Shown here: piece by piece, positions 1 through 64,000 of the stretch | How positions within the stretch are numbered: the first letter of the stretch is position 1 | How the letters are laid out: each line of letters opens with the position of its first letter | NCBI GenBank assembly: GCA_041645165.1 | Contig: JBAZQN010000001.1 | Coordinates: forward strand, 117,971-181,970 | DNA: 64,000 nucleotides | Direction of reading: 5' to 3' | Source of the DNA: Patescibacteria group bacterium | GTDB lineage: Bacteria; Patescibacteriota; Patescibacteriia; 2-02-FULL-49-11 | Notes under the pieces: model-generated | What the model saw: the letters and a program-made list of their open reading frames with translations, nothing else | What the model was told of the DNA's origin: nothing | Database searches by the model: none | Position numbers and translations under genes: made by a program

Positions 1-356
1 GAAGCGAACCATTGCCGATTCACGGCGACGGTCTGCAGACAAGGAGCTTCTGTTATGTGAGCGATATTATGAAAGGACTTCAGGCGCTCGCGGAGAAAGG
101 AATAGGGAAAGGGCCGATAAATATCGGCAATCCCGATGAGCGCACCATTCTTTCCATCGCAGAATTAGTTCGCGCAAAAGTGAATCCTCACGCAGCCTTC
201 ACGCACATACCGCGCGTCGAAAACGACCCCCAGCGCAGATGCCCGGACATCACCAAAGCAAAGACCCTTCTCGGCTGGGAGCCAAAGGTAAGTTTTGAGG
301 AAGGAGTGGATAGGACGATTGAGTGGGTGAAAGAATTAATTAAAAATCAAGCATAA
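1..356 (+). CDS. NAD-dependent epimerase/dehydratase, C-terminal fragment (UDP-glucuronate decarboxylase/UXS-like); 5' end lies outside the window
   Basis: ORF 12..356 contains GDGLQTRSFCYVSD and the C-terminal region typical of UXS/dTDP-glucose-dehydratase-family SDR enzymes; the reading frame is open to the window edge. Confidence 0.65.
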   Translation, partial: SEPLPIHGDGLQTRSFCYVSDIMKGLQALAEKGIGKGPINIGNPDERTILSIAELVRAKVNPHAAFTHIPRVENDPQRRCPDITKAKTLLGWEPKVSFEEGVDRTIEWVKELIKNQA

Positions 357-472
357 ATAGTAGCTAATTGTTCGTTCGTATAACATACCAAAAGTAGTCA
401 TTTATACGCCAACAGTTCGTATAATAACTAGTTATGTAAAATAGCCAGAAATTTCTTTATTACTTTTAAGAT

Positions 473-494
473 TTTTTTGGCAATTTATTTCGGG
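473..494 (+). promoter_or_regulatory. Conserved cassette 5' motif TTTTGGCAATTTATTT (copy 1)
   Basis: The same 14-16 nt motif recurs at 1332-1350, 2271-2289, 4147-4160 and 6629-6637, and inverted at 2058-2075 and 3021-3045; it is always between an attC-like site and the next start codon. Confidence 0.35.
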
Positions 495-549
495 TCGAAC
501 ATAGCTTATGATATGATTTAATCAGTTTAAGTAACTAACCAATACAATT

Positions 550-1128
550 ATGAACAGAAAAAATGTAATCACGATCCTAATCGTCGTAGTCGTTGTGCTT
601 GCTGGCACGACAATATACTTTACAATGACAAAAAATGCGGGTCAGCAACCAATCACAAATCAAACTACACAGCCTAATAGCAACGCAACTGCAACAATCC
701 CCACTGGTTGGAAAGTTTACCAAAATAAGAATTTTAAATTTGAATTTGCCTATCCTCAAAATTGGAATATAGGCGACTTAACTGCTACCACTAATAATTT
801 ATTAACGCTGGGTATGGGAGTTCCTGGTCTTGGCGATGACACCGCTTGGATTAATGTTGTATCTGAAAATGGTTTAGCTAAAGCGATAGATTTACATGTC
901 CAAAATTACGTCGAGGGAACAAAGATTGAAAAAGAACAAATATTTACACTCGACGGCATTGAAGGCAAGCTTATTTACTTGAATATAGGTGGGAATAGTC
1001 CTGATTTGGATAGATGGGTTTTTGTTAAGTATGATTCAAAGGTATACAATATTGGCATTACTTATGATGTCACACCATACGATGAAGAGTTCAATCAAAT
1101 CCTCTCGACATTTAAGTTCATAAAATAA
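550..1128 (+). CDS. Hypothetical secreted/membrane-anchored protein (N-terminal TM helix), cassette 1
   Basis: 192-aa ORF with N-terminal hydrophobic helix IVVVVVLAGTTIYF; no recognisable catalytic motif. Confidence 0.5.
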   Translation: MNRKNVITILIVVVVVLAGTTIYFTMTKNAGQQPITNQTTQPNSNATATIPTGWKVYQNKNFKFEFAYPQNWNIGDLTATTNNLLTLGMGVPGLGDDTAWINVVSENGLAKAIDLHVQNYVEGTKIEKEQIFTLDGIEGKLIYLNIGGNSPDLDRWVFVKYDSKVYNIGITYDVTPYDEEFNQILSTFKFIK

Positions 1129-1165
1129 ATTGCAAAAAATAAGGTAAAGAAATTTCTGGCTACAT

Positions 1166-1294
1166 CACATAACAGCGTGTATGCGGCGACAGCTTGCTCC
1201 GTACCTCCGCAAGCCTCCGCCCATATTTGCTGGCGGTGAATCGCTTCGCGATATTATACAGCCAGCAAACATCGCATACACGCGAACGTTATAC
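1166..1294 (+). repeat. attC-like site 1 (R'' cacATAACag / L'' gcgtgtatgcg ... L' cgcatacacgc / R' GTTATAC)
   Basis: Perfect 11-bp complementary L boxes at 1176-1186 and 1273-1283; flanking ATAAC and GTTAT cores. Confidence 0.5.
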
Positions 1295-1331
1295 GCCATA
1301 ATAAAAAGCCTCAAATACAATTAATTAATAA

Positions 1332-1350
1332 CTTTGGCAATTTATTTTTT
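1332..1350 (+). promoter_or_regulatory. Conserved cassette 5' motif cTTTGGCAATTTATTTTTT (copy 2)
   Basis: Near-identical to 473-494, including the downstream gggtcga motif. Confidence 0.35.
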
Positions 1351-1401
1351 AGGCGGGTCGAGATAACTTGTTTTAATATAATAATTAACTGAAACAAAAT
1401 T

Positions 1402-2055
1402 ATGAACAACAAAACAGAAACTACACTTATTATCATTAGTTTTATTCTCGTAGTTGCAAGTTTATTTTTGGCACCCTTGCTTTTTGGCATTATAGCAATC
1501 ATACTTTGTGTTGTCGCCTTGGTTAAAAACAGTAAAACCAACACTCTTTCAAATGGCAAAAAATGGTTAGCTTATATTTCTATAATATTAGCAATTATTA
1601 GCATGGCTTATGCTGTTCTAATAGTTAAAAACCAAGTTACTGGTCTTATTGATAATGCCAAACAAGAGCTTGATACGGCAGCTGTAAAATCACGTGATGC
1701 CAAAAGAATTGCCGACGCAAGAATATTAAATACCACCATTCAAATTTACGCCCTTGATACTGAAAAACTTCCTATCGCTAAAGACGAAAAAAATAATTTT
1801 CGACCGTTTAAACTGATAAAGGGATCGCCAGATTTTACTTCTCTTGAATCTGAAATAAAAGGTAACGATTCCTCGCAGTATATTACTGCCGATCCATCAG
1901 ACCCGGAAAGATATTATGAATACTTTAGTGACGGTAAAATCTATACTATCAAGGCCTATCTCGAACAAACGAATGTGGAGAACTGCAAAGAAGTAAAATC
2001 TGGCTATTGCGAATTCGAAATAAAAGGAGACTTGGCATCGGCACTAGGAGAATAA
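1402..2055 (+). CDS. Membrane protein with C-terminal pseudopilin/type IV pilin-like domain, cassette 2
   Basis: Three hydrophobic helices, then DAKRIADARILNTTIQIYALD, which resembles the PulG/T4-pilin-like motif; no canonical prepilin G|FTLIE cleavage site. Confidence 0.4.
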   Translation: MNNKTETTLIIISFILVVASLFLAPLLFGIIAIILCVVALVKNSKTNTLSNGKKWLAYISIILAIISMAYAVLIVKNQVTGLIDNAKQELDTAAVKSRDAKRIADARILNTTIQIYALDTEKLPIAKDEKNNFRPFKLIKGSPDFTSLESEIKGNDSSQYITADPSDPERYYEYFSDGKIYTIKAYLEQTNVENCKEVKSGYCEFEIKGDLASALGE

Positions 2056-2103
2056 ATTGCCAAAATTATTTTACATTAAGGAATAGAGGCTTTTTATGAC
2101 GGC

Positions 2104-2234
2104 GTATAACACGGGATAAGCGGTTCAGGGCAAATGCGATTTATTACTTACATTAATGAGTTGCATTTGCCCCTCACCCAAATTTTTACTACGTTTCACT
2201 CCGTAAAAACTTCGCTTATCCCGATACGTTATAT
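2104..2234 (+). repeat. attC-like site 2 (ATAAC-ac-GGGATAAGCG ... CGCTTATCCC-gatac-GTTATAT)
   Basis: Perfect 10-bp L boxes (2113-2122 / 2213-2222) plus inner stem gggcaaatgc/gcatttgccc. Confidence 0.55.
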
Positions 2235-2296
2235 GAAATAATCAAAATCTCTCTTATATTTTATTAAAAGATTTTTGGCAAATTATTTTTAACAAT

Positions 2297-2989
2297 ATGG
2301 AAAAAATTGAAAATCAACGGCCCTTTAATATACCAATAGAAAAAGGCATTAAAGGTGAAACCAAACAACTATACAAGTTTGTTGACAATGATAATTATGT
2401 AGTAAGATTTGCTCCCCTTCGATCATCGTCGAGAGATATTTCCACATCTGAACTTAGCCCAGAGGAAGCGGCCGATATGGGTATAAAACTATTTCGAGAA
2501 TTAAGAGATGGTTACAATCTTATAGTACCGGCCCAATTTGTTCGAGGAAAATGGAAGCAATATACCGAAGGAACATACACAATAGTTAACCGAATTGAAG
2601 GTAAAAGTCTTGAAGATATGTATTTTGATAGTCGCTCTGATTGTCTTGTCTCTAAACTTGATGATTTGTTTGAGTCACTCTTGATGTATGTAAATGATAA
2701 ATTTCATTCGGAAGATTATTTTTTATGGGATATATTTCGAAAGGAACAATATGTGTGGGGCAAGAAGATCGAAGATAATCGAGACCAAGGCGAACAAAAC
2801 AAAGATGAAGAGGATATATATTTGACTGATGTTGATATATTTGCTTTTCGTAAATCTAAACATATGCTTTATGCTGGGTTTCAAAATCTCCTTAACAATA
2901 TTAACACAATGGAACAAAGGTTGGATACTAAATTCGAAAAAACTAGGAAAAAACTCTCTGAAATTAGCAGTTTATTCCCAAGGATATAA
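2297..2989 (+). CDS. Hypothetical protein, cassette 3
   Basis: 230-aa ORF with no TM and no recognisable motif; preceded by the TTTTTGGCAAATTATTTTT motif. Confidence 0.45.
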   Translation: MEKIENQRPFNIPIEKGIKGETKQLYKFVDNDNYVVRFAPLRSSSRDISTSELSPEEAADMGIKLFRELRDGYNLIVPAQFVRGKWKQYTEGTYTIVNRIEGKSLEDMYFDSRSDCLVSKLDDLFESLLMYVNDKFHSEDYFLWDIFRKEQYVWGKKIEDNRDQGEQNKDEEDIYLTDVDIFAFRKSKHMLYAGFQNLLNNINTMEQRLDTKFEKTRKKLSEISSLFPRI

Positions 2990-3070
2990 AATTTTTTTTA
3001 GATAAATCACCCCATTAATAAAATAATTTGCCAAAAAGAATAATAAGGTAGAGAGATTTTTGATTACATC

Positions 3071-3265
3071 ACATAACACGGGATGAGCGGTTCTGGGCTG
3101 GCGCGATTTGTTTAATAATAATGAGTGCGCCAGCCCCTCACCCATATTCGCTTCCCTTTGGTTTTAAGTTCATCAACTATTGGTGAATTTAAAACGATTA
3201 AGAAGCAAAAACAATTTAACCAACCAAATCGGGAAGCGAACATCGCTTATCCCGAAACGTTATGC
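3071..3265 (+). repeat. attC-like site 3 (ATAAC-ac-GGGATGAGCG ... CGCTTATCCC-gaaac-GTTATGC), long form with three nested stems
   Basis: L boxes 3080-3089/3244-3253 (1 mismatch); inner stems gggctggcgc/gcgccagccc and ttcgcttccc/gggaagcgaa. Confidence 0.5.
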
Positions 3266-3291
3266 AAAATAATAAAAACACCCTTAATAAC

Positions 3292-3915
3292 ATGACTTAC
3301 GCAAAAACTCAGATATTTTATGTTCATGGAGGAAATACGTTTAGAAACAAACGTGAATATTTGCATTTTTTAAAGATACGAAATCCGTCTATTGAAAAAA
3401 AGTTCGCATGGAACGATAATTATCTTGATGACAAGATAGGCAAACAATTTCATATCATTAGACCCCGCATGCCTCGGCAAGATGGTGCAACATTCGCTGA
3501 ATGGGCGATACATTTTGAACGGTTTTTCCCGAAGCTAAAAAATAACTTAATTCTCATCGACCAGTCTCTTGGCGGCATATTTTTAGCCAAGTACTTGTCC
3601 GAGCATAAATTTCCGAAAAAGATACTGGCTGCTTATCTAGTGTGCCCGCCGTTTGATAACACCTTGCCATCAGAAACACTGGCTGGCGGCTTCAAACTCA
3701 AATTAGACTTATCGCTTCTTGAAAAAAATTGCAAAAAGTTGACCTTGATATTTTCCAAAAACGATGAGGTAGTGCCAGTGTCTCATGCCAAAAAATATGC
3801 CGCCAAGTTAAAAAATGCAAATATTCTCGTCTATAAGCACATTAAAGGTCATTTTCAAATATCTGAGTTTCCAGAGATTGTAGCAATGATTAAGTCTGAT
3901 ATTCGGAAACGGTAG
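3292..3915 (+). CDS. Alpha/beta-fold serine hydrolase (YdeN/RBBP9-like), cassette 4
   Basis: Nucleophile-elbow-like LIDQSLGG and a C-terminal His (HIKGHFQ). The track start at 3262 lies inside the attC core GTTATGC, so the second Met at 3292 (MTYAKTQIFYVHGG) is preferred. Confidence 0.55.
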   Translation: MTYAKTQIFYVHGGNTFRNKREYLHFLKIRNPSIEKKFAWNDNYLDDKIGKQFHIIRPRMPRQDGATFAEWAIHFERFFPKLKNNLILIDQSLGGIFLAKYLSEHKFPKKILAAYLVCPPFDNTLPSETLAGGFKLKLDLSLLEKNCKKLTLIFSKNDEVVPVSHAKKYAAKLKNANILVYKHIKGHFQISEFPEIVAMIKSDIRKR

Positions 3916-3931
3916 GTGTTTTTATTACATC

Positions 3932-4131
3932 GCACAACACCGAGTATGCGGCTCAAAAGTTTTGCCTTATTGGAAACTAAATTAAGGAACGCAAAACCTT
4001 TTCGACCCAAATTCGCTTTTCTCTGTTAGGTGGTAATCTAAGGAAAAGTGCGATAAAATAGTATTAAGATAATTCAAATAATTAACCAATAAATCCGAAA
4101 AGCAAACTTCGCATACTCGGAAACGTTAGAC
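3932..4131 (+). repeat. attC-like site 4 (gCACAACac-CGAGTATGCG ... CGCATACTCG-gaaac-GTTAGAC)
   Basis: Perfect 10-bp L boxes 3941-3950/4110-4119; R' GTTAGAC fits the canonical GTTRRRY. Confidence 0.5.
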
Positions 4132-4193
4132 GAAATTGAAAAATGGCAATTTTCGGAAGATTTATATAATTCTTCAACCAAAATTTAACAAAT

Positions 4194-4982
4194 ATGTTCC
4201 AACTCTTTTTATTCATACTAATGGGTGTTGCGGCTGCTTCAATTGTAACCGGCTGGCAAGGATACAAGGACTCTCCTTGGGAAAATTTTGTATTTCGTAA
4301 ATTTGTAAGAAGTTATCTCGTCGCTTCAGTGGCTGGATTAGTGTTTTATTATCTAGATAATTTCAAAATATTAAGTTTTGATAATTTAGGGGTGCTACTT
4401 CTTACGATTCTTAGTGTTGAAAGGGCTACTGGCGAAGTGTATAAAGGGTTCATCAGAAAACAATCTCATCCAGAATATGTCAAGCTTTTTGAGAGATTAC
4501 ATATTCAATTTAAATCCCCTGCAATTAGAGTCATTACAGGAATTTTATTTGCAGCTGTCCTTACTGGAGTAGTCCTCATTTTACTAACTCAGTTTATCTC
4601 TCGTATTCTACTGTTACCTAGTATCACGGCAGGATTAATTGTTGGATTAATTGGCGGGACGCTAAGTGCGGCTGGCGGGGCTATAAAGGATTCTCAATTT
4701 GAGGGTTTCAGGTTTAAAAAATTTATACGCAGCCCTATTGTCGGTATGCTTGGCGGTGTGATTCTTGTTCGTTTTACCAACAATCCACTTTTGTTATTAC
4801 TAAACGTTACTGGATTTGAAAGAGTAGTAGTAGAGTTATACAAGACTTTTATTAAACGACAAGTGCGAGGCATTTTTGAAAGTCAAGAACCTAACTATTT
4901 ATATTGGTTGAAGAATAGATGGATTTTTATTGTTTTATACGGTATTGGCGTATCTATACTAACCATATCCTTCTTTGCATAA
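4194..4982 (+). CDS. Polytopic membrane protein (about 8 TM), cassette 5
   Basis: 262-aa ORF dominated by hydrophobic helices; two-fold internal repeat architecture. Confidence 0.5.
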   Translation: MFQLFLFILMGVAAASIVTGWQGYKDSPWENFVFRKFVRSYLVASVAGLVFYYLDNFKILSFDNLGVLLLTILSVERATGEVYKGFIRKQSHPEYVKLFERLHIQFKSPAIRVITGILFAAVLTGVVLILLTQFISRILLLPSITAGLIVGLIGGTLSAAGGAIKDSQFEGFRFKKFIRSPIVGMLGGVILVRFTNNPLLLLLNVTGFERVVVELYKTFIKRQVRGIFESQEPNYLYWLKNRWIFIVLYGIGVSILTISFFA

Positions 4983-5062
4983 TAATAGAAGCAGAACAGA
5001 AAATTGCCATTTTTCAACTCAAGGGGACGCTGCGCTTTCGTTCCCGTTGGTCGCTCACCCTC

Positions 5063-5146
5063 GCCTAACAGCGGATATGAGGTTCGGCTCTTGCAGAGCC
5101 TCAACACAAATTGCTTCGCAACTTCTCATATCCGCATACGTTATAT
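5063..5146 (+). repeat. attC-like site 5 (GCCTAAC-AGCGGATATGAG ... CTCATATCCGC-atac-GTTATAT), short form
   Basis: Canonical RYYYAAC inverse core GCCTAAC; perfect 11-bp L boxes 5070-5081/5125-5135; central hairpin ggctcttgcagagcc. Confidence 0.6.
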
Positions 5147-5209
5147 TCAGTTTTATTTCTGCCCTCTAGAATAGATAAATTTATATTTTCTTTTCTCTAA
5201 GCCGATCAT

Positions 5210-5731
5210 ATGAAGTCATACATAGTAAAAAAATCTAAAATTCATGGTAACGGATTATTCGCTAATAAAAATTTCAAGAAAGGCGAACTAATTTTTGGTG
5301 TTGATATATCAAAATTACCGAAACTTGAACCGAACGCTAAGCTTTCTGAAGAAGAAGATCTTCATGTTGATTATGCAGGACTGGGAAAATACATTGTTGG
5401 TACTCGCCCTTATGCGTATATAAACCACTCTTGCGATCCAAATGTTTTGGTAAAGCATGAGACCATTGCAAGAAGTAAATTTTTTACCATGAGAGATATT
5501 AAAAAAGGAGAGCAATTCACTTATGATTATGGTGTTAATGCAATGGATCAAATTGACAAAGAATTATGGAGTACAAAATGCAAGTGTGGTTCAAAGAATT
5601 GCAGAGGCACATTATCAACATGCTTTTTGAAGCAGCCGATTGAGATACAAAGAAAATATTACAAATATCTTCCTCAATCATTGAAAAGAAAATATAAAAA
5701 TAAATTCTTAAAGTTACGGGGGCAAAAATAA
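5210..5731 (+). CDS. SET-domain protein-lysine N-methyltransferase with post-SET Cys cluster, cassette 6
   Basis: GNGLFA, YINHSCDPN, GEQFTYDYG and CKCGSKNCRG motifs are all present in SET-domain order. Confidence 0.8.
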   Translation: MKSYIVKKSKIHGNGLFANKNFKKGELIFGVDISKLPKLEPNAKLSEEEDLHVDYAGLGKYIVGTRPYAYINHSCDPNVLVKHETIARSKFFTMRDIKKGEQFTYDYGVNAMDQIDKELWSTKCKCGSKNCRGTLSTCFLKQPIEIQRKYYKYLPQSLKRKYKNKFLKLRGQK

Positions 5732-5783
5732 AACTCTGAAATTTTCCTTTGGAACGTTGCACTAAAATTCTGTCCTGCGGAGA

Positions 5784-5872
5784 ATATAACACGCATTAAC
5801 CAACTCCGCTCGGTTGCGCCTCGCTCCGTCCAAATCAGCTTCGCCGACTTCGGTTAATGCGATACGTTATAT
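5784..5872 (+). repeat. attC-like site 6 (ATAAC-ac-GCATTAACC ... GGTTAATGC-gatac-GTTATAT), short form
   Basis: Perfect 9-bp L boxes 5793-5801/5852-5860. Confidence 0.55.
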
Positions 5873-5899
5873 GAAATATTTTTAATCGGTTTCTAAAAT

Positions 5900-6412
5900 A
5901 TGCATCTACTTATTAGGAAATTACAAAACCACGACGCAGAAATAATTTCTTCTGCCTTTAATGAAATCAGGTGGAATAAGCCAGCTTCACAATATAAACA
6001 TTATTTTACTGAACAAAAAGTCGGGAAGCGATTAGTGTTGGTGGCTTTTGTAAATAAAAAATTTGTTGGCTATTTAACTATTGTTTGGAAGTCAAATTAT
6101 CCACCATTCAAAAATGGTAACATTCCTGAAGTAGTAGACTTAAATGTATTGCCAAAATATCAACGACAAAAAATTGGCACTAAACTAATGGACGAGGCAG
6201 AAAAAATTATATCTAAAAAATCCAAAGTTGTGGGTATCGGAGTTGGTCTAGCACCCGGATATAATGCGGCACAACGAATGTATGTGCGTCGTGGTTTTAT
6301 ACCTGATGGACTGGGGGTTGAATATAATGAGAAGTCAGTTAAATATGGCCAAAAAATAGTTGTTGATGATAGTCTAACTTTACATTTTACAAAACGATTG
6401 AATAACCGATAA
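5900..6412 (+). CDS. GNAT family N-acetyltransferase, cassette 7
   Basis: Acetyl-CoA binding motif A-like VLPKYQRQKIGTKLM and GNAT-like size (170 aa). Confidence 0.65.
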   Translation: MHLLIRKLQNHDAEIISSAFNEIRWNKPASQYKHYFTEQKVGKRLVLVAFVNKKFVGYLTIVWKSNYPPFKNGNIPEVVDLNVLPKYQRQKIGTKLMDEAEKIISKKSKVVGIGVGLAPGYNAAQRMYVRRGFIPDGLGVEYNEKSVKYGQKIVVDDSLTLHFTKRLNNR

Positions 6413-6423
6413 AAAATACCTCA

Positions 6424-6617
6424 TATAACAAAGAGTATACGGTTCAGGATTTTTTCATCTATAATATTAATAAGGAGTAAAAAATTTCTTCACTCAAATT
6501 CGTTTTTTTTAGTCCATGCAAATAACAAGATATGTGCATCAAAATAGTTCATTTTAAATAACAAAGTTAATCAATTAAAGTCGGAAAATAAACTTCGTTT
6601 ACTGCGATAGGTTAAGT
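6424..6617 (+). repeat. attC-like site 7 (degenerate: ATAAC-aa-AGAGTATACGG ... CGTTTACT-gcgatag-GTTAAGT)
   Basis: ATAAC and GTTAAGT cores are present; L boxes pair with one mismatch; weakest of the seven. Confidence 0.35.
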
Positions 6618-6637
6618 GAAATAAAATACAGGCAATT

Positions 6638-7027
6638 ATGAACAAAACCCAAGCACTTAAATTACTTTTAATTTTAGGCGCGCTATATTATCTCGTAGGA
6701 GCGACCGTTCACTTTTTCGGTCTTACTCTTTTTCCGTTTTATGACGGTGTGCTTTATCAGCCGTATCATGATACCGTTATAGCTTTAGTCGCGATAGTTC
6801 TCAGTCTTCTCTTGTTATCTATTGCCAGAGACCCGGTAAAAAATGTTGATTCACTCAATGTAATTATAATCGGCGGGATTATTGCCATTATATTCAGCAT
6901 TGGAATTATTTTGAAAATAGATTTTGTTCAGCTTGGTGCGCCAGGGAAAAGAAATCAAACGATAGTTGAAATGATTCTACTGATAATTTATGTTAGTTCA
7001 TTAATATATCTTAAGCCCAAAAAGTGA
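6638..7027 (+). CDS. Small membrane protein (4 TM), last cassette
   Basis: 129-aa hydrophobic ORF; start codon immediately follows GGCAATT. Confidence 0.5.
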   Translation: MNKTQALKLLLILGALYYLVGATVHFFGLTLFPFYDGVLYQPYHDTVIALVAIVLSLLLLSIARDPVKNVDSLNVIIIGGIIAIIFSIGIILKIDFVQLGAPGKRNQTIVEMILLIIYVSSLIYLKPKK

Positions 7028-7032
7028 ATTAA

Positions 7033-7965
7033 GTGGATATTTTAAAAAATCGTGTTATGGGTAATAAAAGTTTAAAAATGAACATTTCACTGACTGATTT
7101 TTATCTTTTGCATAGCGACAAGTTATATGGCGACCCTCTATTTAAAAAGCAAATTATAGGTCATCAGCGATTTTTGAAATTTGACAATATATTAAGTGAA
7201 AGAGCGGTATTTGACAAAATCCTCATTCAGTTTCTTGAAGAGGCAGAATTAACCCTATCCCTCATAAATGATTTGGATCTCACCGGAAAGGATGTTTTAG
7301 AGATTGGGGGAGGGCTCGGATTCGTATATGGATATCTTCAGAAAGCAGGTATCAATATATATGGAATAGAGCCCTCAGATTCAGGTTTTGACGGATATTT
7401 TAATGCCGCGATGCAATTATTCAAAATAATAGATGTTGATGAATCACATTTTTATCCATTTTCAGCAAAAGAATGTATAAAATTAAACAAGCAATTTGAC
7501 ATCATATTCTCAAATAATGTCCTGGAGCACATCCCAGAGCTCGATGAGTCCTTTTCAGCCATGAAGAGCGTCCTTGATCCTTATGGATTGATGGTGCATA
7601 ACACGGTGAATTATCTTATACCGTATGAGCCGCATTTTAAGATGATGCTTTTCCCTTTTTATCCAAAACTCACCGTGCTTTTCAAGCCAAGCCTAAGGAG
7701 CTCATCTCTTTGGAACGGCCTGAACTTTATTACCACTGGTAAATTGAAACGTATATGCAAAATTAAAAATCTCAGTATTGAGTTTAAAAAAGATGCATTG
7801 TACAATACCTTATTAAGATTGGAGAACGATCCGATGTTTGCGCAGAGGCAAAAATATTTCATCCCGCTATATAGAGTTTTGAAATTTACAGGTTTAATGA
7901 AAATTCTTGTTAAAATTCCCATAGCCCTCACCACCCCTATTACTTTCACAATAAGAAGAAAATAA
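7033..7965 (+). CDS. Class I SAM-dependent methyltransferase
   Basis: Motif I VLEIGGGLGFVYG and acidic motif II; 6 nt after the previous ORF, with no attC-like site after it, so probably array-terminal or a two-gene cassette. Confidence 0.6.
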   Translation: MDILKNRVMGNKSLKMNISLTDFYLLHSDKLYGDPLFKKQIIGHQRFLKFDNILSERAVFDKILIQFLEEAELTLSLINDLDLTGKDVLEIGGGLGFVYGYLQKAGINIYGIEPSDSGFDGYFNAAMQLFKIIDVDESHFYPFSAKECIKLNKQFDIIFSNNVLEHIPELDESFSAMKSVLDPYGLMVHNTVNYLIPYEPHFKMMLFPFYPKLTVLFKPSLRSSSLWNGLNFITTGKLKRICKIKNLSIEFKKDALYNTLLRLENDPMFAQRQKYFIPLYRVLKFTGLMKILVKIPIALTTPITFTIRRK

Positions 7966-8018
7966 ATTCCAATATATTCATTAATGATACCAAATTTTAA
8001 ACTCTCACTTCTCTCGCC

Positions 8019-9191
8019 ATGCCCCGTCTCCACATCCTCGTCTTTAGCCTTGCGTACCGCCCTTATGTGGGAGGCGCGGAGATTGCGCTTGAGGAGATTA
8101 TGCGGCGGTTGCCGCAATATTTTTTTACCGTTGTAACGGCGCGTGCTATGAAGAATTTTGATTATGTAAAATTACCGGATATCGAGGAGAAGGACAATGT
8201 GCGCGTGGTGAGAGTGGGCTCCCGCAACCGTTACCTGGGCCAATACGCATACCCGTTGGCGGCCCTGAAGCACGCTTACAGAGAAGCGCGGTTTTCCAAG
8301 CCTGCCTGCGTGTGGGGCATGCTGGAATCGTATGGCGGCATAGCCGCGGCTCTTTATCATCAGCGATTCCCTAATATGCCATATATCCTCACTATGCAAA
8401 GCGGGGATTCAGAATCATTTTGGGGCTGGCGCACCTGGTTTTGGCAGCCGTTGTATAAGAAAGTGTTCTCACAGGCAAACGCGATTCAGGCGATATCAAA
8501 ATACTTGGCAGAGCGCGCGAAGAAATATGGCGCGCGCGGAGAGATCAGAATTATCCCCAATGGAGTCGATAGTGTTTTTTTTGAACGAATCAGTGATGAG
8601 GAACGAAGGAGGCTGCGGCAGGAATTAGGATTAAGTGATGATGAGACAGTCGTCATCACCGCATCGCGTTTAGTGAGTAAAAACGGCATTGATACATTGA
8701 TAAAAGGCTTTTCGGTATGGCGGCAACGAGGAGGAAACGGCGTATTGCTTATTTTAGGTAAAGGGCCTCAGGAAACGGAATTGAGAAAGTTATCGTATAA
8801 ACTTGGCATAAATACTCAAGTGAAATTTTTAGGTGAAATTCCGTATCAAGAATTGCCAAAATATTACGGCGCCGCTGATATTTTTATCCGCCCGTCACGG
8901 TCTGAAGGTTTGGGAAATGCGTTTCTTGAGGCAATGGCATCAGGCATCCCGGTGATCGGCACGCCGGTAGGTGGCATCCCCGATTTTTTGACGCATGAAC
9001 GCACAGGCTTAATGGTGCCGCCTGACGATCCAGAAGCACTAAAAGATTCTATTGCACGATTATGCAGCAATCCTGAATTGAAACAGAAATTAATTCAGGA
9101 AGCCCGGAAGCTCGCACTAGAAAAATATTCATGGGATGTCGTGGCTCATGCGATGAATAATTTATTCCAAAATTATGTTAAAATTTCTTGA
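8019..9191 (+). CDS. Glycosyltransferase family 4 (GT4)
   Basis: Core GT4 C-terminal domain (EGLGNAFLEAMASGIPVIGT, E-x7-E region). Confidence 0.75.
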   Translation: MPRLHILVFSLAYRPYVGGAEIALEEIMRRLPQYFFTVVTARAMKNFDYVKLPDIEEKDNVRVVRVGSRNRYLGQYAYPLAALKHAYREARFSKPACVWGMLESYGGIAAALYHQRFPNMPYILTMQSGDSESFWGWRTWFWQPLYKKVFSQANAIQAISKYLAERAKKYGARGEIRIIPNGVDSVFFERISDEERRRLRQELGLSDDETVVITASRLVSKNGIDTLIKGFSVWRQRGGNGVLLILGKGPQETELRKLSYKLGINTQVKFLGEIPYQELPKYYGAADIFIRPSRSEGLGNAFLEAMASGIPVIGTPVGGIPDFLTHERTGLMVPPDDPEALKDSIARLCSNPELKQKLIQEARKLALEKYSWDVVAHAMNNLFQNYVKIS

Positions 9192-9642
9192 TAAAATGCT
9201 CACCTACGCGGCGTCGCTGGGCGGCCGTGCGCACCTGGAATTGGAACTTTTTTTGCGTTATGCAATCGCAGGAGGGATGGCGGCAGTGGCAGACCTTATA
9301 ATTGTGTGGTCTTTAGTGGAATATGCTCATCTCCATCCATTTCTCGCGGGCGCGGTTTCGATTTTTTTTGGCATATCTATTAATTTCTCTATAAGCCGTT
9401 ATTGGTCTTTCAAAAGCAAAGGCCCATTGGTAAAAGAATTTTTAACTTTCTTGACCGTAGCAGCCATCGGCACTGCCATCAACTATGGAACGTTCGTGGC
9501 ATGCATTGGTTTGATTCATCTTTGGTATATGGCAGCAAAGGTTATTGCTATTGTCATCGCGTGGGCATGGAATTATACTTTAAACCGCCGCGTCACCTTT
9601 AAGCATTTTACCTTTACGACGCACCGGACTCTGGAGAGATGA
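9175..9642 (+). CDS. GtrA-family membrane protein (polyprenyl-phosphate-sugar translocation/flippase-associated)
   Basis: 155 aa, 4 TM; GtrA-like hydrophobic profile with the conserved W/Y-rich C-terminus (WAWNYTLNRRVTF). Confidence 0.6.
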   Translation: MLKFLDKMLTYAASLGGRAHLELELFLRYAIAGGMAAVADLIIVWSLVEYAHLHPFLAGAVSIFFGISINFSISRYWSFKSKGPLVKEFLTFLTVAAIGTAINYGTFVACIGLIHLWYMAAKVIAIVIAWAWNYTLNRRVTFKHFTFTTHRTLER

Positions 9643-9807
9643 TTGGAAACATTACTTACGTATTATGGTGGCCATGGCTAGAAAATTAAGTATGGTGGCA
9701 TTATGCCCGCCCAAATTTTGCCAGCAATAATGAGTTTGTTGTATCTTAAGACTCAAGGTTATTATCCCAGTGTAACGCACATGAAAGGATGCAAAATTTA
9801 GGCGGGT

Positions 9808-10944
9808 ATGAATGAAAGAAAAAAAATAATTTTCGCATGTGAAATATACCCGCCAGATATCGGCGGGCCGGCGACGTATGCGCGTGAATTGCGGGAGCAG
9901 TTATTGTTGCATGGTTATACTGTTACATTGCTCACGTTTGGTGATAAGGAAGAAATTAAAAATGAAGAAACAATCGTGATTGATCGGAAGAAAAATGTCT
10001 TTGGCCGTTCTCTTAACTATTTTTATACTCTTTTGCGGTTATCAAAAACAGGTGGTGTGATATATGCGATGGGACCGGTCGCAAGCGGCCTTCCGGCGGT
10101 GGCTGTCGGTTGGTTGAGAAAATGTCGGGTCATTATACGCGTTCCCGGCGACAGGGCATGGGAAACACATTGTCAGCGTGTGCAGCAACCGGAATCATTT
10201 GAAGAATTCCAGCACAAGACCCACAAAGGTTGGGTGGGTATTTTAACGCGTATAGAACGGTTGGTGGTGAAAAGAGCCGATCATATCGTTGTCCCAAGCA
10301 ATTTCTTAAAAAATGTGGTGATAGGTTGGGGTGCAAACGAAAACCATGTAACAGTGATATCCAATGCGATCAAGGCTCCCATTTCAGAATTGCCGCACCA
10401 GGAGAATTTATTGTCCATCCTCGCCATCGGGCGCCTTGTGCCATGGAAAGGGTTTTCTGATCTTATACATGCGTTTCAGACTGTGTTGAAATCGTATCCT
10501 CATGCCACGCTTACCATCGTTGGAGACGGCCCTGAGCGAAGATATTTAGAAAATCTAGCGCGACAATCAAACGTGGCCGTACAGACGCATTTTACGGGAT
10601 CAGTGCCGCGTGAGAACCTCGCGCGTTATTGGCAACAAGCGTCTGTGTTCGCGCTTCCCTCGGGGTATGAAGGATTCCCCCATTTAGTGCTGGAAGCGTG
10701 GGCAGCGGGCATTCCTGTGCTCGTAAGCGATATACCTGGAAATACCGGCATTGTGCGAAACGGTGAAAACGGCCTTGTCGTGCCCTATAAGGATAACGCC
10801 GCGTTATCAAACGGCATACTTGCGCTTGCGCTTGATGCCGACTTGAGGCAGCGCATGCGCGCAAATGGCGCGCAGTCTCTTGCCCAGTATCGCTGGGAAT
10901 GCATAATTGGTAAAACAATTGCGCTCCTCAAAATTTCATGGTAA
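9808..10944 (+). CDS. Glycosyltransferase GT4
   Basis: EGFPHLVLEAWAAGIPVLVSD GT4 motif. Confidence 0.75.
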   Translation: MNERKKIIFACEIYPPDIGGPATYARELREQLLLHGYTVTLLTFGDKEEIKNEETIVIDRKKNVFGRSLNYFYTLLRLSKTGGVIYAMGPVASGLPAVAVGWLRKCRVIIRVPGDRAWETHCQRVQQPESFEEFQHKTHKGWVGILTRIERLVVKRADHIVVPSNFLKNVVIGWGANENHVTVISNAIKAPISELPHQENLLSILAIGRLVPWKGFSDLIHAFQTVLKSYPHATLTIVGDGPERRYLENLARQSNVAVQTHFTGSVPRENLARYWQQASVFALPSGYEGFPHLVLEAWAAGIPVLVSDIPGNTGIVRNGENGLVVPYKDNAALSNGILALALDADLRQRMRANGAQSLAQYRWECIIGKTIALLKISW

Positions 10945-11093
10945 TGCTATACTGAATTAAAGAATAATTTATCGTATCGGAATTTCAATCCTCCGTCCAA
11001 GGTAAAGCATAGAGTAGCGTGGCAGTTTATCTGCCATCCACCATGTCGCAGACAAGCTGCGACGCTACAGAGAACTAATTAGTAGCAATATAC

Positions 11094-11876
11094 TTGACTG
11101 CTATGCACACAAGGACAAAGCGTCCATCCATGAAATTTGATTTCGTGACCATTGCTTCCCACCAATTGAGGACGCCGCTTTCTGCCATGAAGTGGTTTCT
11201 CGAGATGCTTATCGCGGGCAACGCAGGGAAACTCACCAGTCGGCAGCGAGAATTTTTAAGCGAAATTTACAAGTCAAATGAAAGGATGATCCGCCTTGTG
11301 AACGACCTGCTCATTGTTTCCAAAATTACCCAAAAAACTTTTCGTCTGTCATCGCATCCTTTTATCTTTGAACAGATGGTGGCATCGGTGATAAAAGAGG
11401 TGAAGCCAATTATCCAGTCGGCGCAAATTACCGTAGTTTCAAAATTTGACACGTCGCAGCGCACGTGTGTGAATGCGGATGAGGACAAGATTCGCCAGGT
11501 GATACGGACCCTCTTCGATAATGCAGTGCGCTACATGGTAGACGGGGGATTGATCATTGTTCGGGTAGACTACAAGAATCACCACATCGCATTCGAAATC
11601 CAGGATACTGGCGTAGGCATCCCGAGCGATGAGCGCACAAAAATATTCCAGCAATTTTTCAGGGGGAGCAACATCGTACGCATGCGCACAGAAGGCACGG
11701 GCTTAGGGCTTTTTATTGCTCACGCGATTGTGGCCGCATCCGGCGGATCGATCAGCTTCACTTCGCAGGAAGGCAAAGGTTCTACGTTCCGCGTGGCCTT
11801 GCCAATATCTAAAAAAAATCAACCCGCATTATGTGAGCCGCATCTTAAGAAGAAGCGAAGACGCGCTCATAATTAA
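11094..11876 (+). CDS. Cytoplasmic sensor histidine kinase (HisKA + HATPase_c; no TM sensor)
   Basis: H-box IASHQLRTPLSAM; N/G1/G2 boxes (DNAVRY, QDTGVGIP, GTGLGL). Confidence 0.75.
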   Translation: MTAMHTRTKRPSMKFDFVTIASHQLRTPLSAMKWFLEMLIAGNAGKLTSRQREFLSEIYKSNERMIRLVNDLLIVSKITQKTFRLSSHPFIFEQMVASVIKEVKPIIQSAQITVVSKFDTSQRTCVNADEDKIRQVIRTLFDNAVRYMVDGGLIIVRVDYKNHHIAFEIQDTGVGIPSDERTKIFQQFFRGSNIVRMRTEGTGLGLFIAHAIVAASGGSISFTSQEGKGSTFRVALPISKKNQPALCEPHLKKKRRRAHN

Positions 11877-11887
11877 ACCTATCACAT

Positions 11888-12298
11888 ATGAATGTCCTAA
11901 TTATCGAAGACGAAAAGATGTTATTAATGGCATTGGAAGAAGAGTTTAAAAGGAAAAAATGTTCAGTGTTCACGGCAGAGGACGGTGATCAAGGATGGCA
12001 GATTCTCTCAAAACACCCGGCTCTTGATATGATTGTATTGGATCTTGTGCTTCCAAAAATAGACGGATTTGAACTGTTAAAAAATATCAAGGCGGATGAT
12101 AAGCTGAAAACGACACCCTTGGTCGTCCTTACAAATCTTTCCGATGAAAATACTATAGCCGCTATTGTAGCATCAGGGGGGACCGATTATCTTGTGAAAG
12201 CGGATTACACGCTTCAGGAAGTCGTGGGAAAAATAATCGAGATAGCAAAGAGGCCTGCATTTGAAAAATATAGAAAACTACAAAGTCCAATTACGTGA
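11888..12298 (+). CDS. Response regulator, receiver domain only (CheY-like)
   Basis: VLIIEDE ... DMIVLDLVLPKIDGFELL ... K; no output domain. Confidence 0.75.
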   Translation: MNVLIIEDEKMLLMALEEEFKRKKCSVFTAEDGDQGWQILSKHPALDMIVLDLVLPKIDGFELLKNIKADDKLKTTPLVVLTNLSDENTIAAIVASGGTDYLVKADYTLQEVVGKIIEIAKRPAFEKYRKLQSPIT

Positions 12299-13446
12299 AA
12301 ACAGATATGGCTACTCAACAGAATGTGTTCATGGTCTCGTTTGACCGGAGTTTGGTGGGCGAGGGGGGGACAGACGCGGTTGAGCGGCATAAAAAATATG
12401 CGGCGCTGCTGCAGGGGTCGCTCTCGGTGGTAGTGGTAACGCCGTCCGGGTACCAGCATTTAAAAGTAGATGAGAGGCTTGAGACATATCCGACCAATGC
12501 GAAGGGGCTCGCAGGACATGCGCGTTCTATTTTTTATTATTATCGAATAATCCGGCGCGCCCAACGCATCAATTTGATTATTGCGCAGGACCTCGCCGCA
12601 CCAGTCCTTCTTCTATTGAAATGGTATTCGCGGTTGCCGCTACTCGTCACCGTGCATGGTATTTGGTGGGATGATTGGTTTTCTGAGAAGAAGTGGTGGT
12701 ATCGGTGGTATCTTCCGCTCATTACCTACTCATTTAAAAAAGCAGATGCAGTCAGGGTTGTTTCGCATTATTTACGAAATGAGCTCATCGCGCGAGGGGT
12801 TCGCGCGAATCGGATACATGTGATACCTGTTCCTGTGAATCTTGAATTATTTTCACAATGCGATCCTAAAGCCTTAGAAGACGTACAGCGGAAAATACCA
12901 TCTCCGTTTGTGCTGTCCGTCGGAAGGCTTGAGCGAGAGAAGGGATTTGACCAACTGCTTCTCGCGTGGGAACTTCTGCAGAAAGAGCAAATAACTGCTC
13001 ATCTGGCAATTATCGGTGAGGGGAGCGAGAGAGCAGGATTAGAAGCATGGGTGAGGGAGCATAAACTCGAATCATCAGTAACCTTTGTAGGGCGCGTTGC
13101 CACAGAGCAACTTCCCCCGTATTATCATGCAGCGCGGTGCGTGGCGCTGGCGTCCCGCAGCGAAAGCTTTGGAAAAGTCCTTGTGGAAGCAGGTGTCGCA
13201 GGGAAGGCGGCAGTCGCGACAGACACCCACGGGGCATCAGAGATTATAAAGACTGGTATCACAGGATATCTCGTACCCCAAGGTGATATGCACGCATTTG
13301 CGCAAAAAATGGCAGATTTGCTCCAGAATCCTGTGCTTGCCGAGGAATTGGGAAAAGAGGCGTTTGCACATGTAATGAATGCATTTGACGGTGAGAAAAA
13401 TACTGAAAAGATCGTGCGGTTATGGAAGCATATCGCGATACATTAG
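12295..13446 (+). CDS. Glycosyltransferase GT4
   Basis: GT4 C-terminal domain (ESFGKVLVEAGVAGKAAVATD). Confidence 0.7.
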   Translation: MKTDMATQQNVFMVSFDRSLVGEGGTDAVERHKKYAALLQGSLSVVVVTPSGYQHLKVDERLETYPTNAKGLAGHARSIFYYYRIIRRAQRINLIIAQDLAAPVLLLLKWYSRLPLLVTVHGIWWDDWFSEKKWWYRWYLPLITYSFKKADAVRVVSHYLRNELIARGVRANRIHVIPVPVNLELFSQCDPKALEDVQRKIPSPFVLSVGRLEREKGFDQLLLAWELLQKEQITAHLAIIGEGSERAGLEAWVREHKLESSVTFVGRVATEQLPPYYHAARCVALASRSESFGKVLVEAGVAGKAAVATDTHGASEIIKTGITGYLVPQGDMHAFAQKMADLLQNPVLAEELGKEAFAHVMNAFDGEKNTEKIVRLWKHIAIH

Positions 13447-13455
13447 TTTTGAGTT

Positions 13456-14583
13456 TTGAGATACCATCGTATGAACCTCTTATTTATCACGCGGCGCGTG
13501 GACCGCAATCATCCGCTTGCGGGTTTTACCTGGAAATGGATAAAGGAATTCAGTGTTCAGTTGTCAGTTGTCAGTGGTCAGTTGGCGGTGATTACCTTAG
13601 AGCCGAGTGCCGATGAGGGCTTGGCGGATAACGTGATGATACGATCAGTGCGCAAGGCGGAGAAGAACCGCGTACAAGATTTTTTTGTATTTTGTAAATT
13701 ACTTTTATCACTTATTCCCAAGTGCGATGCGATTTTTATTCACCAGCACCCCGTATATGCCATCATCGCAGCGCCTTTCGCAAAGCTATTTAATAAAAAA
13801 ATCTATCTTTGGTACATGCATAAGCATGTAGATATTAAATTAAGGCTCGCGACTGCGCTGTGCAACGGCATTTTTACTGCGTCAAAGGAAAGTTTTAGAT
13901 TAAAAACCAAGAGGCCCATTTCTATTGTTGGCCACGGCATTGACACGAACATTTTCAAGCCTTCAGATACCCATACTTCAAGCAATGTATTCACCATCCT
14001 CAGTGCGGGCAGGCTTTCCCCCGTGAAAGGATATGCGGTGCTTATAGATGCGGCTCTATTAGCACTACCACGATTTAACAATTTAAAAATGCGTATCGTA
14101 GGCGGGCCGGGTTTGAAAGAACATGCGTGGTATGAGAATGAATTGAAAACATTAGTTCATGAAAAAGGATTGGATCAAGTGATACAATTTACCGGCCCTG
14201 TGCCTCATAATGACATTGTGGCCGAGTACAGGAATGCACATGTGTTTATAAATTTGTCAGGCACTGGCTCGCTCGATAAAGCCGTGCTGGAAGCAATGGC
14301 GTGCGGTGTGCCGGTTATTACTTCCAATGAAGCGTTTCAGGGGATATTAGCGCAGATTGACCCTCATTTATATGTATCTTGTAATCCGCGCGCGGTAGCA
14401 GAGGCGATTGAAAGATTAATCACAATGCCACTGGAGGCGCGCAGGCAATTAGGGGGAGCATTGCGCGCCGTGGTTGTGCGCGATCATGATTTGAAGCAGC
14501 TTGTCGCAAGGATCTTATCAAAAATATGCCCAGTCATACAACATCCAAGAGGGAGGCAGATACTTTATACAGAGAATGGATAA
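13456..14583 (+). CDS. Glycosyltransferase GT4
   Basis: GT4 C-terminal domain (LDKAVLEAMACGVPVITS). Confidence 0.7.
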   Translation: MRYHRMNLLFITRRVDRNHPLAGFTWKWIKEFSVQLSVVSGQLAVITLEPSADEGLADNVMIRSVRKAEKNRVQDFFVFCKLLLSLIPKCDAIFIHQHPVYAIIAAPFAKLFNKKIYLWYMHKHVDIKLRLATALCNGIFTASKESFRLKTKRPISIVGHGIDTNIFKPSDTHTSSNVFTILSAGRLSPVKGYAVLIDAALLALPRFNNLKMRIVGGPGLKEHAWYENELKTLVHEKGLDQVIQFTGPVPHNDIVAEYRNAHVFINLSGTGSLDKAVLEAMACGVPVITSNEAFQGILAQIDPHLYVSCNPRAVAEAIERLITMPLEARRQLGGALRAVVVRDHDLKQLVARILSKICPVIQHPRGRQILYTENG

Positions 14584-14706
14584 GATATGAGGGGATCTAC
14601 CTGAGTGTAGTAAAGGCGTATTCAGAGCCTCCCTCATCAATCGCCAAACGTTTTTTAAACATTAATATGTATCACAGCACCAAGGTCGTATCTATTCTAG
14701 GATTTA

Positions 14707-14743
14707 TCTAATACCAGCCACGTTTGGCGTTGGATGTTGATAT
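14707..14743 (+). repeat. 37-bp perfect inverted repeat, left copy (gccacgtttggcgttggatgttgatatactgggtatg), ending on the rmlD-like start codon
   Basis: Exact reverse-complement of 46420-46456. An additional imperfect homology 14624-14650 matches 46526-46550 (23/25), and a degenerate direct copy lies at 46619-46651. Confidence 0.9.
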
Positions 14744-15602
14744 ACTGGGTATGAGTATATTATTGCTGGGCGCACAAGGGCAATTAGGCGAAGCCTTGGG
14801 AGACGTGTTGCCAAAAGAAACATTGAAATGGGGAAGGGGCGAATTGGATCTTACACAAATTGATTCGATTGCCCCAAAGATATCTGAAGCACATCCTAAT
14901 GTAGTAATTAATGCGGCAGCAATGACTGATGTGGATGGATGTGAAATAAATAGAGCATTAGCCGTAAAAATAAATGAAGATGCGCCTTGCCTGCTCGCAA
15001 AAGTTTGTAAGAGTTTAAACAGTCTCTTAGTACAGGTGAGCACTGATTATGTCTTTGGATATGATGAAACAAGGAAAAAACCCTACAATGAATCAGATAC
15101 GCCGCATGCAATAAATTATTATGGCATTACTAAGCTTGAAGGAGAGCGAAAGATTATAGAGAGCGGCTGCGAATATTTAATCTTACGAACCTCAGGATTA
15201 TACGGCAAGAAGAGTATGGGCTCGAATTACTCGAATTACGTTGAAAAAGTGCTCACGCGCGCGAGATCACAGGAAGAGATACGCGCAACCACAGATCAAA
15301 TTTATTCCCCTACCTATGCCCAAGAGTTTACACAGGCACTTATATCTCTTATTGAACAGAATCAGCGCGGACTTCTGCATTTGGTAAATGTGGGCGAGGT
15401 CAGTCGTTATGAGTTTACTCAAGCAATTATTGAGCTTGCGGGATTGCCGGTACGGGTGGTGCCAGCTTTGAGGAAAGATTTTTCTCTACTTGCGCAGCGA
15501 CCTTCATATTCAGCGCTTACCAGCGAACGCATTGAACTTTTTTCATTGATGAGCGATTGGAAAACTGCGCTTCAGAATTATATTAAAGAACGCGTCTTAT
15601 GA
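14741..15602 (+). CDS. rmlD: dTDP-4-dehydrorhamnose reductase (RmlD family)
   Basis: MSILLLGAQGQLG Rossmann motif, NAAAMTDVD, STDYVFG, YGITK catalytic YxxxK; the track N-terminus MALDVDILGM (14724) is a translation of the inverted repeat, so the start at 14741 is preferred. Confidence 0.75.
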
Positions 15603-16885
15603 AACTTTTAATTGTCGCATATAAATTTGGCACAGAACAGGAGATAGGCGAGCATCTTGGCACGTATCATTATTTTATCGAAAAAATGCGTCGTGTGGCG
15701 CTGAAAGGCCATGAGGTGCATGTCGTATGCCCGTGGCTCACCATGACACGAAGGGGAAGCGTGAAAGTTGATGGCATTATACTACATCGCACTTGGCCTC
15801 CGATGCTCAATAAAGCGTGGGCGTGGCCGTTGAATCGTCTCATGCGGCGATGGTATATGCACCGAACGCAGCGTAAGGTACTGCATCTTGTGAAGAAATT
15901 GAAGTGCGATCTCGTCTATGTTTGGCAGGCGCGCGAAACTGGCTACGCGCTTTGCCAAATAAAGGAACAATTGGGTATTCCCCTCATATTCCGCCAGATC
16001 ACCGCGTGGCGGTGGCATTTTGAACGCACGATTGCGGATATTTTTAAATCTCATCGGTGGTATAAGGTTTTACAAAAGGCCAAGCTCCAACATTTGATTG
16101 ATCCAGTTATACGTTATCTCCTTGACCTTGGAATTCAGGTCCATTACGCGCGCACGATATATCAGAAGGCTGATAAGATTGTATTTTTAAGCAATGCCGC
16201 AGTGGATGAAGCGGTGTCATTGGGATTAGACCGCGCGAAAGCGGATACCATTGGCGTGGCAATAGAAGAGGAGGCCTTCAAGCCGTTAGGGATTGAGAAA
16301 AAGGCATTGCGTGAAAAATTAGGATTGAACGGTCATAATATTATTAGTTTCATCGGTCGGTTGAATTTTGCGGAAAAAGGGATTGGGTGGCTGCTCTCTG
16401 CCCTTCCTGCGGTAGTGCAGTCAGTGCCTGGCGCTACACTTGTTATTATTGGTGGAGGAGGGGAGATGGAACGCATCAAGCGTGTGTGCAGAGAACTTCA
16501 CATCGAACCATATGTCCAATTGGTAGGCAAAAAGCCATTGAATGAACTTGTTGCCTATTTAAACGCGTCTGATGTATTTGTGGTACCATCCCTTTGGATG
16601 GAAGCGTTTGGTCAAGTGACGATAGAGGCCATGTCCTGTGGCGTGCCCGTGGTGACGAGCGATGCAGGAGCAAGCCCGGAAATAAACAAGGATAACGTGA
16701 GCGGTATGGTGGTGCCCGTAAATGATGCGAATGCGCTTTCCAATGCCATCATCACAATACTGAAAGATGAAACCTTAAAGCAGCGTATGGGCCAAGCGGC
16801 TCGCGCGCGCGTCATTGAACTCTATACGTATGAGGTAATGGTGAATAGATTTCTAAATATCATGCAATCTTTATTACCGCGTTAA
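15599..16885 (+). CDS. Glycosyltransferase GT4 with extended N-terminal domain
   Basis: EAFGQVTIEAMSCGVPVVTSD. Confidence 0.7.
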   Translation: MKLLIVAYKFGTEQEIGEHLGTYHYFIEKMRRVALKGHEVHVVCPWLTMTRRGSVKVDGIILHRTWPPMLNKAWAWPLNRLMRRWYMHRTQRKVLHLVKKLKCDLVYVWQARETGYALCQIKEQLGIPLIFRQITAWRWHFERTIADIFKSHRWYKVLQKAKLQHLIDPVIRYLLDLGIQVHYARTIYQKADKIVFLSNAAVDEAVSLGLDRAKADTIGVAIEEEAFKPLGIEKKALREKLGLNGHNIISFIGRLNFAEKGIGWLLSALPAVVQSVPGATLVIIGGGGEMERIKRVCRELHIEPYVQLVGKKPLNELVAYLNASDVFVVPSLWMEAFGQVTIEAMSCGVPVVTSDAGASPEINKDNVSGMVVPVNDANALSNAIITILKDETLKQRMGQAARARVIELYTYEVMVNRFLNIMQSLLPR

Positions 16886-16895
16886 TAGCATCAAA

Positions 16896-17948
16896 ATGAA
16901 AATCCTTGTTACTGGCATCACAGGTTTTGTAGGCGGACATTTCACGGAATATATCGCTTCTGCTCATCCTGACGTCGAACTCCACGGAACTTCGCTTACT
17001 CCCGCATTGCCGCAGTATTTGGAGCCTATTAAAGGGCACTTAACACTTCATGAGTGCAATATAGACAATAAAGGACGCATACAAGAGCTTATAGATCACA
17101 TCCGGCCTGATGCTCTTATACATCTCGCTGCGCAAAGCTATGTAAGCACCTCGTGGGAAAATCCGGAAACGACCCTGCATACCAACATCATTGGCCAGAG
17201 CAATCTGCTGGAAGCGGTAAGAGCCGTACAGGGTGGTTCCTACAACCCCATTATTCTCATCGCGTGTTCCTCTGAAGAATATGGGCAGCAAGGCCCGCAA
17301 GAAGGCTTTACCCCGTTACCAATAACGGTACAGCATAAAGTAACGGGAACAGAACGCTATGACGGAAATAAGTACCTGGTAACGGGGTTTACTGAAGAGA
17401 GCTCCCTGCAGCCGCTCTCGCCCTATGCGCTTTCAAAAATCGCGCAGGATTACATGGGCTATCAGTATTGGAGGGCGTATGGTATGAAGGTCATCCGCCT
17501 ACGCGCGTTCAACCATACCGGCCCGCGTCGCGATCCCGTATTCGGCGTATCGGGTTTTTGCAAGAAGGTTGCGGAGATTGAAAAAGGATTGCGCCCCCCG
17601 CAGCTGGAAGTGAGGGATTTGACTGCAGTGCGCGATTTTACTGACGTGCGGGATGTGGTGCAGGCTTATTGGTTGGCGGTAGAGAAGTGCAAACCGGGGG
17701 AAGTTTACAATGTATGTTCGGGCAGGGGGTATCGTTTTCAAGATATTATTTCCGCGATCACTAAGCTCTCTCGAGTGCAGCCGATCGCGTTGGTTCCTGA
17801 TCCCAAAGGGTTGAGGCCCACTGATGGAGGCATTATTATAGGCAATAACAGGAAATTCTGCACCACAACCGGCTGGCAGCCGAAATTTAATTTCCTTAAA
17901 CATACGATTCCTGATATATTGGAATACTGGAGAAATAATATTTCTTAG
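16896..17948 (+). CDS. NAD-dependent epimerase/dehydratase (GDP-4-keto-6-deoxymannose reductase / Rmd-like)
   Basis: TGITGFVGGHF Rossmann motif; YALSKIAQDY catalytic YxxxK; RAFNHTGPRR typical of Gmd/Rmd family. Confidence 0.65.
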   Translation: MKILVTGITGFVGGHFTEYIASAHPDVELHGTSLTPALPQYLEPIKGHLTLHECNIDNKGRIQELIDHIRPDALIHLAAQSYVSTSWENPETTLHTNIIGQSNLLEAVRAVQGGSYNPIILIACSSEEYGQQGPQEGFTPLPITVQHKVTGTERYDGNKYLVTGFTEESSLQPLSPYALSKIAQDYMGYQYWRAYGMKVIRLRAFNHTGPRRDPVFGVSGFCKKVAEIEKGLRPPQLEVRDLTAVRDFTDVRDVVQAYWLAVEKCKPGEVYNVCSGRGYRFQDIISAITKLSRVQPIALVPDPKGLRPTDGGIIIGNNRKFCTTTGWQPKFNFLKHTIPDILEYWRNNIS

Positions 17949-17966
17949 ATTTTAATAGCACAAACT

Positions 17967-18548
17967 ATGTCACGAATTGAATTTTTATTTTTGAACCTCA
18001 AGCCCGGCGTCATTCTCGATATAGGAAATTTAGGGAGAGCCAAACTTTTCCACGAGCGGCTGATTGCGGAGTTCCCTCAATCACAAATTCATGGGATTGA
18101 TATTGAAGACCAAGCCATATACGGACTGCATTTCCAGAATCAAATTGTGGGCAACGCAGAGGCAATGCCGTATCAGGATAATTATTTTGATGCCGTCTAC
18201 ATGGGTGAAGTTATAGAGCACAGCTGGGTTCCGAAGCAGATTATTGATGAATGTTACCGGGTGCTTAAAATAGGCGGCGTGCTTATCCTTGATTGTCCGA
18301 ACGTATATGCACTGTCGCGTATTCTGCGTTTTTTAGCAACCGGCCGCGACATCATTCTTGGCAGTCCGAATCATCGCATTTTTTATTCGCGTGCGATGAT
18401 GGAGAATTTGCTAGAGAAGAGCGGTTTTCAGAAAACTGAAGTCACTGCGGACAGCAAGTGCACGATAAAAAGCAGAAGTTTCAAATTGCCGCGTTTCGGC
18501 CCGTTTGCGTATCTAGGCGAACATCTGCTCGCCGCGGCGTGGAAATGA
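17967..18548 (+). CDS. Class I SAM-dependent methyltransferase (small)
   Basis: VILDIGNLG, YFDAVYMGEVIEH (Methyltransf_11-like). Confidence 0.55.
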   Translation: MSRIEFLFLNLKPGVILDIGNLGRAKLFHERLIAEFPQSQIHGIDIEDQAIYGLHFQNQIVGNAEAMPYQDNYFDAVYMGEVIEHSWVPKQIIDECYRVLKIGGVLILDCPNVYALSRILRFLATGRDIILGSPNHRIFYSRAMMENLLEKSGFQKTEVTADSKCTIKSRSFKLPRFGPFAYLGEHLLAAAWK

Positions 18549-18653
18549 ATTTCACTTTTTTAAAGATCGTATACTGTGGAGCGCAGGCGTCGTTGCCTGT
18601 TTTTTTTATTAGAAAAATGATAGAATAAGCGTAAATTTAACTGTCTGATCATT

Positions 18654-19703
18654 ATGAGAAACATTAATTTATTTGCGTTTCCTTTGCATCTGAAAATACC
18701 CAATGGCTATTGGGATCAGCTCTATGGCGGCATTGCGCGGGAGCGGCCGGATATCGTGCTGAAGCATAATGATTTTATGGGCCTTGCGCGCTCGTGGCGC
18801 AGCACAAACGTGGTGCATTTACACTGGCCTTCAATACTTTACGCAAGCAAGTGGCGTGTTATCTCCCTTATAAAATTTGTCATCCGTATAGGCATTATCA
18901 CATTGTCGAAACTGCGCGGCGACAGGATTATTTGGACTGTCCATAATATGCGCGATCATGAAGGGAAGAATGCGGCCTTTGACGCGCTTGCCCAACGGTT
19001 CCTGGCGCGGTACGCGGACGCGGTTATTGTCCATTCGCCCGCTGGCGTTGAGTTTCTTGCTGAAAATTACCGGAGGGCGAATGACGTCTATGTTATTCCG
19101 CATCCCAACTACGTCGGCTTCCATGGTCCGCGACTCTCGGCGCCGGATCCCTCGCTTCGCGCCGTTCTTGATTTAAAAGAGAATGACAAAGTTTTTTTAA
19201 GTTTTGGTTCAATTCGGCCTTATAAAAACCTTGAGCAGCTCATTTCACTTTTTAACAACTTGCCTGATCGCTATATTTTAGTGATTGCGGGAAAATCGTT
19301 TTATCAATCATATCTTGCCGCATTGCGTGCGTTGGTAAAAAAAAATAACGTATGCGTTGTGCCTCATTCTATTCCGAACGAAGACATACCACGCTATTTT
19401 TCATTGGTTCACGCCTCGCTTTTTGCCTTCAAAGAAGTGCTCACTTCAGGATCGATGCTGCTTTCGCTTTCCTACGGCGTTCCCGCGATTGTGCCAAAGC
19501 GCGGCGATATGCCCTCGGTGATTAAAGATGGAGTCAATGGATTTTTATATAAGAATGGACAGGAACTTGACGCACGCATAAGATACATGGGAAGTTTGGA
19601 TAACGCGGCGCTCTTAAGACTGCAGGAAAGCACTTTACGGGAAACGGTATCGATTTCATTGGATGCCATTGTCCATGCTACACTGGGAGTATATGGCATT
19701 TAA
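18654..19703 (+). CDS. Glycosyltransferase (GT1/GT4-like C-terminal domain)
   Basis: FLSFGSIRPYKNLEQLI and the downstream GT-B C-domain pattern. Confidence 0.5.
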   Translation: MRNINLFAFPLHLKIPNGYWDQLYGGIARERPDIVLKHNDFMGLARSWRSTNVVHLHWPSILYASKWRVISLIKFVIRIGIITLSKLRGDRIIWTVHNMRDHEGKNAAFDALAQRFLARYADAVIVHSPAGVEFLAENYRRANDVYVIPHPNYVGFHGPRLSAPDPSLRAVLDLKENDKVFLSFGSIRPYKNLEQLISLFNNLPDRYILVIAGKSFYQSYLAALRALVKKNNVCVVPHSIPNEDIPRYFSLVHASLFAFKEVLTSGSMLLSLSYGVPAIVPKRGDMPSVIKDGVNGFLYKNGQELDARIRYMGSLDNAALLRLQESTLRETVSISLDAIVHATLGVYGI

Positions 19704-19724
19704 TATATATTGAATTGCTAACCT

Positions 19725-19870
19725 AATTCCGATAATGTCATTCCTGACCGAGATCAGGAATCCAGACAAAAAATAAACAAAAATCATTTTTCTTTTGGTT
19801 TTCTGGATTCCCGCCGGAGTTTACCCCGTACCGTGATACGGGGCGGGAATGACATTAGAGTCGGAATTTG
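19725..19870. repeat. MITE-like structured intergenic element with about 20-bp terminal inverted repeats and three internal hairpins
   Basis: TIRs aattccgataatgtcattcc / ggaatgacattagagtcggaatt; internal stems attcctga/tcaggaat, ggaatccag/ctggattcc, ccccgta/tacgggg. Confidence 0.5.
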
Positions 19871-19891
19871 AAGAGCAATTGAATATAATAT

Positions 19892-20590
19892 ATGGACCCT
19901 AAGGCCTTCTATGACTCCGTGTATGCAAGCAAAGGGGACCGCGCCATGCGCCCGCGATGGGTATATGAACGGTGGTTCAGGTTATTAGGCAATACACAAA
20001 CTTACCAATCATTGCTTGATGTCGGGTGCGGCACGGGGTTGTTTTTGCAAGTGGCTACGGAGCAGGGCTTGGCTGCCACAGGCCTTGATTTATCGGATGC
20101 CGCGGTCGCGCTCTCAAAGAAAAATTCGCCCCACTCCACAGTGGTGCAGGGGAGCGGGGAACGTCTGCCCTTTCTCGATAAGCAGTTTGACTATGTGTGT
20201 TGTCTGGGGAGTTTGGAGCACTACAGCGATCCTCTAAAGGGGCTTCGTGAATTGGTGAGGGTTGCGAAAGACGATGCGAAATTTCTTATTATACTGCCGA
20301 ATGACAATTACCTTTTTTGGAAGTTAAAAAAAATAAAAAAAGGAACTGCGCAGAGGGAATTTGAAGTATTAAAAAATTTTGATGGATGGAAGCGTTTTTT
20401 GGATGAAGGGGGATTGGAAATACTGCACATATATCAGGATAAATATCCTTCAGAGGAGCTGCGCATATTTCAATTTAAAAATCCCTACAAGATACTGCGG
20501 CGAGTGCTCTATAAAATGATTTGGCTTATGATGCCGTTGAAGTACACGTATCAATTTGTTTTTATTTTACAGAAAAATTTTTATACGTGA
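19892..20590 (+). CDS. Class I SAM-dependent methyltransferase
   Basis: Motif I LLDVGCGTGLF; motif II/III spacing. Confidence 0.65.
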   Translation: MDPKAFYDSVYASKGDRAMRPRWVYERWFRLLGNTQTYQSLLDVGCGTGLFLQVATEQGLAATGLDLSDAAVALSKKNSPHSTVVQGSGERLPFLDKQFDYVCCLGSLEHYSDPLKGLRELVRVAKDDAKFLIILPNDNYLFWKLKKIKKGTAQREFEVLKNFDGWKRFLDEGGLEILHIYQDKYPSEELRIFQFKNPYKILRRVLYKMIWLMMPLKYTYQFVFILQKNFYT

Positions 20591-21545
20591 AACGTATATA
20601 AATATGAAAAAATATATTAGAAAATTATTAAGTTTTATTATCTTATTATTCAATAAAACACATTGGATCGTTAGCCTCATCTTATGGCCATTGGCAAAAA
20701 GAGGATTGGGTCAAAATTACCTCGAAGTCGTACAAATCGGTGATGGCATTAAATTGAAGGTGTATTCTGATATGTATGATATGGTGAATAAAGTATTGAT
20801 GTTTTATTCTGATTTTGTGACTTATGCGTGGGAGCCTGTAACCACCAGATTATTTCAAAAATTAATTAAAGGGAAGAAGTGTATTGTAATAGCCGGCGCC
20901 CATTTGGGATATTATCCCCTCATTGCAGCTCGTTTTAATATCAATGCAATAATTTATGCGTTTGAGCCTGTTACATATATATATGATCGCTTTATACAAA
21001 ATATAGAACTAAATCATTTTCTAAATATTCGAGCGGAACCACAAGCGCTATCCAATCAAAATAGCGAAACTGACATCATCAAAGCGGACGGCGGTTCCAC
21101 AATCATCCTGTCCCAATATCCATCCTTAAATAAAGGAAAAGAAAAGTGCCATTGCGTTACTATTGATGATTATTTTAACGATAAAGATGAGAAACCAGAT
21201 TTTATGCTGTTGGATGTTGAAGGTAGTGAATACCGAGCATTAGCGGGAGCAGAACAAGTGCTTAAAGTATTTCACCCAGATATTATATTCGAAATATATT
21301 TAAAAGATACTGCACAAGCCGATACTATTGTTCTACCTGCTCAATTGTTAGACAGGCATGGCTATGAATTATATGTAATTCATGAACAAAACGAACCTAT
21401 GCTTATAGGAGAGAATTTTCCCATTGTACTATCACGGCTGCGAGTTGACGATGTCCGACATCTCAAGGGTGCGTACGTTAATATTTTAGCCACTCGTGAT
21501 CGTAAGAAGATAAAACTGATGTTTCCAAGTATTTCTGGCATATAA
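20556..21545 (+). CDS. FkbM-family methyltransferase (start probably at Met 20604)
   Basis: AGAHLGYY ... FEP ... LLDVEGSE pattern of Methyltransf_21/FkbM. Confidence 0.5.
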   Translation: MFLFYRKIFIRETYINMKKYIRKLLSFIILLFNKTHWIVSLILWPLAKRGLGQNYLEVVQIGDGIKLKVYSDMYDMVNKVLMFYSDFVTYAWEPVTTRLFQKLIKGKKCIVIAGAHLGYYPLIAARFNINAIIYAFEPVTYIYDRFIQNIELNHFLNIRAEPQALSNQNSETDIIKADGGSTIILSQYPSLNKGKEKCHCVTIDDYFNDKDEKPDFMLLDVEGSEYRALAGAEQVLKVFHPDIIFEIYLKDTAQADTIVLPAQLLDRHGYELYVIHEQNEPMLIGENFPIVLSRLRVDDVRHLKGAYVNILATRDRKKIKLMFPSISGI

Positions 21546-21636
21546 TACGAGCGGGAATATACAATGTTAACCATACTATTCGTATGAGAAGAGTCATTAC
21601 ACGGGATTATTCTGTAGGTATGGCAAAAGTATTTAT

Positions 21637-22887
21637 GTGAATAAAAATTGTTTATTCCCTATAGTATATAGAGAATTTATTTCCATGAAGTTAATTTATT
21701 TTGCCAATATACGCCTGCCTACGGAAAAAGCGTATGGCATACAGATAATGAAAATGTGTGATGCTTTTTCACACGCAGGCGCGGAAGTGACGCTGGTGAT
21801 CCCCACGCGCGCGAATCCCGGATTTAACGGTGTCAATCCTTTTGACTATTATGGGGTGAAACGATCTTTTGCGTTACAACGCATTAAAACGTTTGATCCT
21901 TGGTGGCTGATACGATTGCCGCAAGGCATCTATATTAAGGTTCAAGGATTTCTTTTTATATTCAAATTATATTTATGGTTCTTTATTCACAATATATATT
22001 CAAAATACGATGTCGCGTATACCCGTGATGAGTATCTCTTGCCGCTCCTGCATAAATTTTTTCCGCGTGTGGTGTGGGAAGCGCACAATTTACCAAGTCA
22101 TCCGCAGCGCTATATCAAAGCATGGCGAAAATGCCGGTACATTGTCGCAATTACCAAGGGGCTTAAGGACGCATTAGTGAAACAAGGCGTACACCCTGAT
22201 CACATAATGGTGGCGCCGGATGGAGTAGACCTTGAAAAGTTCACCCGGTCATCCGACCGGGTGCCCAGTCGAATGACTGGGCAAGTTCAACCCTTCGACT
22301 CGGCTCAGGGTGACAGGGATGAGTTACGGAGGCAATTAGGTTTACCGACAGACAAAAAGATTATCCTTTATAGCGGCCATTTATATGAACGGAAAGGCGC
22401 GCAAATGCTCGCTGATGCGATCCGTTTGCTCGATGATCGCTTTCTTGCGGTAATTGTGGGCGGCACACCTCATGATATCGAGAGATTTGCGATACGCAAT
22501 ATGGATACATTCCGTATAAAAATTGTCGGTTATCAGCCCCATGCGCTCATCCCGCGTTATCTCAATGCGGCAGACGCGCTGGTATTGCCGAATTCTGCAA
22601 AAAACGATGATGCAAAATTATTCACTTCACCCATGAAATTATTCGAATACATGACCGCGCACGCCCCTCTTATTGCGTCCCGCGTGCCTGCGCTGCAGGA
22701 AATATTAAATGACCATAATGCAGTTTTTTTTAATCCGGATGATCCGCGCGATCTCGCCAATGTTATTCAAAAGGTAATTGATAACCCAGATCTCTATAAT
22801 GCATATTGGCAGCAGGCGAATAAAGACGTCATGCAGTATACATGGCTTAAGCGGGCACAGCGTATCTTCACTACAATCATCAAATAA
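21637..22887 (+). CDS. Glycosyltransferase GT4 carrying an in-frame palindromic insertion (start probably Met 21685)
   Basis: GT4 C-domain (NSAKNDDAKLFTSPMKLFEYMTAHAPLIAS); a 25-aa low-complexity insert FTRSSDRVPSRMTGQVQPFDSAQGDRDEL is encoded by the double-hairpin element at 22240-22286. Confidence 0.65.
   Translation: MNKNCLFPIVYREFISMKLIYFANIRLPTEKAYGIQIMKMCDAFSHAGAEVTLVIPTRANPGFNGVNPFDYYGVKRSFALQRIKTFDPWWLIRLPQGIYIKVQGFLFIFKLYLWFFIHNIYSKYDVAYTRDEYLLPLLHKFFPRVVWEAHNLPSHPQRYIKAWRKCRYIVAITKGLKDALVKQGVHPDHIMVAPDGVDLEKFTRSSDRVPSRMTGQVQPFDSAQGDRDELRRQLGLPTDKKIILYSGHLYERKGAQMLADAIRLLDDRFLAVIVGGTPHDIERFAIRNMDTFRIKIVGYQPHALIPRYLNAADALVLPNSAKNDDAKLFTSPMKLFEYMTAHAPLIASRVPALQEILNDHNAVFFNPDDPRDLANVIQKVIDNPDLYNAYWQQANKDVMQYTWLKRAQRIFTTIIK
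22240..22286 (+). repeat. Palindromic in-frame insertion element, copy A (cacccggtcatccgaccgggtg + gcccagtcgaatgactgggc)
   Basis: Two adjacent perfect hairpins inside the coding sequence; homologous to the copy in gltX (63259-63306) with compensatory stem changes. Confidence 0.7.
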
Positions 22888-22892
22888 ATAAT

Positions 22893-23492
22893 ATGTTCAA
22901 TAAATTTCGAGATTTACTAGCCAAAAAACCATGGATTTTCAATGTGCTAAGAAATATTATTGAATTTAATTTTACCAAAGAAAAGGAGCTTATCCGAAAG
23001 GCCTTTGGCGATAGTGCGGGGAAGACGATACTCGATATTGGCTGCGGCACTGGCACGTTTGCGCCACTTTTTGTGGATGATATCTATTATGGCATAGATC
23101 TATCGCCAGATTATATTCAGCATGCAAAAAAAAATAAAAAGGGTACTTTCAAAATTATGAATGCAACCCAATTGGAATTTCCTGATGAGAAGTTCGATTA
23201 CGCGCTCATCATGGCCGTTTTACACCATTGTGACTCTGAAACGGTTCAGCAAATTTTACGAGAAACACGTCGTGTATTAAAAACTCAAGGGAAAGCGCTA
23301 GTGATTGAGGTCAGCCATAGCACTGAAATGGACAACTTTATTTTTCGTTTCTTGAGGAAATTTGATAAAGGAGATTATATCCGCTCTCCACAAGAATACG
23401 CGCAACTCATTTTAAATAATTTTAAAATTGACAAGGAAATGACTTTTCGCAGCGGATTATATGTCTATCACAGCTTCGAGGTGTATAAATAG
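22893..23492 (+). CDS. Class I SAM-dependent methyltransferase
   Basis: ILDIGCGTGTF motif I; DYALIMAVLHH. Confidence 0.65.
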   Translation: MFNKFRDLLAKKPWIFNVLRNIIEFNFTKEKELIRKAFGDSAGKTILDIGCGTGTFAPLFVDDIYYGIDLSPDYIQHAKKNKKGTFKIMNATQLEFPDEKFDYALIMAVLHHCDSETVQQILRETRRVLKTQGKALVIEVSHSTEMDNFIFRFLRKFDKGDYIRSPQEYAQLILNNFKIDKEMTFRSGLYVYHSFEVYK

Positions 23493-23497
23493 GGAAT

Positions 23498-24235
23498 ATG
23501 GCATCAGTGACTCCTCTCACGTCTGAATTATCGATAGTGATCCTCTGTTACCGAGCAGGAGACGCAGTCCGTGATTTCATTTCACGTACCATCGTAATCC
23601 TTGCAGAAGGCGGTATTCCAGACTATGAGCTTGTATTGGTAGGCAATTTTATGGAAGGCTCTGGAGACCGCACTCCACGCATCGTAGCAGAATTAGCGGC
23701 GACCTATCCGAAAGTGGTATATCTGGCAGAACCAAAACAGGGAATGATGGGATGGGATATGAGAAAAGGTTTGGAGAAAGCGAGAGGCGCCTATCTTGCG
23801 GTCATTGACGGTGATGGGCAAATGCCGATTGCGGATTTAGTAAAAGTATATACAAAAATTAAAAATGAGCGACTTGATATGGTTAAAACATATCGTCTGC
23901 AAAGAGGAGATAGTATTTTAAGAAAAACAATTTCTTTTATTTATAATTTATTTTTTCATGCGCTTTTCCCTGGGTTAAATGTACGGGATATCAACGCGAA
24001 ACCGAAAATATTCACTCGTGCGGTCTATGAACGCATGTGGCTGGAATCAAATGACTGGTTTATTGACGCAGAAATTATGATCGAAGCACGGCGTCTGCAC
24101 TTGCGTATAGGAGAAATACCCACAGTTTTTTTGGGACTTACGGGACGCAGGTCATTTGTGAAAATGAGAGCGATAAATGAATTTTTAATAAATTTAATAC
24201 GCTATAGGATAAGAGAATTTCGGCGTACAAAATAA
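23498..24235 (+). CDS. GT2 polyprenyl-phosphate glycosyltransferase (DPM1/GtrB-like)
   Basis: N-terminal GT2 fold; DGDGQ motif; C-terminal amphipathic tail. Confidence 0.65.
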   Translation: MASVTPLTSELSIVILCYRAGDAVRDFISRTIVILAEGGIPDYELVLVGNFMEGSGDRTPRIVAELAATYPKVVYLAEPKQGMMGWDMRKGLEKARGAYLAVIDGDGQMPIADLVKVYTKIKNERLDMVKTYRLQRGDSILRKTISFIYNLFFHALFPGLNVRDINAKPKIFTRAVYERMWLESNDWFIDAEIMIEARRLHLRIGEIPTVFLGLTGRRSFVKMRAINEFLINLIRYRIREFRRTK

Positions 24236-24237
24236 GA

Positions 24238-26061
24238 ATGAAATATAGTATGCAGGATACATTTATGCCGCAAATAAAAAAAGTGTGCATATTTTTATAT
24301 ACTAGTTGGTTGTCTCGTTTTTTTAAACCCCTCTTTATTTTTTGTCGGGCGCACGCGGGCGCATTGTTCCTCTCTTTATTCATCGGAATGATAACGATAG
24401 CGCCACAGCTTATTTTCCAGTCAACGCTAGGGGAGCGCTACCAAGGTATTTATTTGGGCGGTACCGATAATGAAGACTATTATGCGGGAAGGGTGCGGGA
24501 AGCGTTCGACGGGCACTATGCTATAGGCAACGCATTTCTTTATGAAGGCCGTGACGCACTTTTTTTGCAGCCACCTTTGGGTGAATTATTATTTTTACCC
24601 CTTGGCGCTCTGTTCTCTTTTAATCCAGTGACGACTCTCTTCTGGGGCTCGCGTTTTGTTTTTCCCTTATTATTAACGTTCATTATATATTATTTCATTT
24701 ATCTGCTTTTTTCGTCTAAGTTATTAGCGCTTGCCGTAAGCAGCAGTATCGTGCTTGCTTCGCAATTTGTATATTTTCCTAAACAATTATTTAATTTAAT
24801 TCCCACGCAGTTTGGTGCTTTTTCTATTGATAGTTTTCTTACCTATTCCCGCCCTGTGCTTCCCCAAACAAGCACGCTATTTTTTTTCCTATTTTTATTA
24901 TTATTTTTCTTGCTCCTTAACAAGCGTACGATGGTATGGCATTGTTATCCGATAGGCATACTGTATGGGTTGAGTATCTATCTCTATCTTTATAACTGGA
25001 TTTTCCTTACTGTTTTTTGCATTATTATTATAGGGTTTTACGTCTGGTGGAAAGATAAGGAAATGGTAAAGGCATTGATGCGATTTTTTTTCTGCGGGAT
25101 AATTATCACCCTGCCCTTCTGGTTTGTCATGTTAAAAAATGCGAATTCACCATTTTGGGTTGAGACGGCGGCACGATATAATATATATGGGTCCCATGAC
25201 TTCGTATTCAGCAAACTGTTGGCTATAAGCCTTATAGGATGGCTTGCCGCGAATTACCGGAAATTGAAAGATCCTGCAGTCCACCTGATACTCGCCCTTA
25301 TATTAAGCGGATTTGTGGTAATTAATCAGCAAATCATCACTGGGAGAGTTTTATTTTACGGGCATTTTCATTGGTATTTCAACGTTCCAATTTTTATTAT
25401 AGCCATGCTCTATTTAGCGCATATGCTTAGTGTACGGGTAGCTCCTCTGCTGAATAAAATAATGGTGATAATTATTCTTAGCGTGAGCATCGGTTCCGCC
25501 ACTATGATTCAAGCGAAAAGCCTGGAAACGAGAGCCCAAGGCTATATGGCGCAGCAGGATTGGGGTGGCGTATATCTGTGGCTGGATAAAAATCTCCCTT
25601 TGGAGTCGGTTATCTTAAGCAATAATAGAAGTTTTTCAAATGCGATTCCCACCTATACTAAACATTATCCCTATGACGGGATATATGCGCATTTGTTTTT
25701 GGCTGATCCGGAACGATTAAAGTATAATATATTTATTTATCTTTGGTTGCGCGGCCTGAAAGCGGACAAAGCGGGCGAATATTTTTCACACACACCGCAT
25801 GAAATCATTGGATACCTTGGTGCGGCAAGGGTGAGGCGCGTCTATGGATGCACCGTCTGCGTGCCCGCAGATATTTTACACGGCTTTGCGGATGAATATG
25901 TCCGTTTTATCGAGCAACGACGCTATGAGCAACTTGCGCAATATAAACTAGACATATTTGCATGGGATAGGCGCGAGGATGGCGCAGTGCCGGAATATTT
26001 ACTCACCAGGTTTACATTCGTTACAAGGGTGAATAATTTTGACATTTATCGCATTCATTAA
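24238..26061 (+). CDS. Large polytopic membrane protein, probable GT-C-type glycosyltransferase partner of the upstream GtrB-like enzyme
   Basis: 607 aa, more than 10 TM; translationally coupled to the GT2 gene (3-nt gap). Confidence 0.45.
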   Translation: MKYSMQDTFMPQIKKVCIFLYTSWLSRFFKPLFIFCRAHAGALFLSLFIGMITIAPQLIFQSTLGERYQGIYLGGTDNEDYYAGRVREAFDGHYAIGNAFLYEGRDALFLQPPLGELLFLPLGALFSFNPVTTLFWGSRFVFPLLLTFIIYYFIYLLFSSKLLALAVSSSIVLASQFVYFPKQLFNLIPTQFGAFSIDSFLTYSRPVLPQTSTLFFFLFLLLFFLLLNKRTMVWHCYPIGILYGLSIYLYLYNWIFLTVFCIIIIGFYVWWKDKEMVKALMRFFFCGIIITLPFWFVMLKNANSPFWVETAARYNIYGSHDFVFSKLLAISLIGWLAANYRKLKDPAVHLILALILSGFVVINQQIITGRVLFYGHFHWYFNVPIFIIAMLYLAHMLSVRVAPLLNKIMVIIILSVSIGSATMIQAKSLETRAQGYMAQQDWGGVYLWLDKNLPLESVILSNNRSFSNAIPTYTKHYPYDGIYAHLFLADPERLKYNIFIYLWLRGLKADKAGEYFSHTPHEIIGYLGAARVRRVYGCTVCVPADILHGFADEYVRFIEQRRYEQLAQYKLDIFAWDRREDGAVPEYLLTRFTFVTRVNNFDIYRIH

Positions 26062-26083
26062 CTATATAACCTAAATACCTATT

Positions 26084-27667
26084 ATGACTCAAGATGCGCA
26101 TCAGAAAAAAACAGCGATTATCATAGGCGCAGGCCCAGCAGGCTTAACTGTTGCATGGGAATTGCTGACAAGAACTGATATAACTCCCATAATCCTTGAA
26201 AAAAGCAATATGATCGGCGGATTAGCGCGTTCTATTGATTATAAAGGTAACCGTATGGATATCGGGCCGCATCGTTTTTTTTCAAAGTCCGATCGTGTCA
26301 TGCGCTGGTGGCTTGGGCATTTGCCGTTACAGCATGTGGACAATATGGAGTTTATCCGATCTTATCAAACGAAACTGGGCATCACGAATCAAAATCAGCG
26401 CCTTGATCCCGAGACAACTGATTTAGTTATGCTTTTGCGCAATCGGAAGACGAGAATATATTTTTTAATGGATCTGTTCCCTTATCCGATTGCGTTAAAT
26501 ATGGTTATGCTTCTAAGGCTCGGTTTTTATAAAATTTTGCGCATCGGCATCAGTTATGTATACAGTATATTATTTCCCATAAAACCAATGAAAAATTTGG
26601 AGGATTTTTATATTAACCGTTTTGGAAAGGAACTCTATTTAACTTTTTTTAAATCATATACAGAGAAATTATGGGGATTATCATGCCGCGAGATCAGTGC
26701 GGAGTGGGGAGCGCAGCGCGTAAAAGGCCTTTCGGTGGGGAATGCGCTGAAAGATTTTATTATGAAACTGATACATAAAAATAAAAGCATAGACCAAAAA
26801 AAGACTGAAACGTCGCTCATTGAATGGTTTTTGTATCCTAAGCGCGGTGCGGGACAAATGTGGGAAACAGTAGCGGATAAAATACGGCAAAGGGGAGGTG
26901 AGATTATCATGAATTTTAATGTCGATAAAATTTATCAAAAGGAGCATACTGTAATAGCAATTGGTGGTCATAGTCTCATTGAAGGACAAAAAAAAGAATG
27001 GCAAGGAGATTACTTTTTTTCGACAATGCCGGTGCAAGAATTGACAAAATCATTTATGGGAGAAGTCGATCAGGAGGTAAGAGAAATCAGTGATGGGCTG
27101 CGTTATCGTGATATAATTCTTATTGGTTTATTATTGAAACGCCTATTATTAACTGATAAAGAATATCCCCACGAACTAATACGTGACAATTGGTTATATA
27201 TTCAGGAACCCAATGTGCAGGTGGCGAGGATACAAATATGCAATAATATGAGTCCTTATCTCGTGGCAGCCCCGGGGCTCGTATGGATAGGGGCAGAATA
27301 TTTTTGTCAGGTTGGCGACAATATGTGGGAGCGCGATGATGCTTCTTTAGTGCAAATGGCGCAAAAGGAATTGGAAAAAATTGGGATAATCGCAGAAAGA
27401 GATACAGTTGACGGGGTGGTCATACGCCAGGAGAAGGCGTACCCGGTTTATTTCGGCGCATATCAGCAGTTTGAAACGGTGAGGAAATTTTATGACCAAT
27501 TCGACAACCTATTTTTGCTGGGCCGCAATGGCATGCATAAATATAATAATCAAGATCACTCTATGCTCACCGCCATGGTAGCAGTGGACAATATCATTCA
27601 TCATCGCCAAAACAAGGAAAATATTTGGGCGGTGAATACGGAGAAAGAGTATCATGAGGAAAAGTAA
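26084..27667 (+). CDS. FAD/NAD(P)-binding oxidoreductase (amine-oxidase / UDP-galactopyranose-mutase superfamily)
   Basis: Dinucleotide-binding [17 protein letters not shown] at N-terminus; C-terminal [11 protein letters not shown] flavoprotein motif. Confidence 0.55.
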
Positions 27668-28985
27668 TTTATTTTCATCGTTCCCCATGGTAGGGTGGCT
27701 CATATTGTTATCTTTAGCCATTCGGCTTTGTTTATTTGCAATATATCAGCCATGGCAAGAGATTACCCTGCAAAAAATATTAATTTCCGATGCCCTGCAG
27801 TACTATCAGTTGGCAGAACGCATTCTCTCCGATATTTCATTATCAACTTTCGGCACGTTCCGCACTCCTCTTTACCCTCTCTATCTTGCAGTCATTTTTG
27901 CGGTTATAGGCAGTAAGGTTTGGGCGGCGCTTTTATTCCAAATTTTTTTTGATGTCGGTACGACCATCCTTGTATACCTGCTGGCAAAGGAGATATTCGC
28001 GTCACAGAAAACAGCGCATTATGCCATGTTGTTCTACAGCATTGATTTATTGGCAGCAGCCCAGACGTTGCAGCTCATGACTGAAACTATTTTTACGTTT
28101 ATCTTTACGGGCGCGGTATTGGCCACGGTTTATGCATTGAAACGGGATAATATTAAATATTATGCTTTGGGTGGAATGTATCTGGGGTTAGCAACGCTAG
28201 TTCGCCCCGTAGCTCAATATTTGGGACTCATCCTGACTTTTTTTATACCTTTTTCACGCAAGCTATTTAGTCGTGCAGTGGTATATATCGGATTTTTTTT
28301 CCTCATCCTTTCATTTTGGCAAATAAGAAATTATTTCAATTTTGGGCACTATGCTCTCTCTACCATCGAAGGCTACAATCTTTTGGAATATAATGTCGCA
28401 AAGGTAAAATCGTTAGTGGAGCATGTCAGCCTTGATGAATCAAGGTACGAATTGAACAAGCTCGTAGATCCCACGATTACCAATCCATTCAGCCGCGCAT
28501 CGGTGCAACAAAAAATAGCCGTTTCCTATATTCTCGCCCATCCTTGGTGGTATAGTTATTATCATATAAAGGGAGGCGCAAATATGATGTTAGGGACTGC
28601 GAAGGTCAGCTTATTGCCCGTATTAAAAATACCTCCCTTTATAAGAAGTGATACCACTCTTAGTGAAAATCTTTTTACCAGAATTGAGAGAACCATATCT
28701 ACCGCAAGGCAGGAATATTGGCTCACACCCATCCTATTTATCATGCAATTAATTGAATATGTATTATGTGCGATAGGTTTTACAGTAATGAGGAAAACCG
28801 ATAATAGATATTTAATGTTATTAATTGCGATGATACTGGTTTATTTCTTTCTCGCAACTGGCGTAGTGGGAACCGCGCGGTATCGTGCCCCGGTCATCCC
28901 CTTATATCTTATCATGAGCGCGTATGGGTTTGAGCGAGTAATAAATTATTATAGACAGAAGAATCTTTTACGGCGTGTGTTATGA
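27654..28985 (+). CDS. GT-C membrane glycosyltransferase (ArnT/PMT, GT83/GT39-like)
   Basis: 443 aa, about 11 TM, N-terminal loop typical of the PMT_2/ArnT family. Confidence 0.5.
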
Positions 28986-30031
28986 CCATGCTCTATATAG
29001 GGTTTGCACAGCCTCATACCTCCATCGATGGCGTATATCTGCGCGGTTTGAGGGAGAATGGCATAGAAGTAATTGATTATTTTTTTCCGCAAAAATCGCT
29101 TGCGCGTTATTGGCAGATTTTATCAGCGTATTTTAAGCAGAGACACAGTGTTGATATCATCTGCGCCGGTTACGCAAGCCCGCACGTGGTAATCTGGCTC
29201 CGTCTGTGGTCGCGGAAAAAGATTGTTTATAATGCGCTTTGTTCGGAATATGAGAGGAAGATCATTTCACGGAATCTTGCGAGTACTCATTCTGTCAAAG
29301 CCATATATTATTGGCTTTTAGATATACTTGCATGTTGGTGTGCAGATTTGATAATGGTGGAAAGCGCACATCAGAAAGCCTTTTTTGAAAAAAAGTTCCA
29401 TGTGCCGGGAGGAAAGCTTATGGTCGCATGGACGGGCACCGATGATAAGAAGTTTCATTTTGATCCCCAGAGTAAGAAGTTTGATGATTTTACTGTGCTT
29501 TTCAGAGGGCGATTGCTGCCTGAAGCGGGAGGGGACATAGTGGTGAAGGCTGCGAAAATATTGGAAGGAAAAGGGATTAAGGTATTGATGCTTGCAAACG
29601 GCATTGAGCTGGAAAAGATTCAAAAGTTGATTCATGAGCTTCAGCCGCAGAATCTGGAATTAAAAACAGAATATTTGACAGAAGACGAGCTCATCGCCCT
29701 TATGTTGCGCTGCCATGTCAGCCTTGGGCAGCTGTCCTCTCATGAACGCCTTGAGCGGACTATCCCACATAAAGCGTATGAATCGCTTTGTCTGAGATTG
29801 CCGTATCTTACCGCGAGGAATCCGGCCATCATAGAAATTGTGAAGGAGGGCGAGACGTGCATAGCCTGCAATCCTGATGACCCTGAAGACCTCGCGGAAA
29901 AAATATTATGGTTTCGCGATCACCCGAAGGAGCGCGAGGAAATCGCCGAAAGGGGATACCGGCTCTATCATGAGCGCTTTACACCCCAAGCGCTTGCCGC
30001 TGCATTATTAAATGAACTGAAGAAGTTATAA
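28982..30031 (+). CDS. Glycosyltransferase (GT-B, GT4-like C-terminal domain)
   Basis: FRGRLLPEAGGDIVVKAA ... Rossmann-like C-domain. Confidence 0.5.
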   Translation: MTMLYIGFAQPHTSIDGVYLRGLRENGIEVIDYFFPQKSLARYWQILSAYFKQRHSVDIICAGYASPHVVIWLRLWSRKKIVYNALCSEYERKIISRNLASTHSVKAIYYWLLDILACWCADLIMVESAHQKAFFEKKFHVPGGKLMVAWTGTDDKKFHFDPQSKKFDDFTVLFRGRLLPEAGGDIVVKAAKILEGKGIKVLMLANGIELEKIQKLIHELQPQNLELKTEYLTEDELIALMLRCHVSLGQLSSHERLERTIPHKAYESLCLRLPYLTARNPAIIEIVKEGETCIACNPDDPEDLAEKILWFRDHPKEREEIAERGYRLYHERFTPQALAAALLNELKKL

Positions 30032-30268
30032 GCCTTGTCCGCCATTTGGCGCGATATGGCGTGTAAATTTTATAATAAGGCTAAAATAGCCCAAGAGGTT
30101 GACAAATTACAGGAATCTGGTAGTCTGTATGGTTCTTTACCCCGTTACAAGAACGTTATGGTTCTAAGACCTTAAATGAACGGCAATTCAGCCCGAAGGG
30201 GGATTCGGGTGAATACTGTAGAGGCCTTAAGCCAATTGTAACGGGGTTTACCGGATAACCGCATATTT

Positions 30269-31201
30269 ATGCCATCGATTACCCAATTCGTGTATAAACA
30301 CTGGGGAGGCATCGTCATTTTAAGCCTCATTGGCGCAGTTGCCGCGCTTGGGCTTAGCCTTCAGCAAACGCCCCTTTATGCCTCGTCTGCGCGCATTCTC
30401 GTGACGCAGAAGCAAACCAGCGGCATGGACGCCTACACTGCCGCGCGAGGATCCGAAAAACTCGCGCAGAATCTGACCACAATCATCGGCACCGCGTCAT
30501 TTTTTGAACGGGTGCTTGGAGCTGGCTTTTCCATTGTGAATGATTTTCCAAAGGACGAGGCAAGCAGGCGCAAAGCGTGGGGTGCGGTCGTTAAACCGTC
30601 TGTGGTGCCCAGCAGCAGCATACTTGCCATTACGGTCTACCATAAGAATCGGGAACAGGCGGAACGCATTCTTGTAGCCATCAACACCGTGCTCATTTCG
30701 CAAGGGACAGGGTATTTGGGCACGGGCGACACCGTGAATCTGCAGATAGTCGACGCGCCGCTAACCACTACCGCGCCGGTGAAACCGAATATCCCCATGA
30801 ACATGGCAGTGGGGCTCATCGCAGGATTCATCATCTCGCTCGGGTATTCATTTGTCCGGGAAGCAATCGCCCAGAGCATTACTTATCCTCTTACGCTCTC
30901 ACCAAACGCGAGTGCGGAATATACGCCGCTTCCCATAGGATACCTTGCCCCTAAGAAGAGAGAGGAAGTTTTACCGCCAGCGCCTCCTGCGAACCAAGAG
31001 TTGCGGATAAATCCTTATGTGGTGGGAATACCCGAGTCAGAGCCCTATCAAGAGACTATCGAAGAAGCGTCTCAATATATTCCTGAATCTTCACCAGCAG
31101 TGCCGCCCACTGCATCTCACGTCCACAGCATGCATGACCATGTAAAAGCGCCATTCGGCGGCAAGTATTATTTCCAAAACAAGTTTTTCTATTTGTCGTA
31201 A
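30269..31201 (+). CDS. Wzz-like polysaccharide chain-length determinant (short, with Pro-rich C-terminal tail)
   Basis: N-terminal TM followed by LYASSARILV Wzz motif; second TM VGLIAGFIISLGYSFVRE. Confidence 0.55.
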   Translation: MPSITQFVYKHWGGIVILSLIGAVAALGLSLQQTPLYASSARILVTQKQTSGMDAYTAARGSEKLAQNLTTIIGTASFFERVLGAGFSIVNDFPKDEASRRKAWGAVVKPSVVPSSSILAITVYHKNREQAERILVAINTVLISQGTGYLGTGDTVNLQIVDAPLTTTAPVKPNIPMNMAVGLIAGFIISLGYSFVREAIAQSITYPLTLSPNASAEYTPLPIGYLAPKKREEVLPPAPPANQELRINPYVVGIPESEPYQETIEEASQYIPESSPAVPPTASHVHSMHDHVKAPFGGKYYFQNKFFYLS

Positions 31202-31210
31202 ATTGATAAT

Positions 31211-32374
31211 ATGATAGCGCACGGATTTGAGAATTTTGCGTCGGTGAGCGATCAGTGGGATCGCACGGCGCAAAAAAGCGAACGGAACATTGATAAACTC
31301 TTCGGTTCCTCTTCTTTTTTGAAGGTGTGGTATCGCACGAGTCTTCCGGCGGCGGAGCCTTACGTGTTATTCGACGACGATAGATCGCGCACTTGCGGTC
31401 TCCCGTTGGTATTATCACGGACCTCACGAGGTAAATTGCTGCTATCCGCTCCCACTACCACTGAAGACAACACCTGGTATGCGCCAGTGATCGGCGATGC
31501 GGACGAGGTATCTGGCATGCGTATTGCCGCTACTCTAGAAGAATCCAATGTTGGGGACGCTATTATACTGCAGCACGTTGACATGTCTCGCGTATTTTGG
31601 CGATCATTTATTCAGTATTTTCGATCAAGAAAATACGCCCTCGTGGTTTATCCCACTATACGAATAGGCAACATTAGCTTGGGCGAACAATGGGACGTAT
31701 ATTACCACAGTTTAAGAAGTGATCTTAAGCGATCATTGCGTAGAAAGGAGCAATATCTCACTAGCGAATTTGGGCCTCTTACGGTTTCTGTGGCCGAACG
31801 GAAAGAAGAGATAATCAATGCGTGTTATGAGGGTTTTGCCATTGAAACTATGGGATGGAAAGGATATGCGCACAGCGCCGTGTTGCAACAAGATCGCACG
31901 AAGCAGTATTTTTTTGATTTGGCTAAAACGGCGGCAGAGAAAGGTTCGATTGTCTTGGTTTCTCTCATCTGCGGCGGGTTCCCGGTGTCGTTTCATTTTA
32001 TGCTCCGACAAGGAAATGAAGCGTATTTTTTTAAAACGATGTATGACGAAAAATTCAGTTGCTATAGTGTGGGGCAGTTAGGTGTGTTGAAAACACTGGA
32101 ATTACTTCACCGGCGTGGAGTCAGAACATTGAATTTCTTCGGGCCGTACGTGCCCTGGCATGACCGCTGGAAGCCGTCATTCGTTACCCAGTATTCTAAA
32201 GTTGTCATTTCGAGGAGCGTCAACCGCACGTTTGCCGTGCTGCCGTATCGCGCGTACGCGATTATCAAGAAATCCACCTTCGCGTTTCGTTTGTTTGCGC
32301 AGATGCGAAAATTATATAATATCATGAAAATTTTGCGGGATACTTTCAAGGTGCTGGTACAACATTTACGATAG
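31211..32374 (+). CDS. GNAT-fold acetyltransferase of the FemAB/BioF2/CelD-like family
   Basis: C-terminal GWKGYAH ... YFFKTMYDEKFSCYSVGQL pattern of Acetyltransf_6. Confidence 0.5.
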   Translation: MIAHGFENFASVSDQWDRTAQKSERNIDKLFGSSSFLKVWYRTSLPAAEPYVLFDDDRSRTCGLPLVLSRTSRGKLLLSAPTTTEDNTWYAPVIGDADEVSGMRIAATLEESNVGDAIILQHVDMSRVFWRSFIQYFRSRKYALVVYPTIRIGNISLGEQWDVYYHSLRSDLKRSLRRKEQYLTSEFGPLTVSVAERKEEIINACYEGFAIETMGWKGYAHSAVLQQDRTKQYFFDLAKTAAEKGSIVLVSLICGGFPVSFHFMLRQGNEAYFFKTMYDEKFSCYSVGQLGVLKTLELLHRRGVRTLNFFGPYVPWHDRWKPSFVTQYSKVVISRSVNRTFAVLPYRAYAIIKKSTFAFRLFAQMRKLYNIMKILRDTFKVLVQHLR

Positions 32375-33523
32375 GCAAATTCTTCTAATAGCAGACCCCA
32401 TAATTTCCATATCGCTGGTGGATAAGTCCTGATGGATGGGGAGTACTAAGTGCTCGCGAAGAATTTTTTTAATAAATGGGGAAGAATCGCCAATTTCATA
32501 GGATCGGTGGTCGGGCCAGAAGACGCTTGTTTCAATACCTTGTTGGCGCAGTTTCGCGTTGATTTCATTGCATTTGCAACCTAGTATCATGAGATCGAGC
32601 GGGACCGTGTGAGCAGGCAGTGAAGAAAAAGCAATCGTAAGACCAGGAACCCCCTTAATGGACGCGGCGAGCGCGGTATAGTTTTCCCTGTGACGGTGTT
32701 TTATGTCTTCATAATCGAAGCGCGGAAGAAGATATTTTGATATCGCGGACATTCCCCAATCGGTTTTTGTCGCGTCAAATTCAAACCTTCCGCATTCAGT
32801 ATTTTTGATACCGATAGTTTTAAGAAACGCATTGAGGAGAGGGACGGCTCTTGTCCATGTCCAGGAGCCAAAAAGCGCAAAGGCACGGCTATTTTTGCTC
32901 GCTGCCATGCGTTTTAGGGAGAGCGCAGCCATTTGGCGCGCCGTGGAGTAATGCGATGGACGGCGTTGACGGGTTGCGGGAAATGGGAGGTCTGGGTTAT
33001 TCACCACCATCAATCCGCCGTGCGGGATGGGCACCGTTTTTCTTGGACAGAAAATTGCCGCGTCGCCTTTTGAGCCGAGCGGTTCGCCGTCTTCGTCGGC
33101 GCTTAAGAAACCTATCGCCACATCTTCGAACAAGTAAAGTCCGTTATTTTTGCAGACGTTGAGCGCGTCCCGCGTCAGTTGCGGGAAACCGAGGTAATGC
33201 GTCAGGTATAATATTTTTGTACGCGGCGATAATTTTGCTCGAACATCATTGAAATTCGGTGTAAAGTTTTCGTGCAGGTCATAAATGACAGGCACGAGGC
33301 CAGATGCGATTACCGCATCCACTTCAATGCCGCTGGTGAAGGCGGGCATGAGTACTTCATCTCCAGTTTTTAGGCCAAATATTTGAAGCGCTTCCCAGAT
33401 GCCGTTACGGGCGAAGTAATAATACCGCACGCGTTTTTGGTTCAGCGGAAAGGGCAGCAAGGAGGACGGTTGTGCCGGTTGTCTAAAATATGCAGGATGT
33501 AATGTGGGGAAAAGAGGAATCAT
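32366..33523 (-). CDS. DegT/DnrJ/EryC1/StrS-family PLP-dependent sugar aminotransferase
   Basis: FEDVAIGF ... GDAAIFCPRKTVPIPHGGLMVV matches the lysine/GEGG region of DegT enzymes. Confidence 0.6.
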   Translation of the reverse strand: MIPLFPTLHPAYFRQPAQPSSLLPFPLNQKRVRYYYFARNGIWEALQIFGLKTGDEVLMPAFTSGIEVDAVIASGLVPVIYDLHENFTPNFNDVRAKLSPRTKILYLTHYLGFPQLTRDALNVCKNNGLYLFEDVAIGFLSADEDGEPLGSKGDAAIFCPRKTVPIPHGGLMVVNNPDLPFPATRQRRPSHYSTARQMAALSLKRMAASKNSRAFALFGSWTWTRAVPLLNAFLKTIGIKNTECGRFEFDATKTDWGMSAISKYLLPRFDYEDIKHRHRENYTALAASIKGVPGLTIAFSSLPAHTVPLDLMILGCKCNEINAKLRQQGIETSVFWPDHRSYEIGDSSPFIKKILREHLVLPIHQDLSTSDMEIMGSAIRRICLS

Positions 33524-33642
33524 ACGTTATGGGGAATAATCTAATAAAAAAGTTTACACGCAGATTAACGCAGATAACCGACCGCCATACGTTCGTACTA
33601 TTATCTTGAGGTACAGGGCGTATACGGTCGGACGCGGATTTA

Positions 33643-36552
33643 CTAGATATTATTTAAATTTCGTTCACGATGAACATATTTTTTCCATATATGTATTATG
33701 TCGTCAAGTATTCCCGAGACACGAACTTTGAACATCCATAATGGTTCATCAAATATCACGATACGCGGAATCTCGTAAGGGTCGTCGTGGCAGGATGCAG
33801 TGCGTTCTTCGATGGTGCAGGCAGCACGGAATCCAGCGGCCCGGAGGATCTCTCTGGTCAGGGTAGTAAAATCTTCTGATTTACCAAAAGGGTAGGCGAA
33901 TAAATCGATCGGCGCTTGGATCTGTCGCTCAAGCTCTTGTTTTGATTTAAGTATTTCTTGCGCTGCTTTATGTTCGTCCAGCTTCGAAAGACGTGGGTGA
34001 TCGTGCGTGTGCGCTCCAATTGCGGCCCAGGGTGATTGTTTCAGGATTTGCACATCGCCGCTGGTAATGGCGGGCGCCGCGGTGCAGCCGTGTGAATACA
34101 GAATTGTTCCATAATCGATGAAGCCCGTAGAAATAAAGAAGGTGGCCGGGATGCGCAAATTTGCAAGTATGGACAGGACATTTTGAGCCCAATCTTTTGT
34201 TCCGTCATCGAATGTCACCACTGCTGCACGCGCGGGAAACGGACGTTGATCTTGTATCGCTGTCGCAATTTTCGCAAGGGTAACGATTTGAAAATTTGTT
34301 GATAAGTATTCCATCTGACGTGTGTATGTCTCGAGTGAAATATCAAGATGTGCATCGGTTGGCTGGGTAGGGATGCGGTGATAGCAGATGATCCTTGCTC
34401 GTTGCGGAGTGAGTTTGGCATAAAGCCAGGAGACACCGGAATAGTAGACGCCAGCGAAGATAATAACGCGTAATATATTTTTTAATTCAGTCCGCAGCGC
34501 CGTGGCAGATAAGACGTGCACGCTTTGGGAGGCAAACTTTTTTGCCAGCCGCATAAAGTGAACAAGAATTTTGATTTTTTTAAGAATATTTTTGCACTTG
34601 GAGAGAGTTCGGATGTAATAAATATAGAGCGGCGAATCCGGTGCTGCTATAAATTCAAAGTTTTTTGTATCACTCTCCGCAAAACGGCGTTTATACGCCT
34701 CATCTCCTCGACCGAAATCATATATCGCAAACTCTCCGGATTGATAGAAAGAATTAATGATGGCGCGCATAAGTAAGAGCGACGGCGAGTAGATGTGGTA
34801 GGTAGGATCAAACGTTGTGAGGTACAATGACATCCTCATGGCAGTCGCGAAGTGCCACTGGATTGCGATTATCTCTTTATTCAATTGTAACGTAGCGCAG
34901 CGCACAATATCTGAGTTCGAGAACGCGTCAATGAGCGCATGCCAGAAACGGCGCAGGAGAGGATTCTGCATGGGTGAGGAAAAGGATGTTTGCCGGCAGC
35001 GTTTAGCCTGTAGTTCGCAAAAGAGATCAAAGAGCCAATGTTTTTCGGCATCGCCGTGATTAAGTGTAATTTTAATGTCTCCCAGTTTTTGCAGTTTCTT
35101 CATCTCTTGGTTCAAGTGTTTTTTTGAGAGCTGTCTGATTTTTTGTGCTGTATTCTCTAGTGTCGGCTGCGGGATGAACAATTGGAGATTCGTAGATCCT
35201 ATGTGCTGGCGGACAAAAGCCGGATGGCTTCGTATTTTATGCAAAAAAACGGAATTTTCTGGCAGTTCTTTAATCCGTACCATATCCCATTCAAATCGTG
35301 AATTTGCGATATAATTGCATATTAAGTCAAGCGCGTTCACACTTTCAGCAAGATGAGGAACATCTGCTATATCATTAAGCGGAGTTCCAATAAAAGAGAG
35401 CGTGCGCCGGATTTTGGGTAGCCAGCGTTGCGTGACTATCATGCCCGGGAAAAGCGCGCAAATATCATTTTTGTCGTTGACGGCCAGAAGCACAAATAAT
35501 TTTTTGTCATTTCCGAAATGTTCCCACCAGGTTTTTATCCAGCGAAACGTTTGGAATGCGCTGCCGGCGTTGCTTTGTACTACGCAATGATTCCAAGCGT
35601 CCTGCATTTGAGGTGTTATTGCGGAAAGATCAGTGATGCGCATGATGCGATAGCCATTTTGTGATGTGGAGTTTGCGAACACTGATGGAGCGGCTGGCGC
35701 GTGTTTCAGTTGGATGGTGTCCCATAGTCTGAGCCGGAGCTTTTGAAAACTGATCAAAGATGACAAAAAATGCCGCAAAGAAGAAGGAATGACACTTGCC
35801 ATTAACATGACGAGACGGTTGAGACACCCCAATACATAATGGGGATAGTGCGCACGATACCGGATTATCACTTTGAGTGTTTCCCGAAGCAATTGTTTTC
35901 GTTTCACAATGCTGACATTATTTCCATGCAAACGAAAGTAACAGAAAGTTGCCGGCAATATGCATAATTTTCCAAGCAATCCCAGTCTCAACCAGAATTC
36001 ATAGTCTTCCGTATAGGCGAGAGATTCATCGTACCCGCCTGCCTTTAGGGCATGAGCGCGGCGATAACAAACGGTGCTGTGAGGGATGATATTTTCAATC
36101 AGGAGTCGTTCGCGTATTCGTCTGTCGTCGTGCCACGGCACAGCACACCTGCGGACGATGCGCTGTGCCGTCTCATTGATCTCGGCCGCATGTCCAGCGA
36201 CAAGGACTATCTCAGGATCACGATCGAGGATATTAATTTGGCATAAAAGTTTTTCCTTATCATTCCACATATCGTCTCCGTCAAGGATGGCAATATATTC
36301 ACCTTGGGCGAGCGAAAGTCCATGGTTCAAATTTCGCGCTCTTCCAAGGCGCGTTTGATTTCGGACATAACTGATCCGGAGATCGTTTGCGGCAAGATCT
36401 TCTGCTACTGTTTCTGTGTTATCCGTTGAAGCATCATCGAGCACAATCGTTTCCCAATCGGGAAAGGATTGATCTTGGACGCTTCGTATCGCGTCAGCGA
36501 GAAACTGTCCTAAATTGCACGTTCTGATAATAATACTCACTTTTGGTTCCAT
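33643..36552 (-). CDS. Tri-domain enzyme: N-terminal GT2 glycosyltransferase, central FemAB/BioF2-like GNAT domain, C-terminal NodB polysaccharide deacetylase
   Basis: SIIIRTCN ... VLDDASTD (GT2); FQTFRWIKTWWEHF (BioF2-like); VTFDDGTKDW ... LFAYPFG (NodB). Confidence 0.65.
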   Translation of the reverse strand: MEPKVSIIIRTCNLGQFLADAIRSVQDQSFPDWETIVLDDASTDNTETVAEDLAANDLRISYVRNQTRLGRARNLNHGLSLAQGEYIAILDGDDMWNDKEKLLCQINILDRDPEIVLVAGHAAEINETAQRIVRRCAVPWHDDRRIRERLLIENIIPHSTVCYRRAHALKAGGYDESLAYTEDYEFWLRLGLLGKLCILPATFCYFRLHGNNVSIVKRKQLLRETLKVIIRYRAHYPHYVLGCLNRLVMLMASVIPSSLRHFLSSLISFQKLRLRLWDTIQLKHAPAAPSVFANSTSQNGYRIMRITDLSAITPQMQDAWNHCVVQSNAGSAFQTFRWIKTWWEHFGNDKKLFVLLAVNDKNDICALFPGMIVTQRWLPKIRRTLSFIGTPLNDIADVPHLAESVNALDLICNYIANSRFEWDMVRIKELPENSVFLHKIRSHPAFVRQHIGSTNLQLFIPQPTLENTAQKIRQLSKKHLNQEMKKLQKLGDIKITLNHGDAEKHWLFDLFCELQAKRCRQTSFSSPMQNPLLRRFWHALIDAFSNSDIVRCATLQLNKEIIAIQWHFATAMRMSLYLTTFDPTYHIYSPSLLLMRAIINSFYQSGEFAIYDFGRGDEAYKRRFAESDTKNFEFIAAPDSPLYIYYIRTLSKCKNILKKIKILVHFMRLAKKFASQSVHVLSATALRTELKNILRVIIFAGVYYSGVSWLYAKLTPQRARIICYHRIPTQPTDAHLDISLETYTRQMEYLSTNFQIVTLAKIATAIQDQRPFPARAAVVTFDDGTKDWAQNVLSILANLRIPATFFISTGFIDYGTILYSHGCTAAPAITSGDVQILKQSPWAAIGAHTHDHPRLSKLDEHKAAQEILKSKQELERQIQAPIDLFAYPFGKSEDFTTLTREILRAAGFRAACTIEERTASCHDDPYEIPRIVIFDEPLWMFKVRVSGILDDIIHIWKKYVHRERNLNNI

Positions 36553-36555
36553 AGG

Positions 36556-38007
36556 TTATGCTGAGATACTAAGTTGATTAAGTAATCGTTGAGCTTCGTG
36601 TTTTTTCGCGTGTATCATGCCTGTCGTGCCGCCCATAAGCGCCCATAATAGCCAGTTTACTGGCGTGCTTCTTAAAATATTATCAGAGATGCTCATGATC
36701 AGGAAGGCGGTAATGGTAGCAGCAACTACTATGTATATTTTTTTATCCAGCAGAAAACGCGCCGTGCGGACTCCTTGTATGCACTGTATGAGATTGGCGA
36801 TGAAGAAGAGGAAATAACTCGCGGCGCCCAGGTATCCGGTTTCCAGCGCCAGGCGGAGATAGTCGTTATGCGCTTCGGTGCCGATGTCAGTGAGATAGCT
36901 TACCGTGCTCTCGCGCACCTGTGCATACATGGCCGGGCCATAGCCGAAGATCGGCATGCCGTGCAATTTTACTGATACTTCTTTCCAAGAGCGCAGGCGC
37001 CACATAAAGGAATCAGTTTCATCAGAAGGTGGGTGTAGCCGCTGGATGACTTGGCTGCGAGTCATGTCATAACCAGTAGCGGCGAAGATCATGTCGGAGA
37101 TATGGGGGAAAGCGAAAACGGTAAAGGCGATTAATGCTATTATAATTATTGTTTTCTTTACATGAAAGCAGAGAAAATAAGCGAGAAGAATAATGGCGAT
37201 GCCAATCCAGGCGCCTCGCGTGTAAGTAAGAAGCAGCAATATCCCCAGCGTGGCAAGGATGAGGGGATAAGGAAGACACGAAAGCCGGGACATTAATTTT
37301 TTATCAGATGGCGAGATGAGCGGATTTTGTCGTGATGCCAGGAAACTCAGGATCACCCAAGAGGAAATGGCAATGACGAGGGCGAAAGCAAACGAATTAG
37401 GGTGCACGTACGTACCCATAAGACGGTTCTGGATATCAACAGAAAGTCCGGTGCCGCGCGCGAGTTGTACGAGTCCTGCCGTAGCTGGTATGATAATGGC
37501 AGATGCGAGGACGCTGATGAGCGCGGTGTAACGCGGCATCGTTTTACAGAAATCGTAGGCAATTATAAAAATGCAGACGAGATTTACGAATTTAATAAGA
37601 TCTTGCGCGCTTTTTACCGGATCGAGGGAAGTAAACACGCTCGCGGTGCATATAAGGATAAAAATTGCAGGGAAGGCGAGATCGCGAGTCAGGAGAATTG
37701 GCCGGAATTGAAAAAAATACCACATACTCCATCCGATAAAAAATAGTCCGATGAGGCCGGCAAGATTAATGGTCATCCCTCCCAGACTGATCAAAGGCAC
37801 ATCGCTCATCACATCGGCGATATTGCGCAGGATGAGAAGCGCGAGGAAGGCATGATGGGGATATCGGAAAAGGAGAGGGGATATGCTCAAGAATAAAAGC
37901 ATGATAACGTATGGCATAATTGCGGGTGTGCGCAGGATAAAAAACGCTGTCGCAATTATGATTGCGGCGCAGAGAGGCAGAAAGATACTTAGTGTTTCTT
38001 TATTCAT
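36556..38007 (-). CDS. O-antigen ligase/polymerase-like membrane protein (Wzy_C family)
   Basis: About 12 TM with a large periplasmic loop between late TMs; the track start 38097 overlaps the divergent GT start, so the internal Met at 38007 (MNKETLSIF) is preferred. Confidence 0.5.
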   Translation of the reverse strand: MNKETLSIFLPLCAAIIIATAFFILRTPAIMPYVIMLLFLSISPLLFRYPHHAFLALLILRNIADVMSDVPLISLGGMTINLAGLIGLFFIGWSMWYFFQFRPILLTRDLAFPAIFILICTASVFTSLDPVKSAQDLIKFVNLVCIFIIAYDFCKTMPRYTALISVLASAIIIPATAGLVQLARGTGLSVDIQNRLMGTYVHPNSFAFALVIAISSWVILSFLASRQNPLISPSDKKLMSRLSCLPYPLILATLGILLLLTYTRGAWIGIAIILLAYFLCFHVKKTIIIIALIAFTVFAFPHISDMIFAATGYDMTRSQVIQRLHPPSDETDSFMWRLRSWKEVSVKLHGMPIFGYGPAMYAQVRESTVSYLTDIGTEAHNDYLRLALETGYLGAASYFLFFIANLIQCIQGVRTARFLLDKKIYIVVAATITAFLIMSISDNILRSTPVNWLLWALMGGTTGMIHAKKHEAQRLLNQLSISA

Positions 38008-38074
38008 CGTTATCAGGTTAAATTGATTATTATAGAAGCCATTTATTAAAGCGTAAATTTTAAGTTTTGTCAAG

Positions 38075-39289
38075 ATGCGTATACTCCAAGTAAACAAATT
38101 TTATTTCGAACAAGGAGGGGCAGAACGCTACATGTTCGCGCTTTCATCCCTGCTTGAAACGCATGGACACGATGTCATTCCTTTTGCTATGGCTTCAGGA
38201 AGAGATAAGCAATATCCACTTAATAGATATTTTGTTTCTAAAATTATTACGGAACGACCACAAGGGGGGTGGGAAGGATTGCGCACCGTTGGGCGGGTAT
38301 TGTGGTCGAGAGAAGCGGCAACAAAGCTTGATGCGTTGCTTACGCACTATCCTATTGACATTGCGCATCTGCATAATATTTATCATCAGATTTCTCCTTC
38401 TATATTGCCGGTTTTAAAAAAACATGGTATACCGATTGTCATGACACTCCATGATTTTCATCTTGTATCACCGGCGTATAACTTATATGCACATGGGGGA
38501 TATTGCGAACATGCAAAAGGCAGCCGTTTTTTTAATTCCTTCATCCATCGTTGCGTGAAATCCTCTTACTTCGCCAGCGCAGTATGCGCGTTTGAGCTGT
38601 GGATTCATCATACCTTAAGGTTATATGAACGGTATGTGGATGCCTTTATTGTACCCAGTGAATTTATGGCGCGTACACTGCAAGAGTGGGGATTTCAGCC
38701 AAGGCGCCTTGAGGTTATTCCGAATTTTATTGACGCTAAAGAGTTTTTACCTACGCAGGACATCGGGGATGCTATGCTCTATGTAGGCAGGTTGTCGGAA
38801 GAAAAAGGTATACATATATTGCTCGAGTCAGTGAAACAGTTGCCAGATGTGTCATTCATTATTGCCGGAAGCGGTCCCTTGGAGCGCCTCGTGCGCGACT
38901 GTGCCGCAAATTGCCTGAATCTTCGTTTTCTGGGGCAGGTCCCGCACTGTGAGCTTGCCCGATTATATGTTCAAGCGAGGGCGGTAATAGTGCCTTCACT
39001 CGCGTGTGAAGTTTTCCCCATGGTGATTCTTGAAGCAGGAGCAGCTGGGAGGCCAGTCATCGCATTCGATAAAGGAGGTATCAATGAGATTATTGAGGAT
39101 GGTTATAATGGCAAATTGATATCGAACGAGCATGATAATGAGATGTTATTGTGTGCCATAAAGGAGATGGAGGAGAATATGGCACATTGCTTGCAGCTAG
39201 GCATAAATGCGAGGACTAAAATTAATAATCTTTTTAATACTAAATTTCATATTAATAAAATTATTAAACTCTATTCTTCATTATTATAG
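38075..39289 (+). CDS. Glycosyltransferase GT4
   Basis: EVFPMVILEAGAAGRPVIAFD. Confidence 0.7.
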   Translation: MRILQVNKFYFEQGGAERYMFALSSLLETHGHDVIPFAMASGRDKQYPLNRYFVSKIITERPQGGWEGLRTVGRVLWSREAATKLDALLTHYPIDIAHLHNIYHQISPSILPVLKKHGIPIVMTLHDFHLVSPAYNLYAHGGYCEHAKGSRFFNSFIHRCVKSSYFASAVCAFELWIHHTLRLYERYVDAFIVPSEFMARTLQEWGFQPRRLEVIPNFIDAKEFLPTQDIGDAMLYVGRLSEEKGIHILLESVKQLPDVSFIIAGSGPLERLVRDCAANCLNLRFLGQVPHCELARLYVQARAVIVPSLACEVFPMVILEAGAAGRPVIAFDKGGINEIIEDGYNGKLISNEHDNEMLLCAIKEMEENMAHCLQLGINARTKINNLFNTKFHINKIIKLYSSLL

Positions 39290-39299
39290 TATTGATACT

Positions 39300-40103
39300 A
39301 TGAACTTTCATTCTCGTTTTGTCTTATATAATTTAGAAAAAAAGCTGTCTGATCAGTTACGTACTATCTCATCTGAGGGTCGTGAACAAATGTATGCAAA
39401 AGTATATCGCGGTTTTTTTGACATGGCGAAACAAATTGAAGGATGGGAGGGAGATGCAGAGATAAAGGAAAATGCAGCTAAAGAATTACAAAAATTAAAT
39501 CTATTGAGACACCTTGTGCATCCAAACACAACATTCATTGAATTTGGTGCGGGTGATTGTGCACTCGCATTGGCGGTAGCTCGATTTGCAGGATATGTTT
39601 ATGCCACTGAGACGACCAATATGCTACCCAATAATGTAGCTCTTCCTTCAAATTTTGAGCTCATACTTGTGCCATTACAAGAAAATTTATTAAAACGGGA
39701 GAGTATGGATCTCGCATACAGCAATCAATTCATTGAGCACCTTCATCCTGATGATGCAAAGGAGCATATAAAAAAGGTATATTTATTGTTGCGTATGGGC
39801 GGGAGATATCTTTGCATGACCCCCAATAAACTGACAGGGCCTCATGATATTTCTCGATACTTTACATCGACGCCAACCGGATTTCATTTAAAAGAATATT
39901 CATTTAAAGAGCTTATAAAATTATTTAGAGATAACGGATTCAGTGAACTAATTACCTACATAGGAGGAAAGGGATATTATATGCGTTGTAATATCAATGT
40001 AGTACTTTTTATTGAGCGATTGTTTAGTAAGTTGCCGTTAAAGATACGTCAGAATTTTCCATTAGGGGGAGTTCTTAATGTAAGGATTATGGGAGTTAAG
40101 TAA
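39300..40103 (+). CDS. Class I SAM-dependent methyltransferase
   Basis: FIEFGAGDCALALAVA motif I; start taken at internal Met (MNFHSRF) after the upstream GT stop. Confidence 0.55.
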   Translation: MNFHSRFVLYNLEKKLSDQLRTISSEGREQMYAKVYRGFFDMAKQIEGWEGDAEIKENAAKELQKLNLLRHLVHPNTTFIEFGAGDCALALAVARFAGYVYATETTNMLPNNVALPSNFELILVPLQENLLKRESMDLAYSNQFIEHLHPDDAKEHIKKVYLLLRMGGRYLCMTPNKLTGPHDISRYFTSTPTGFHLKEYSFKELIKLFRDNGFSELITYIGGKGYYMRCNINVVLFIERLFSKLPLKIRQNFPLGGVLNVRIMGVK

Positions 40104-40119
40104 TAAATAGTGTTTTAAT

Positions 40120-41226
40120 ATGCGGATCGGCATTGATGCTTCGCAATTAGTAAAGTGGCAAAAAACCGGAATTGAGTGGTATAGCTATCATGTAGTCAAA
40201 GAAATGCGGCATGTGGTTCCGCCGGAACATCGCGTCCGTCTGTATGCGCCTTGTGCCCTTCCTCAGAAATTTTTACCGCTTCCTTCCTATTGGGAGTTAA
40301 AGATATTGCGCTGGCCTCTTCCTTGGGGCTGGACTCAACTTCGCCTTGCATGGGAGCTTATACGCAATGCGCCCGATATTTATTTTACCCCGGGTTACAT
40401 TATTCCTCTACTTTTGAAGGAGAAAGCCGCGGTGAGCATCCATGACGTGGCATTCAGGAATTACCCGTCTGCGTACCGCCATCCTCGCCTAAATGAACTT
40501 ATCCACCGTTGGAACGCAAAACGTGCGCAGATAATTATAGTGCCTTCAGACGCGACCAAGAAAGCGGTGGTCAACGCATATCATATTGATTCGGAGAAGA
40601 TTCATGTTATACCTCACGGATATGATCATACGATTTATCATCAATACGGGAAGGCGGAAATACAAAAAACGTTTAATCGTTACCGCCTTACCGATCCCTA
40701 TGTAATTACCGTGGGAAGAGTGGAAGAAAAAAAGAATATAATAAGTGTTCTAGCCGCAGTTGAAGAGGCAAGGAAGCGGTCGGAATTAAAAAATCTCATA
40801 TTGGTATTAGTGGGCAGTCCTGGATTTGGATATGAGGAGATACAGCGTTGGATCAAAGATCACCATGCGCAAGACTGGGTGCGCGAATTAGGCTGGCTGC
40901 CATCGGAAGATGTCGCGGTTTTGATGAATGGCGCCTTGAGCCTCCTCGCATTAAGTTGCGAGGAAGGGTTCGGGTTGACTGTGCTTGAAGCGCTCGCGTG
41001 CGGCACGACTGTACTTGCGTCCGATATCCCGGCTCATCGGGAAGTGGGAGCAGAGTTCGTCACTTATGTGGATCGTATGAATATATCGGCTATTTCACAA
41101 GCGATTACCAAAATTAATAATACGCCGGAAAAAAAGAGACAGAAAATGGAGTATGCTTCTCAGTTTACCTGGCGGCATGCTGCGCAAAGCATATATGAAA
41201 AATTAGTGTTGATATATGAAATATAG
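40120..41226 (+). CDS. Glycosyltransferase GT4
   Basis: EGFGLTVLEALACGTTVLASD. Confidence 0.7.
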   Translation: MRIGIDASQLVKWQKTGIEWYSYHVVKEMRHVVPPEHRVRLYAPCALPQKFLPLPSYWELKILRWPLPWGWTQLRLAWELIRNAPDIYFTPGYIIPLLLKEKAAVSIHDVAFRNYPSAYRHPRLNELIHRWNAKRAQIIIVPSDATKKAVVNAYHIDSEKIHVIPHGYDHTIYHQYGKAEIQKTFNRYRLTDPYVITVGRVEEKKNIISVLAAVEEARKRSELKNLILVLVGSPGFGYEEIQRWIKDHHAQDWVRELGWLPSEDVAVLMNGALSLLALSCEEGFGLTVLEALACGTTVLASDIPAHREVGAEFVTYVDRMNISAISQAITKINNTPEKKRQKMEYASQFTWRHAAQSIYEKLVLIYEI

Positions 41227-43204
41227 AGTTATTATCACATTTTTGTCCATCATTCTATTTTCAATTGTTTATATTTCTGCCGCACATGCGAGCAGTTTCC
41301 CTCGTTTGGCAAATTATTATCTAACGGGAGGAGGTATTACGGAACAGGAAGCGCAAGAACTAACGAAATGGGATGTGGTCATTATGGGAATGGAAGTACC
41401 CGAAATTTCGCCGGCGGCGTTTGCGCTTATAAAAAAAAATAATCCCGACGTCAAATTGTTGGTGTATGTGGACAGTATAATGCGTGGCACGGCCCCGGTG
41501 CAGTGGCGAAGCTCTTTTCATGAGTATCATTACAATAATGCAAAAAGTGAGTGGCTTTTGCAATCTCCACAGGGCGAGAGCATGACATTCTGGCCAGGGA
41601 CAGAGATAATGAATCCCACCGATTATGCGCCTTTGGCGCAGGGGAAACGTTGGAATGATTTTTTGCCAGCATTTGCTGCTCAGGTTTATCAGAAACAAGG
41701 AGTTTGGGACGGCATTTTTTTTGACGACGCGATGTCGGACATTTCCTGGCTGAATAACGGGAATATCGACATTACTAATGACGGCGTCAAAGACGCGCCG
41801 GAATTTATTGATAAGGCGTGGCGAACAGGTATGCGAAGCATTTATCAAAAAACGCGCGCCAATTTGGGCGATAATATAATTATTATCACTAATTCAAGTT
41901 ATGAATATAGCGAACAGTTGAACGGCCGGATGTTTGAGACAGTGCTAACGCATGGGTGGAAGTGGGATGAGCAAATCAAAGCCATCGAGGATGCGGGAAG
42001 TTCAGGCGGTTACCTGCCGCGCTATATCGTGGTGAACGCCAATACTGACAACACAGGCAATCGGGAAGATTGGCGCAAATTTCGTTTCGCCTTCACATCG
42101 ACATTACTGACTGACGCTTATTTCAGCTACGACTACGGCGACAAATGGCACGAACAAATCTGGTGGTATGATGAATATAATGTAAATTTAGGTAATGCGA
42201 GGAGCAACGCATATGCAGTAACTAACAAAGAAAGGACATTGTTAGGCGTATGGCGTCGGGATTTTGAAAAGGGGATTGCTTTGGTGAATATTACAGGAGT
42301 TGCACAAACGGTAATCGTAGGCAGCAATTTTAAAAAGATAAACGGCACGCAGGATAAGAGCGTAAATAACGGACAGCGCGTCTCGCAAATTACGATGGGT
42401 GCATACGATGGTATTGTTTTAGAGAGAGTGAATCAAGAATCTGTGCCACAGAATATGACTGTATCGCAAGGATTCGTTGCAGGCAGTAACGCGGAGTTAT
42501 GGGATATGACAACAGGTAAATCGGTAGGTATTATGGTTTTGAATTTACAATCAATTCCTAAGGGTACGTTTGGTTTAATAAACGATTTAGACAGTGACGG
42601 TATCGATGAGACCATTATTTGGAAAAATGGAGCATTAACCCTCTACCGGAATGGACAAAAAATGTGGCTCATGTACCCATATGACAAACGTTGGCGAGGC
42701 AGTGTAAGTCTTGCATCAGGAGATGTGGACGGTGACGGTATGCGTGAAATTGTGCTTGCCGCGGGCTTTGGCGGCGGCCCTCATGTAAGGATTGTTGATG
42801 TAATGGGAAAGTTAAGAGGGCCGGGATTCTTTGCGGGAAACAAAAATAGCAGGACCGGCACCTTTGTAGATGTGAATGATATCAATGGAGACGGGGTAGA
42901 TGAAATTATTGCTGGCACGGGACGCGGTGAAGAGCCATGGGTGAGGATATTTGACGCAAAGGGGACATTGCTGAATTCCTTTCTTGCGTATGAGCGCAAT
43001 AATCAGCAGGGAGTATCTGTGGTTGCAAGTGATGTTAATAATGATAAGGTAAGCGAGATATTTACGATTAATGCGAATCATGTTAAAGTGTATGCCTCCA
43101 CAGGTATATTGTTGGATCAATTTACCCTTTCAAACCAAGGGAAAAATAATAAAAGGGTAGTTATTGTTCAGGATGCTCTACATAAGAGACTTGCTACGTA
43201 TTGA
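41216..43204 (+). CDS. Secreted protein: N-terminal TIM-barrel glycoside-hydrolase-like domain (GH114/GHL-type) plus C-terminal FG-GAP/VCBS repeats
   Basis: Signal peptide MKYRVIITFLSIILFSIVYISAAHA; repeated DxDxDGxxE FG-GAP motifs (DLDSDGIDE, DVDGDGMRE, DINGDGVDE). Confidence 0.5.
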   Translation: MKYRVIITFLSIILFSIVYISAAHASSFPRLANYYLTGGGITEQEAQELTKWDVVIMGMEVPEISPAAFALIKKNNPDVKLLVYVDSIMRGTAPVQWRSSFHEYHYNNAKSEWLLQSPQGESMTFWPGTEIMNPTDYAPLAQGKRWNDFLPAFAAQVYQKQGVWDGIFFDDAMSDISWLNNGNIDITNDGVKDAPEFIDKAWRTGMRSIYQKTRANLGDNIIIITNSSYEYSEQLNGRMFETVLTHGWKWDEQIKAIEDAGSSGGYLPRYIVVNANTDNTGNREDWRKFRFAFTSTLLTDAYFSYDYGDKWHEQIWWYDEYNVNLGNARSNAYAVTNKERTLLGVWRRDFEKGIALVNITGVAQTVIVGSNFKKINGTQDKSVNNGQRVSQITMGAYDGIVLERVNQESVPQNMTVSQGFVAGSNAELWDMTTGKSVGIMVLNLQSIPKGTFGLINDLDSDGIDETIIWKNGALTLYRNGQKMWLMYPYDKRWRGSVSLASGDVDGDGMREIVLAAGFGGGPHVRIVDVMGKLRGPGFFAGNKNSRTGTFVDVNDINGDGVDEIIAGTGRGEEPWVRIFDAKGTLLNSFLAYERNNQQGVSVVASDVNNDKVSEIFTINANHVKVYASTGILLDQFTLSNQGKNNKRVVIVQDALHKRLATY

Positions 43205-43225
43205 AATAATAAGGACAATTTATCT

Positions 43226-43257
43226 AAAAAAAGGCGCAGAATATGCGCTTTTTTTTG
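43226..43257. terminator. Rho-independent terminator-like hairpin flanked by A- and T-runs (bidirectional)
   Basis: aaaaaaGGCGCAgaatatGCGCttttttt directly after the FG-GAP gene stop. Confidence 0.5.
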
Positions 43258-43312
43258 ACAAAATAAAAAAAACAATGTAAGGTAAATTTCTTTTGTTTTA
43301 AGTATTTTATAT

Positions 43313-44509
43313 ATGCGGATAGCAATGATAGGGCAAAAAGGCATCCCTTGCACCGGAGGAGGGGTGGAGCGGCATGTGGAGGAATTATCCCGTCTGTTGG
43401 TGCGTGCAGGCCATGAGGTCCTCGTGTATACGCGTCCGCATTATACTGACAAGAAACGTGCGCGATATCATGGCGTAACACTAAAATCACTCCCTTCTCT
43501 CCCCACAAAGCATCTTGACGCTTTGAGCCACTCGTTAATAGGCACTTTCCACGCGATGCGCCAAGGTGTGGATATCATACATTATCATGGCATAGGGCCT
43601 TCGTTGTGCGCACCTATCCCTAGGGTATTTACGCCTCATATCAAAGTTATAGGTACGTTCCATTCACAAGATTGGAGGCACCAGAAGTGGGGACTCTTCG
43701 CTCGATTCATACTGCGTCTCGGGGCGTGGACTATGACGCATGTGCCACACATTACAATTGCAGTATCGCAAGAAATCAGTGATTTAATTTTTCAGCGTAC
43801 GGGAAGACGAGTGCCGTATATTCCCACCGGCGTATTGCTCCATAAAAAGAAGCCTCCTTTAAGGCTTTTAGAATCATTTCATCTGCAGAGAGGAAGATAT
43901 CTTTTGGTCGTCTCGCGTTTTGTCCGCCATAAATCCATTACTGATGCGGTAGAGGCTTTTATCCGTTTGAAGTCGCGTTTTCCAAAAGATGCGCGCATCT
44001 CACGCTTAAAACTCGCCTTGGTTGGCGGAGGCGCATTCACTGATGCATATGTGAATGAGATTAAGGCATGCGCGGGTAAGAGAGACGACATCGTGCTTAC
44101 AGGGTACCAGAAAGGCTATACCCTTCATGCACTGTATGCCCATGCTTTTGCATTTCTCCAGCCTTCAATATCTGAAGGAAAATCTATCGCGCTGCTTGAG
44201 GCTATGTCATGGGGATTGCCTATCATTGCCGCAGATATTCCTGAAACGCGGGAAGTGCTTATCCCCGTTCAGCGAAAGGTTTCGGGGGTACTTTATGCGC
44301 CGCGCAATATCGCAAACCTCACCCATGCAATGCATGCGCTTATCAATAAACCAAGATACGCCCGACAATTAGGCGCACAGGCGCGCAAAGAGGTTGCCGC
44401 CACTTATAATTGGGATACCATTATTTATGATATTATCGCGCTATATGAATGTGCGCTGCAGCAAAGCGATGAATATCATGCGCTCGATTACCGGTTGAGA
44501 GAAGCCTAA
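43313..44509 (+). CDS. Glycosyltransferase GT4 (PimA-like)
   Basis: N-terminal GGVERHVEELSRLL and C-terminal EGKSIALLEAMSWGLPIIAAD. Confidence 0.7.
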   Translation: MRIAMIGQKGIPCTGGGVERHVEELSRLLVRAGHEVLVYTRPHYTDKKRARYHGVTLKSLPSLPTKHLDALSHSLIGTFHAMRQGVDIIHYHGIGPSLCAPIPRVFTPHIKVIGTFHSQDWRHQKWGLFARFILRLGAWTMTHVPHITIAVSQEISDLIFQRTGRRVPYIPTGVLLHKKKPPLRLLESFHLQRGRYLLVVSRFVRHKSITDAVEAFIRLKSRFPKDARISRLKLALVGGGAFTDAYVNEIKACAGKRDDIVLTGYQKGYTLHALYAHAFAFLQPSISEGKSIALLEAMSWGLPIIAADIPETREVLIPVQRKVSGVLYAPRNIANLTHAMHALINKPRYARQLGAQARKEVAATYNWDTIIYDIIALYECALQQSDEYHALDYRLREA

Positions 44510-44577
44510 TTGATATCGCATTCAAACGCACTCACTACGCACTCAAACGCAGTTGAGGTGCAGTATTTATTGATTTA

Positions 44578-46422
44578 TTAATCCGTGATACTGGGATCGC
44601 CTGGTCCCACTGAATAGATGGCGTCGCCGTTCAATACATAGATTCGCCGCGCTGCTTCATCCGGGTAAAGTCCCCGCAATTCAGTAAACAGCGGGCTCGT
44701 ATATTGGGCAACTAATGAGCCGTCTTTTTTTAATACGACAACTACGCGGCGTTGGGGTTGGTCGAGGAGATAGAGATAGGGAGAATCTTCCTTAGTCGCG
44801 ATTGCTTTCACGTTTCCCAAAGGAGGCTGGAGAGGCCTTAAGGCAAATGGCACCCGTTTGCCTTTTTCAAGCCGTATTATGCTGTGGTCGGTGAATGTCA
44901 CGTACATAGAGCCGTCAATGGCAAAAGTAGTCGCTTGCGATAAGTCTATAGAATCATCTTCTGACCAAGGCGACCATAAATTATACCCCTGATCTGTGCG
45001 TTCAAAGCGGTAAATGGAGCGTGTGCGCGCATCAAGCAAATAGATGTGGTCAAGGTATGTCGCATACGCAATTGGCACCATTGACGCGCGAGGCAGTATA
45101 AGAGGGTACAATTGGAAGGTGCGGTGTTCGGAATCAAAATTTAACACGCCGAGCGGGTTTTCAGTGAGCACCATCACAGTGCCCGGGGTTGAAGCGATGA
45201 TATCTACGGGCTTGCCCGCACCATCAGGAAGTTCTGTCATCACGACAATGCGCCTTTCTTTCCCGTCAAATTCATAAATGGCGCCTTCCGCGCGGTTCAC
45301 CGTATAAAGTTTTCCCTGCTTGAGCGCGAGCCCCATGAGGTCAAACGTATGCGTTTCGCGGAATGATTTTTCCATGGAGACCACTGGTGTGGGATTTGCA
45401 ATAATAGAAAGCTTATTGATCAATGCAGCGCGCTGTGCAAGCCTTGTTCTTAAGTTTTGAATAGTGGATGCTTGAGTGTCTGAAAGATACTGGGGCGCCG
45501 CATTGAGGAGTGCGAGTGTGGCGTCAATGAGCTCAAGCGCATCTTCTTCCTTTTTATCCTTCAGCAGCGACTCTATCTGCGATTCGCGCCGGACGGTTTC
45601 TGCAATTATGCGTTCCACATTTTTTGACCCCACGGAGACAAATATGATACGCAGTGAGACAAGCATTAAGAGCGCGATGACTGCTATAGCGATGCGTTTC
45701 CGGTGGGAGCTTTGCCGTAATAATGCGATACCTCCCAATATGCTTTTTTTAATCGTGGTTAAAATCGCGACCCAGTTTTTTCTTGTTTTGGGCAATGGAA
45801 GAGATGAGATTTTGTTGCGCAGGTGCAAGGCTCTGTCCTTAATGCTTTTTTTTTGGATAAGTCTGATAATAAATGCAGTACCCAGTGTGTCAATAATTTT
45901 ATTAATTTCTTTTTTATTCCCTTCTTTAAGCTGCTGGGCAAACCGCGTAAGATCGGACTTTCCAGATTCTTTTAATGTGATGAGAATCGCGCCATGTTGG
46001 TGCGCGCCCGCCACAAATTCAGTAAATAATTTTTTTCGCCCTACCGAATATTCTGATTGGCATACTTCAATAATGTTTCCTTGTGACAAAAGATACGCGT
46101 AGCATTCTCCGCCCGAAGTGATAGCAAAGGAGTCTTTATTGTAGGCGAGTGCGCATACATTTTCTGTATATGATTTCGTGTCCTTGCTCAATTCGTTTAC
46201 CCTGCTACCTGCATGCTCAAGAGCGCTCTCTAGCGATCCGCGGTTCGCAAAAAAATGTATTGAGAGATGTTTAAAAACTTCATCTCCGTATGACGAATGG
46301 CTTAAGGCTACGAGAAATGAAGCTGATGTCTCTCCCGGCCGCAGCCCTTCACGTTGTGACATTAAAATTCCGCCATTATCGGCGATATTGTGTGATATGC
46401 AAAATTGGATACCTTTGGGCAT
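44578..46422 (-). CDS. Membrane-anchored protein: N-terminal cytoplasmic domain, single TM, large extracytoplasmic beta-rich domain
   Basis: Central TM IAIAVIALLMLVSLRIIFVSV; the start codon at 46420-46422 immediately abuts the 37-bp inverted repeat, so the track N-terminus MALDVDILGM is repeat-derived and probably not translated. Confidence 0.45.
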   Translation of the reverse strand: MPKGIQFCISHNIADNGGILMSQREGLRPGETSASFLVALSHSSYGDEVFKHLSIHFFANRGSLESALEHAGSRVNELSKDTKSYTENVCALAYNKDSFAITSGGECYAYLLSQGNIIEVCQSEYSVGRKKLFTEFVAGAHQHGAILITLKESGKSDLTRFAQQLKEGNKKEINKIIDTLGTAFIIRLIQKKSIKDRALHLRNKISSLPLPKTRKNWVAILTTIKKSILGGIALLRQSSHRKRIAIAVIALLMLVSLRIIFVSVGSKNVERIIAETVRRESQIESLLKDKKEEDALELIDATLALLNAAPQYLSDTQASTIQNLRTRLAQRAALINKLSIIANPTPVVSMEKSFRETHTFDLMGLALKQGKLYTVNRAEGAIYEFDGKERRIVVMTELPDGAGKPVDIIASTPGTVMVLTENPLGVLNFDSEHRTFQLYPLILPRASMVPIAYATYLDHIYLLDARTRSIYRFERTDQGYNLWSPWSEDDSIDLSQATTFAIDGSMYVTFTDHSIIRLEKGKRVPFALRPLQPPLGNVKAIATKEDSPYLYLLDQPQRRVVVVLKKDGSLVAQYTSPLFTELRGLYPDEAARRIYVLNGDAIYSVGPGDPSITD

Positions 46423-46456
46423 ACCCAGTATATCAACATCCAACGCCAAACGTGGC
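46420..46456 (-). repeat. 37-bp perfect inverted repeat, right copy
   Basis: Exact reverse complement of 14707-14743. Confidence 0.9.
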
Positions 46457-46946
46457 GAGGATAGTAGTATTACGTAGTACCGTTGCGACCCTGGAGTATT
46501 GATTTATCATAATGGACAGAATAAGCGTTTGGCGATCGGTGAGGGAGGCTTTGATAGAATCTTGAAATGCATTTATACCATTATTTCATGTTTTATTCAT
46601 TCTCTGTACTCTCATTTCCGCCTCCCTCTTGGATGTTGTATAACTGGGCATAATTTAGAACGTTCGACTCTATCATAATTATGTTTTTTTTGCAAGAGGG
46701 TGGGGGATGAACATTTTTAGTGTTCATGCCCACTTGCGCTTTTTTCTGCGTATGATAGGATATGAAACTTCCTTAAGGGCGCTTAAAAAAATAACCTTTC
46801 CAATATAATCCTCATTTTATTGCGGCATTAGGCTTATTAACTATAGTACCGCATCAAAGCGGTGAATATGTTATTTTTTTACGGCGCCTAAGATATTTGA
46901 GATATCTCACAGAGTTATCCACAGCTACTCTCTTTAATTTGCTATT

Positions 46947-48689
46947 ATGGCGAAAAGATTGATAAATATATCTCTTTCAATTCTCATCGCCTTGGCGCCT
47001 TTTTTCTCATGGCACACCGCGCTCAATGCCGCGGAAACAGAAAGTCCCTATCAAGTGCATGAGGTGCTCATCACGTGGCGCAAATCATATCAAAGCCGTT
47101 TGGATGAAATGATGCTGCGATTAAGGCATGATATTAACGAAAAGTTCGGAAAAGGCATGAGCGAACAAATTGTCGAGGCGCAATCATATGACGGTTCATT
47201 TACACGCATTACGGTGCCTGAAAGCATTGAATTGGGGAAAGCCCTTAAAGTGTTACGTACGATTCCGGGCATTGAAACCGTAACACCTAACTGGCCGATT
47301 CACGCGCTCATGATTCCAAATGATCCTTACTATGAGCCGTACCAATGGAACATGAAACTCATCCAAATGCCGGAAGCATGGGACGCGAGTTTGGGCGCTG
47401 GCGCGGTAGTGGCAGTGGCAGATTCCGGCATCGCGTATGAAGATTACGGTATGTATAAAAAGGCGCTGGATTTGGGCGGCGTGAGTTTTATGCCCGGATA
47501 TGATTTTATCAGCCGTGACAGTCATCCGAATGATGAAAATGGCCATGGCACGCACATAGCTGGCATCATCGCGGGCACGCTCAATAATAATATGGGAGTG
47601 GCAGGCATCGCGCCGAAAGCGCAGATCATGCCTTTGAAAATTCTTGATAAATATGGATCAGGGACAGTCGCGGGTCTTGCGGAAGCAATCAGATGGGCGG
47701 CAGATCATGGCGCGCAAGTGATAAATATGTCAGTAGGGAGCCCAGAACCATCACCTGTGCTCACTGACGCGCTTTCCTACGCCTATCGCAAAGGAGTCGT
47801 TTTGGTGAGCGCCGTGGGCAATGACGGGACGGATAAGGTGCTTTATCCTGCCGCAGAAAGAGATTATGTGATTGCCGTAGGCGCTGCAGGGATGGACGGA
47901 TCGCGCGCGCCGTATTCAAACACCGGTGAGGCAATCGATATACTCGCACCCGGCGGGGATTTTACCGCAGATTATAACCATGACACGTATCCGGACGGTA
48001 TACTACAACAGACCTTTGCCACACGCGGCCCTCTAATAGATGTACGTTCGTTCTCTTACCGGTTCATGCAAGGGACTTCGGTGGCTGCTCCTCATGTGAC
48101 AGGCGTTGCAGCGCTTCTTAAGTCACTTGGCGTGCGTGATCCTGCATCGGTTAGATCTATCCTGCGCTCGAGTGCGACTGATATCGGCGCAGAAGGATGG
48201 GATCGCGAGACAGGCGCAGGGCTTCTGAATGCCGCAAAAGCGGTTCTCGCGGCGCGCGCGCAGAACTCACTTGTGAATGTAACTAATTCAACCGTTGCGC
48301 GAAGTACGGAAATACCATCAGAAGAAAACGCTCCGCAAACTAACGAAGAGATAGCAAGCCAGCCGTCAGTTACCGCTCTCACGCTAACGCTTACTGCACT
48401 AAACCAATTTGGGAAGACTGCCACGAAATTTACCTGGTGGGAGCCTATCACAGTACAAGCACGAGTAGTAGACCAAAATGGCAAGCCTGTCGCTGACGCA
48501 ACCCTCACTATTACCTACAAACAAGGCAGTAAGGAACCAAGCATTTTGAATGGGAAAACAAACACAGACGGCGCAAGCGCATTCGTGATAGGACCTTTCA
48601 GCCGGCGCAGTATTATTCAGATTGGAGGGATCGCGGAAAAAGAGGGAATTGCCAGCCCTTTGACTACCCTGCAATTTTCAATTAAGTAA
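46947..48689 (+). CDS. Secreted subtilisin-like serine protease (peptidase S8) with C-terminal extension
   Basis: Catalytic triad contexts VAVADSGI (Asp), HGTHIAGIIAG (His), GTSVAAPHVTG (Ser); N-terminal signal peptide. Confidence 0.85.
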   Translation: MAKRLINISLSILIALAPFFSWHTALNAAETESPYQVHEVLITWRKSYQSRLDEMMLRLRHDINEKFGKGMSEQIVEAQSYDGSFTRITVPESIELGKALKVLRTIPGIETVTPNWPIHALMIPNDPYYEPYQWNMKLIQMPEAWDASLGAGAVVAVADSGIAYEDYGMYKKALDLGGVSFMPGYDFISRDSHPNDENGHGTHIAGIIAGTLNNNMGVAGIAPKAQIMPLKILDKYGSGTVAGLAEAIRWAADHGAQVINMSVGSPEPSPVLTDALSYAYRKGVVLVSAVGNDGTDKVLYPAAERDYVIAVGAAGMDGSRAPYSNTGEAIDILAPGGDFTADYNHDTYPDGILQQTFATRGPLIDVRSFSYRFMQGTSVAAPHVTGVAALLKSLGVRDPASVRSILRSSATDIGAEGWDRETGAGLLNAAKAVLAARAQNSLVNVTNSTVARSTEIPSEENAPQTNEEIASQPSVTALTLTLTALNQFGKTATKFTWWEPITVQARVVDQNGKPVADATLTITYKQGSKEPSILNGKTNTDGASAFVIGPFSRRSIIQIGGIAEKEGIASPLTTLQFSIK

Positions 48690-49741
48690 CAAATGTCTAG
48701 ATTTGTAGCGTCGGAGCTTGTCTCCGACTCACGGGTGGCAGACATCCCAGTCATTCGACGGGACAGGAGCTGCTACGCTACCGTGAAACGCGTAATTCCT
48801 GTTTAATATCATTTTCTGTGGATAACTGGAGGAAAACTGAAGGTTTTTGGGTGAATTTAGCTTAATTTTGAAATGATAATAAAAATAATATTAAATATTA
48901 TGCAATAAAATGGCTAACATTAAAAGAAAATACTTGATAATAAAGCTAATATTTAGATTGACAGGGCACCTTGTTTTAGGATAAGATTGGATAACCAAAA
49001 AACAACATAAGAAACCAAATAAAAGGCAGAGATAACGATCCCGTGCTCACTTAATCGGAAACAGACGCAGATTCCGCCAGCGGGCGGATACGCAGATATA
49101 TGCAGATTTTCTTAAAGTGCATGGGACTATTTACGGTATCAGGACAATTTATAGGGCGCAGAATGGAATCCGACTATAACGCTTTATGCGCGGATCAAAC
49201 GCGAACACACGCGAGAGATCACGCCAATAGACGCGAAAGTTAGATTTCGTTCTGCGCTCTTTATATTGCGCAGATATAAGCAGATGATACGCAGATAGTC
49301 GCAGATATGTCATGAGTAAGACTATAAAAATAAAAAAAAGAAATTAACATTTCATTTCAATATCAGCGTTGATCGGCGTTTAATCCGCGTTGATCAGCGA
49401 AATGCGTAACATGCATTTGTATTCTTCTCTGTGATCCGGGTTGGTCTGCGCCCCCCGCCCAAACTTTGCCAGATTCAGCAGGCAAATCTGCTGGTGGCAA
49501 AACTTGGGCGGGGTCAGATTCCCCAGCCCGGATCAAAGGGAGGAATAAACCGGTCGACATCCAAACTGATCAATGATCTTTGGATCTTTGAACAGGAGGA
49601 TTGGATTCCATGTGGCGTTACGAGAGGGGGCCCTACCCAATAATGGGCACATAATTATACTCTGGTAACACCATGGCCCAGAACATCACTCCCCGCAAAT
49701 TTTCGTTTAACGAAACTTAAGCGGGGGACTCCAGAAAGGCG

Positions 49742-50341
49742 GTGATATACATGAAAAAAATAATCGTAGCACTATCTTTGGCATTGGCTCTCGGTCTCGC
49801 ATACTCTGCAACCGCAGCCAATTCAATCACCGGTAATGCGTTCGATGATGGCTCTGCCACAATCATTTCTGCGAAGTTCGCCTCACTTAAGATAAAAATC
49901 AAGGGGGTGTCAGTGGTGCAAGAGTATGTTGAGAACACTGCCGCATCAGGCGGTTCGTTCGTCGCATGCGGTGAAGATTGCCAGGATGTCACACTCGATT
50001 CTGGAAATGCTACTGCCACCACTGACAGCGGACTTGAGGTTGGTACGGTGGAAGTAAAATATGATGGTTTGTCAACCAGCAACAGCGGAACCATTTCTGG
50101 CAATAGCGGTGACGACCCAGCTCTCTTAATTGTGGAAAATGAAACAACCAAGGAAAAAGTGAGTATCGACACCTACGAAAATGTCGACTCTGTGGTAGTG
50201 GCAGGAAGCGCTACCGGTGGACAGTTCGTAGCAGCAGGGGATGACGCGACTGGTATTGTCGTGAAGACCGGTACATCCGGATCTATCCTTACACGACTTG
50301 CAGCCATTGGCGTCAAGTTAGTAACAAGATACGCTCCATAA
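49742..50341 (+). CDS. Secreted Gly/Ser/Thr-rich protein (probable start at Met 49751)
   Basis: Signal peptide MKKIIVALSLALALGLAYSATA; low-complexity mature region. Confidence 0.5.
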   Translation: MIYMKKIIVALSLALALGLAYSATAANSITGNAFDDGSATIISAKFASLKIKIKGVSVVQEYVENTAASGGSFVACGEDCQDVTLDSGNATATTDSGLEVGTVEVKYDGLSTSNSGTISGNSGDDPALLIVENETTKEKVSIDTYENVDSVVVAGSATGGQFVAAGDDATGIVVKTGTSGSILTRLAAIGVKLVTRYAP

Positions 50342-50350
50342 TCAACGTCG

Positions 50351-53300
50351 TTGCCTGGGGTATTTGGTCTCTCCACTCAAACGGAGGGGCCAGACCCCGA
50401 GGCAGTGATTAGTTATCAGTTAATAAGTTATCAGTTTGTGAAGTATTCGACTTATCAGACTTATCCGACCTATAAATCTACAAAGCCTTGGGCGATTTGG
50501 ACGCTCACCGTTCTTTTGGCGTTGCAGTCCATTTCTGGTGTTGCGATCGCACAAGAAGAGCAAACGCCTGCGCCAGAATCTGCTGGAAATTTCCAGATGC
50601 CGACCATGCCGCAAGTACCATCACTGCAAGATATGATGCAAGGTTGGAATTCTAATGGCGTGGTTGACGACGATGATCCGCCGGAAATAGAAGCGCCGGA
50701 TGAAGATGCTAATGAGGTAGATGAGGATGCAGGCGATACACAGGAAACGCCATCAGTTCCATTAATTCCCACAACTCCTCCATTATCTGACACTGACGGT
50801 TCTGGTTCAGGGACAGGAGGCACGCCAAGCGGTACAGGGGTACCATTGAGTGATACCCAGTGGTGGCAAGGGCTTATCCCTTCCATGGGTGGCCCAAGCG
50901 GATCTGGTAGTTCACAAACTGCTCAAGATATCCTTGATCTTTGGAATCGGAGCTGGATGCCGACAGAAGAAAAAGAGATTACTACTCCTGGCGCAGGATC
51001 TGGCGAGACCACAGGCGGCATTACCAGTCCCGCAGCAACCAGCACGCCCACGACCACTGCGCTTACCATACCCGGTGATACAGGAGGAGAAGTGAATGCC
51101 TTAAATGCGACGTCAACCGCAACTACAACTCCTTTGGCAGACGCGGAAAATTCGAACAATACCGGAGAAGGAAGTTTTATAAGTTCTGATACAGTAGCAA
51201 CAGAAACCGGTATAGAGATCACCAATGTATCAGATGTGACCAATAAACAGGTCATCGCTTCAGATTCCGGCAATAATACTCTTGAATTCGGACAAAGAGG
51301 GGAGGGCGGGATTACTACTGGGCAGTCAGATACGACCGCGAAAGGCGATTTTGAGTTGAATACGGTTGAGGTGAGAGAAACAGGAGAAATGACTCCAGAC
51401 CAGACAGGCTGCGCTGATTGCTGGGCAGTCTGGAACATGGGTTCAGTCGCGCTGAATGAAAATACTGGCGAAGACTCCAATAATCAGGCGACCGCTGATG
51501 TGGACCGCGATTATACGGTGGTAAATAACAACATCGCCTATCTGGGCAATGACTATCTCATCTCCGGCAACAGCGGCCGAAACCGCGTACTCGCAGGATT
51601 TAGTTTCAAGGACGGTTGGGTAGAAACCGGCAATGTTAAAGTGCGCTCAAATATCATCAATAAAGTGAATACGAACATTATTGATTTAAACGGCGTGGAA
51701 GCGATCTGGAGGCCGTTCGTGCTTGATATCAATGGCGAATACAATGAGGACATAGATCTCTTCGAACTTATCGCGAGCAGATTTGGCGGCACACGCGGCA
51801 TTTATGCAGACGCGAATAATACGAATACGGGCGAGGATTCCCTGAATCTCGCGGCCGCAAGCATTGAAGAGCGCACTGATATAGAGGTGAACAACCAGGG
51901 GTTGATTGAAAACGATTACGGAATAGAGGGCATATCAGGTAAGAACAGCATTTTTGCAGGCACCAAAATAAAGCGCACACGAGTGGATACAGGCAATGTT
52001 GACGTATCTACGAACCTTTTCAATTTCTTAAATACGAATATCATCGGCGGAGAAGCAACCGTGGCAGTAATAAATATCTTCGGCAATTTTAAGAAAAATA
52101 TTTTACTTCCCTCGTTTGACCAGATTTTCCCCCACGTGGGCCCTCGCATAGCCACAGGCGCCGATGCATCCGCGTCCATTGAAGGCGCCACAGGAGACTC
52201 TATAAATAATGCGGTCGCAATCGCGACGAATGATACGGAAATTACCGTGCAAAATTATGGCGGTGTCATAAACGAACTCAAGAATCGCGCAAATTCAGGA
52301 GAAAATGAAAACGTATTTGGCGATGATGGAGATAACATCACGGTAAAGACTGGCAAAGCGAAAGCGCAGACAAATGTGCTCACCCTTGCGAACCGCACCT
52401 GTATCGGCTGCGGATGGTTTTCCGGATTCTTTAACATCCTCGGCGATTGGAGCGGCCGGGTGAGCGGATTGCCTGATACGGCAAAAAGAGAAGGGAATGG
52501 TAAAAGCTTCGTGGTATCGGTAGAAGACACAGATGTGCCGGGTTTGGGTGGCAATGGAGTATCTGCGGACGCTTCGATAAACGGCACTGGCGATGATTCA
52601 TTCAATGGTTCTGCGGCAGTTGCAGCAAGAAGCGTGAAAGTAAAAACAGCCAATGAAGGCGCTGTTATCAATAAATTAAACCAGGTCGCTGATTCCGGTT
52701 CCAATACCATAGCTGCAATTGACGGCAAAGATATTACCGTGAACACCGGTGATGTAAGCTCTGCTATGAATGTGGGCACCATTTTGAATACTGATGTGAT
52801 TGGCGGGAAACTCGTCACCTTGGCGGTAAACTTGTTCGGCTCATGGGATGGTGATTTCATAATCGGCGATCCTACTGACGTAGGCGTGTCGCTCACCGCA
52901 ACACCCTCGCCATCGCCCGCAGCATTGGGAGGTACCATAACGTATCAAATCAATGTGACGAATGCCGCAAATGGCAAGACCACGGACGCCTCAGTGAAGG
53001 TGACGTATGACAATGCAAGAACCACTCTCGCGAATGCCGGCAACGGTACTGCAGGAGAGGGGAATGTAAGTTTTTCATTCCTTGGGCTTGTGCCGGGCGC
53101 ACAAGCGTCAGCAACCTTCAGCGTCACCATAAAGAATACCCTCGGATCCGGCACGCATATTATAAATGCAACTGCGGCCGCATCATCCTCAACTGCTGAT
53201 AATAATTCAGCAAACGACCAGTCGAGCGCTGCGGTGTCAGTGACTGTTGGCCAATCAGGCAACACGAATCCAGGTAATAATGATGAAGGTACGGTAGGAG

Positions 53301-54256
53301 GAACAGTTTTGCCTGGTGGCGATACCTCATATCAGAATACTAATCCCTCCGCAGGCAATAACACCGGTGGCACTAGTATCGGCAGCGCCACGTCAGGATC
53401 AGATACGGTGTTTAGCATTACTAAGACCTCAAGCGCTCCTTCCACAGGCGTTGCTCCCGGTAGCACCGTGCCCTATAAGATTACCTTGCAAAATAACAGG
53501 TCAGTGCCGGTAAACGATGTAAAAGTATACGATAAGCTCAAGAACGAAGGCGGGCTCGTGGTATTTGAAAATTCATGGGATCTGGGTCAAGTGGCGCCGA
53601 ATGAAAAAGTAGTCATAGATTATACCGTTATATTTTCTTCTGAAGCGCCCGCGGGTTACTATACGAATACGGCGTATGCGTCAGGATTCGACCAATCAAA
53701 TACAGTGACAAAATCGCCGAATGCCACGTTTAAACTTCGGATAGCGCTCGGTACCGCATTATTGAACGGCACGATAGAAGGCGCGGGTGTAAGCGGCACG
53801 GGAAGCGGCACAGGAGGCGTGGCAGGGCTGGCAACAGAGACAGCGCCCTTGTCCGATACTCCGGATAATGCAGCCTCGATACCGCTCAATAACGATGCGC
53901 CTATCGGCGATATTAATGCAATTTATTCACCTGACTATGCCTCTGCAGAAGTAATCGCGCCTGAAAATACGGTGATGGACATTGCCAAGGGCACGGTCAT
54001 CAGGACCATTGGAGTCAAATCCGCATCTGCCGCCGGGCTTAACGCTGATCTGCTCGCAAACCTTGTTGCCGATCCGCAGTCACCGCTTACGCAGACGCTG
54101 ACCAATAGGGTTCCTTTGCCGGCCAGCCAGCTCATGGCGCGTACCATAATGTTCGGCCTCCTTTCATTGCTCTTTTTCTTCTTTGCCTTCCTTATCGCGC
54201 GACGCCGCAGGAGAACTGAAGCAAGCGTAGCGCAGACTCCTTATTGGTTCCTATAA
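50351..54256 (+). CDS. Giant surface protein (1301 aa) with four internal repeats of about 35 aa, two DUF11-like domains and a C-terminal TM plus RRRRR tail
   Basis: Repeats GNV(K/D)V ... N(T/K)N(I)I(D/G)G ... (AV)INIFGN; DUF11-like TITYQINVTN and TVPYKITLQN; C-terminus IMFGLLSLLFFFFAFLIARRRRR. Confidence 0.6.
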   Translation: MPGVFGLSTQTEGPDPEAVISYQLISYQFVKYSTYQTYPTYKSTKPWAIWTLTVLLALQSISGVAIAQEEQTPAPESAGNFQMPTMPQVPSLQDMMQGWNSNGVVDDDDPPEIEAPDEDANEVDEDAGDTQETPSVPLIPTTPPLSDTDGSGSGTGGTPSGTGVPLSDTQWWQGLIPSMGGPSGSGSSQTAQDILDLWNRSWMPTEEKEITTPGAGSGETTGGITSPAATSTPTTTALTIPGDTGGEVNALNATSTATTTPLADAENSNNTGEGSFISSDTVATETGIEITNVSDVTNKQVIASDSGNNTLEFGQRGEGGITTGQSDTTAKGDFELNTVEVRETGEMTPDQTGCADCWAVWNMGSVALNENTGEDSNNQATADVDRDYTVVNNNIAYLGNDYLISGNSGRNRVLAGFSFKDGWVETGNVKVRSNIINKVNTNIIDLNGVEAIWRPFVLDINGEYNEDIDLFELIASRFGGTRGIYADANNTNTGEDSLNLAAASIEERTDIEVNNQGLIENDYGIEGISGKNSIFAGTKIKRTRVDTGNVDVSTNLFNFLNTNIIGGEATVAVINIFGNFKKNILLPSFDQIFPHVGPRIATGADASASIEGATGDSINNAVAIATNDTEITVQNYGGVINELKNRANSGENENVFGDDGDNITVKTGKAKAQTNVLTLANRTCIGCGWFSGFFNILGDWSGRVSGLPDTAKREGNGKSFVVSVEDTDVPGLGGNGVSADASINGTGDDSFNGSAAVAARSVKVKTANEGAVINKLNQVADSGSNTIAAIDGKDITVNTGDVSSAMNVGTILNTDVIGGKLVTLAVNLFGSWDGDFIIGDPTDVGVSLTATPSPSPAALGGTITYQINVTNAANGKTTDASVKVTYDNARTTLANAGNGTAGEGNVSFSFLGLVPGAQASATFSVTIKNTLGSGTHIINATAAASSSTADNNSANDQSSAAVSVTVGQSGNTNPGNNDEGTVGGTVLPGGDTSYQNTNPSAGNNTGGTSIGSATSGSDTVFSITKTSSAPSTGVAPGSTVPYKITLQNNRSVPVNDVKVYDKLKNEGGLVVFENSWDLGQVAPNEKVVIDYTVIFSSEAPAGYYTNTAYASGFDQSNTVTKSPNATFKLRIALGTALLNGTIEGAGVSGTGSGTGGVAGLATETAPLSDTPDNAASIPLNNDAPIGDINAIYSPDYASAEVIAPENTVMDIAKGTVIRTIGVKSASAAGLNADLLANLVADPQSPLTQTLTNRVPLPASQLMARTIMFGLLSLLFFFFAFLIARRRRRTEASVAQTPYWFL

Positions 54257-54828
54257 GATAATTAACATCTTAAAACAGTTTTAGTATTTTACACAGACAG
54301 CAAACCTGTCTGTGTAATTATGTGATGATGTTTAACGTGAAGTCGCAGACGAGCCTGCCTGCGCAGGCAGGCTGCGACGTTACTTGAGTTGGCTCTTCAG
54401 ACATTTGTGTGGGTAATTTACGGATAGTCTCACTCCGGATTTCCCCTCTTAAAGTAAGAGGGGCTAGTGCCGTTACAATTTAATTCGGCTATAACTGATA
54501 TGCTTATTTTACCGTCTGTATTGAAATACTAATCTCTTGCATGTCGCAAAACTTAATTGTAACGGTACTAGGGGAGTTATGAGAGGGACGCATGAAAAGG
54601 CTTTGATTCGCCAAAAGTCTGCATATGCGCCCCGTCATAACCCACCCTCACCCTCCCTTATCTTTCAGCCCGAGGCTTCAGCCATAGGCTGATCTGCCTC
54701 TGGCATGAGATCCGCCTTCGGTGGAAAGGGAGGGGGCTGGTGGAACCGCTCACGAGACCCATCGTACCCACAGAAAACCCGGAAGAACCCTTGAGTTATC
54801 TGGTATTTTGGATGCCGCTTGACAGTAA

Positions 54829-54858
54829 AAGGCGGTTAGTAGTATCTTTAGCACGATT
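54829..54858 (+). promoter_or_regulatory. Candidate sigma-70 promoter for greA (TTGACA-N18-TATCTT)
   Basis: Exact -35 hexamer at 54829-54834 and TATCTT at 54853-54858; about 45 nt upstream of the greA ATG. Confidence 0.4.
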
Positions 54859-54903
54859 ATAGGCATTACTTCCTCCACGTGTGGGGAAGTTCCAATTTAA
54901 TTT

Positions 54904-55383
54904 ATGCCAGGATATAACCAATTAACCTATCTCACGAAAGAAGGGTATGAAAAGCTAAAGGAAGAGCTTCATACGCTCAAGACCGTGAAGCGGAAGGAAG
55001 TGGCATGGCGCATCCAGCAGGCGAAAGAACTGGGCGATTTATCGGAAAATGCCGAATATACGGAAGCCAAGAACGAACAGGCGTTCCTCGAAGGCAGGAT
55101 TGCAGAACTTGAGAATGTCATAAAAAACGCTGAAATTATTTCTTCCCATGAGCGTCCCGCGGGCGGCATGGTGGAGGTGGGGTCACGCATCAAAGTAAAG
55201 ACTCAAGATGGCGGGGAAGCAGAATTCACTATTGTCGGTTCCCAAGAGGCTGATCCAAAATCCGGCATTATCTCGAATGAGTCTCCCCTCGGGCGCGCAT
55301 TTTTGGGTCACATGGTAGGTGATAAGATAGAAGTGCAAGTTCCCAAAGGAATTGTGACGTACAAAATTGTAAAAGTTTTTTAA
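54904..55383 (+). CDS. greA: Transcription elongation factor GreA
   Basis: N-terminal coiled-coil with LSENAEY, C-terminal FKBP-like domain; 159 aa. Confidence 0.85.
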   Translation: MPGYNQLTYLTKEGYEKLKEELHTLKTVKRKEVAWRIQQAKELGDLSENAEYTEAKNEQAFLEGRIAELENVIKNAEIISSHERPAGGMVEVGSRIKVKTQDGGEAEFTIVGSQEADPKSGIISNESPLGRAFLGHMVGDKIEVQVPKGIVTYKIVKVF

Positions 55384-55653
55384 AGATTGCAGGTAACATA
55401 TTTGCACGTTACCGTTAATGCCCACTTATAGTCCTCGCCGCTCGGAATGCACAATTTTTTTGCGGACGCGATCTCGCGGCCATGACGCTTATGCCCGTCT
55501 GACACGGGCATAAGTCCTCGAAAAACTGACATTCCTTCACGTCGAGGTGAAGGCAGTGAGTAGTTACACATTTACCCCCTTATTTAGGGGGTAATTTTGT
55601 ACTATCAGATCTATTGCATAATCTGCGCTGAGAAGGATATAATTATCTCTAGT

Positions 55654-57738
55654 ATGACAGAGAAACAATCGGAACGCGCGACGCGGCTGGAGCGTCTGCA
55701 CATGCTCAAAGCGCAGGGGGTAGATCCCTATCCCAGTATTGTTGCGCGCACGCATACCGTAAAGGCAGTTCTTGATGCGGGCGACAGCCTCAAAGAAACA
55801 CACGTGGTTCTTGTGGGCAGGGTGCGCGCGCTTCGGTCGCACGGGAAAACAACTTTTTTAGACATCGAAGACGGTACGGGAAAAATGCAGATCTACGCAA
55901 AATATGATAATTTAAAGGATGGGTACGACCGTCTTATTGAAACGCTTGATGTTGCAGATTTCATAGAAGCAAAAGGGACTTTTTTCCGTACGAAAGTAGG
56001 GGAGCCCACCCTTCTCACAGAAAGCGTCCGCATAATCGCGAAGGCATTAGAGCCGTTGCCGGAAAAGTGGCACGGACTGCAGGATCCGGAATTGCGCTAT
56101 CGCAAGCGTTATTTGGATTTTCTCGTCAACACGGACGCAAAAAAAGCGGCAGAGACAAGGATCGCGCTGACCCAGGCAATACGCGAATTTTTCAATGCGC
56201 ATGGCTTTATGGAAGTGGAAACTCCCATTCTCCAGCCGATTGCGGGCGGTGCATCTGCGCGGCCGTTTGTCACCCATCATAATGCGCTCGGCACGGATTT
56301 CTATCTGCGGGTCGCGCCGGAATTGTATTTGAAGCGGCTGATTGTCGGCGGTTTTGAAAAGGTATATGAGATAGCCCGTTGTTTCCGCAATGAGGGTATG
56401 GATCGCGCCCATAATCCGGAATTTACGCAGATAGAATTTTATTGGGCCTATGCCGATTACCGGCAACTGATGCAGCTGTCAGAGGAGCTGATGACCTTCC
56501 TGCTCGAGCGCATCGTGGGCAGTACCACTATCATCCTTGAAGGAAAAGAAATTAATTGTAAGCCGCCCTATCCGCGCATGAGCTTTCAGGAAGCACTAGA
56601 GGAAAAGGCAGGCATACAGGGAGTGTATGCGTTGCCTGATGCGTCTTTGGTAAAAATTGCGCGGGATAAAGGCATCGAGGTTGAAGCGGGGTGGGGGAGA
56701 GGGAGGCTGTATGATGAATTGTGGAAGCATTTGATACGTCCTGCCATAACTTCGCCGGTATTTTTAATTGATCATCCTCTAGAGCTCTCGCCGCTCGCAA
56801 AGCGCAAAGCCGACAATCCTGCGCTGACTGAACGTTTCCAGCTCATTATCGGGGGAGTGGAGCTTATAAATGCATTCAGCGAATTAAACGATCCTATAGA
56901 CCAAGAAGAGCGTTTCCGTGAACAGGAAAAAGCGCATGAGGCAGGCGATGAAGAGGCGCAGCGCTATGATGAAGATTTCATAGATGCGCTCCGCCATGGC
57001 ATGCCGCCCACCGCCGGATTCGGCATGGGCATTGACCGCCTTGCCGCGCTTCTTGCCGGCACCCATGCGATCAAAGAGGTTATTTTATTCCCAACCTTAA
57101 GGCCAAAAATAAATGACTCGCAAAATATTTTACTAAAGGCAACCAATCGCGAGCCACAGCAAAATAACATTCCACATACTATGTACCCTCGCGAGAATGC
57201 GCTCAAACTGCTCCGCACTCATGTGAAGAATGAAAACCTTATCAAGCACATGCTTGCCGCTGAAGCGGTCATGAGGGCGCTTGCAGAGAAATTCGAAGGC
57301 AATGCTGATGAATGGGGGCTCGCGGGACTGCTTCATGATATTGACTGGGAAGAAACGCAGGATAATCCGCACAGCCACTCTCTGGTATCTAGCGAATATC
57401 TCGCGCATGAAGGAGTCGGTTCCGAAGTGGTGCAGGCTATAAAAACGCACAATCATCTCCATGGCATCATCCCACAAACACCGCTTGAGAAAGCGCTTTA
57501 CAGCGCAGAAGAGCTTACTGGGTTGTTGGTCGCATGCGCGCTCGTCCAGCCAACAAAAAAATTAGCAGACGTGAGCGTTGATGGAGTCCTAAAAAAATTC
57601 AAACAGCCGTCATTTGCCAAAGGAGTCAATAGAGAAATTATTCTCAAATCAGAAGAATTATTAGGAATAAATTTACAGGATCTTATAGAATTAGAATTGC
57701 GTGCTATGCAGGAAATGGCTGATACGTTGGGATTATGA
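55654..57738 (+). CDS. lysS: Lysyl-tRNA synthetase (class II) fused to a C-terminal HD-domain hydrolase (YqeK-like)
   Basis: Anticodon-binding OB fold plus class II motifs (FRNEG, GGVELINAFSELNDP, GMGIDR); an extra C-terminal 190 aa or so with AGLLHDIDW ... H ... H HD signature; start preferred at Met 55654 (MTEKQSER). Confidence 0.8.
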   Translation: MTEKQSERATRLERLHMLKAQGVDPYPSIVARTHTVKAVLDAGDSLKETHVVLVGRVRALRSHGKTTFLDIEDGTGKMQIYAKYDNLKDGYDRLIETLDVADFIEAKGTFFRTKVGEPTLLTESVRIIAKALEPLPEKWHGLQDPELRYRKRYLDFLVNTDAKKAAETRIALTQAIREFFNAHGFMEVETPILQPIAGGASARPFVTHHNALGTDFYLRVAPELYLKRLIVGGFEKVYEIARCFRNEGMDRAHNPEFTQIEFYWAYADYRQLMQLSEELMTFLLERIVGSTTIILEGKEINCKPPYPRMSFQEALEEKAGIQGVYALPDASLVKIARDKGIEVEAGWGRGRLYDELWKHLIRPAITSPVFLIDHPLELSPLAKRKADNPALTERFQLIIGGVELINAFSELNDPIDQEERFREQEKAHEAGDEEAQRYDEDFIDALRHGMPPTAGFGMGIDRLAALLAGTHAIKEVILFPTLRPKINDSQNILLKATNREPQQNNIPHTMYPRENALKLLRTHVKNENLIKHMLAAEAVMRALAEKFEGNADEWGLAGLLHDIDWEETQDNPHSHSLVSSEYLAHEGVGSEVVQAIKTHNHLHGIIPQTPLEKALYSAEELTGLLVACALVQPTKKLADVSVDGVLKKFKQPSFAKGVNREIILKSEELLGINLQDLIELELRAMQEMADTLGL

Positions 57739-57756
57739 TATTATACGACACATCAT

Positions 57757-59070
57757 ATGATAGATATTAATTTCATCCGTGAACATCCCGATAAGGTTCG
57801 TTGGGCGTTAGAGATTAAAAAGATCAGCCTCGATATTGATGAATTTTTGCATATTGATAAAAAACGAAATGCAGCACTGCGCGAACTGGAAGAATTGCAG
57901 AGAAAACGGAATGAAATAGCTGCAAGCGGGAGAACAGGCAACTTGAATCAAAGAGAAGAAGGCAAGCTGATCAAACAAAAGTTAGGGGAGCAGGAAAAGA
58001 GATTTGAGACACTTGATGAAATATACGAAAATTTCATGGTGCAGATGCCCACCATTCCCGCAGCCGATACACCCATTGGCAATGATGAGAGGGGGAATGT
58101 CGAGGTAAAGAAATGGGGGGAGCCTTCGCAATTCAGCTTCACACCCAAAGACCATGTGCAAATCGGTCGCGATCTTGATCTCCTTGATTTGGAAAAAGGT
58201 GTAAAGGTGAGCGGTTATCGCGGATATTATGTGAAAAATGAAGCGGTTATGCTCCAAATGGGCGTGATGATGTACGCTTTGCAAAAGGCAATTCAGAAGG
58301 GTTTCAAACCAATGATTCCACCCACCTTAGTAAATGAATTCGTGCTTTTTGGCAGCGGATACTTCAAGGGAAAAACTTATAATCCTGATACCGATGAAAT
58401 TTATAAAATTGATAATAACGAGAAAGAGGCGAATGGCGCGGTGAAAAAAGAAAATAAATTTTTAGTGGGAACTGCAGAGCCTTCGCTCCTTGCATATTAT
58501 GCAGATGATATTCTTAAAGAAAAGGATCTCCCGTTAAAAATATGCGGATTTTCTCAGTGTTATCGGAGTGAGATAGGAAGTTATGGCAAAGACACTAAGG
58601 GCATATATCGCGTTCACGAATTTATGAAAGTAGAATTGGTGTGCATTACGAAAGCAGATGTGGATACTGCAGATAGTCTGCATGAGGAGCTTATAGCATT
58701 TTCACGCGAATTGCATGAAGATTTAGGGCTCCCATACCGGCAACTGCGTATTTGCTCAGGAGACCTCTCTGCGGGCAAGTACAAACAGTTTGACACAGAA
58801 GCATGGATTCCAAGCCGTCAAGCGTATGGAGAGACAGGCTCTGCGTCTAATTTTCTCGATTGGCAATCACGAAGACTTAATGTGCGGTACCGAACGGACG
58901 ATGGCGATATAAAATATGTATATATGCTCAATGATACCGCACTACCTTCACCGAGAATCCTTATCTCAATTCTTGAAAATTATCAGCAGGCTGACGGCAG
59001 CATTAAGGTCCCGGAAGCGCTTTTGCCTTACATGAATGGCATACATACGATACACCGGGGGAGTGTTTAA
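57757..59070 (+). CDS. serS: Seryl-tRNA synthetase
   Basis: N-terminal coiled-coil arm plus class II core (GTAEPSL, RSEIGS, FDTEAW). Confidence 0.85.
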   Translation: MIDINFIREHPDKVRWALEIKKISLDIDEFLHIDKKRNAALRELEELQRKRNEIAASGRTGNLNQREEGKLIKQKLGEQEKRFETLDEIYENFMVQMPTIPAADTPIGNDERGNVEVKKWGEPSQFSFTPKDHVQIGRDLDLLDLEKGVKVSGYRGYYVKNEAVMLQMGVMMYALQKAIQKGFKPMIPPTLVNEFVLFGSGYFKGKTYNPDTDEIYKIDNNEKEANGAVKKENKFLVGTAEPSLLAYYADDILKEKDLPLKICGFSQCYRSEIGSYGKDTKGIYRVHEFMKVELVCITKADVDTADSLHEELIAFSRELHEDLGLPYRQLRICSGDLSAGKYKQFDTEAWIPSRQAYGETGSASNFLDWQSRRLNVRYRTDDGDIKYVYMLNDTALPSPRILISILENYQQADGSIKVPEALLPYMNGIHTIHRGSV

Positions 59071-59140
59071 GCCTTCTCTCAAATACTATTTATAAATGAG
59101 ACTAATATTATCCGACGCTTAACTGCTTGTCTTAAGCAAA

Positions 59141-60001
59141 ATGTTTTTGGGTTTATTCCATCATGCCAATCATTTGCCTGCACGACGCAAAAAAAAAGAT
59201 TATTACGAACATGCGTATAAAAATCCGCACCGTGCAGATCCCAAAAGAGGAATTGACACCAGACTAATTTTTTTATTGTGCGGGGTTTCAATCCTCGTGA
59301 GTATATGTTATTGGCTATTTTTCTCCGGAGCTTTCCGCGTAACCATCATTGATATTTTAAACGCGCAGAGTATTGACCCGCACAATATTGAAGCATTGGT
59401 AAGGCTTGAGCTAGGCAAAAAAAAATTATTTACGATTCCCTACGGCGCAAGCCTTTTTTTTATTGATTCGCAGCGTATTGAACAAGCGATATTGAACGAA
59501 TTTCCTGTTAAAAAGGTTGAAGTCAAACCCTCATTGCCGCATCGTCTCATTATTGATTTGGAAGAACGCATCCCGCGTTATATTGTCAAAACCGCGCAAG
59601 GAGGGGAGCCATTAGCCATTGATGACGAGGGGATAGCCCTTGGGCCTGCGGTATTGGGTGAGCAGTGGCCTTCTTGGGTCATTACCGCGCCGGCATTGTT
59701 GAGCACCACCACAGGCGCTGCAGCGCTTCCTCGCAGTGCGCTTTCATTCCTGAACGCGCTGGAGGCCTCATCTGCGCATATACGCCAGGGCTACCGCATT
59801 CAGGAGGTTGACCTTACTCGCATTCCTTTGCACGATATATCAGTAAAGACATCTGAACAGTGGGTTATCTTAATATCAGATGCCTTTGATACCGATTTGC
59901 AGCTTTTAAACGTCGATAGAGCGCTTGTAGAAATGAAGGATGAAAGAAAGGTTATCCAATACATTGATGTGCGCATACCGACGAAGATATTTTACAAGTG
60001 A
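59141..60001 (+). CDS. FtsQ/DivIB-like cell-division protein (TM + POTRA)
   Basis: Cytoplasmic basic N-terminus, one TM (LIFLLCGVSILVSICYWLFF), POTRA-like beta-alpha-beta region. Confidence 0.45.
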   Translation: MFLGLFHHANHLPARRKKKDYYEHAYKNPHRADPKRGIDTRLIFLLCGVSILVSICYWLFFSGAFRVTIIDILNAQSIDPHNIEALVRLELGKKKLFTIPYGASLFFIDSQRIEQAILNEFPVKKVEVKPSLPHRLIIDLEERIPRYIVKTAQGGEPLAIDDEGIALGPAVLGEQWPSWVITAPALLSTTTGAAALPRSALSFLNALEASSAHIRQGYRIQEVDLTRIPLHDISVKTSEQWVILISDAFDTDLQLLNVDRALVEMKDERKVIQYIDVRIPTKIFYK

Positions 60002-60136
60002 CTTAAGATTGCGCAGATAAGTGCTTGGGGCGGATAACATATAATGTCCGACTCTAGATATCTAACGTCCGCATATTCCCCTCTTAACAAAAGAAGGCCC
60101 GTGAAGAGGCCTTCTTAATGTTTGACGTATAGCCAT

Positions 60137-60487
60137 TTATTCTGGAAATATACCACCCGTCGAAAAATAAATGGTTATATTACCCATTGAAAAGCTATTT
60201 ACTACTGTTGACGTCGCCGATCCAGTAATAATACTACCGCCCACTATATCCTCTCCCGCAATTATGCTATTTTGCCCGGTGATAATGCGTTGGCGTGTTA
60301 TTATTGTCGCATTGGATGTGGCGCGAGGTCTTATGATAATGGATGATCTGCTTCTTACGTTGCAGATATATGTTGGATCATCTGCTACGTTATCAGTGAT
60401 ATTGCACGTTGCTACTGCTAAGACAGGTGATGCAAATAATAGGGAGATGCCGATGCCGCTAATAATACCAAAGAAAAGTTTTTTCAT
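60137..60487 (-). CDS. Small secreted protein (start at internal Met, MKKLFFGI...)
   Basis: Signal peptide with AXA-like site; the track ORF extends upstream to 60571 but its N-terminal extension is not hydrophobic. Confidence 0.4.
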   Translation of the reverse strand: MKKLFFGIISGIGISLLFASPVLAVATCNITDNVADDPTYICNVRSRSSIIIRPRATSNATIITRQRIITGQNSIIAGEDIVGGSIITGSATSTVVNSFSMGNITIYFSTGGIFPE

Positions 60488-60604
60488 ATGGTTGGTCTGC
60501 GCCTTTTTATTTTTATAATTTGTTTTCGACCTTTCTCCCCTCCCCTCGTTATTATCAATAGAATAAATCATCTGATCTGTAACAAAAATAAATACAGAAA
60601 TCTA

Positions 60605-61879
60605 TTACGGAATATAATCCAGCGGGTTAACAGGTATTCCCTGTTGGCGGATTTCAAAATGCAGATGTGGTCCTGTAGTGAGTCTCCCTGCGCCGGGGGT
60701 GCCCGGAGTGCCACCTGACAAGCCTATTACCTGCCCTTGCGTGACAAATTCATCACTGCGCACATAAATTTTCGATAAATGGCCGTACACCGTCGCATAC
60801 CCGTCATTATGGATTAGCATTATGTAGGAGTAGCCCATGCCCGCGTCTTTTGCAATGCCCACATAACCGCTGGCTGCGGCGTGCACGGATGTTTTGTAGG
60901 CCGCCTTAATATCAATGGCGGGATGTTCAAAAATATAGCGATAAGGGTAGTCAGGGTCATGGAAATATGCGGTAATCACATTAGGCGGAACCGGCCACGC
61001 AAAAATAGTATTGCCAAGCGCTTGCAATTTTTTCAAACGTTCGCCTTTCTGCATCTCTGCGCGCAGTTTTTTTTCTATAGTGCTCACCTCTGACTCGATC
61101 GCGTTTTGTTCGCGTTTTGCGCTTTCCAGCAAGGACGTATATTTTGTCTCAGAACGGCGGGTATCGACAAGCAACTGAGCTTTTACAGAACGCTGCGATC
61201 CCAGCTGGAGCTGCTGTTCATCAAGCTGTGATTTTAACTGCACGAGTTGCTCTTGTTTTGCCGTTAATTCTGCATGTTTCAATTCCGCTTCTTTTTTCAC
61301 GCGGTCATATTCATTGACTGTAGCGGCAATGGAGGACTGCAGTTGCTCAATGTTTTTTATATCATGGTAGTATTCGGAAAGATTGTCATGTGTCAGGAGC
61401 GCAAACATCTCCTGCATCCCCTCTCGCTGCTTGAGATAACGGAGGTTCGCCGCAAGCTCAGCGCGTTTCAAGAGGAGTGATCGCTCATATTGGGCAATTA
61501 ATTCCTGCGTTTGCTCAATTTCCATTTGCGTCTCGCCGATTTCCTCTTCGGTAAGTTTTATGGAAAGTTCGAGCCGCTGTACCTGGTCATTGATAATAGC
61601 AATTTGATTTGACAGGGAGGCAGCTTGCGATTGGCGAAGTCGGATACTCTGCGCATACGTGGAAATTTCACGTTTCAGGTGGTCTATGGATTCTTTTTTC
61701 TGATCTATGCTCGTTTGCAATGATTGCACATTGCCATATTGCGCATACACATAAATAAGACCCGGCAATAATAAAAATACGGCGATGATTGCGATCGCCA
61801 GTATCTGTAATCTATTTTTTTTATTAAAACGATGAGCTGCGCTGTCTCTCATGCCGTTATTGTAGCAAATTTTGCTCAT
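60605..61879 (-). CDS. M23-family metalloendopeptidase with N-terminal coiled-coil (EnvC-like)
   Basis: HxxxD/HLH zinc motif context GYATVYGHL ... GPHLHFEIR; long heptad-rich N-terminal half; N-terminal TM. Confidence 0.8.
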   Translation of the reverse strand: MSKICYNNGMRDSAAHRFNKKNRLQILAIAIIAVFLLLPGLIYVYAQYGNVQSLQTSIDQKKESIDHLKREISTYAQSIRLRQSQAASLSNQIAIINDQVQRLELSIKLTEEEIGETQMEIEQTQELIAQYERSLLLKRAELAANLRYLKQREGMQEMFALLTHDNLSEYYHDIKNIEQLQSSIAATVNEYDRVKKEAELKHAELTAKQEQLVQLKSQLDEQQLQLGSQRSVKAQLLVDTRRSETKYTSLLESAKREQNAIESEVSTIEKKLRAEMQKGERLKKLQALGNTIFAWPVPPNVITAYFHDPDYPYRYIFEHPAIDIKAAYKTSVHAAASGYVGIAKDAGMGYSYIMLIHNDGYATVYGHLSKIYVRSDEFVTQGQVIGLSGGTPGTPGAGRLTTGPHLHFEIRQQGIPVNPLDYIP

Positions 61880-61937
61880 CTTGTAAACCCCGTCATATCA
61901 AATTTTAGCCTTTCTTAGACGACATGAGATCTCCAGT

Positions 61938-63548
61938 TTATGCGTTGAGAGTTTGAAGCGATTCAATTGCGTTTTCAATTCTTTTAATCGTTTCATCCTT
62001 ACCAAGAATGTTCATTAATTCAAAAGGGCTGGGACTTTGCTCTTTGCCGCTTAAGGCCACGCGAAGCGGCCAAAGAATCTGGCTGTTGGTCCTTTGTGTA
62101 TCTTTTATCCACGCCTTCAATGTGGTATCAAAGTCAGGAGCTTTAAACATATTTTCCGGCATCGTGTGGAAGTACTCCTTGGTTTCAATTAGGTGGGCTA
62201 TGGCCGTATCGCGCTGTTCCCCTTTCCCTATGAGCAGTGATGCGTCGTAGAAGGGGCGGTCAAAAAGATATTCAAGATCTTGCCCGATGTCTTTGAGCAC
62301 AACGAGCCTGGTCTGAAGCAGTGCAGCCACAGATTGCATATAGTCATCGCGAATAATGCGCTTATCGAGGGTAAGCCACTCCCCTTTTTCAAGCGGGGTG
62401 ATAAGGCCTGATGCGGTTAAATGCGGGATGGCTCTCGAGGCGAGATCTTCAAGGGGCATCAGTTTGATATAGTGCTTATTTATCCAGTTTAATTTTTCAT
62501 AATTGAATACGGCAGGAGATTTTTGGATGCCTTCGAGGCTGAACAGTGCGAGCATTTCTTCTTTCGTAAAAATCTCTTGCTCGTTTCCCTTACCAGGATT
62601 CCAGCCAAGTAAAAGGGTGAAATTTAGAAGCGCATGGGGCAGGTATCCGGCATCCCGCATTGCCAGTACCGAAATTGCGCCATGGCGCTTGCTGAGTTTA
62701 GTTCTGTCGGGCGCTAAGATTAAAGGGAGATGGCCGAATTGGGGAATTTCCCAGCCTAATCCTTGGTAGAGCAATATATGTTTTGGTAGCGAGGGCAGCC
62801 AATCATCGCCCCGCAATACATGCGTGATGCCCATAAGGTGATCGTCAACGACGTTGGCGAGATGATAAGTGGGGTATTGGTCAGATTTCAGAAGCACTTG
62901 ATCGTCCACAAGGCGTAAATCAAATGTGACATCACCGTGAATTAAATCATTTACTGTTATCGTTCCTTTCTCTGGTATTTTAAGCCGAATGACGTATGGC
63001 GCGTTTGACGCCAACTGCTTTGCAATTTCATCCGATGATAATGCGGCGCAATGTTTGTCATACATGGACGGTTGTTTATTCGCTTCTTGCTCTTTCCTCA
63101 TTTTTTCCAGCCTTTGAGGTGTGCAAAAACACCGGTATGCAACTCCCTTCTCTAGAAGTATTTCAGCGTACTTACGATACTCCTCTATTCTTTGCGATTG
63201 AAAATACGGCCCTCCTTCTCCTTTTTCTGCAATTAAGTCATCCATATTGGAATTTGGGATTTGCCCGATCATACGATCGGGCATCCGGTCGGATGACCGG
63301 ATGAATTTAGGATTTTTCATTATTGGTCCTTCATCCCAATCAAGCCCTGCCCATGCAAGCCCTTCTAAGATTGATTTTACGCTTTCAGGTTTGTAGCGCG
63401 TTTGATCTGTATCTTCAATGCGGACAATAAATTTGCCCTTGCGCTGCCGCGCGAAGAGCCAATTAAATAGCGCCACGCGGAGCGTGCCAATGTGCATGTC
63501 TCCTGTAGGCGATGGGGCAACTCTTACACAAATTTGATTAATATTCAT
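61938..63548 (-). CDS. gltX: Glutamyl-tRNA synthetase with an in-frame palindromic-element insertion after the WDEGP motif
   Basis: HIGH-type PSPTGDMHIGT, KMSKS-like KLSKRHG; about 36 extra residues IMKNPKFIRSSDRMPDRMIGQIPNSNMDDLIAEKGEG between DEGP and GGPYFQSQR. Confidence 0.85.
   Translation of the reverse strand: MNINQICVRVAPSPTGDMHIGTLRVALFNWLFARQRKGKFIVRIEDTDQTRYKPESVKSILEGLAWAGLDWDEGPIMKNPKFIRSSDRMPDRMIGQIPNSNMDDLIAEKGEGGPYFQSQRIEEYRKYAEILLEKGVAYRCFCTPQRLEKMRKEQEANKQPSMYDKHCAALSSDEIAKQLASNAPYVIRLKIPEKGTITVNDLIHGDVTFDLRLVDDQVLLKSDQYPTYHLANVVDDHLMGITHVLRGDDWLPSLPKHILLYQGLGWEIPQFGHLPLILAPDRTKLSKRHGAISVLAMRDAGYLPHALLNFTLLLGWNPGKGNEQEIFTKEEMLALFSLEGIQKSPAVFNYEKLNWINKHYIKLMPLEDLASRAIPHLTASGLITPLEKGEWLTLDKRIIRDDYMQSVAALLQTRLVVLKDIGQDLEYLFDRPFYDASLLIGKGEQRDTAIAHLIETKEYFHTMPENMFKAPDFDTTLKAWIKDTQRTNSQILWPLRVALSGKEQSPSPFELMNILGKDETIKRIENAIESLQTLNA
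63259..63306 (-). repeat. Palindromic in-frame insertion element, copy B (sense strand: catccggtcatccgaccggatg + gcccgatcgtatgatcgggc)
   Basis: Same double-hairpin architecture, orientation and reading frame (RSSDRxPxRMxGQ) as copy A at 22240-22286; stem differences are compensatory. Confidence 0.7.
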
Positions 63549-63598
63549 ACTAATAGGCCATTTTGCGCATTTAAATGCGCTGTAACGAACTTATCCTA

Positions 63599-64000
63599 TC
63601 ATTTACGTGATTTTGTCGCAATGAGAAACATGAAGCGCACTGTAGCGTTTATTATACGAAAGATGCGCCACGGCTGGAGTATAAGCCGCCAAAGCCATTC
63701 CAAGCCCATAGCGCGTATAAAATTCGGCGCGCGGGCCACATTGCCCGCGAGAAAATCAAAAGCGCCGCCCACGCCCATGGCAATTTTTACGGAAGGCATG
63801 CGAGACAAGTGTTCGGCTATCCAGAGCTCTTGCTTCGGCTGTCCTAACGCCACAAATAATATCTGCGTTTTAAAAAGTCGAATACGTTTTATTACTTCCT
63901 CAATATTTTGTTCCTTGTTCCTTGTTCCTTGTTCTTTTTCAGGAATTCCCTCATCGCCATGGATATATAATCCCGGAAATTGCTGGCGCAAGCGGTGTGC
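63599..64000 (-). CDS. WecB/TagA/CpsF-family glycosyltransferase (GT26), C-terminal part; continues beyond window
   Basis: ILFVALGQPKQELWIAEH ... MGVGGAFDFLAG signature of GT26. Confidence 0.65.
   Translation of the reverse strand, partial: AHRLRQQFPGLYIHGDEGIPEKEQGTRNKEQNIEEVIKRIRLFKTQILFVALGQPKQELWIAEHLSRMPSVKIAMGVGGAFDFLAGNVARAPNFIRAMGLEWLWRLILQPWRIFRIINATVRFMFLIATKSRK
63908..63935. repeat. Heptanucleotide tandem repeat (ttgttcc)x3 plus one imperfect unit inside the GT26 coding sequence
   Basis: ttgttcc ttgttcc ttgttcc ttgttct; on the coding strand this encodes KEQGTRNKEQ; the unit length is not a multiple of 3. Confidence 0.8.

Follow-up and report, generated by a model that had tools for sequence, protein, structure and literature searches.

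A probable integron-like gene cassette platform lacking its integrase gene in a Patescibacteria contig

Introduction

Integrons, such as class 1 and Vibrio chromosomal integrons, are built from an integrase (IntI), an attI site, and cassettes ending in attC sites. For the Xer system, each replicon has a single substrate, the double-stranded dif site of 28 bp. In the pdif modules of Acinetobacter plasmids, discrete gene modules lie between Xer-type sites, which are short, double-stranded, and of alternating orientation, and the modules are re-assorted among replicons. To our knowledge, pdif modules have no dedicated adjacent recombinase, attI, or hairpin.

In characterised integrons, the additional domain of IntI is considered essential for attC recombination (PMC8138268, PMC7790495). 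Clusters of attC sites lacking an integron integrase form the IntegronFinder category CALIN (PMC9024848). Archaeal integrons were described from MAGs of DPANN and methanogens, with 539 attCs and only six IntIs (Ghaly et al., 2022, PMC9668308). The 'Cand' subgroup of simple tyrosine recombinases comprises Xer-related enzymes of candidate phyla, which are assumed to replace Xer and for which a link to cassettes was not reported (PMC8138268).

Here, a 64-kb stretch of a Patescibacteria contig (the window) was analyzed, for which an initial annotation had proposed an integron-type array. Positions 371–6617 very probably represent the cassette platform of an integron-like system for site-specific recombination, from which the integrase gene is missing.

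Results

The cassette array

At the head of the array lies an attI-like site, and seven cassettes with a GTT-to-GTT spacing of 726–1031 bp come after it. The features of the array and its surroundings are as follows.

12–356, + strand: 3' end of a GDP-mannose-4,6-dehydratase/epimerase-like gene (C-terminal part of Pfam GDP_Man_Dehyd, E 3.6e-9)
371–434, + strand: attI-like site; box 1 TTCGTATA (375–382), inverted TTATACG (402–408), box 2 TTCGTATA (416–423), ATAACTA, crossover G|TTA at 431
432–1288, + strand: cassette 1; type-1 leader 431–549, ORF 550–1128 (PsbP_2-like, 192 aa), trailer 1129–1173, site e1
1289–2228, + strand: cassette 2; ORF 1402–2055 (217 aa, N-terminal membrane segment, weak DUF4190), site e2
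2229–3259, + strand: cassette 3; ORF 2297–2989 (230 aa, no family), site e3
3260–4125, + strand: cassette 4; ORF 3292–3915 (Pfam Ser_hydrolase, alpha/beta fold, E 4e-9), site e4
4126–5140, + strand: cassette 5; ORF 4194–4982 (262-aa membrane protein, no family), site e5
5141–5866, + strand: cassette 6; ORF 5210–5731 (Pfam SET domain, E 1.4e-15), site e6
5867–6611, + strand: cassette 7; ORF 5900–6412 (GNAT acetyltransferase; Pfam Acetyltransf_1, E 4e-11), site e7
6612–7965, + strand: low-GC tail past the last site; ORFs 6638–7027 (129 aa, membrane) and 7057–7965 (Pfam Methyltransf_23), gene calls in L001

One hairpin element is located 3' of each of the seven + strand ORFs (1167–6617); folding is strong in six of them, and the last one is decayed. 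The initial annotation had reported seven attC-like elements at these positions, closing co-oriented single-ORF units as imperfect palindromes with AAC...GTT termini, and this description was confirmed, as were the cassette length of 0.73–1.03 kb and the lower GC content of the array (0.33–0.37 vs. 0.42–0.51 beyond 8 kb). The cargo belongs to the Pfam families PsbP_2, Ser_hydrolase, SET, and GNAT; the proposed SET, GNAT, and alpha/beta hydrolase proteins were thereby recovered, but the supposed pilin-like ORF 1402–2055 gave only a weak, sub-threshold match to DUF4190. Instead of the proposed 8–9 cassettes, seven are complete, and the two ORFs past e7 are without a site.

The tail has a GC content of 0.33–0.34 and opens with a proper R' flank (GTTAAGTGAAAT). 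Because no site was found 3' of either of its ORFs, the tail, which also gave no match to the covariance model R1 (see below), might be what is left of a cassette or else the original flank distal to attI. At the other end, the stop codon of the GDP-mannose-4,6-dehydratase/epimerase-like gene (354–356) lies 19 nt 5' of attI box 1. This gene fills the spot that is held by the divergent recombinase gene in complete loci, and no recombinase gene is present within the 64-kb window, the part of the 182,672-bp contig that was analyzed, in line with the initial annotation.

The attC-like sites

The sites share a layout of YAAC-A, a 10-nt arm, GG(Y)TC, a loop, RAC-WT-C, the complementary arm, and RWAC, followed by GTTA. 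R1 was trained solely on elements of other genomes, without window sequences. Coordinates are given from the R'' 7-mer through the R' 7-mer, and z-scores of the DNA folds for the top/bottom strand.

1167–1294, + strand: site e1; z −7.5/−6.6; R1 42.7 bits, E 4e-7
2104–2234, + strand: site e2; z −6.3/−7.8; R1 47.5 bits
3071–3265, + strand: site e3, long-loop class, one arm mismatch; z −8.5/−8.0; strict module scan
3932–4131, + strand: site e4, long-loop class; z −4.2/−5.7; exact arm scan
5063–5146, + strand: site e5, short class; z −5.6/−4.3; R1 82.7 bits, E 4e-16
5784–5872, + strand: site e6, short class; z −2.1/−4.4; R1 39.0 bits, E 2e-6
6423–6617, + strand: site e7, decayed; z 0.0/+1.4; R1 18.4 bits, 6418–6513 only

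R1 matched e5, e2, e1, and e6 at 39–83 bits and had no match in the 64-kb window outside the array; its match to e3 is only partial because of the 145-nt loop. The folds of e1–e6 have z-scores between −2.1 and −8.5, with the top strand of e6 as the sole value weaker than −4. A scan of the whole 64 kb for the 3' module (AACWTC-N10-RWACGTTA, at most one mismatch) gave eight matches vs. 0.14 expected, seven of which are the array sites. The eighth (21457) sits within a CDS and was dismissed as a chance match. A terminator scan gave no result above chance.

The arms, which had been said to pair always, have one mismatch in e3 and pair at only about 6 of 10 positions in e7. The 5' half of e7 is conserved (6417–6500, 89% identity to L033, L009, and L056), and its 3' module carries one mismatch (ATAG-GTTA). 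Site e2 is 97.6% identical to positions 3109–3234 of L051, an Uhrbacteria MAG, and the end of cassette 5 (5010–5143) is 94% identical to L042.

Using a search pattern that did not demand arm pairing, the same element type was found in more than 120 MAG contigs, mostly of Patescibacteria; short-contig mis-binning may be the source of labels outside this group. The elements are 75–97% identical across many lineages, while the ORFs differ. Among 85 distinct arm pairs from the genome contigs, Watson–Crick pairing reached 75–96% per position at the ten positions, vs. a mean of 14–37% in shifted registers. In RNAalifold, 9 of 12 stem pairs were compensatory, and the covariation score was 0.332 vs. 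0.079 in shuffles (91% paired vs. 24–42% when slid). By this comparison, the sites form one family with a covarying stem, which agrees with the earlier statement that conservation of the stem lies in its structure and not in its sequence.

The extrahelical bases do not follow the canonical pattern that had been assumed: all unpaired bases are located on the L'–R' arm, opposite to canonical sites (PMC2727003). A proxy canonical attC model (R2), which detects the held-out attC of arr-3, found none of the seven elements. The initial annotation had regarded such a result from an attC covariance model as a refutation; it refutes membership in the canonical family, but not the working of the array.

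The attI-like site and the associated recombinase

The window attI-like site was aligned with 11 metagenome loci. Its TTCGTATA boxes are positioned at −56 and −15 relative to GTTA. Boxes of the TTCG(Y)ATA type occur at about −56 and −15 from the GTTA of the first cassette in three further loci, adjoining the recombinase gene (L092, L044, and L113), and a fourth (L050) has boxes at −56 and −15 plus two more. In loci with a recombinase gene, such boxes directly precede that gene on its upstream side. R1 gave a weak, non-significant match at 373–442. The initial annotation had missed this site, the eighth junction at 431, and the 25–55-nt inverted repeats described below.

A recombinase gene is present in 22 of 120 genome loci and in 15 metagenome loci, always divergent and upstream of the array; in all recombinase-bearing loci (44/44), the gene encodes about 270 aa and has this position. 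In the reverse test, all seven homologs, chosen only for long contigs, were accompanied by sites on the expected strand and side. R1 detected the sites of six; those of L125 were picked up only with a less strict hairpin search.

The closest relatives of the recombinase are VchIntIA/IntI1 and archaeal XerA. Among PDB structures, VchIntIA (2a3v) matches best, at E 7e-43 and in two stretches skipping residues 178–240, and XerA comes next. Against the NCBIfam integron integrase profile TIGR02249, the recombinase scored 196–234 bits, below the cutoff of 265, with profile positions around 180–230 skipped. Scores for NF040815 (XerA) were 218–232 bits around the cutoff of 220; four of six recombinases pass and two are just below. 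The spacing between KDR and HxLRH is 55–59 aa in 37 of 38 recombinases vs. 100–104 aa in IntI1. Accordingly, the IntI-specific additional domain with the I2 helix is missing, and the domain is absent from all 44 array-adjoining recombinases, contrary to the expected IntI with this domain. A C-terminal SPL motif is common to the recombinase and IntI. Judged by comparison of the loci, the geometry of recombinase gene, attI, and array is fixed and the additional domain is absent.

Cassette boundaries and reassortment

In all seven cassettes, inverted repeats of 25–55 nt tie the cassette start to the stretch just before its own AAC: 431–459/1145–1173 (90%) and 465–490/1123–1148 in cassette 1, 1288–1312/2086–2110 (92%) and 1327–1346/2051–2070 (95%) in cassette 2, 2228–2265/3039–3077 and 2272–2289/3020–3037 (100%) in cassette 3, 3259–3282/3915–3938 (83%) in cassette 4, 4136–4154/4999–5017 (100%) in cassette 5, 5149–5188/5696–5735 and 5180–5195/5683–5698 in cassette 6, and 5866–5891/6404–6429 (88%) in cassette 7. 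In cassette 5, a 43-nt insert (5018–5060) separates the trailer repeat from R''. The repeats are cassette-specific past 12 nt, and target-site duplications are absent. A complementarity score of at least 12 within the own cassette occurred in 42% of pairs vs. 5% and 2% in controls.

Cassette copies in L062 are 99.7% identical from (C)GTTA on; their upstream hairpins are unrelated, and the downstream hairpin lies inside the duplicated unit. Type-1 cassettes begin directly after at least 41 different attC 3' ends and after no fewer than 31 attI sites. At least 63 unrelated ORFs, exchanged exactly from ATG to TAA, share a single conserved leader/trailer "chassis". The comparison supports cassette boundaries at G|TT, the GTT limits proposed before, and re-assortment of the cassettes. 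The leader of cassette 1 is 82–88% identical to leaders in L024, L034, L041, L042, and L062 (76% in L072) and contains a conserved −10-like element (TGnTATAAT), which makes the earlier description of the cassettes as promoter-poor doubtful.

Discussion

The array is integron-like, but it is neither a canonical integron nor a plain CALIN. In common with integrons are the divergent tyrosine recombinase gene, the adjoining attI with repeated binding boxes, co-oriented single-ORF cassettes, the imperfect palindrome at the cassette end, which has AAC...GTT termini and a top that varies, G|TT boundaries, and similar sites with diverse cargo. VchIntIA is the best solved relative of the enzyme, which also has the C-terminal SPL motif of integron integrases. 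Unlike IntI, the present enzyme has neither the additional domain nor the I2 helix. The unpaired bases are on the L'–R' arm instead of the R''–L'' arm, the spacer is asymmetric (1 vs. 4 nt) where canonical attC has a roughly symmetric unpaired central spacer, and the R box comprises 12 nt and is conserved in sequence. Further differences are the extra cassette-specific start–trailer repeat (about 42% of the cassettes tested, all seven in the window) and the conserved −10-like element in the leader, and the covariance models are blind to each other's sites in both directions. With at least two sites less than 4 kb apart and no integrase nearby in the window, the array resembles a CALIN, as the initial annotation had suggested; it is not a plain one, since an attI-like site persists at its head (371–434), and its sites are missed by a canonical-type model. 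Archaeal integrons likewise come from MAGs of similar habitats with mostly integrase-less arrays, but they are detected by the canonical attC model, and their IntIs have the additional domain (PMC9668308). The 'Cand' enzymes probably belong to the same family as the present recombinase.

That the array is the remnant of a canonical integron, in which a standard IntI equipped with the additional domain serves ordinary attC sites in trans and the small recombinase is a bystander, is very unlikely. Several features agree with a canonical integron, namely the AAC...GTT termini, the C before GTT, single-ORF cassettes in one orientation, and the layout, and diverse archaeal attCs are recombined by IntI1 (PMC9668308); however, none of the 44 recombinases adjoining such arrays has the additional domain, the attI-like boxes lie directly upstream of the small recombinase gene, R2 recognizes no element, and it is the opposite arm that carries the bulges. 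A further reading, REP-like or terminator hairpins peculiar to the species, or MITE-like elements whose terminal inverted repeats happen to lie beside small genes, would involve no cassette mobility. The elements are indeed palindromic and intergenic, and inverted repeats beginning with GTTAT and ending with ATAAC flank each ORF. This explanation, which we consider hardly tenable, is already contradicted by the absence of elements from the other 56 kb of the window, the conservation of elements but not ORFs across lineages, the fixed geometry with a dedicated recombinase and attI, duplicated units that begin at GTTA and take in the downstream hairpin, a single cassette start joined to at least 41 upstream sites, and repeats that are cassette-specific past 12 nt and lack target-site duplications.

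An Xer-like two-strand exchange on the double-stranded 3' half of the element, as in pdif modules or IMEX, with the palindrome serving another purpose such as transcription termination, seems improbable. The enzyme is Xer-sized, like Xer and archaeal XerA it has no extra domain, it passes or nearly passes the XerA model, and XerA structures are its second-best PDB matches. In addition, the R' flank (TTATGTGAAAT) resembles the XerD arm of E. coli dif (TTATGTTAAAT), attI resembles a core site (TTCGTATA, 7–8 bp, TTAT...), and the L' arm (TTC-GCATAY) is similar to the left arm of attI. Like pdif modules, the cassettes are discrete, bounded by sites, and re-assorted. However, the stem covaries over 10 variable positions and the R''/R' pairing is conserved, and the two together show selection for intramolecular pairing. 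According to the layouts, the box spacing in the duplex would be about 2–3 bp wider than in attI, and 6–7 bp would be regained only upon folding with RWA bulged out. The terminator scan was no better than chance. Instead of one dif per replicon, all 44 loci have their own attI and arrays of 80–200-nt hairpin sites, and these are co-oriented and accompanied by a dedicated recombinase, whereas pdif sites are short and alternate.

In the integron-like system that we favor, the cassette unit extends from G|TT to G|TT. It comprises a leader, a single ORF, a trailer reverse-complementary to the leader start, and the 80–200-nt imperfect palindrome. The recombinase of about 270 aa would bind two boxes, a semi-conserved L box (..G.ATAT..) and a 12-bp R box in which ACATC-RYM-TAAC pairs with GTTA-KRY-GAAAT; the boxes would be brought together solely in the folded site. 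Strand exchange at G|TT with double-stranded attI would lead to insertion, and exchange with a neighboring site would excise the cassette in circular form. There, the start of the cassette could pair with the trailer of the same cassette, so that the stem would grow to 25–55 bp beyond the R box. Recombination via a folded single strand is inferred only, and so is the strand involved, for which the analogy to canonical sites fails because the extra bases are on the opposite arm. An enzyme that lacks the additional domain might act on double-stranded sites alone. It is likewise a prediction that this array may still be mobilized in trans and that members of the family are active.

No earlier description of this family of sites and recombinases was found in the literature. 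Every integron described so far differs from this family in its recombination sites and its integrase, an indication that a large branch of this gene-capture system has been overlooked.

Structure of the attC-like sites

The array occupies the first 8 kb of the window, and the seven hairpin elements reported in the initial annotation (e1 to e7) were recovered at the positions claimed:

1167–1294, plus strand, e1
2104–2234, plus strand, e2
3071–3265, plus strand, e3
3932–4131, plus strand, e4
5063–5146, plus strand, e5
5784–5872, plus strand, e6
6423–6617, plus strand, e7 (decayed)

Their common plan is tighter than first described. From 5' to 3', YAAC-A is followed by a variable arm of 10 nt, GG(Y)TC, the loop, RAC-WT-C, the arm complementary to the first, RWAC, and GTTA. 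The loop is 34 to 150 nt long; a CAWAT motif and either one or two inner hairpins lie within it. The 3' module AACWTC-N10-RWACGTTA (at most one mismatch) has eight matches in the 64-kb window (0.14 expected), seven of which constitute the array; the eighth is located inside a coding region outside the array and was discarded. DNA folding showed e1 to e6 to be far more stable than mononucleotide shuffles (z −2.1 to −8.5, with only the e6 top strand weaker than −4), and e7 is decayed, with poor arm pairing and a z of about 0. The folded bottom strand consists of a closing AAC/GTT helix of 5–6 bp, a 3-nt bulge, and a long stem.

In the order R'', L'', L', and R' of the paired boxes, the R box comprises 12 conserved nucleotides (ACATC-RYM-TAAC / GTTA-KRY-GAAAT), and the L box is semi-conserved. 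The spacer is asymmetric (1 vs. 4 nt), and the L'-R' arm carries all bases without a partner, namely the WT bulge and RWAC, which faces a single A. As is characteristic of attC sites, the elements are imperfect palindromes with conserved AAC/GTT triplets and a stem that is kept as structure and not as sequence.

Outside the array, hairpin sites were detected neither by the module scan nor by R1, a covariance model of the new site type, across the remaining 56 kb of the window. The low-GC stretches (0.36–0.42) of the glycosyltransferase-rich cell-surface locus at 20000–22000, 24000–29000, and 39000–40000 likewise contained no detectable hairpin site. The GC content of the array is indeed lower than that of the downstream region (0.33–0.37 vs. 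0.42–0.51). Rfam gave no match in the window at gathering thresholds, and a permissive threshold returned only a chance match to CRISPR-DR26 (E 0.51).

The site family in other genomes

The pattern TAACA-N10-GGYTC...AACWTC-N10-RWACGTTA, which does not require complementarity of the arms, was searched in one genome per GTDB species and matched in at least 120 contigs. Among the matches listed, the arms pair in most contigs, and many contigs carry same-strand arrays with a spacing of 0.5–1 kb. About half of the matches listed are labeled Patescibacteria, the others DPANN or methanogen, Omnitrophota, WOR-3, "Gammaproteobacteria," and further labels; because short MAG contigs can be mis-binned, we do not rely on this taxonomic breadth.

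In 85 distinct arm pairs, Watson–Crick pairing amounts to 75–96% at each of the ten positions, compared with a mean of 14–37% over ten positions in shifted registers, and several positions display three or four pair types. RNAalifold recovered the stem independently from 27 short elements, with 9 of 12 pairs compensatory. By pair counts, 91% are paired vs. 24–42% when the arms are slid, and the covariation score is 0.332 vs. 0.079 in shuffles. Trained on the same 27 short elements, none of them from the window, R1 scored e5 with 82.7 bits and e2, e1, and e6 with 39–48 bits; it matched e7 and the long-loop elements e3 and e4 in part and nothing in the rest of the window.

A public 9.6-kb Logan assembly of the same sequence (L001) breaks inside e5, its position 1 corresponding to window position 5116, and recombinase homologs (described below) lie mostly on contigs shorter than 2 kb. 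Both observations indicate that the repeats fragment assemblies; MAGs probably under-represent the arrays as a result. No exact match to a 40-mer from the first bases of the window turned up among metagenome contigs.

Cassette boundaries and cargo

A feature missed in the initial annotation is a long inverted repeat that flanks every ORF of the array, with GTTAT as its exact start and the ATAAC of the following element as its exact end (e.g., 431–459/1145–1173, 90%; 1288–1312/2086–2110, 92%). These repeats imply an eighth junction at 431, which has no upstream hairpin. When cassette starts in related loci were compared with the 45 nt preceding their own AAC, a pairing score of at least 12 was reached by 42% of the own-cassette pairs, by 5% of the pairs formed by the two flanks of one element, and by 2% of random pairs. 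Cassette-specific stem extensions were present in approximately 42% of the tested cassettes, including all seven of the window.

The unit of exchange could be deduced from related loci. L062 contains three copies of one cassette. Over 600 nt, two of them share 99.7% identity, which starts at (C)GTTA; the copied unit takes in the downstream hairpin, and the hairpins upstream of the copies are unrelated to each other. For the commonest cassette start, here termed type-1 after cassette 1 of the window, the upstream partners comprise no fewer than 41 different attC 3' ends and no fewer than 31 attI-like sites. Moreover, arrays open with attI-GTTA-ORF and close with a hairpin. Taken together, the duplicates, the type-1 junctions, and the array ends define the unit as G|TT...ORF...AAC-hairpin-G, the canonical order. 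The mirrored bulges had suggested the opposite assignment, in which each hairpin moves together with the ORF that follows it and crossover falls at ATAA|C; it is ruled out by the L062 duplicates, by the ends of the arrays, and by the attI junctions. Judged from these sequence comparisons, the cassettes appear to be bounded at G|TT and re-assorted between arrays. A search for cassette presence/absence pairs among 240 loci yielded only one unrelated 122-nt indel.

The cargo named initially was partly borne out by Pfam: SET, GNAT, and Ser_hydrolase domains were found, as was PsbP_2, and four ORFs belong to no family. Essentially no homologs of the window ORFs were present among the fetched related loci; the cargo is therefore not what links the arrays. 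Downstream of the decayed e7, the following region was identified:

6612–7965, tail with two low-GC ORFs encoding a 129-aa membrane protein and a Methyltransf_23 protein, neither followed by a site

Within this tail, positions 7028–7040 (ATTAAGTGGATAT) resemble the junction GTTAAGTGAAAT at 6611. Cassette 5 contains a 43-nt insert (5018–5060) between the trailer repeat and R'', which also occurs in L042 (94% identity over 5010–5143) and L024.

A conserved chassis with unrelated ORFs

The non-coding cassette parts of the window are 75–97% identical to those in arrays of other organisms, with which the ORFs are not shared. The type-1 chassis, defined by the leader of cassette 1, was found in more than 119 metagenome contigs, and the 92 cassettes with both type-1 leader and trailer encode proteins of 63 clusters without detectable mutual similarity. 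Examples are:

431–1173 of the window, plus strand, chassis of cassette 1
L128–L246, related loci with type-1 cassettes
L024, L034, L041, L042, L062, and L072, further related loci with type-1 cassettes

In type-1 cassettes, the ORF starts 113–122 nt after GTTA and its TAA is located 49–56 nt before the end of R''; conservation breaks off precisely at the ATG, where the information content drops sharply, and is back precisely at the TAA. The leader is 119 nt long; its first approximately 55 nt recur as their reverse complement in the 52-nt trailer, and the remainder of the leader carries a conserved TGnTATAAT. The leaders' conserved TTGGCA can serve as a −35 box in cassette 5 (ATGGCA, 16 nt, TATAAT; window 4143–4170), and its inverted copy TTGCCA sits in the trailers as part of the leader/trailer repeat. 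Consensus scans for sigma-70 promoters and terminators gave no excess over chance and are uninformative in AT-rich DNA.

Many otherwise unrelated small type-1 proteins share the N-terminal peptide M-x-x-(P)E-M-G-G-x-x-P-E (e.g., in L034, L042, L062, L140, L163, and L200); other type-1 proteins (membrane or PsbP-like) do not carry it. In L139 and L213, a 212-nt cassette has the type-1 leader and trailer only about 40 nt apart and no real ORF, and may represent an "empty" cassette.

The recombinase of related arrays

As initially stated, no integrase gene is present in the window: no member of the recombinase family described here is encoded anywhere in the 64 kb. Among 120 genome loci examined (each at most 8 kb), 22 encode a tyrosine recombinase of approximately 270 aa, which is closer to IntI1 than to XerD (the IntI1 query was 100% identical to annotated intI1). 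The gene is located upstream of the array on the opposite strand in all 22 genome loci and in 15 metagenome loci. In the reverse direction, seven recombinase homologs picked solely for their long contigs all had sites on the expected side and strand, which R1 detected in six cases and a looser hairpin search in the seventh; the same geometry was thus found in 44 of 44 loci overall. Neighboring genes in the reverse-test loci include typical cassette cargo such as toxin–antitoxin pairs, Fic, and HNH genes. The family comprises at least 6,300 proteins (E ≤ 1e-30 among 8,000 candidates tested), publicly named XerD or "tyrosine recombinase/integron integrase."

The integrase expected from the initial annotation was an IntI with the additional domain. 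The cognate enzymes of related arrays do not have this IntI-specific domain, which lies around patch III in integron integrases, as judged from four comparisons. The NCBIfam integron integrase model TIGR02249 scored 196–234 bits (cutoff 265) and skipped the additional-domain region; by comparison, the XerA model scored 218–232 bits around its cutoff of 220, with four of six enzymes passing and two slightly under. In the alignment, about 40 residues of the additional domain are missing, and the catalytic R-K-HxxR-H-Y and the C-terminal SPL are present. Among solved structures, VchIntIA is the closest, with two matching pieces that leave out residues 178–240; archaeal XerA follows. Finally, the spacing from KDR to HxLRH is 55–59 aa in 37 of 38 enzymes vs. 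100–104 aa in IntI1.

The recombinase genes of two Gracilibacteria loci (L013 2733–3560 and L050 6504–7355) contain in-frame TGA codons at conserved glycines (ERG*KLT), consistent with genetic code 25. On the array side of recombinase loci, an IS200/IS605 Y1 transposase, HNH endonucleases, an HpaII-like restriction-modification system with Vsr, and a ParE/RHH toxin–antitoxin pair were observed. These genes are located at:

L125, 6192–6794 and 8496–9200
L122, 4165–6552
L250, 364–843

The attI-like site

In integrase-adjacent loci, the sequence ...TTCGTATA(G/A)AAACGA precedes the GTTA of the first cassette. About 56 nt upstream there is usually a second box of the TTCG(Y)ATA type, and an inverted copy separates the two. 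In the window, 371–434 holds TTCGTATA at exactly −56 and −15 before GTTA, the inverted TTATACG, and G|TTA at 431. TTCG(Y)ATA-type boxes stand at about the same distances in integrase-adjacent loci; the array head of the window carries an attI-like site, the integrase gene itself being absent. A sugar dehydratase-like gene takes the place of the recombinase gene and its 5' region and ends with a stop codon 19 nt before the first box. The window shares with L092 and L044 the direct-repeat form, in which TTCGTATA occurs twice. A palindromic form of the attI-like site, TAAC...GTTA (TAACTCGTTTTTATG-N15-CATAAAAACGAGTTA), is seen in some loci:

L126, 9884–9925
L122, 9893–9953
L123, 719–760

Discussion

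The integron-type reading of the initial annotation holds for the architecture of the array and probably for its function; membership in the canonical family does not, on the three defining features tested (enzyme domain, extrahelical bases, and attC model). The new arrays share with canonical integrons the layout, the AAC/GTT cores, the C before GTT, a structure-conserved stem with a variable top, the G|TT boundary, and an IntI-like enzyme core, whereas the additional domain is absent from their enzyme. In canonical attC sites, the extrahelical bases are by definition on the R''-L'' arm (PMC2727003), and the central spacer is unpaired and roughly symmetric; the new sites have these bases on the L'-R' arm and a spacer of 1 vs. 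4 nt. Accordingly, the folded aadA1 attC bulges C16 and A23 on R''-L'', and sites of the e1 to e7 type bulge on L'-R'. R1 found no attC in three class 1 integrons. R2, a small proxy built from 10 class 1 attCs and distinct from the IntegronFinder model, recognized the held-out arr-3 attC (22.9 bits, E 0.001) and none of e1 to e7 at E values up to 10.

An orphan array of the canonical type (CALIN: at least two attC sites less than 4 kb apart and no integrase within 4 kb) fits the geometry of the window, but the sites fail the proxy canonical model and an attI-like site is present. Dispersed repeats of the REP/BIME type, named at the outset as a competing explanation, would be expected genome-wide between genes and beside core genes; the window's other 56 kb contains no copies, and elsewhere the copies are clustered in arrays. 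Xer/dif dimer resolution employs one 28-bp double-stranded dif per replicon with an unlinked recombinase gene and is at odds with arrays of hairpin sites and with gene–attI linkage in 44 of 44 loci. The R' flank resembles the XerD arm of dif, which fits an Xer-like ancestry. MITEs or insertion sequences would have terminal inverted repeats conserved across the family, together with target-site duplications; beyond the 12-nt R box, however, the repeats are cassette-specific, the copied units include the downstream hairpin, and no target-site duplications were seen at cassette junctions.

A working model of the integron-type reading can be proposed. In the folded site, 6–7 bp of the R''-L'' strand would separate the R box from the L box, and RWA would bulge from the opposite strand. 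This spacing would equal that between the TTCGTATA box and TTA in attI; a duplex would put the boxes 2–3 bp further apart. Because of this equality, the enzyme would recombine the folded site with double-stranded attI at G|TT. Recombination would proceed as in integrons, but with site recognition independent of the I2 helix.

Full-text literature searches, with subscription journals outside their range, retrieved no description of integrons in Patescibacteria or CPR, nor of cassette arrays with an integrase lacking the additional domain. The IntegronFinder 2 survey covers RefSeq genomes and does not mention Patescibacteria or CPR. A study of archaeal integrons reported 539 attCs and only six IntIs, every one with the additional domain (PMC9668308). 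A census of tyrosine recombinases distinguishes a Xer-related "Cand" subgroup from candidate phyla and suggests, by analogy with other class-specific subgroups, that these enzymes may compensate for Xer (PMC8138268).

We see about an even chance that the arrays represent a very large undescribed integron lineage of Patescibacteria and organisms sharing their habitats, in which the integrase either never gained or has lost the supposedly indispensable domain, the site asymmetry is mirrored, and a promoter-bearing palindromic chassis carries unrelated ORFs placed precisely from start to stop codon. In canonical integrons, the bottom strand recombines as a folded single strand and is resolved by replication. 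An integrase with the additional domain is part of the definition of integrons, and this domain is held to permit recombination of folded attC sites (PMC8138268, PMC7790495). If the lineage is real, a dedicated, widespread recombinase without this domain would challenge the need for it, and such enzymes may be an ancestral or an alternative solution. Standard integron searches rely on the domain and on a canonical attC model; these platforms would probably escape them or be called orphan arrays. Gene flow in Patescibacteria and DPANN communities may then be underestimated. At least 63 unrelated ORFs on one chassis bear directly on the long-standing question of cassette origin and can be mined further; such a lineage with its chassis would provide the first sequence-level handle on the making of integron cassettes.

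Follow-up and report, generated by a model that had tools for sequence, protein, structure and literature searches.

Putative MITE copies inserted on TATG start contexts at both ends of a glycan gene cluster in an Uhrbacteria-like Patescibacteria genome

The window (the whole 64-kb stretch of DNA that was analysed) contains a 37-nt perfect inverted repeat (GCCACGTTTGGCGTTGGATGTTGATATACTGGGTATG), whose two copies adjoin the starts of an RmlD-like reductase gene and a gene for a 614-aa protein. The right copy of the repeat was confirmed at 46420-46456; the left copy, originally placed at 14707-14743, lies 10 nt away, at 14717-14753. The 24-nt core of the repeat gave 0 matches in 100 shuffles. 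The imperfect second block of the original prediction was recovered at 14626-14650 and 46526-46550 (92% identical). The compact third copy is present at 46619-46651, but its partner arm at 14526-14558 had been overlooked: positions 14518-14560 are 91% complementary to 46617-46659. The repeats are real, non-random and related. Only four matches to CCCAGTNNNNCAACATCCAA were found in the window, and these four arms pair into two whole units of ~225 bp, mutual reverse complements with 81% overall identity, referred to here as the family-1 element. The features of the two sites are as follows.

13471-14583, + strand: GT4 glycosyltransferase gene; the inserted element supplies its last 18 codons (CPVIQHPRGRQILYTENG, about 14530-14583)
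14525-14528, + strand: upstream copy of the TATG duplication; before insertion, the RmlD start context, which overlapped the stop of the glycosyltransferase gene (ATA TGA)
14529-14749, + strand: left copy of the family-1 element, 221 bp; arm1 14529-14548, B 14549-14557, B' 14627-14635, linker 14636-14641, C 14642-14650, C' 14721-14729, arm2 14730-14749
14750-14753, + strand: downstream TATG copy, containing the RmlD start codon (ATG 14751-14753)
14751-15602, + strand: intact gene for an RmlD-like dTDP-4-dehydrorhamnose reductase (Pfam RmlD_sub_bind)
44578-46422, - strand: gene for the 614-aa protein of unknown function, with no Pfam match
46420-46423, - strand: TATG duplication copy at the 614-aa gene, containing its start codon (ATG 46422-46420)
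46424-46648, - strand: right copy of the family-1 element, 225 bp; arm2 46424-46443, C' 46444-46452, C 46526-46534, B' 46541-46549, B 46620-46628, arm1 46629-46648
46649-46652, - strand: second TATG copy of the right element, which retains the native 5' leader and begins an upstream ORF of 21 codons (MPSYTTSKREAEMRVQRMNKT)
46668-46696, - strand: promoter-like block of the 614-aa gene (TTGCAA, 17 nt ending in TGA, TAGAGT)

Both start codons assigned to the repeat were upheld. The Pfam domain RmlD_sub_bind aligns from residue 1 of the reductase, and the ortholog in L034 has the same start. The start of the 614-aa gene is supported by ortholog N-termini (P0002, alignment A2); the gene call supplied with the source (P0001, 594 aa) begins 20 codons later.

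Each unit is bounded by imperfect terminal inverted repeats of 20 nt (CCCAGT...ACTGGG), with arm1 reading CCCAGTyATACAACATCCAA and arm2 TTGGATGTTGATATACTGGG, and is flanked by a 4-bp direct duplication, TATG. The perfect 37 nt combine arm2 (20 nt) with stem C' and the TATG copy; B', a 6-nt linker and C, in the middle of each unit, make up the second block. The arms differ by offset 1-nt bulges (CATA vs ATAT), a difference conserved in all three known family-1 members. The left copy folds into a three-way junction (-75.1 kcal/mol, z -5.5), and the right copy gave -72.1 kcal/mol (z -4.9). Conserved coding capacity was found in neither window copy.

At the left site, in silico excision of 14529-14752 restored AAA ATA TGA / ATG AGT, a classic ATGA stop/start overlap of the glycosyltransferase and RmlD genes. 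Orthologous glycosyltransferases end at the predicted pre-insertion stop, ...ARILS(K/R)(I/L/V)*, and among the matches listed, the window's own copy aside, homologues cover no more than 97% of the query (95-96% for the closest). By this comparison of gene ends, the left copy was shown to have split the predicted ATGA overlap; the rmlD start, formerly overlapping the glycosyltransferase stop, is now 167 nt from it. At the right site, the element is absent from the orthologous intergenic region of four relatives (L017, L018, L021, and L022; 69-83% protein identity), in which both flanks are collinear and precisely the element and one TATG are missing. Orthologs of the 614-aa protein were found only in Uhrbacteria-like Patescibacteria. 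The block at 46668-46696 is nearly invariant across the window and the four relatives (alignment A2) and is a candidate native promoter of the 614-aa gene; the right element now lies between this block and the start codon.

A third family-1 member was detected in L031, with identical sequence in L032 and L033, the three coming from three samples. It is located on an unrelated contig of 53% GC, beside vapBC, and the nearest start is 120 nt away. Both of its 20-nt arms are 100% identical to those of the window copies, its interior is unalignable with them, and stems B and C still pair through compensatory changes, so that the three-way-junction layout is kept in family 1. The original prediction attributed the perfection of the 37 nt to recent gene conversion. 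This explanation is not needed, since the 20-nt arm and most of the adjacent stem (27/28 nt) are conserved in L031 despite the unalignable interior, which points to a terminus under functional constraint. The 4-bp repeat flanking the L031 element is GAAA (TTTC in element orientation) instead of TATG, indicating that the ATG was supplied by the target and not by the element.

A second, shorter family (98-101 bp) is likewise flanked by TATG at start codons, and a copy in the window has the following position.

9706-9806, + strand (9702-9810 with both TATGs): family-2 element, 101 bp, with terminal repeats CCCGCCCAAATTTTGC and GCAAAATTTAGGCGGG

The flanking TATGs occupy 9702-9705 and 9807-9810, the second holding the start codon of a GT4 gene at 9808; in L034, the orthologous GtrA stop and glycosyltransferase start codon are only 3 nt apart. 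Perfect 4-bp flanking direct repeats were present in 6/6 elements of the two families (TATG five times and TTTC once). Separately, a 48-nt in-frame palindrome was seen in two genes.

Two metagenome scans yielded one extra family-1 locus. Searches for an autonomous partner or a transposase with matching repeats returned chance matches only among 185,579 species genomes, and no transposase or recombinase was detected among the 50 larger window ORFs scanned with Pfam (all but a few of the ORFs). Logan contigs of SRR8449827 were 100% identical to the window and broke inside the 37-mer (L015 from 14725, L016 to 46446). A 37-nt repeat would be expected to cause such breaks in an assembly graph built from short k-mers (k presumably ~31), and this second assembly corroborates the repeat.

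Taken together, the two window copies most probably represent one new MITE family (family 1, 221-225 bp, non-coding) that was inserted twice, in opposite orientations, on TATG start contexts; a probability of roughly 0.85 was assigned to this reading. On this reading, the 37-nt repeat is a conserved element end that was placed by insertion of mobile DNA; it is neither a native promoter common to the two genes nor a switch for inversion. Each copy sits on a TATG that contains a start codon, and duplication of the staggered cut regenerated that codon downstream of the element, which explains the apparent fusion of the element end to two unrelated genes. Arm2 and stem C' are presumably the constrained terminal and subterminal sequence on which a transposase supplied in trans acts. 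This enzyme may be a DDE/DDD transposase of the kind that, like IS1380/piggyBac, leaves 4-bp duplications and has CCC...GGG ends, and the three-way-junction layout may be needed for mobility or act at the RNA level. Both genes could be expressed either from an outward extended -10 (TGATATACT) in arm2 or by ribosomes on the upstream ORFs, where translation starting at the upstream TATG copy would melt the closing helix. Several points count against the MITE reading. The searches gave no autonomous partner, the 64 kb contain only two copies, and no empty site varying within one population was seen. Identity between the window copies is only 81% and is highest in the arms and stems, which is unusual for a recently active MITE burst. 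TATG is found at the start in 34/53 genes. Start-codon landing in 5/5 insertions of both families in this lineage exceeds an "any tolerated TATG" model (roughly 0.36^5 = about 0.006), and neutral insertion alone may therefore be an incomplete explanation. The placement of two families on TATG start codons and the maintenance of the three-way junction by compensatory changes are the more interesting points of the system.

The original prediction of a common promoter for a co-regulated set was not supported: the shared sequence is the end of the inserted element, absent at the orthologous site in the four relatives, 4-bp duplications flank each copy, and the ATG belongs to the duplicated target. 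As a consequence of insertion, the arm2 end (TGATATACT-GGGT-ATG) might still serve as an outward promoter that yields (near-)leaderless transcripts and co-regulates the two genes, which we consider unlikely. TATACT does lie 4 nt before the ATG, as predicted, as part of a good extended -10 (TG-n-TATACT) with a GGG discriminator after it; arm2 is 100% conserved in L031 and adjoins the gene in both insertions, and both genes are intact though severed from their native upstream signals. There is documented precedent for outward promoters both in insertion sequences, IS1380 members among them, and in MITEs, for instance Correia elements (PMC9330008). However, there is no -35, a consensus scan calls no promoter there, and the conservation of arm2 is accounted for by its role as a transposon end. 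Transcription usually starts about 7 nt after the -10 hexamer; the 4-nt spacing to the A of the ATG is unusually short for a leaderless start, which would fall on G and destroy the AUG. The reported lack of a Shine-Dalgarno site is true of both genes but uninformative on leaderless starts, since a GGAG-like motif at -15 to -5 was found in 0/44 window genes, and two copies within the 64-kb window do not make a regulon. It is considerably less probable that the unit is a vertically inherited, immobile cis-regulatory RNA of the host, a riboswitch- or thermometer-like 5' leader sequestering the start codon. The very stable three-way junction with the AUG in its closing helix and the compensatory changes of stems B and C in L031 would fit such an RNA. 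On the other side, the unit is missing at orthologous sites of relatives, is flanked by 4-bp duplications, occurs at unrelated genes (in L031, away from any start), matches no Rfam family, and on the left is intra-operonic, where it destroyed the ATGA coupling.

Inversion was also proposed: the two copies, recombined by RecA or a site-specific enzyme, would flip the 31.7-kb glycan cluster, so that rmlD and the 614-aa gene exchange what lies upstream of them. Homologous rearrangement is known to act on MITEs and insertion sequences (PMC9330008). The copies are inverted, share 37 perfect nt and about 225 nt at 81% identity, and a crossover inside the elements would preserve both start codons; homologous inversion between them is possible in principle. 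The perfect stretch of 37 nt is close to the minimum for efficient RecA recombination, and the assemblies only break at the repeat. The outer junctions are collinear with element-free relatives (L034/L035 on the left, L017-L022 on the right) and the duplications on the two sides of any one element match each other, which shows that no fixed inversion has occurred and that the assembled orientation is ancestral. With no recombinase among the scanned ORFs, the switch appears very improbable. Even less credit is given to two invertons, in which each ~225-bp unit would be an invertible promoter flipped by a site-specific recombinase at 20-23-nt inverted repeats, causing phase variation of glycan genes. 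The geometry is typical, with ~20-nt inverted repeats around 181-185 bp beside surface-polysaccharide genes. However, both arms belong to the inserted unit, which has a target duplication of its own, the arm bulges leave no identical crossover core, the same ORF scan returned no recombinase, and the related element adjoins vapBC in another organism. A composite transposon that mobilised the 31.7-kb cluster as one unit has almost no probability. A coherent gene cluster is indeed bracketed by two inverted copies, but on the + strand the outer flanks read TATG (14525-14528) and CATA (46649-46652) and so do not form a direct repeat, a separate duplication accompanies each element, and both cluster ends are syntenic with relatives; these observations contradict it.

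Among known systems, family 1 resembles bacterial MITEs such as the Neisseria Correia elements (CREE/NEMIS), which are about 100-250 bp, non-coding, with terminal inverted repeats of ~20-26 nt, a short target duplication, a position beside genes and a stable RNA fold. In read-through RNA, Correia elements form stable hairpins, and they can contain or generate outward-facing promoters (PMC9330008). The two share no sequence similarity; Correia elements duplicate TA, whereas the window families duplicate 4 bp, and the family-1 fold is a three-way junction instead of a single hairpin. The insertions exactly on start codons, in a Patescibacteria host without Shine-Dalgarno sites, also differ from Correia elements. 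In the piggyBac superfamily, whose prokaryotic relative is IS1380, the duplication is 4 bp long, the repeat ends are of the CCC type, and a TATG duplication is reported for rare elements (PMC10813416). By analogy in the duplication length and the 5'-CCC to GGG-3' repeats, IS1380/piggyBac might be the transposase source; however, the canonical piggyBac target is TTAA, compared with TATG/TTTC here, and IS1380 is linked to family 1 neither by demonstrated repeat similarity to any named member nor by a transposase found here. Invertons (fimS, Bacteroides capsular polysaccharide promoters) share the ~20-nt inverted repeats, the spacing of about 180 bp and the position upstream of glycan genes, and differ from the inserted, duplication-flanked units described here, whose arms have no identical core and no recombinase nearby, and which were seen in one orientation only. 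Finally, as with Rickettsia palindromic elements (RPE), small palindromic mobile DNA is tolerated at or in genes of a reduced genome, and the left element has lengthened one ORF by 18 codons; RPE are inserted in frame inside ORFs and translated, whereas family 1 lies at ORF boundaries, where duplication regenerates the start codon.

The repeats in the window were resolved into two elements of one family (family 1). Judging from its sequence, this is a new MITE family in a Patescibacteria genome, with a second family (family 2) nearby; we put the probability of MITE insertion at about 85%. The features concerned are the following:

9706-9806: family-2 element
13471-14583: GT4 glycosyltransferase gene
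14529-14749, forward strand: left family-1 element
14751-15602: RmlD gene
44578-46422, reverse strand: gene for a 614-aa protein
46424-46648, reverse strand: right family-1 element

The original prediction described a perfect 37-nt inverted repeat. Such a repeat exists and its right arm lies at 46420-46456 as proposed; the left arm was found at 14717-14753, not at 14707-14743. Its 24-nt core occurs twice, against 0 occurrences expected from 100 shuffles. The predicted second block (14626-14650 and 46526-46550) and third compact copy (46619-46651) were recovered, and a repeat search of the window revealed a fourth arm that had been missed, at 14518-14560, 91% complementary to 46617-46659. The sequence CCCAGTNNNNCAACATCCAA matches the window exactly four times, at 14529 (+), 14730 (-), 46424 (+), and 46629 (-). 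Alignment of 14500-14780 with the reverse complement of 46390-46680 yielded two complete units with an overall identity of 81%.

Parts of the family-1 unit, in order
Arm1: CCCAGTyATACAACATCCAA; 20 nt, first part of the unit
Stem B: GAGGGAGGC; after arm1, followed by a ~69-nt loop
B': GCCTCCCTC; after the ~69-nt loop, followed by a 6-nt linker
Stem C: CGCCAAACG; after the 6-nt linker, followed by a ~70-nt loop
C': CGTTTGGCG; after the ~70-nt loop, followed by arm2
Arm2: TTGGATGTTGATATACTGGG; 20 nt, last part of the unit

Between the 20-nt arms there are 19 base pairs, interrupted on each side by a single offset 1-nt bulge. The direct repeat TATG lies directly outside the arms of both window units, and the start codon of the next gene is inside the downstream TATG. 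The internal ORFs of the window elements (61 and 21 codons) are not conserved, and no transposase or recombinase was matched in Pfam among the 50 window ORFs scanned, the short element-internal ORFs lying outside that scan. The 64-kb window contains two family-1 copies, and a 13-nt relic of arm2 was found in L034, a relative syntenic at the left site.

Comparison with relatives indicated insertion at both sites. The subtilase/614-aa intergenic regions of four relatives (L017, L018, L021, and L022; 69-83% protein identity to the window) align with the window on both sides of the right element, including a near-invariant TTGCAA-N17-TAGAGT block and the N-terminal codons, and all four are without exactly the element plus one TATG. 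The window (reverse complement) reads ...CGAACGTTCTAAAT TATG [CCCAGTT...ACTGGG TATG] CCCAAAGG..., and the relatives read ...CGAACGTTCTAAATTTTTCATA TATG TCCAAAAG.... The stretch 46915-46923 (TTATCCACA), 24 nt upstream of the subtilase start, corresponds to the DnaA-box consensus and is invariant in all aligned relatives. At the left site, in silico deletion of 14529-14752 produced AAA ATA TGA / ATG AGT, an ATGA stop/start overlap between the glycosyltransferase gene and rmlD. The closest glycosyltransferase orthologs terminate at ...ARILS(R/L)(L/I/V)*, which equals the predicted pre-insertion stop, and the window protein has 18 extra C-terminal residues (CPVIQHPRGRQILYTENG) encoded by arm1 and stem B; among the homologues listed, the window's own aside, coverage of the window protein was at most 97% (95-96% for the closest). 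The junction sequences predicted for an excised or empty allele are ...AAAAATATGAGTATA... or ...TCTAAATTATGCCCAAAGG.... In L034 the same TATG at the left site is occupied by a different element, of family 2. At both window sites, the 4-bp duplication left every ORF intact.

A gapped two-arm pattern search of metagenome contigs retrieved one further family-1 locus in another organism (L031), identical in two other samples (L032 and L033). It is located on a 53%-GC contig, 120 nt upstream of a vapBC pair. The three elements measure 221 (left), 225 (right), and 221 bp (L031). Both 20-nt arms of L031 are 100% identical to those of the window, including the arm1/arm2 asymmetry, and across the three elements the arms differ by one C/T only. 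Its interior could not be aligned with the window copies and has a GC content of 53%, as in its host, versus 42% in the window copies. The flanking 4-bp repeat is GAAA (TTTC in the element orientation) instead of TATG. Since identical arms are combined with another flank, the ATG does not belong to the element, and the 4-bp repeats behave as target-site duplications. The assignment to MITEs thus follows from the terminal inverted repeats, the 4-bp duplication, the empty sites, the non-coding content, and the member found elsewhere. Recent gene conversion, proposed earlier for the 37-mer, is not needed, because its perfection is explained by a constraint on the arm2 end, where the window and L031 share 27 of 28 nt. 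In the 53%-GC organism, direct repeats of ~140 nt with 86% identity (L031 1-147 and L032 92-232) bracket the family-1 element together with vapB and vapC in a cassette-like arrangement.

Several other explanations of the paired repeats were weighed. Inversion of the intervening 31.7-kb segment, also part of the original prediction, was not supported: both ends are collinear with relatives and the duplications on the two sides of each element match, so the assembled orientation is ancestral. L015 and L016 (Logan contigs of SRR8449827) match the window at 100% identity and end inside the 37-mer; they confirm the repeat in a second assembly and carry no orientation information. An inverton was rejected on the flanks, the duplication, and synteny; the assemblies seen (window, L015, and L016) show the segment in one orientation, no site-specific recombinase domain was detected in the window by Pfam, and the arm centres differ (CATA versus ATAT), a difference kept across members that leaves no identical crossover cores. 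A composite transposon was rejected on the outer flanks TATG and CATA (+ strand), the duplication, and synteny, and an attC-like reading of the element on the flanks, duplication, and synteny. IS200/IS605-type insertion, which implies a fixed target and no duplication, was excluded by L031, with its identical ends and different flanking tetranucleotide.

Both window elements were predicted to fold, as single strands, into the same three-way junction (left, -75.1 kcal/mol, z -5.5; right, -72.1 kcal/mol, z -4.9), as was L031 (RNA, -96.2 kcal/mol, z -6.2; DNA, -49.5 kcal/mol, z -5.7). In L031, stem C CGCCAAACG/CGTTTGGCG is replaced by AGCCAAACA/TGTTTGGCT, with two compensatory double changes, and stem B GAGGGAGGC/GCCTCCCTC by GATGGAGTT/GACTCCATC, with two double changes and one wobble (27/27 cells paired). 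Shifting the partner strand reduced the pairing to 40-60%. A shuffle control for covariation gave 60/500 and 154/500, which is weak with three sequences; the layout is therefore described as conserved with compensation, short of statistical proof, on the basis of the 100% pairing, the four compensatory double changes, and the slide control. It may operate as RNA, as ssDNA, or as paired protein sites. Rfam gave nothing at the gathering score in the window, with chance-level matches only on the elements (E >= 1.9).

A shared leaderless promoter serving a regulon, as originally predicted, was not supported: the motif is absent from orthologous upstream regions and present in the window at two genes only. 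A GGAG-like motif at -15 to -5 was found in 0 of the 44 genes inspected; the lack of a Shine-Dalgarno sequence is thus general in this genome and gives no information on leaderless starts. It is possible, from the sequence, that the extended -10 TGATATACT in arm2 fires outward, and such promoters are known from some insertion sequences and MITEs (PMC9330008), but a -35 is missing and only 4 nt separate the -10 from the A of the ATG. A sigma-70 consensus scan called no promoter at arm2. On a read-through transcript, the AUG would be hidden in the 20-bp closing helix, and this genome lacks Shine-Dalgarno-guided initiation. The upstream TATG copy would keep the native initiation context; these copies open the 61- and 21-codon ORFs (MPS(H/Y)TTSKREA...) crossing arm1, whose translation could melt the closing helix. 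Because the element is present, gene callers disagree on both starts (window 44578-46449 and 14724-15602): the source annotation starts the 614-aa gene at Met21 (594 aa), and Logan starts RmlD inside arm2. In a look-up of encoding contigs, RmlD and the 614-aa protein (ATG or TTG starts) had no entry, and the neighbouring genes did.

Family-2 elements have a size of 98-101 bp and terminal repeats CCCGCCYAARTTTTGC. In L034 and two further relatives (L035 and L036), a 98-nt copy occupies the glycosyltransferase/RmlD junction that family 1 occupies in the window, with TATG/TATG flanks and the second ATG as the RmlD start.

Family-2 copies, TATG flanks included
Window 9702-9810: element at 9706-9806, TATG/TATG flanks; the second ATG is the start of a GT4 gene at 9808
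L034 2787-2895: element at 2791-2891, TATG/TATG flanks; the second ATG is the start of a response regulator gene
L034 5789-5894: family-2 copy

At the L034 ortholog of the window 9808 start, 3 nt separate the stop codon from the start codon, and the window site orthologous to the L034 2791-2891 insertion (11877-11890) is empty. Family 2 has TATG/TATG flanks at three sites, and in every copy the downstream ATG is a start codon. The arm2 relic of L034 (TTGATATACTGGG, 13 nt) plus TATG (2774-2790) lies directly upstream of a family-2 copy, after the stop codon of the histidine kinase and before the start of the response regulator. This arrangement suggests that insertions at one TATG were nested or occurred in succession. 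A 1-kb GC-rich stretch without long ORFs (48690-49740) may be an undescribed ncRNA and has no Rfam match. It includes a 59-nt hairpin (49454-49512) with a stem like the family-2 terminal repeat and no target duplication, kept in L017-L019, and a second similar hairpin (49691-49728).

Each of the five independent insertions in the lineage occupies a start-codon TATG, and all turn the same end of the element towards the gene. In the window, 34 of 53 genes start in a TATG context, and the TATG sites that do not disrupt an ORF comprise 34 start-codon and 61 fully intergenic ones. If only such sites are tolerated, ~36% of insertions are expected at start codons, so that five of five has a probability of ~0.006. 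In this small sample, the bias is suggestive of an extra target preference or of selection. A broader and rather doubtful proposal is that both families of these Uhrbacteria-like Patescibacteria integrate preferentially at the TATG start context used by most genes of this Shine-Dalgarno-less genome, as portable, possibly reversible expression modules. The 221-nt three-way junction and the ~100-nt hairpin have CCC...GGG ends and the 4-bp duplication in common; the duplication would regenerate the start codon, making insertion at operon junctions non-destructive, and the perfectly conserved element end would become the new upstream context of the gene. Excision might be precise, as in piggyBac; the conserved fold would gate translation from the downstream AUG or be the structure recognised by the transposase; and entire glycan clusters might be inverted between oppositely oriented pairs.

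The window, part of a 182,672-bp contig, is devoted to glycan biosynthesis, with numerous GT4/GT2 genes plus RmlD, epimerases, Wzy, and Wzz; genes for a subtilase, a DUF11 protein, GreA, and tRNA synthetases flank this region. The 614-aa protein has six homologues only, the named ones being from Candidatus Uhrbacteria and 'Patescibacteria group' MAGs. A 48-nt double hairpin at 22237-22284 (+) and, as the reverse complement, at 63261-63308 (83% identity, compensatory changes in both hairpins) is in frame within a GT4 gene and gltX, which are unrelated, and contributes KF(T/I)RSSDR(V/M)P(S/D)RM(T/I)GQ to the products; it resembles in-frame palindromic elements of the Rickettsia type. Single hairpins related to it (CCrGTCATyCGACyGG) occur elsewhere, e.g., at 48747-48762. 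Window 1-7000 contains seven small unrelated ORFs (PsbP-like, DUF4190, Ser hydrolase, SET, GNAT, and others), each followed by a 40-nt repeat (AACTTCGCTTATCCCGATACGTTATATG..., every 0.7-1.0 kb) with an imperfect inverted partner (...CATAACACGGGATAAGCGGTTC...). This array resembles a series of integron cassettes that carry attC-like sites, and no integrase was present in the window.

The tiny, dense genomes of Patescibacteria (CPR) are generally regarded as poor in mobile elements, and a brief full-text search turned up no paper on MITEs in this group. Here, two MITE families rewire junctions of a surface-glycan gene cluster: one insertion breaks a translationally coupled stop/start overlap, and the other parts a conserved promoter-like block from its gene. 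Such repeats fragment short-k-mer assemblies, as in the Logan contigs ending in the 37-mer, and mislead start-codon calling, both genes having been extended or shortened by callers. Two features deserve follow-up, the start-codon bias and the conserved three-way junction; if they hold in more genomes, they would provide a tractable example of transposons inserting harmlessly at starts and a possible source of phase-variable glycan expression in uncultivated bacteria.

For mobilisation, the elements would depend on a transposase that acts in trans and cuts with a 4-bp stagger. A cognate autonomous element with the same repeats was not found in genome, metagenome, viral, and plasmid searches, which were restrictive (exact arms, fixed flank or spacing). 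A genome-contig scan with ATRCCCAGTNNNNCAACATCCAA gave 13 single matches, none extending past the pattern and all by chance; a first metagenome scan (arm plus adjacent stem, degenerate) gave 0, in a collection lacking the source contig itself; a viral-contig scan gave eight single chance matches; plasmid BLAST of arm2 gave chance matches of 17-18 nt only; and ORFs inside the L031 element had no exact match in the protein collection. As the transposase was not recovered, an IS1380/piggyBac-type source is a lead only. The piggyBac elements have CCC...GGG ends, a 4-bp duplication, and rare TATG duplications, and their prokaryotic relatives are IS1380 (PMC10813416); both hallmarks, the 4-bp duplication and the CCC...GGG termini, are present in the elements described here.

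Follow-up and report, generated by a model that had tools for sequence, protein, structure and literature searches.

Within the 64-kb stretch of DNA that was analysed (the window), which comes from the MAG of an ultrasmall bacterium of the Patescibacteria (CPR), two protein-coding genes of essential type, one for a GT4-family glycosyltransferase and one for glutamate--tRNA ligase (GluRS), each carry one copy of a double-hairpin (DH) element. The features of the locus are given below, with scores from a covariance model (CM) built on the family.

21685..22887, + strand: gene for the GT4-family glycosyltransferase (P0121, 400 aa), host gene 1
22204..22349, + strand: mosaic (co-conversion-like) tract around copy 1, from comparison with the filled orthologue L167
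22243..22281, + strand: DH element copy 1, in the GT4 ORF (CM 77.4 bits, E 7e-20)
22289..22323, + strand: second extra GT4 segment, ..PFDSAQGDRDE.., from sequence comparison
48747..48762, + strand: solo single hairpin CCAGTC-ATTC-GACGGG with one mismatch (CM 12.3 bits, E 0.12, weak)
61938..63548, - strand: gltX, GluRS gene (P0001, 536 aa), host gene 2
63245..63263, - strand: heptamer-repeat target sequence (CAAATCCCAAATTCCAAT) on the 3' side of copy 2, read from the sequence
63264..63302, - strand: DH element copy 2, in the gltX ORF (CM 76.1 bits, E 2e-19)

Copy 1, a 39-nt insertion of the form A-CCCGGTC-ATCC-GACCGGG-TG-CCCAGTC-GAAT-GACTGGG, is translated in the glycosyltransferase as TRSSDRVPSRMTG, and copy 2, likewise of 39 nt (A-TCCGGTC-ATCC-GACCGGA-TG-CCCGATC-GTAT-GATCGGG), is translated in GluRS as (F)IRSSDRMPDRMIG. 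The two are 83% identical across 48 nt and share the 16-mer CCGGTCATCCGACCGG, for which 0.03 occurrences are expected by chance; longer degenerate patterns of the element were found in 0 of 100 shuffles. Each forms a pair of neighbouring 8-bp hairpins whose loops are 4 nt long (z = -3.6 and -4.4). A first-pass annotation had proposed a palindromic element common to the GT4 gene and gltX, and both copies were found where it placed them, with their similarity confirmed. Its claim that stem substitutions are matched on the other arm also held, as all three stem differences between the copies (C/G versus T/A in hairpin 1; AG/CT versus GA/TC in hairpin 2) are compensated, and both copies do lie in sense orientation and in the same frame (..RSSDR(V/M)P.RM(T/I)GQ). 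The size of the inserted unit is revised from about 50 nt to 38-39 nt (13 aa). No third full copy was detected in the 64 kb with the CM. The hairpin at 48747..48762 is possibly a half-element; solo hairpins of this type also occur in pseudo-tRNAs of three other loci (L079, L080 and L154).

Copy 1 is situated in the inter-domain linker of the glycosyltransferase, after GVDLEKF, and copy 2 in the hypervariable loop of GluRS between WDEGP and GGPYFQSQR; GluRS residues 78-109 are without counterpart in the solved structure 4GRI. An extra GluRS segment of about 36 aa had been located correctly, but the element does not account for all of it, giving only 13 of about 32 residues. The remaining residues form a hypervariable loop specific to Patescibacteria (CPR), partly encoded by heptamer repeats. 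AAATTC flanks copy 2 on its 5' side (63303-63308), and removal of the 39 nt restores AAATTCC-AAATCCC-AAATTCC, comparable to (AAATTCC)n at the empty GT4 site.

Close orthologues of both host proteins lack the peptide. The GT4 orthologues P0123, P0124 and P0126 read ...KF|QIPNSKFQ..., and the GluRS orthologue P0003 (76% identity) has NPKS-QIPN against NPKF[IRSSDRMPDRMIG]QIPN in the window. At the DNA level, the empty GT4 orthologue L168 reads AAA TTC|CAA ATT, so that the GT4 insert is exactly 39 nt, placed between TTC and CAA in an (AAATTCC)n array, and comparison of empty and filled alleles reveals no flanking duplication. Protein comparison gives the same net gain for GluRS. The second extra GT4 segment (22289..22323) stands in place of SKFQ of the empty orthologues, is also present in L167 and can form a small hairpin, ACCCT..AGGGT. 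Around copy 1, a mosaic tract matches the filled orthologue L167 at 97% identity (4 differences in about 146 nt) versus 74% in the rest of the gene (binomial P ~1e-13), and the window gene overall is nearer to the empty allele (78%) than to L167. Such identity to the more distant, filled orthologue indicates lateral gene conversion. Spread with co-conversion of flanks, as expected of a homing cassette, is thereby seen in one case, the GT4 tract.

The family search, which fetched 40 and 111 stretches, yielded more than 110 further copies, with about 116 distinct contexts containing the full two-hairpin element. All true copies derive from Patescibacteria MAGs or unclassified metagenome contigs, one MAG being binned as Bdellovibrionales. 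The general layout is XY-[7-bp stem, loop ATYC]-X'Y'-[7-bp stem, loop GRAT]-XY, where XY stands for CA, CG or TG and its complement occupies the middle position; the DH as a whole is dyad-symmetric. Conservation falls on the loops ATYC/GRAT and on GTC/GAC, with no invariant tag beyond the hairpins. The window copies are solo members of a family of 38-40-nt DH DNA elements widespread in Patescibacteria. No Rfam family reaches threshold for the element and no description of it was found in the searched literature; the family is apparently undescribed.

Covariation in the stems is overwhelming, in agreement with the earlier proposal that secondary structure is under selection. Pairing is kept in 98.5% of stem cells, both sides have changed in 9 of the 16 pairs, and there are 179 compensatory cells, a level that 0 of 500 shuffles reach. 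A single long hairpin fold was rejected, its covariation being at shuffle level; selection is evident only on the two separate hairpins. Among stem mismatches, 13 are A.C versus 7 G.T, so the sense strand shows no surplus of G.U pairs, and selection therefore appears to act on DNA rather than on sense RNA.

Long ORFs hold 41 of the 116 contexts (35%), and the reading frame is kept by 32 of the 33 copies in long ORFs. With respect to the host ORF, 38 copies are sense versus 3 antisense. Copies in ORFs are translated as 13 aa in one of two open frames, RSSDRVP.. or HPVIRPGAPS.. (22 versus 16), and their hosts are housekeeping genes, including those for aminoacyl-tRNA synthetases, SecA, RpoC, FtsZ and UvrA/C. 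These data refute the explanation of the shared peptide as an ancient or convergent protein-level insertion, or as gene conversion confined to the GT4/gltX pair. Such an origin would fit the common frame and similar peptides of the two window copies, but is contradicted by the more than 100 copies in unrelated genes and intergenic DNA, the about equal use of two frames, conservation at the level of nucleotide pairing and the absence of the insert from close orthologues.

A functional RNA element (a processing or stability signal, protein-binding motif or tiny intron) selected in tRNA operon transcripts and mRNAs is a further explanation, which we consider very improbable. The lack of G.U excess on the sense strand, loops that are not of stable RNA tetraloop types and the failure of all Rfam families to reach threshold argue against it. 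Frame conservation would be needless if the element were spliced out. Strong covariation and the nearly constant sense orientation are what such an element would show, although the orientation bias can stem from strand bias of the A-rich target. The element is also present in transcribed tRNA-GIY-YIG units (see below), at times just upstream of the GIY-YIG start codon; however, it occurs either up- or downstream of that gene, and at anticodon-loop sites both orientations are found.

The DH lies at a target that resembles a T-loop, TTC(R)^(C)AAAT(Y)C. For about 40% of copies, the site is T-loop-like (TTCR^AAT) and belongs to a displaced tRNA fragment that adjoins an intact tRNA. Insertions into real tRNA T-loops add 40 nt net and show a CR dinucleotide at both junctions; the junction reading that bears on this gave G..G in 5 of 11 copies versus 0 of 79 for A..G. 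Both CG..CG..CG and TG..CA..TG versions of the DH were observed. Some insertion sites fit the TTCRAA consensus badly, such as GAGG-CG-AGT in the anticodon arm of L156. The architecture at tRNA genes comprises direct repeats of 16-40+ nt with periods of 71-115 nt and tandem arrays. The 71-115-nt units, which combine the DH with a short trailer and a 3' piece of a tRNA, can form tandem arrays, look like internal-deletion derivatives and have the DH end in common with the GIY-YIG cassettes.

Master copies adjoin a gene for an 85-95-aa stand-alone GIY-YIG protein (UPF0213-type), beside a tRNA gene. At the loci read in detail, this tRNA gene is partly duplicated: a displaced, non-functional tRNA copy holds the DH in its T-loop, anticodon loop or anticodon-arm region, and an intact tRNA is regenerated alongside. 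The small CPR proteins consist of the catalytic domain only, and the structures nearest to them are PDB 1YWL and 1ZG2 (UPF0213). Adjacency of a GIY-YIG catalytic domain gene (PF01541, E 4e-13) holds for the family and not for the window copies, as neither a GIY-YIG gene nor a tRNA was found within the 64-kb window; being solo, the window copies are tied to the nuclease through family membership only. At loci ascertained through the element, a DH is found no more than 250 nt away from 12 of the 16 GIY-YIG ORFs. In an independent sample chosen by GIY-YIG homology only, all eight proteins (nine loci) have a DH at 0-100 nt, with no other DH in the 5 kb and a tRNA adjacent in all nine loci. When 1,569 ORFs taken from 108 loci were clustered, GIY-YIG came out as the top recurrent neighbour.

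The DH could instead be a selfish hairpin repeat that is autonomous in trans (REP/REPIN or PATE type), mobilised in folded, single-stranded form by an HUH/Y1 enzyme (RAYT or IS200/IS605-like) or another host-encoded enzyme. Proximity to GIY-YIG genes would then be incidental because both prefer the tRNA T-loop sequence, and attraction to tRNA genes could have arisen separately for DHs and for GIY-YIG genes. The 18-nt palindromic units with conserved loops and selection that looks DNA-level, the specific target with no long target-site duplication as in IS200/IS605, and the lack of a nearby GIY-YIG gene for about 90% of copies are all in keeping with this explanation. It is nevertheless judged unlikely, as the spacing of 0-100 nt in eight of eight independent GIY-YIG proteins is far tighter than shared attraction to tRNAs predicts, and the 10 annotated recurrent gene clusters near the 108 loci, headed by GIY-YIG, include no transposase. 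In addition, residence of 35% of copies in ORFs is unlike REPs, and the mosaic tract suggests spread by recombination rather than by a transposase.

A GIY-YIG homing-type cassette probably underlies the DH, which would be its cis part or footprint, and the best explanation overall, which we favour with moderate confidence, is a family spread by such cassettes at T-loop-like targets, with solo copies in ORFs. The GIY-YIG nuclease, whose activity is predicted, would cut TTCR^AA-type sites with a 2-nt stagger, as the junction dinucleotide and target consensus suggest. The break would be repaired by copying a DH-bearing template, i.e. homing with co-conversion of flanks, and the inserted DH would interrupt the site. 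Some ORFs contain sites that resemble the target by chance, (AAATTCC)n arrays for example; microhomologies there would be limited to TTC and CAAAT, and hence only the DH would be copied in. Among the points against homing, the regenerated intact tRNA keeps the presumed target, so self-immunity is not accounted for; tandem arrays may be a consequence of this. The gain of 39 nt in ORFs versus 40 nt in T-loops also requires an ad hoc account, namely microhomology register plus frame selection. More tentatively, and with somewhat less than even confidence, we suggest that the DH, the small UPF0213-type GIY-YIG gene and the carried tRNA piece may together make up a kind of prokaryotic mobile element that has so far gone unrecognised, with a minimal GIY-YIG nuclease as its driving enzyme in place of a transposase or recombinase. 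It would target the universally conserved tRNA T-loop, regenerate the tRNA upon insertion and shed 38-nt DHs in frame into essential protein genes across CPR.

CPR genomes are tiny and are thought to be poor in mobile DNA. The DH is present in core genes of many CPR lineages and is translated there, and is thus a source of protein-loop variation. It explains the odd recurring peptides ..RSSDRVPxRMTGQ.. and ..HPVIRPGAPSxDGA.. as well as partial tRNA duplicates in CPR annotations, and is probably behind fragmented assemblies around small GIY-YIG genes. It is also a clean example of covariation that reflects hairpins in DNA and not the structure of an RNA. Should the GIY-YIG link prove causal, it would represent a new way of DNA movement, would supply a natural nuclease whose target is short and defined, and would give a first function to the widespread, domain-only UPF0213/YhbQ-like GIY-YIG family.

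The DH is a selfish element resembling Rickettsia palindromic elements (RPEs) in behaviour, and is not an RPE. The likeness drawn in the first-pass annotation stands as regards further copies, empty orthologues and frame conservation, and does not extend to family membership (length, two hairpins, other phylum). The target specificity for T-loop-like sequence and the tight linkage to GIY-YIG nuclease genes and duplicated tRNA genes are additions to that reading. RPEs are about 100-150 bp, with one long stem, and are confined to Rickettsia (PMC10969869). Both are selfish palindromic repeats found in frame in unrelated housekeeping genes of reduced-genome bacteria, present or absent among orthologues and translated as an extra peptide at tolerated positions, and both also occur in intergenic DNA and beside or inside RNA genes. 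The DH differs in its 38-40 nt, two independent 7-9-bp hairpins with conserved tetraloops, occurrence in Patescibacteria, defined T-loop-like target and link to a GIY-YIG gene; it is set apart from the RPE consensus by description. To our knowledge, no enzyme partner is known for RPEs.

REP/REPIN-RAYT and IS200/IS605-derived systems are similar in having short palindromes with conserved non-stem nucleotides, inverted doublets, DNA-hairpin selection and a single-copy enzyme gene flanked by the repeat (PMC3733652). REPs, however, are extragenic, with a GTAG or CGTC tag and a Y1 transposase partner (PMC3733652), whereas 35% of DHs are intragenic, no GTAG/CGTC-like tag is present and the partner is a GIY-YIG nuclease. 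As regards MITEs, the DH is dyad-symmetric, a 2-nt CR dinucleotide flanks it in T-loop sites, the GT4 site has no duplication and no DDE transposase parent was found.

The CPR DH resembles the double-hairpin elements (DHEs) and repetitive hairpin elements of fungal and sponge mitochondria (PMC10085805; PMC2800124; Paquin et al., 2000, as cited there). These are short and G+C-rich, fold into two hairpins side by side and are scattered through compact, A+T-rich genomes, where they lie between genes, within rRNA genes and now and then in protein genes. They are kept in transcripts, as frame conservation suggests for the CPR DH, and are without flanking duplications. Horizontal transfer is suggested there by copies that are nearly identical in different species, as for the CPR DH. 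DHEs are organellar, so that sequence similarity is not expected and homology is not implied, and the passages that describe them report no defined target, nuclease-gene linkage or link to tRNA duplication.

Phage T4 has its gene for the GIY-YIG homing enzyme SegB among clustered tRNA genes, and cutting by SegB gives 3' overhangs of 2 nt (PMC2330249). Seg proteins exceed 200 aa and have DNA-binding domains, unlike the 85-95-aa, catalytic-domain-only CPR proteins, and Seg systems are without a hairpin element, regenerated target-gene copy or solo ORF derivatives. The likeness lies in a GIY-YIG gene beside tRNA genes, in 2-nt 3' overhangs that match the 2-nt junction dinucleotide, and in double-strand-break repair that co-converts flanking markers, matching the GT4 mosaic tract. 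GIY-YIG genes in CPR rRNA genes lie within non-intron insertions (PMC11270868).

The window contains two occurrences of the 16-mer CCGGTCATCCGACCGG, one at 22245 (+) and one at 63300 (-); chance would give 0.03. Extended two-hairpin patterns found the same two sites only, with matches in 0 of 100 shuffles, and a repeat finder aligned the copies over 48 nt (83%). In each copy of this double-hairpin element (DH, 38-40 nt), two hairpins form side by side, both with an 8-bp stem and a 4-nt loop (z-scores -3.6 and -4.4). The host genes are:

21685-22887, + strand: GT4 glycosyltransferase (400 aa), host of copy 1
61938-63548, - strand: gltX (encoding GluRS), host of copy 2

These results bear out the two-copy repeat described in the first-pass annotation. 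Its further statements also hold: every stem difference between the copies is compensated, and both copies are in sense orientation and in one common frame. The whole window matched no Rfam family at gathering thresholds. A known RNA family was also rejected on a permissive Rfam search of the element and one locus with a GIY-YIG gene (a small UPF0213-type nuclease gene), which gave sub-threshold hairpin look-alikes only.

The GluRS and GT4 of the window have 100% matches among the proteins of a Patescibacteria MAG. When genomes were scanned for the first-hairpin pattern, 40 loci were returned. About 15 of them also carried the second hairpin, and these were all from MAGs of Patescibacteria (CPR) except two contigs of one Bdellovibrionales-binned MAG; the groups included Nealson-, Giovannoni-, Staskawicz-, Uhr- and Saccharibacteria, among others. 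G+C-rich matches outside CPR showed hairpin 1 only, by chance, and were rejected as copies. A metagenome scan, in which the arms of hairpin 1 were left unconstrained, returned 111 stretches. Pooled, the scans gave 116 distinct contexts with 90 distinct cores, so the further copies that the annotation proposed to look for in other genomes do exist. DH is a family restricted to Patescibacteria. Carriage by phages was rejected, as a search of viral_contigs gave no DH match.

The consensus reads tYCR / Y-CCNGTC-ATYC-GACNGG-R / TG / CCCNNTC-GNAT-GANNGGG / CR-AAtYC. Standard pairs make up 98.5% of the stem cells across the 90 cores, 9 of the 16 pairs show two-sided change and 179 cells are compensatory; none of 500 shuffles reached the observed pairing or covariation values, and slid controls were only 23-44% paired. 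The search left all of hairpin 1 free except its loop-closing pair, while hairpin 2 has two free pairs, which vary. The covariation check thus supports the earlier claim of selection on secondary structure. DH is dyad-symmetric: read on the opposite strand, loop 2 (GRAT) matches loop 1 (ATYC). A single long hairpin or perfect palindrome was considered and rejected, because that fold is 85.6% paired versus 84.7% in shuffles and covariation between the hairpins is absent; the conserved structure is two independent hairpins. Core-stem mismatches on the sense strand (A.C 13 versus G.T 7) show no G.U enrichment, which speaks for hairpins in DNA, on either strand, rather than selection on a sense RNA. 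One copy (L013) has a nested partial duplication of about 20 nt in hairpin 2.

Long ORFs contain DH in 41 of the 116 contexts. Sense copies account for 38 of these, 22 in the frame ..RSSDR(V/M)PxRM(T/I)GQ.. and 16 in ..HPVIRPGAPSxDGA.., and three are antisense; the sense bias may follow merely from the A-rich target being strand-biased. Where at least 70 open codons lie on each side, the frame is kept in 32 of 33 copies, which suggests from sequence that DH is translated rather than spliced out. The hosts include SecA, FtsZ, RpoC, UvrA, UvrC, RecQ, PolX, PGK, a POR-type enzyme, CysRS, ArgRS, IleRS, MetRS, GluRS and several GT4s. In-frame copies in such varied protein genes agree with the behaviour, like that of Rickettsia palindromic elements (RPE), which had been proposed for the window copies.

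Orthologues without the insert, a comparison that the annotation had suggested, were found for both hosts. GT4 proteins P0123 (70% identity), P0124, P0126 and many more read ..GVD(I/L)AKF/QIPNSKFQIR.., and the window GT4 and P0122 (71%) read F/TRS(S/A)DRVPSRMTG/Q... The empty allele L168, GCG AAA TTC/CAA ATT CCA AAT TCC AAA TTC CAA, is an (AAATTCC)n heptamer array; filled alleles have exactly 39 nt extra between TTC and CAA, with target duplication absent. In GluRS, P0003 (76%) has NPKS-QIPN versus NPKF[IRSSDRMPDRMIG]QIPN in the window, and removal of 39 nt from gltX restores AAATTCC-AAATCCC-AAATTCC. The boundary was placed from the comparison of proteins and the heptamer periodicity, because the DNA of the 86%-identical orthologue P0002 has a different loop there, encoded by another heptamer, (GAACAAG)n. 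The extra GluRS segment noted earlier is therefore in part the 39-nt element; the remainder of the ~32 residues extra to solved structures belongs to a loop hypervariable across CPR GluRS. Heptamer arrays are DH landing sites, and are located as follows:

63245-63310, window: heptamer array
2040-2100, L168 (empty GT4 locus): heptamer array
1380-1440, L152 (a locus outside the window): heptamer array
Many GluRS/GT4 homologues: heptamer arrays

Such heptanucleotide tandem repeats in CPR protein loops are translated in all three phases, (AAATTCC)n giving KFQIPNS and (GAACAAG)n giving EQGTRNK, the latter also in a WecG-family ORF (63599-63991). The heptamer type differs between the 86%-identical GluRS orthologues.

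Compared across its full length, the window GT4 gene shares 78% identity with the empty L168 and 74% with the filled orthologue L167. Within a tract of ~146 nt around DH (~22204-22349), the window and L167 show 4 differences (97% identity, P ~1e-13). Gene conversion, or homing with flank co-conversion, leaves just such a mosaic, which vertical inheritance does not predict; the tract is evidence that DH moved laterally. Directly after DH lies a second extra segment, PFDSAQGDRDE (22289-22323), common to L167 and missing in the empty orthologues; it may represent another small hairpin insertion carried in the same conversion tract.

Other repeats are present in the window. Positions 1-7030 hold a low-GC (34-36%) array, running off the left end, of at least seven small unrelated same-strand genes (PsbP-like, DUF4190, serine hydrolase, SET, GNAT and others). 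A repeat of ~60-90 nt comes after each gene; it ends in ..AACTTCGCTTAnnCCGATACGTTATAT (GTTRRRY-like) and has inverse partners ..ACATAAC. The arrangement resembles an integron-type series of gene cassettes with attC sites; the window contains no integrase. A different MITE-like element of ~125 nt (19733-19857) is bounded by the terminal inverted repeats TAATGTCATTCC.../...GGGAATGACATTA and contains the hairpins TCCTGA..TCAGGA and CCCCGTACCGTGATACGGGG; its flanks, aattccga/tcggaatt, are inverted. A solo hairpin (48747-48762) sits inside a bigger imperfect palindrome, GTAGCGTCGGAGCTTGTCTCCGAC ... GCTGCTACGCTAC (48700-48790), which may be another small structured repeat. Further, a ~240-nt segment is duplicated in inverted orientation (14518-14753 and 46420-46659; 91-100% identity). 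It takes in the region upstream of two unrelated genes together with their first ten codons (MALDVDILGM), perhaps as a promoter or 5' module common to both:

14724-15602, + strand: likely sugar-nucleotide reductase/epimerase
44578-46449, - strand: hypothetical protein, 623 aa

About 42 contexts have T-loop-like flanks, (G)GGTTCR...CRAATCC, followed by the 3' strands of the T-stem and acceptor. In the typical order, a tRNA that is intact (often tRNA-fMet) comes first, then a trailer of 20-50 nt, a short 5' remnant of a T-stem, DH and a tRNA 3'-end repeat. This direct repeat spans 16-40+ nt with a period of 71-115 nt. Tandem arrays are present in L026/L125 (74 nt), L123 (110 nt) and L130 (97 nt). 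A CRISPR or TIGR-like array was rejected for the 74-nt units, which are identical, lack variable spacers and consist of tRNA 3' end plus DH. Interruption of functional tRNAs, as by an intron, was also rejected: ARAGORN recovered few tRNAs after excision, and on inspection DH is mostly not in functional tRNAs, since an intact tRNA lies alongside and DH in a displaced fragment. The group I introns published for CPR tRNAs are unrelated to DH. A model of IS91 or rolling-circle capture, with a GTTC target, was rejected too, as many flanks are TCCA, CCCA or ATCA instead. T-loop sites have the dinucleotide CR at both junctions, and columns 8 and 48 covary (G..G in 5 of 11 copies versus A..G in 0 of 79). 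Pseudo-tRNA-Gln genes carry anticodon-loop insertions in L079 (bottom strand CTTCA^AAGG) and L080, and solo single hairpins occur in D and anticodon loops of pseudo-tRNAs (L154, L079, L080).

Clustering of ORFs from 108 loci gave as top cluster a small GIY-YIG protein (PF01541), found in 15 loci; 12 of 16 such ORFs lie within 250 nt of DH, in loci found via DH. Ascertainment bias was removed by using the GIY-YIG protein as query, whereby 8 homologues on long contigs gave 9 loci. With a covariance model (filters off), a full DH lies 0-100 nt from the GIY-YIG gene in 9/9 (54.8-70.2 bits, E 1.1e-13 to 5.4e-18), with no further DH in the same 5 kb at any of them, and a tRNA adjoins the gene in 9/9. 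Many other homologues lie on contigs <2 kb, as expected of assembly-breaking repeats. The protein is of UPF0213 type; its nearest solved structures, 1YWL and 1ZG2, have no assigned function. Junction reading gave two configurations:

Configuration A (e.g. Gln, Ser): tRNA(1-57)-DH-remnant-GIY-YIG-intact tRNA
Configuration B (e.g. Met, Tyr): intact tRNA-trailer-GIY-YIG-GGTTCG-DH-tRNA 3' fragment

Wherever a locus was read in detail, the tRNA duplicate that carries DH is the non-functional one. Flanking and middle dinucleotides follow XY..X'Y'..XY (CG..CG..CG, CA..TG..CA, TG..CA..TG). L163:2094-2479 contains a tandem duplication, with a 221-nt period, of a tRNA-Gly/tRNA-Tyr pair, directly 5' of a GIY-YIG gene and DH. 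Loci L157 and L158 (2865-5121) are identical across the upstream region, DH, GIY-YIG gene and tRNA-Gln and differ downstream, where L158 has a large serine recombinase and a REP_ORF2-G2P-like gene directly after the tRNA, which points to a separate integrative element that uses the same tRNA site. Neither a GIY-YIG gene nor a tRNA was found within the 64-kb window, and copies 1 and 2 are solo derivatives.

The analysis demonstrated the anatomy of DH, its target consensus, its presence/absence among orthologues, the mosaic tract, and the GIY-YIG and tRNA linkage, with partial tRNA duplication where junctions were read; the mechanism that follows is an inference. By analogy with T4 SegB, which cuts in a tRNA cluster with a 2-nt stagger (PMC2330249), the nuclease would cut TTCR^AA-type sites with the same stagger; its putative empty targets are GGTTCGAATCC or TTCAAATCC, and (AAATTCC)n. 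Break repair would then copy from a DH-bearing template. Full tRNA homology would allow the whole cassette or a deleted mini-unit to be copied and the tRNA regenerated. Look-alike sites in ORFs would offer only the microhomologies TTC and CAAAT, so that DH alone would be copied, and survivors would be only in-frame outcomes in tolerant loops. The net gain is 39 nt at the GT4 ORF site versus 40 nt at T-loop sites. The hairpins might serve in site blocking, enzyme binding, or excision and ligation.

No prior description of DH or of a GIY-YIG-hairpin-tRNA association was found in the literature searched, whose coverage was incomplete. There is a considerable chance, somewhat short of even, that DH, GIY-YIG gene and carried tRNA piece together represent nuclease-driven mobile elements of a new class. 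DH resembles RPE in behaviour (PMC10969869) but proved not to be a member, and it likewise fell outside REP/RAYT. In shape it is like the mitochondrial double-hairpin elements (DHE), which are kept in transcripts, as DH probably is, and like it have no flanking duplications (PMC10085805, PMC2800124). Its likely engine is like the free-standing GIY-YIG homing genes (PMC2330249). GIY-YIG genes have also been reported from non-intron insertions of CPR rRNA genes (PMC11270868), and these may represent the same system as DH.
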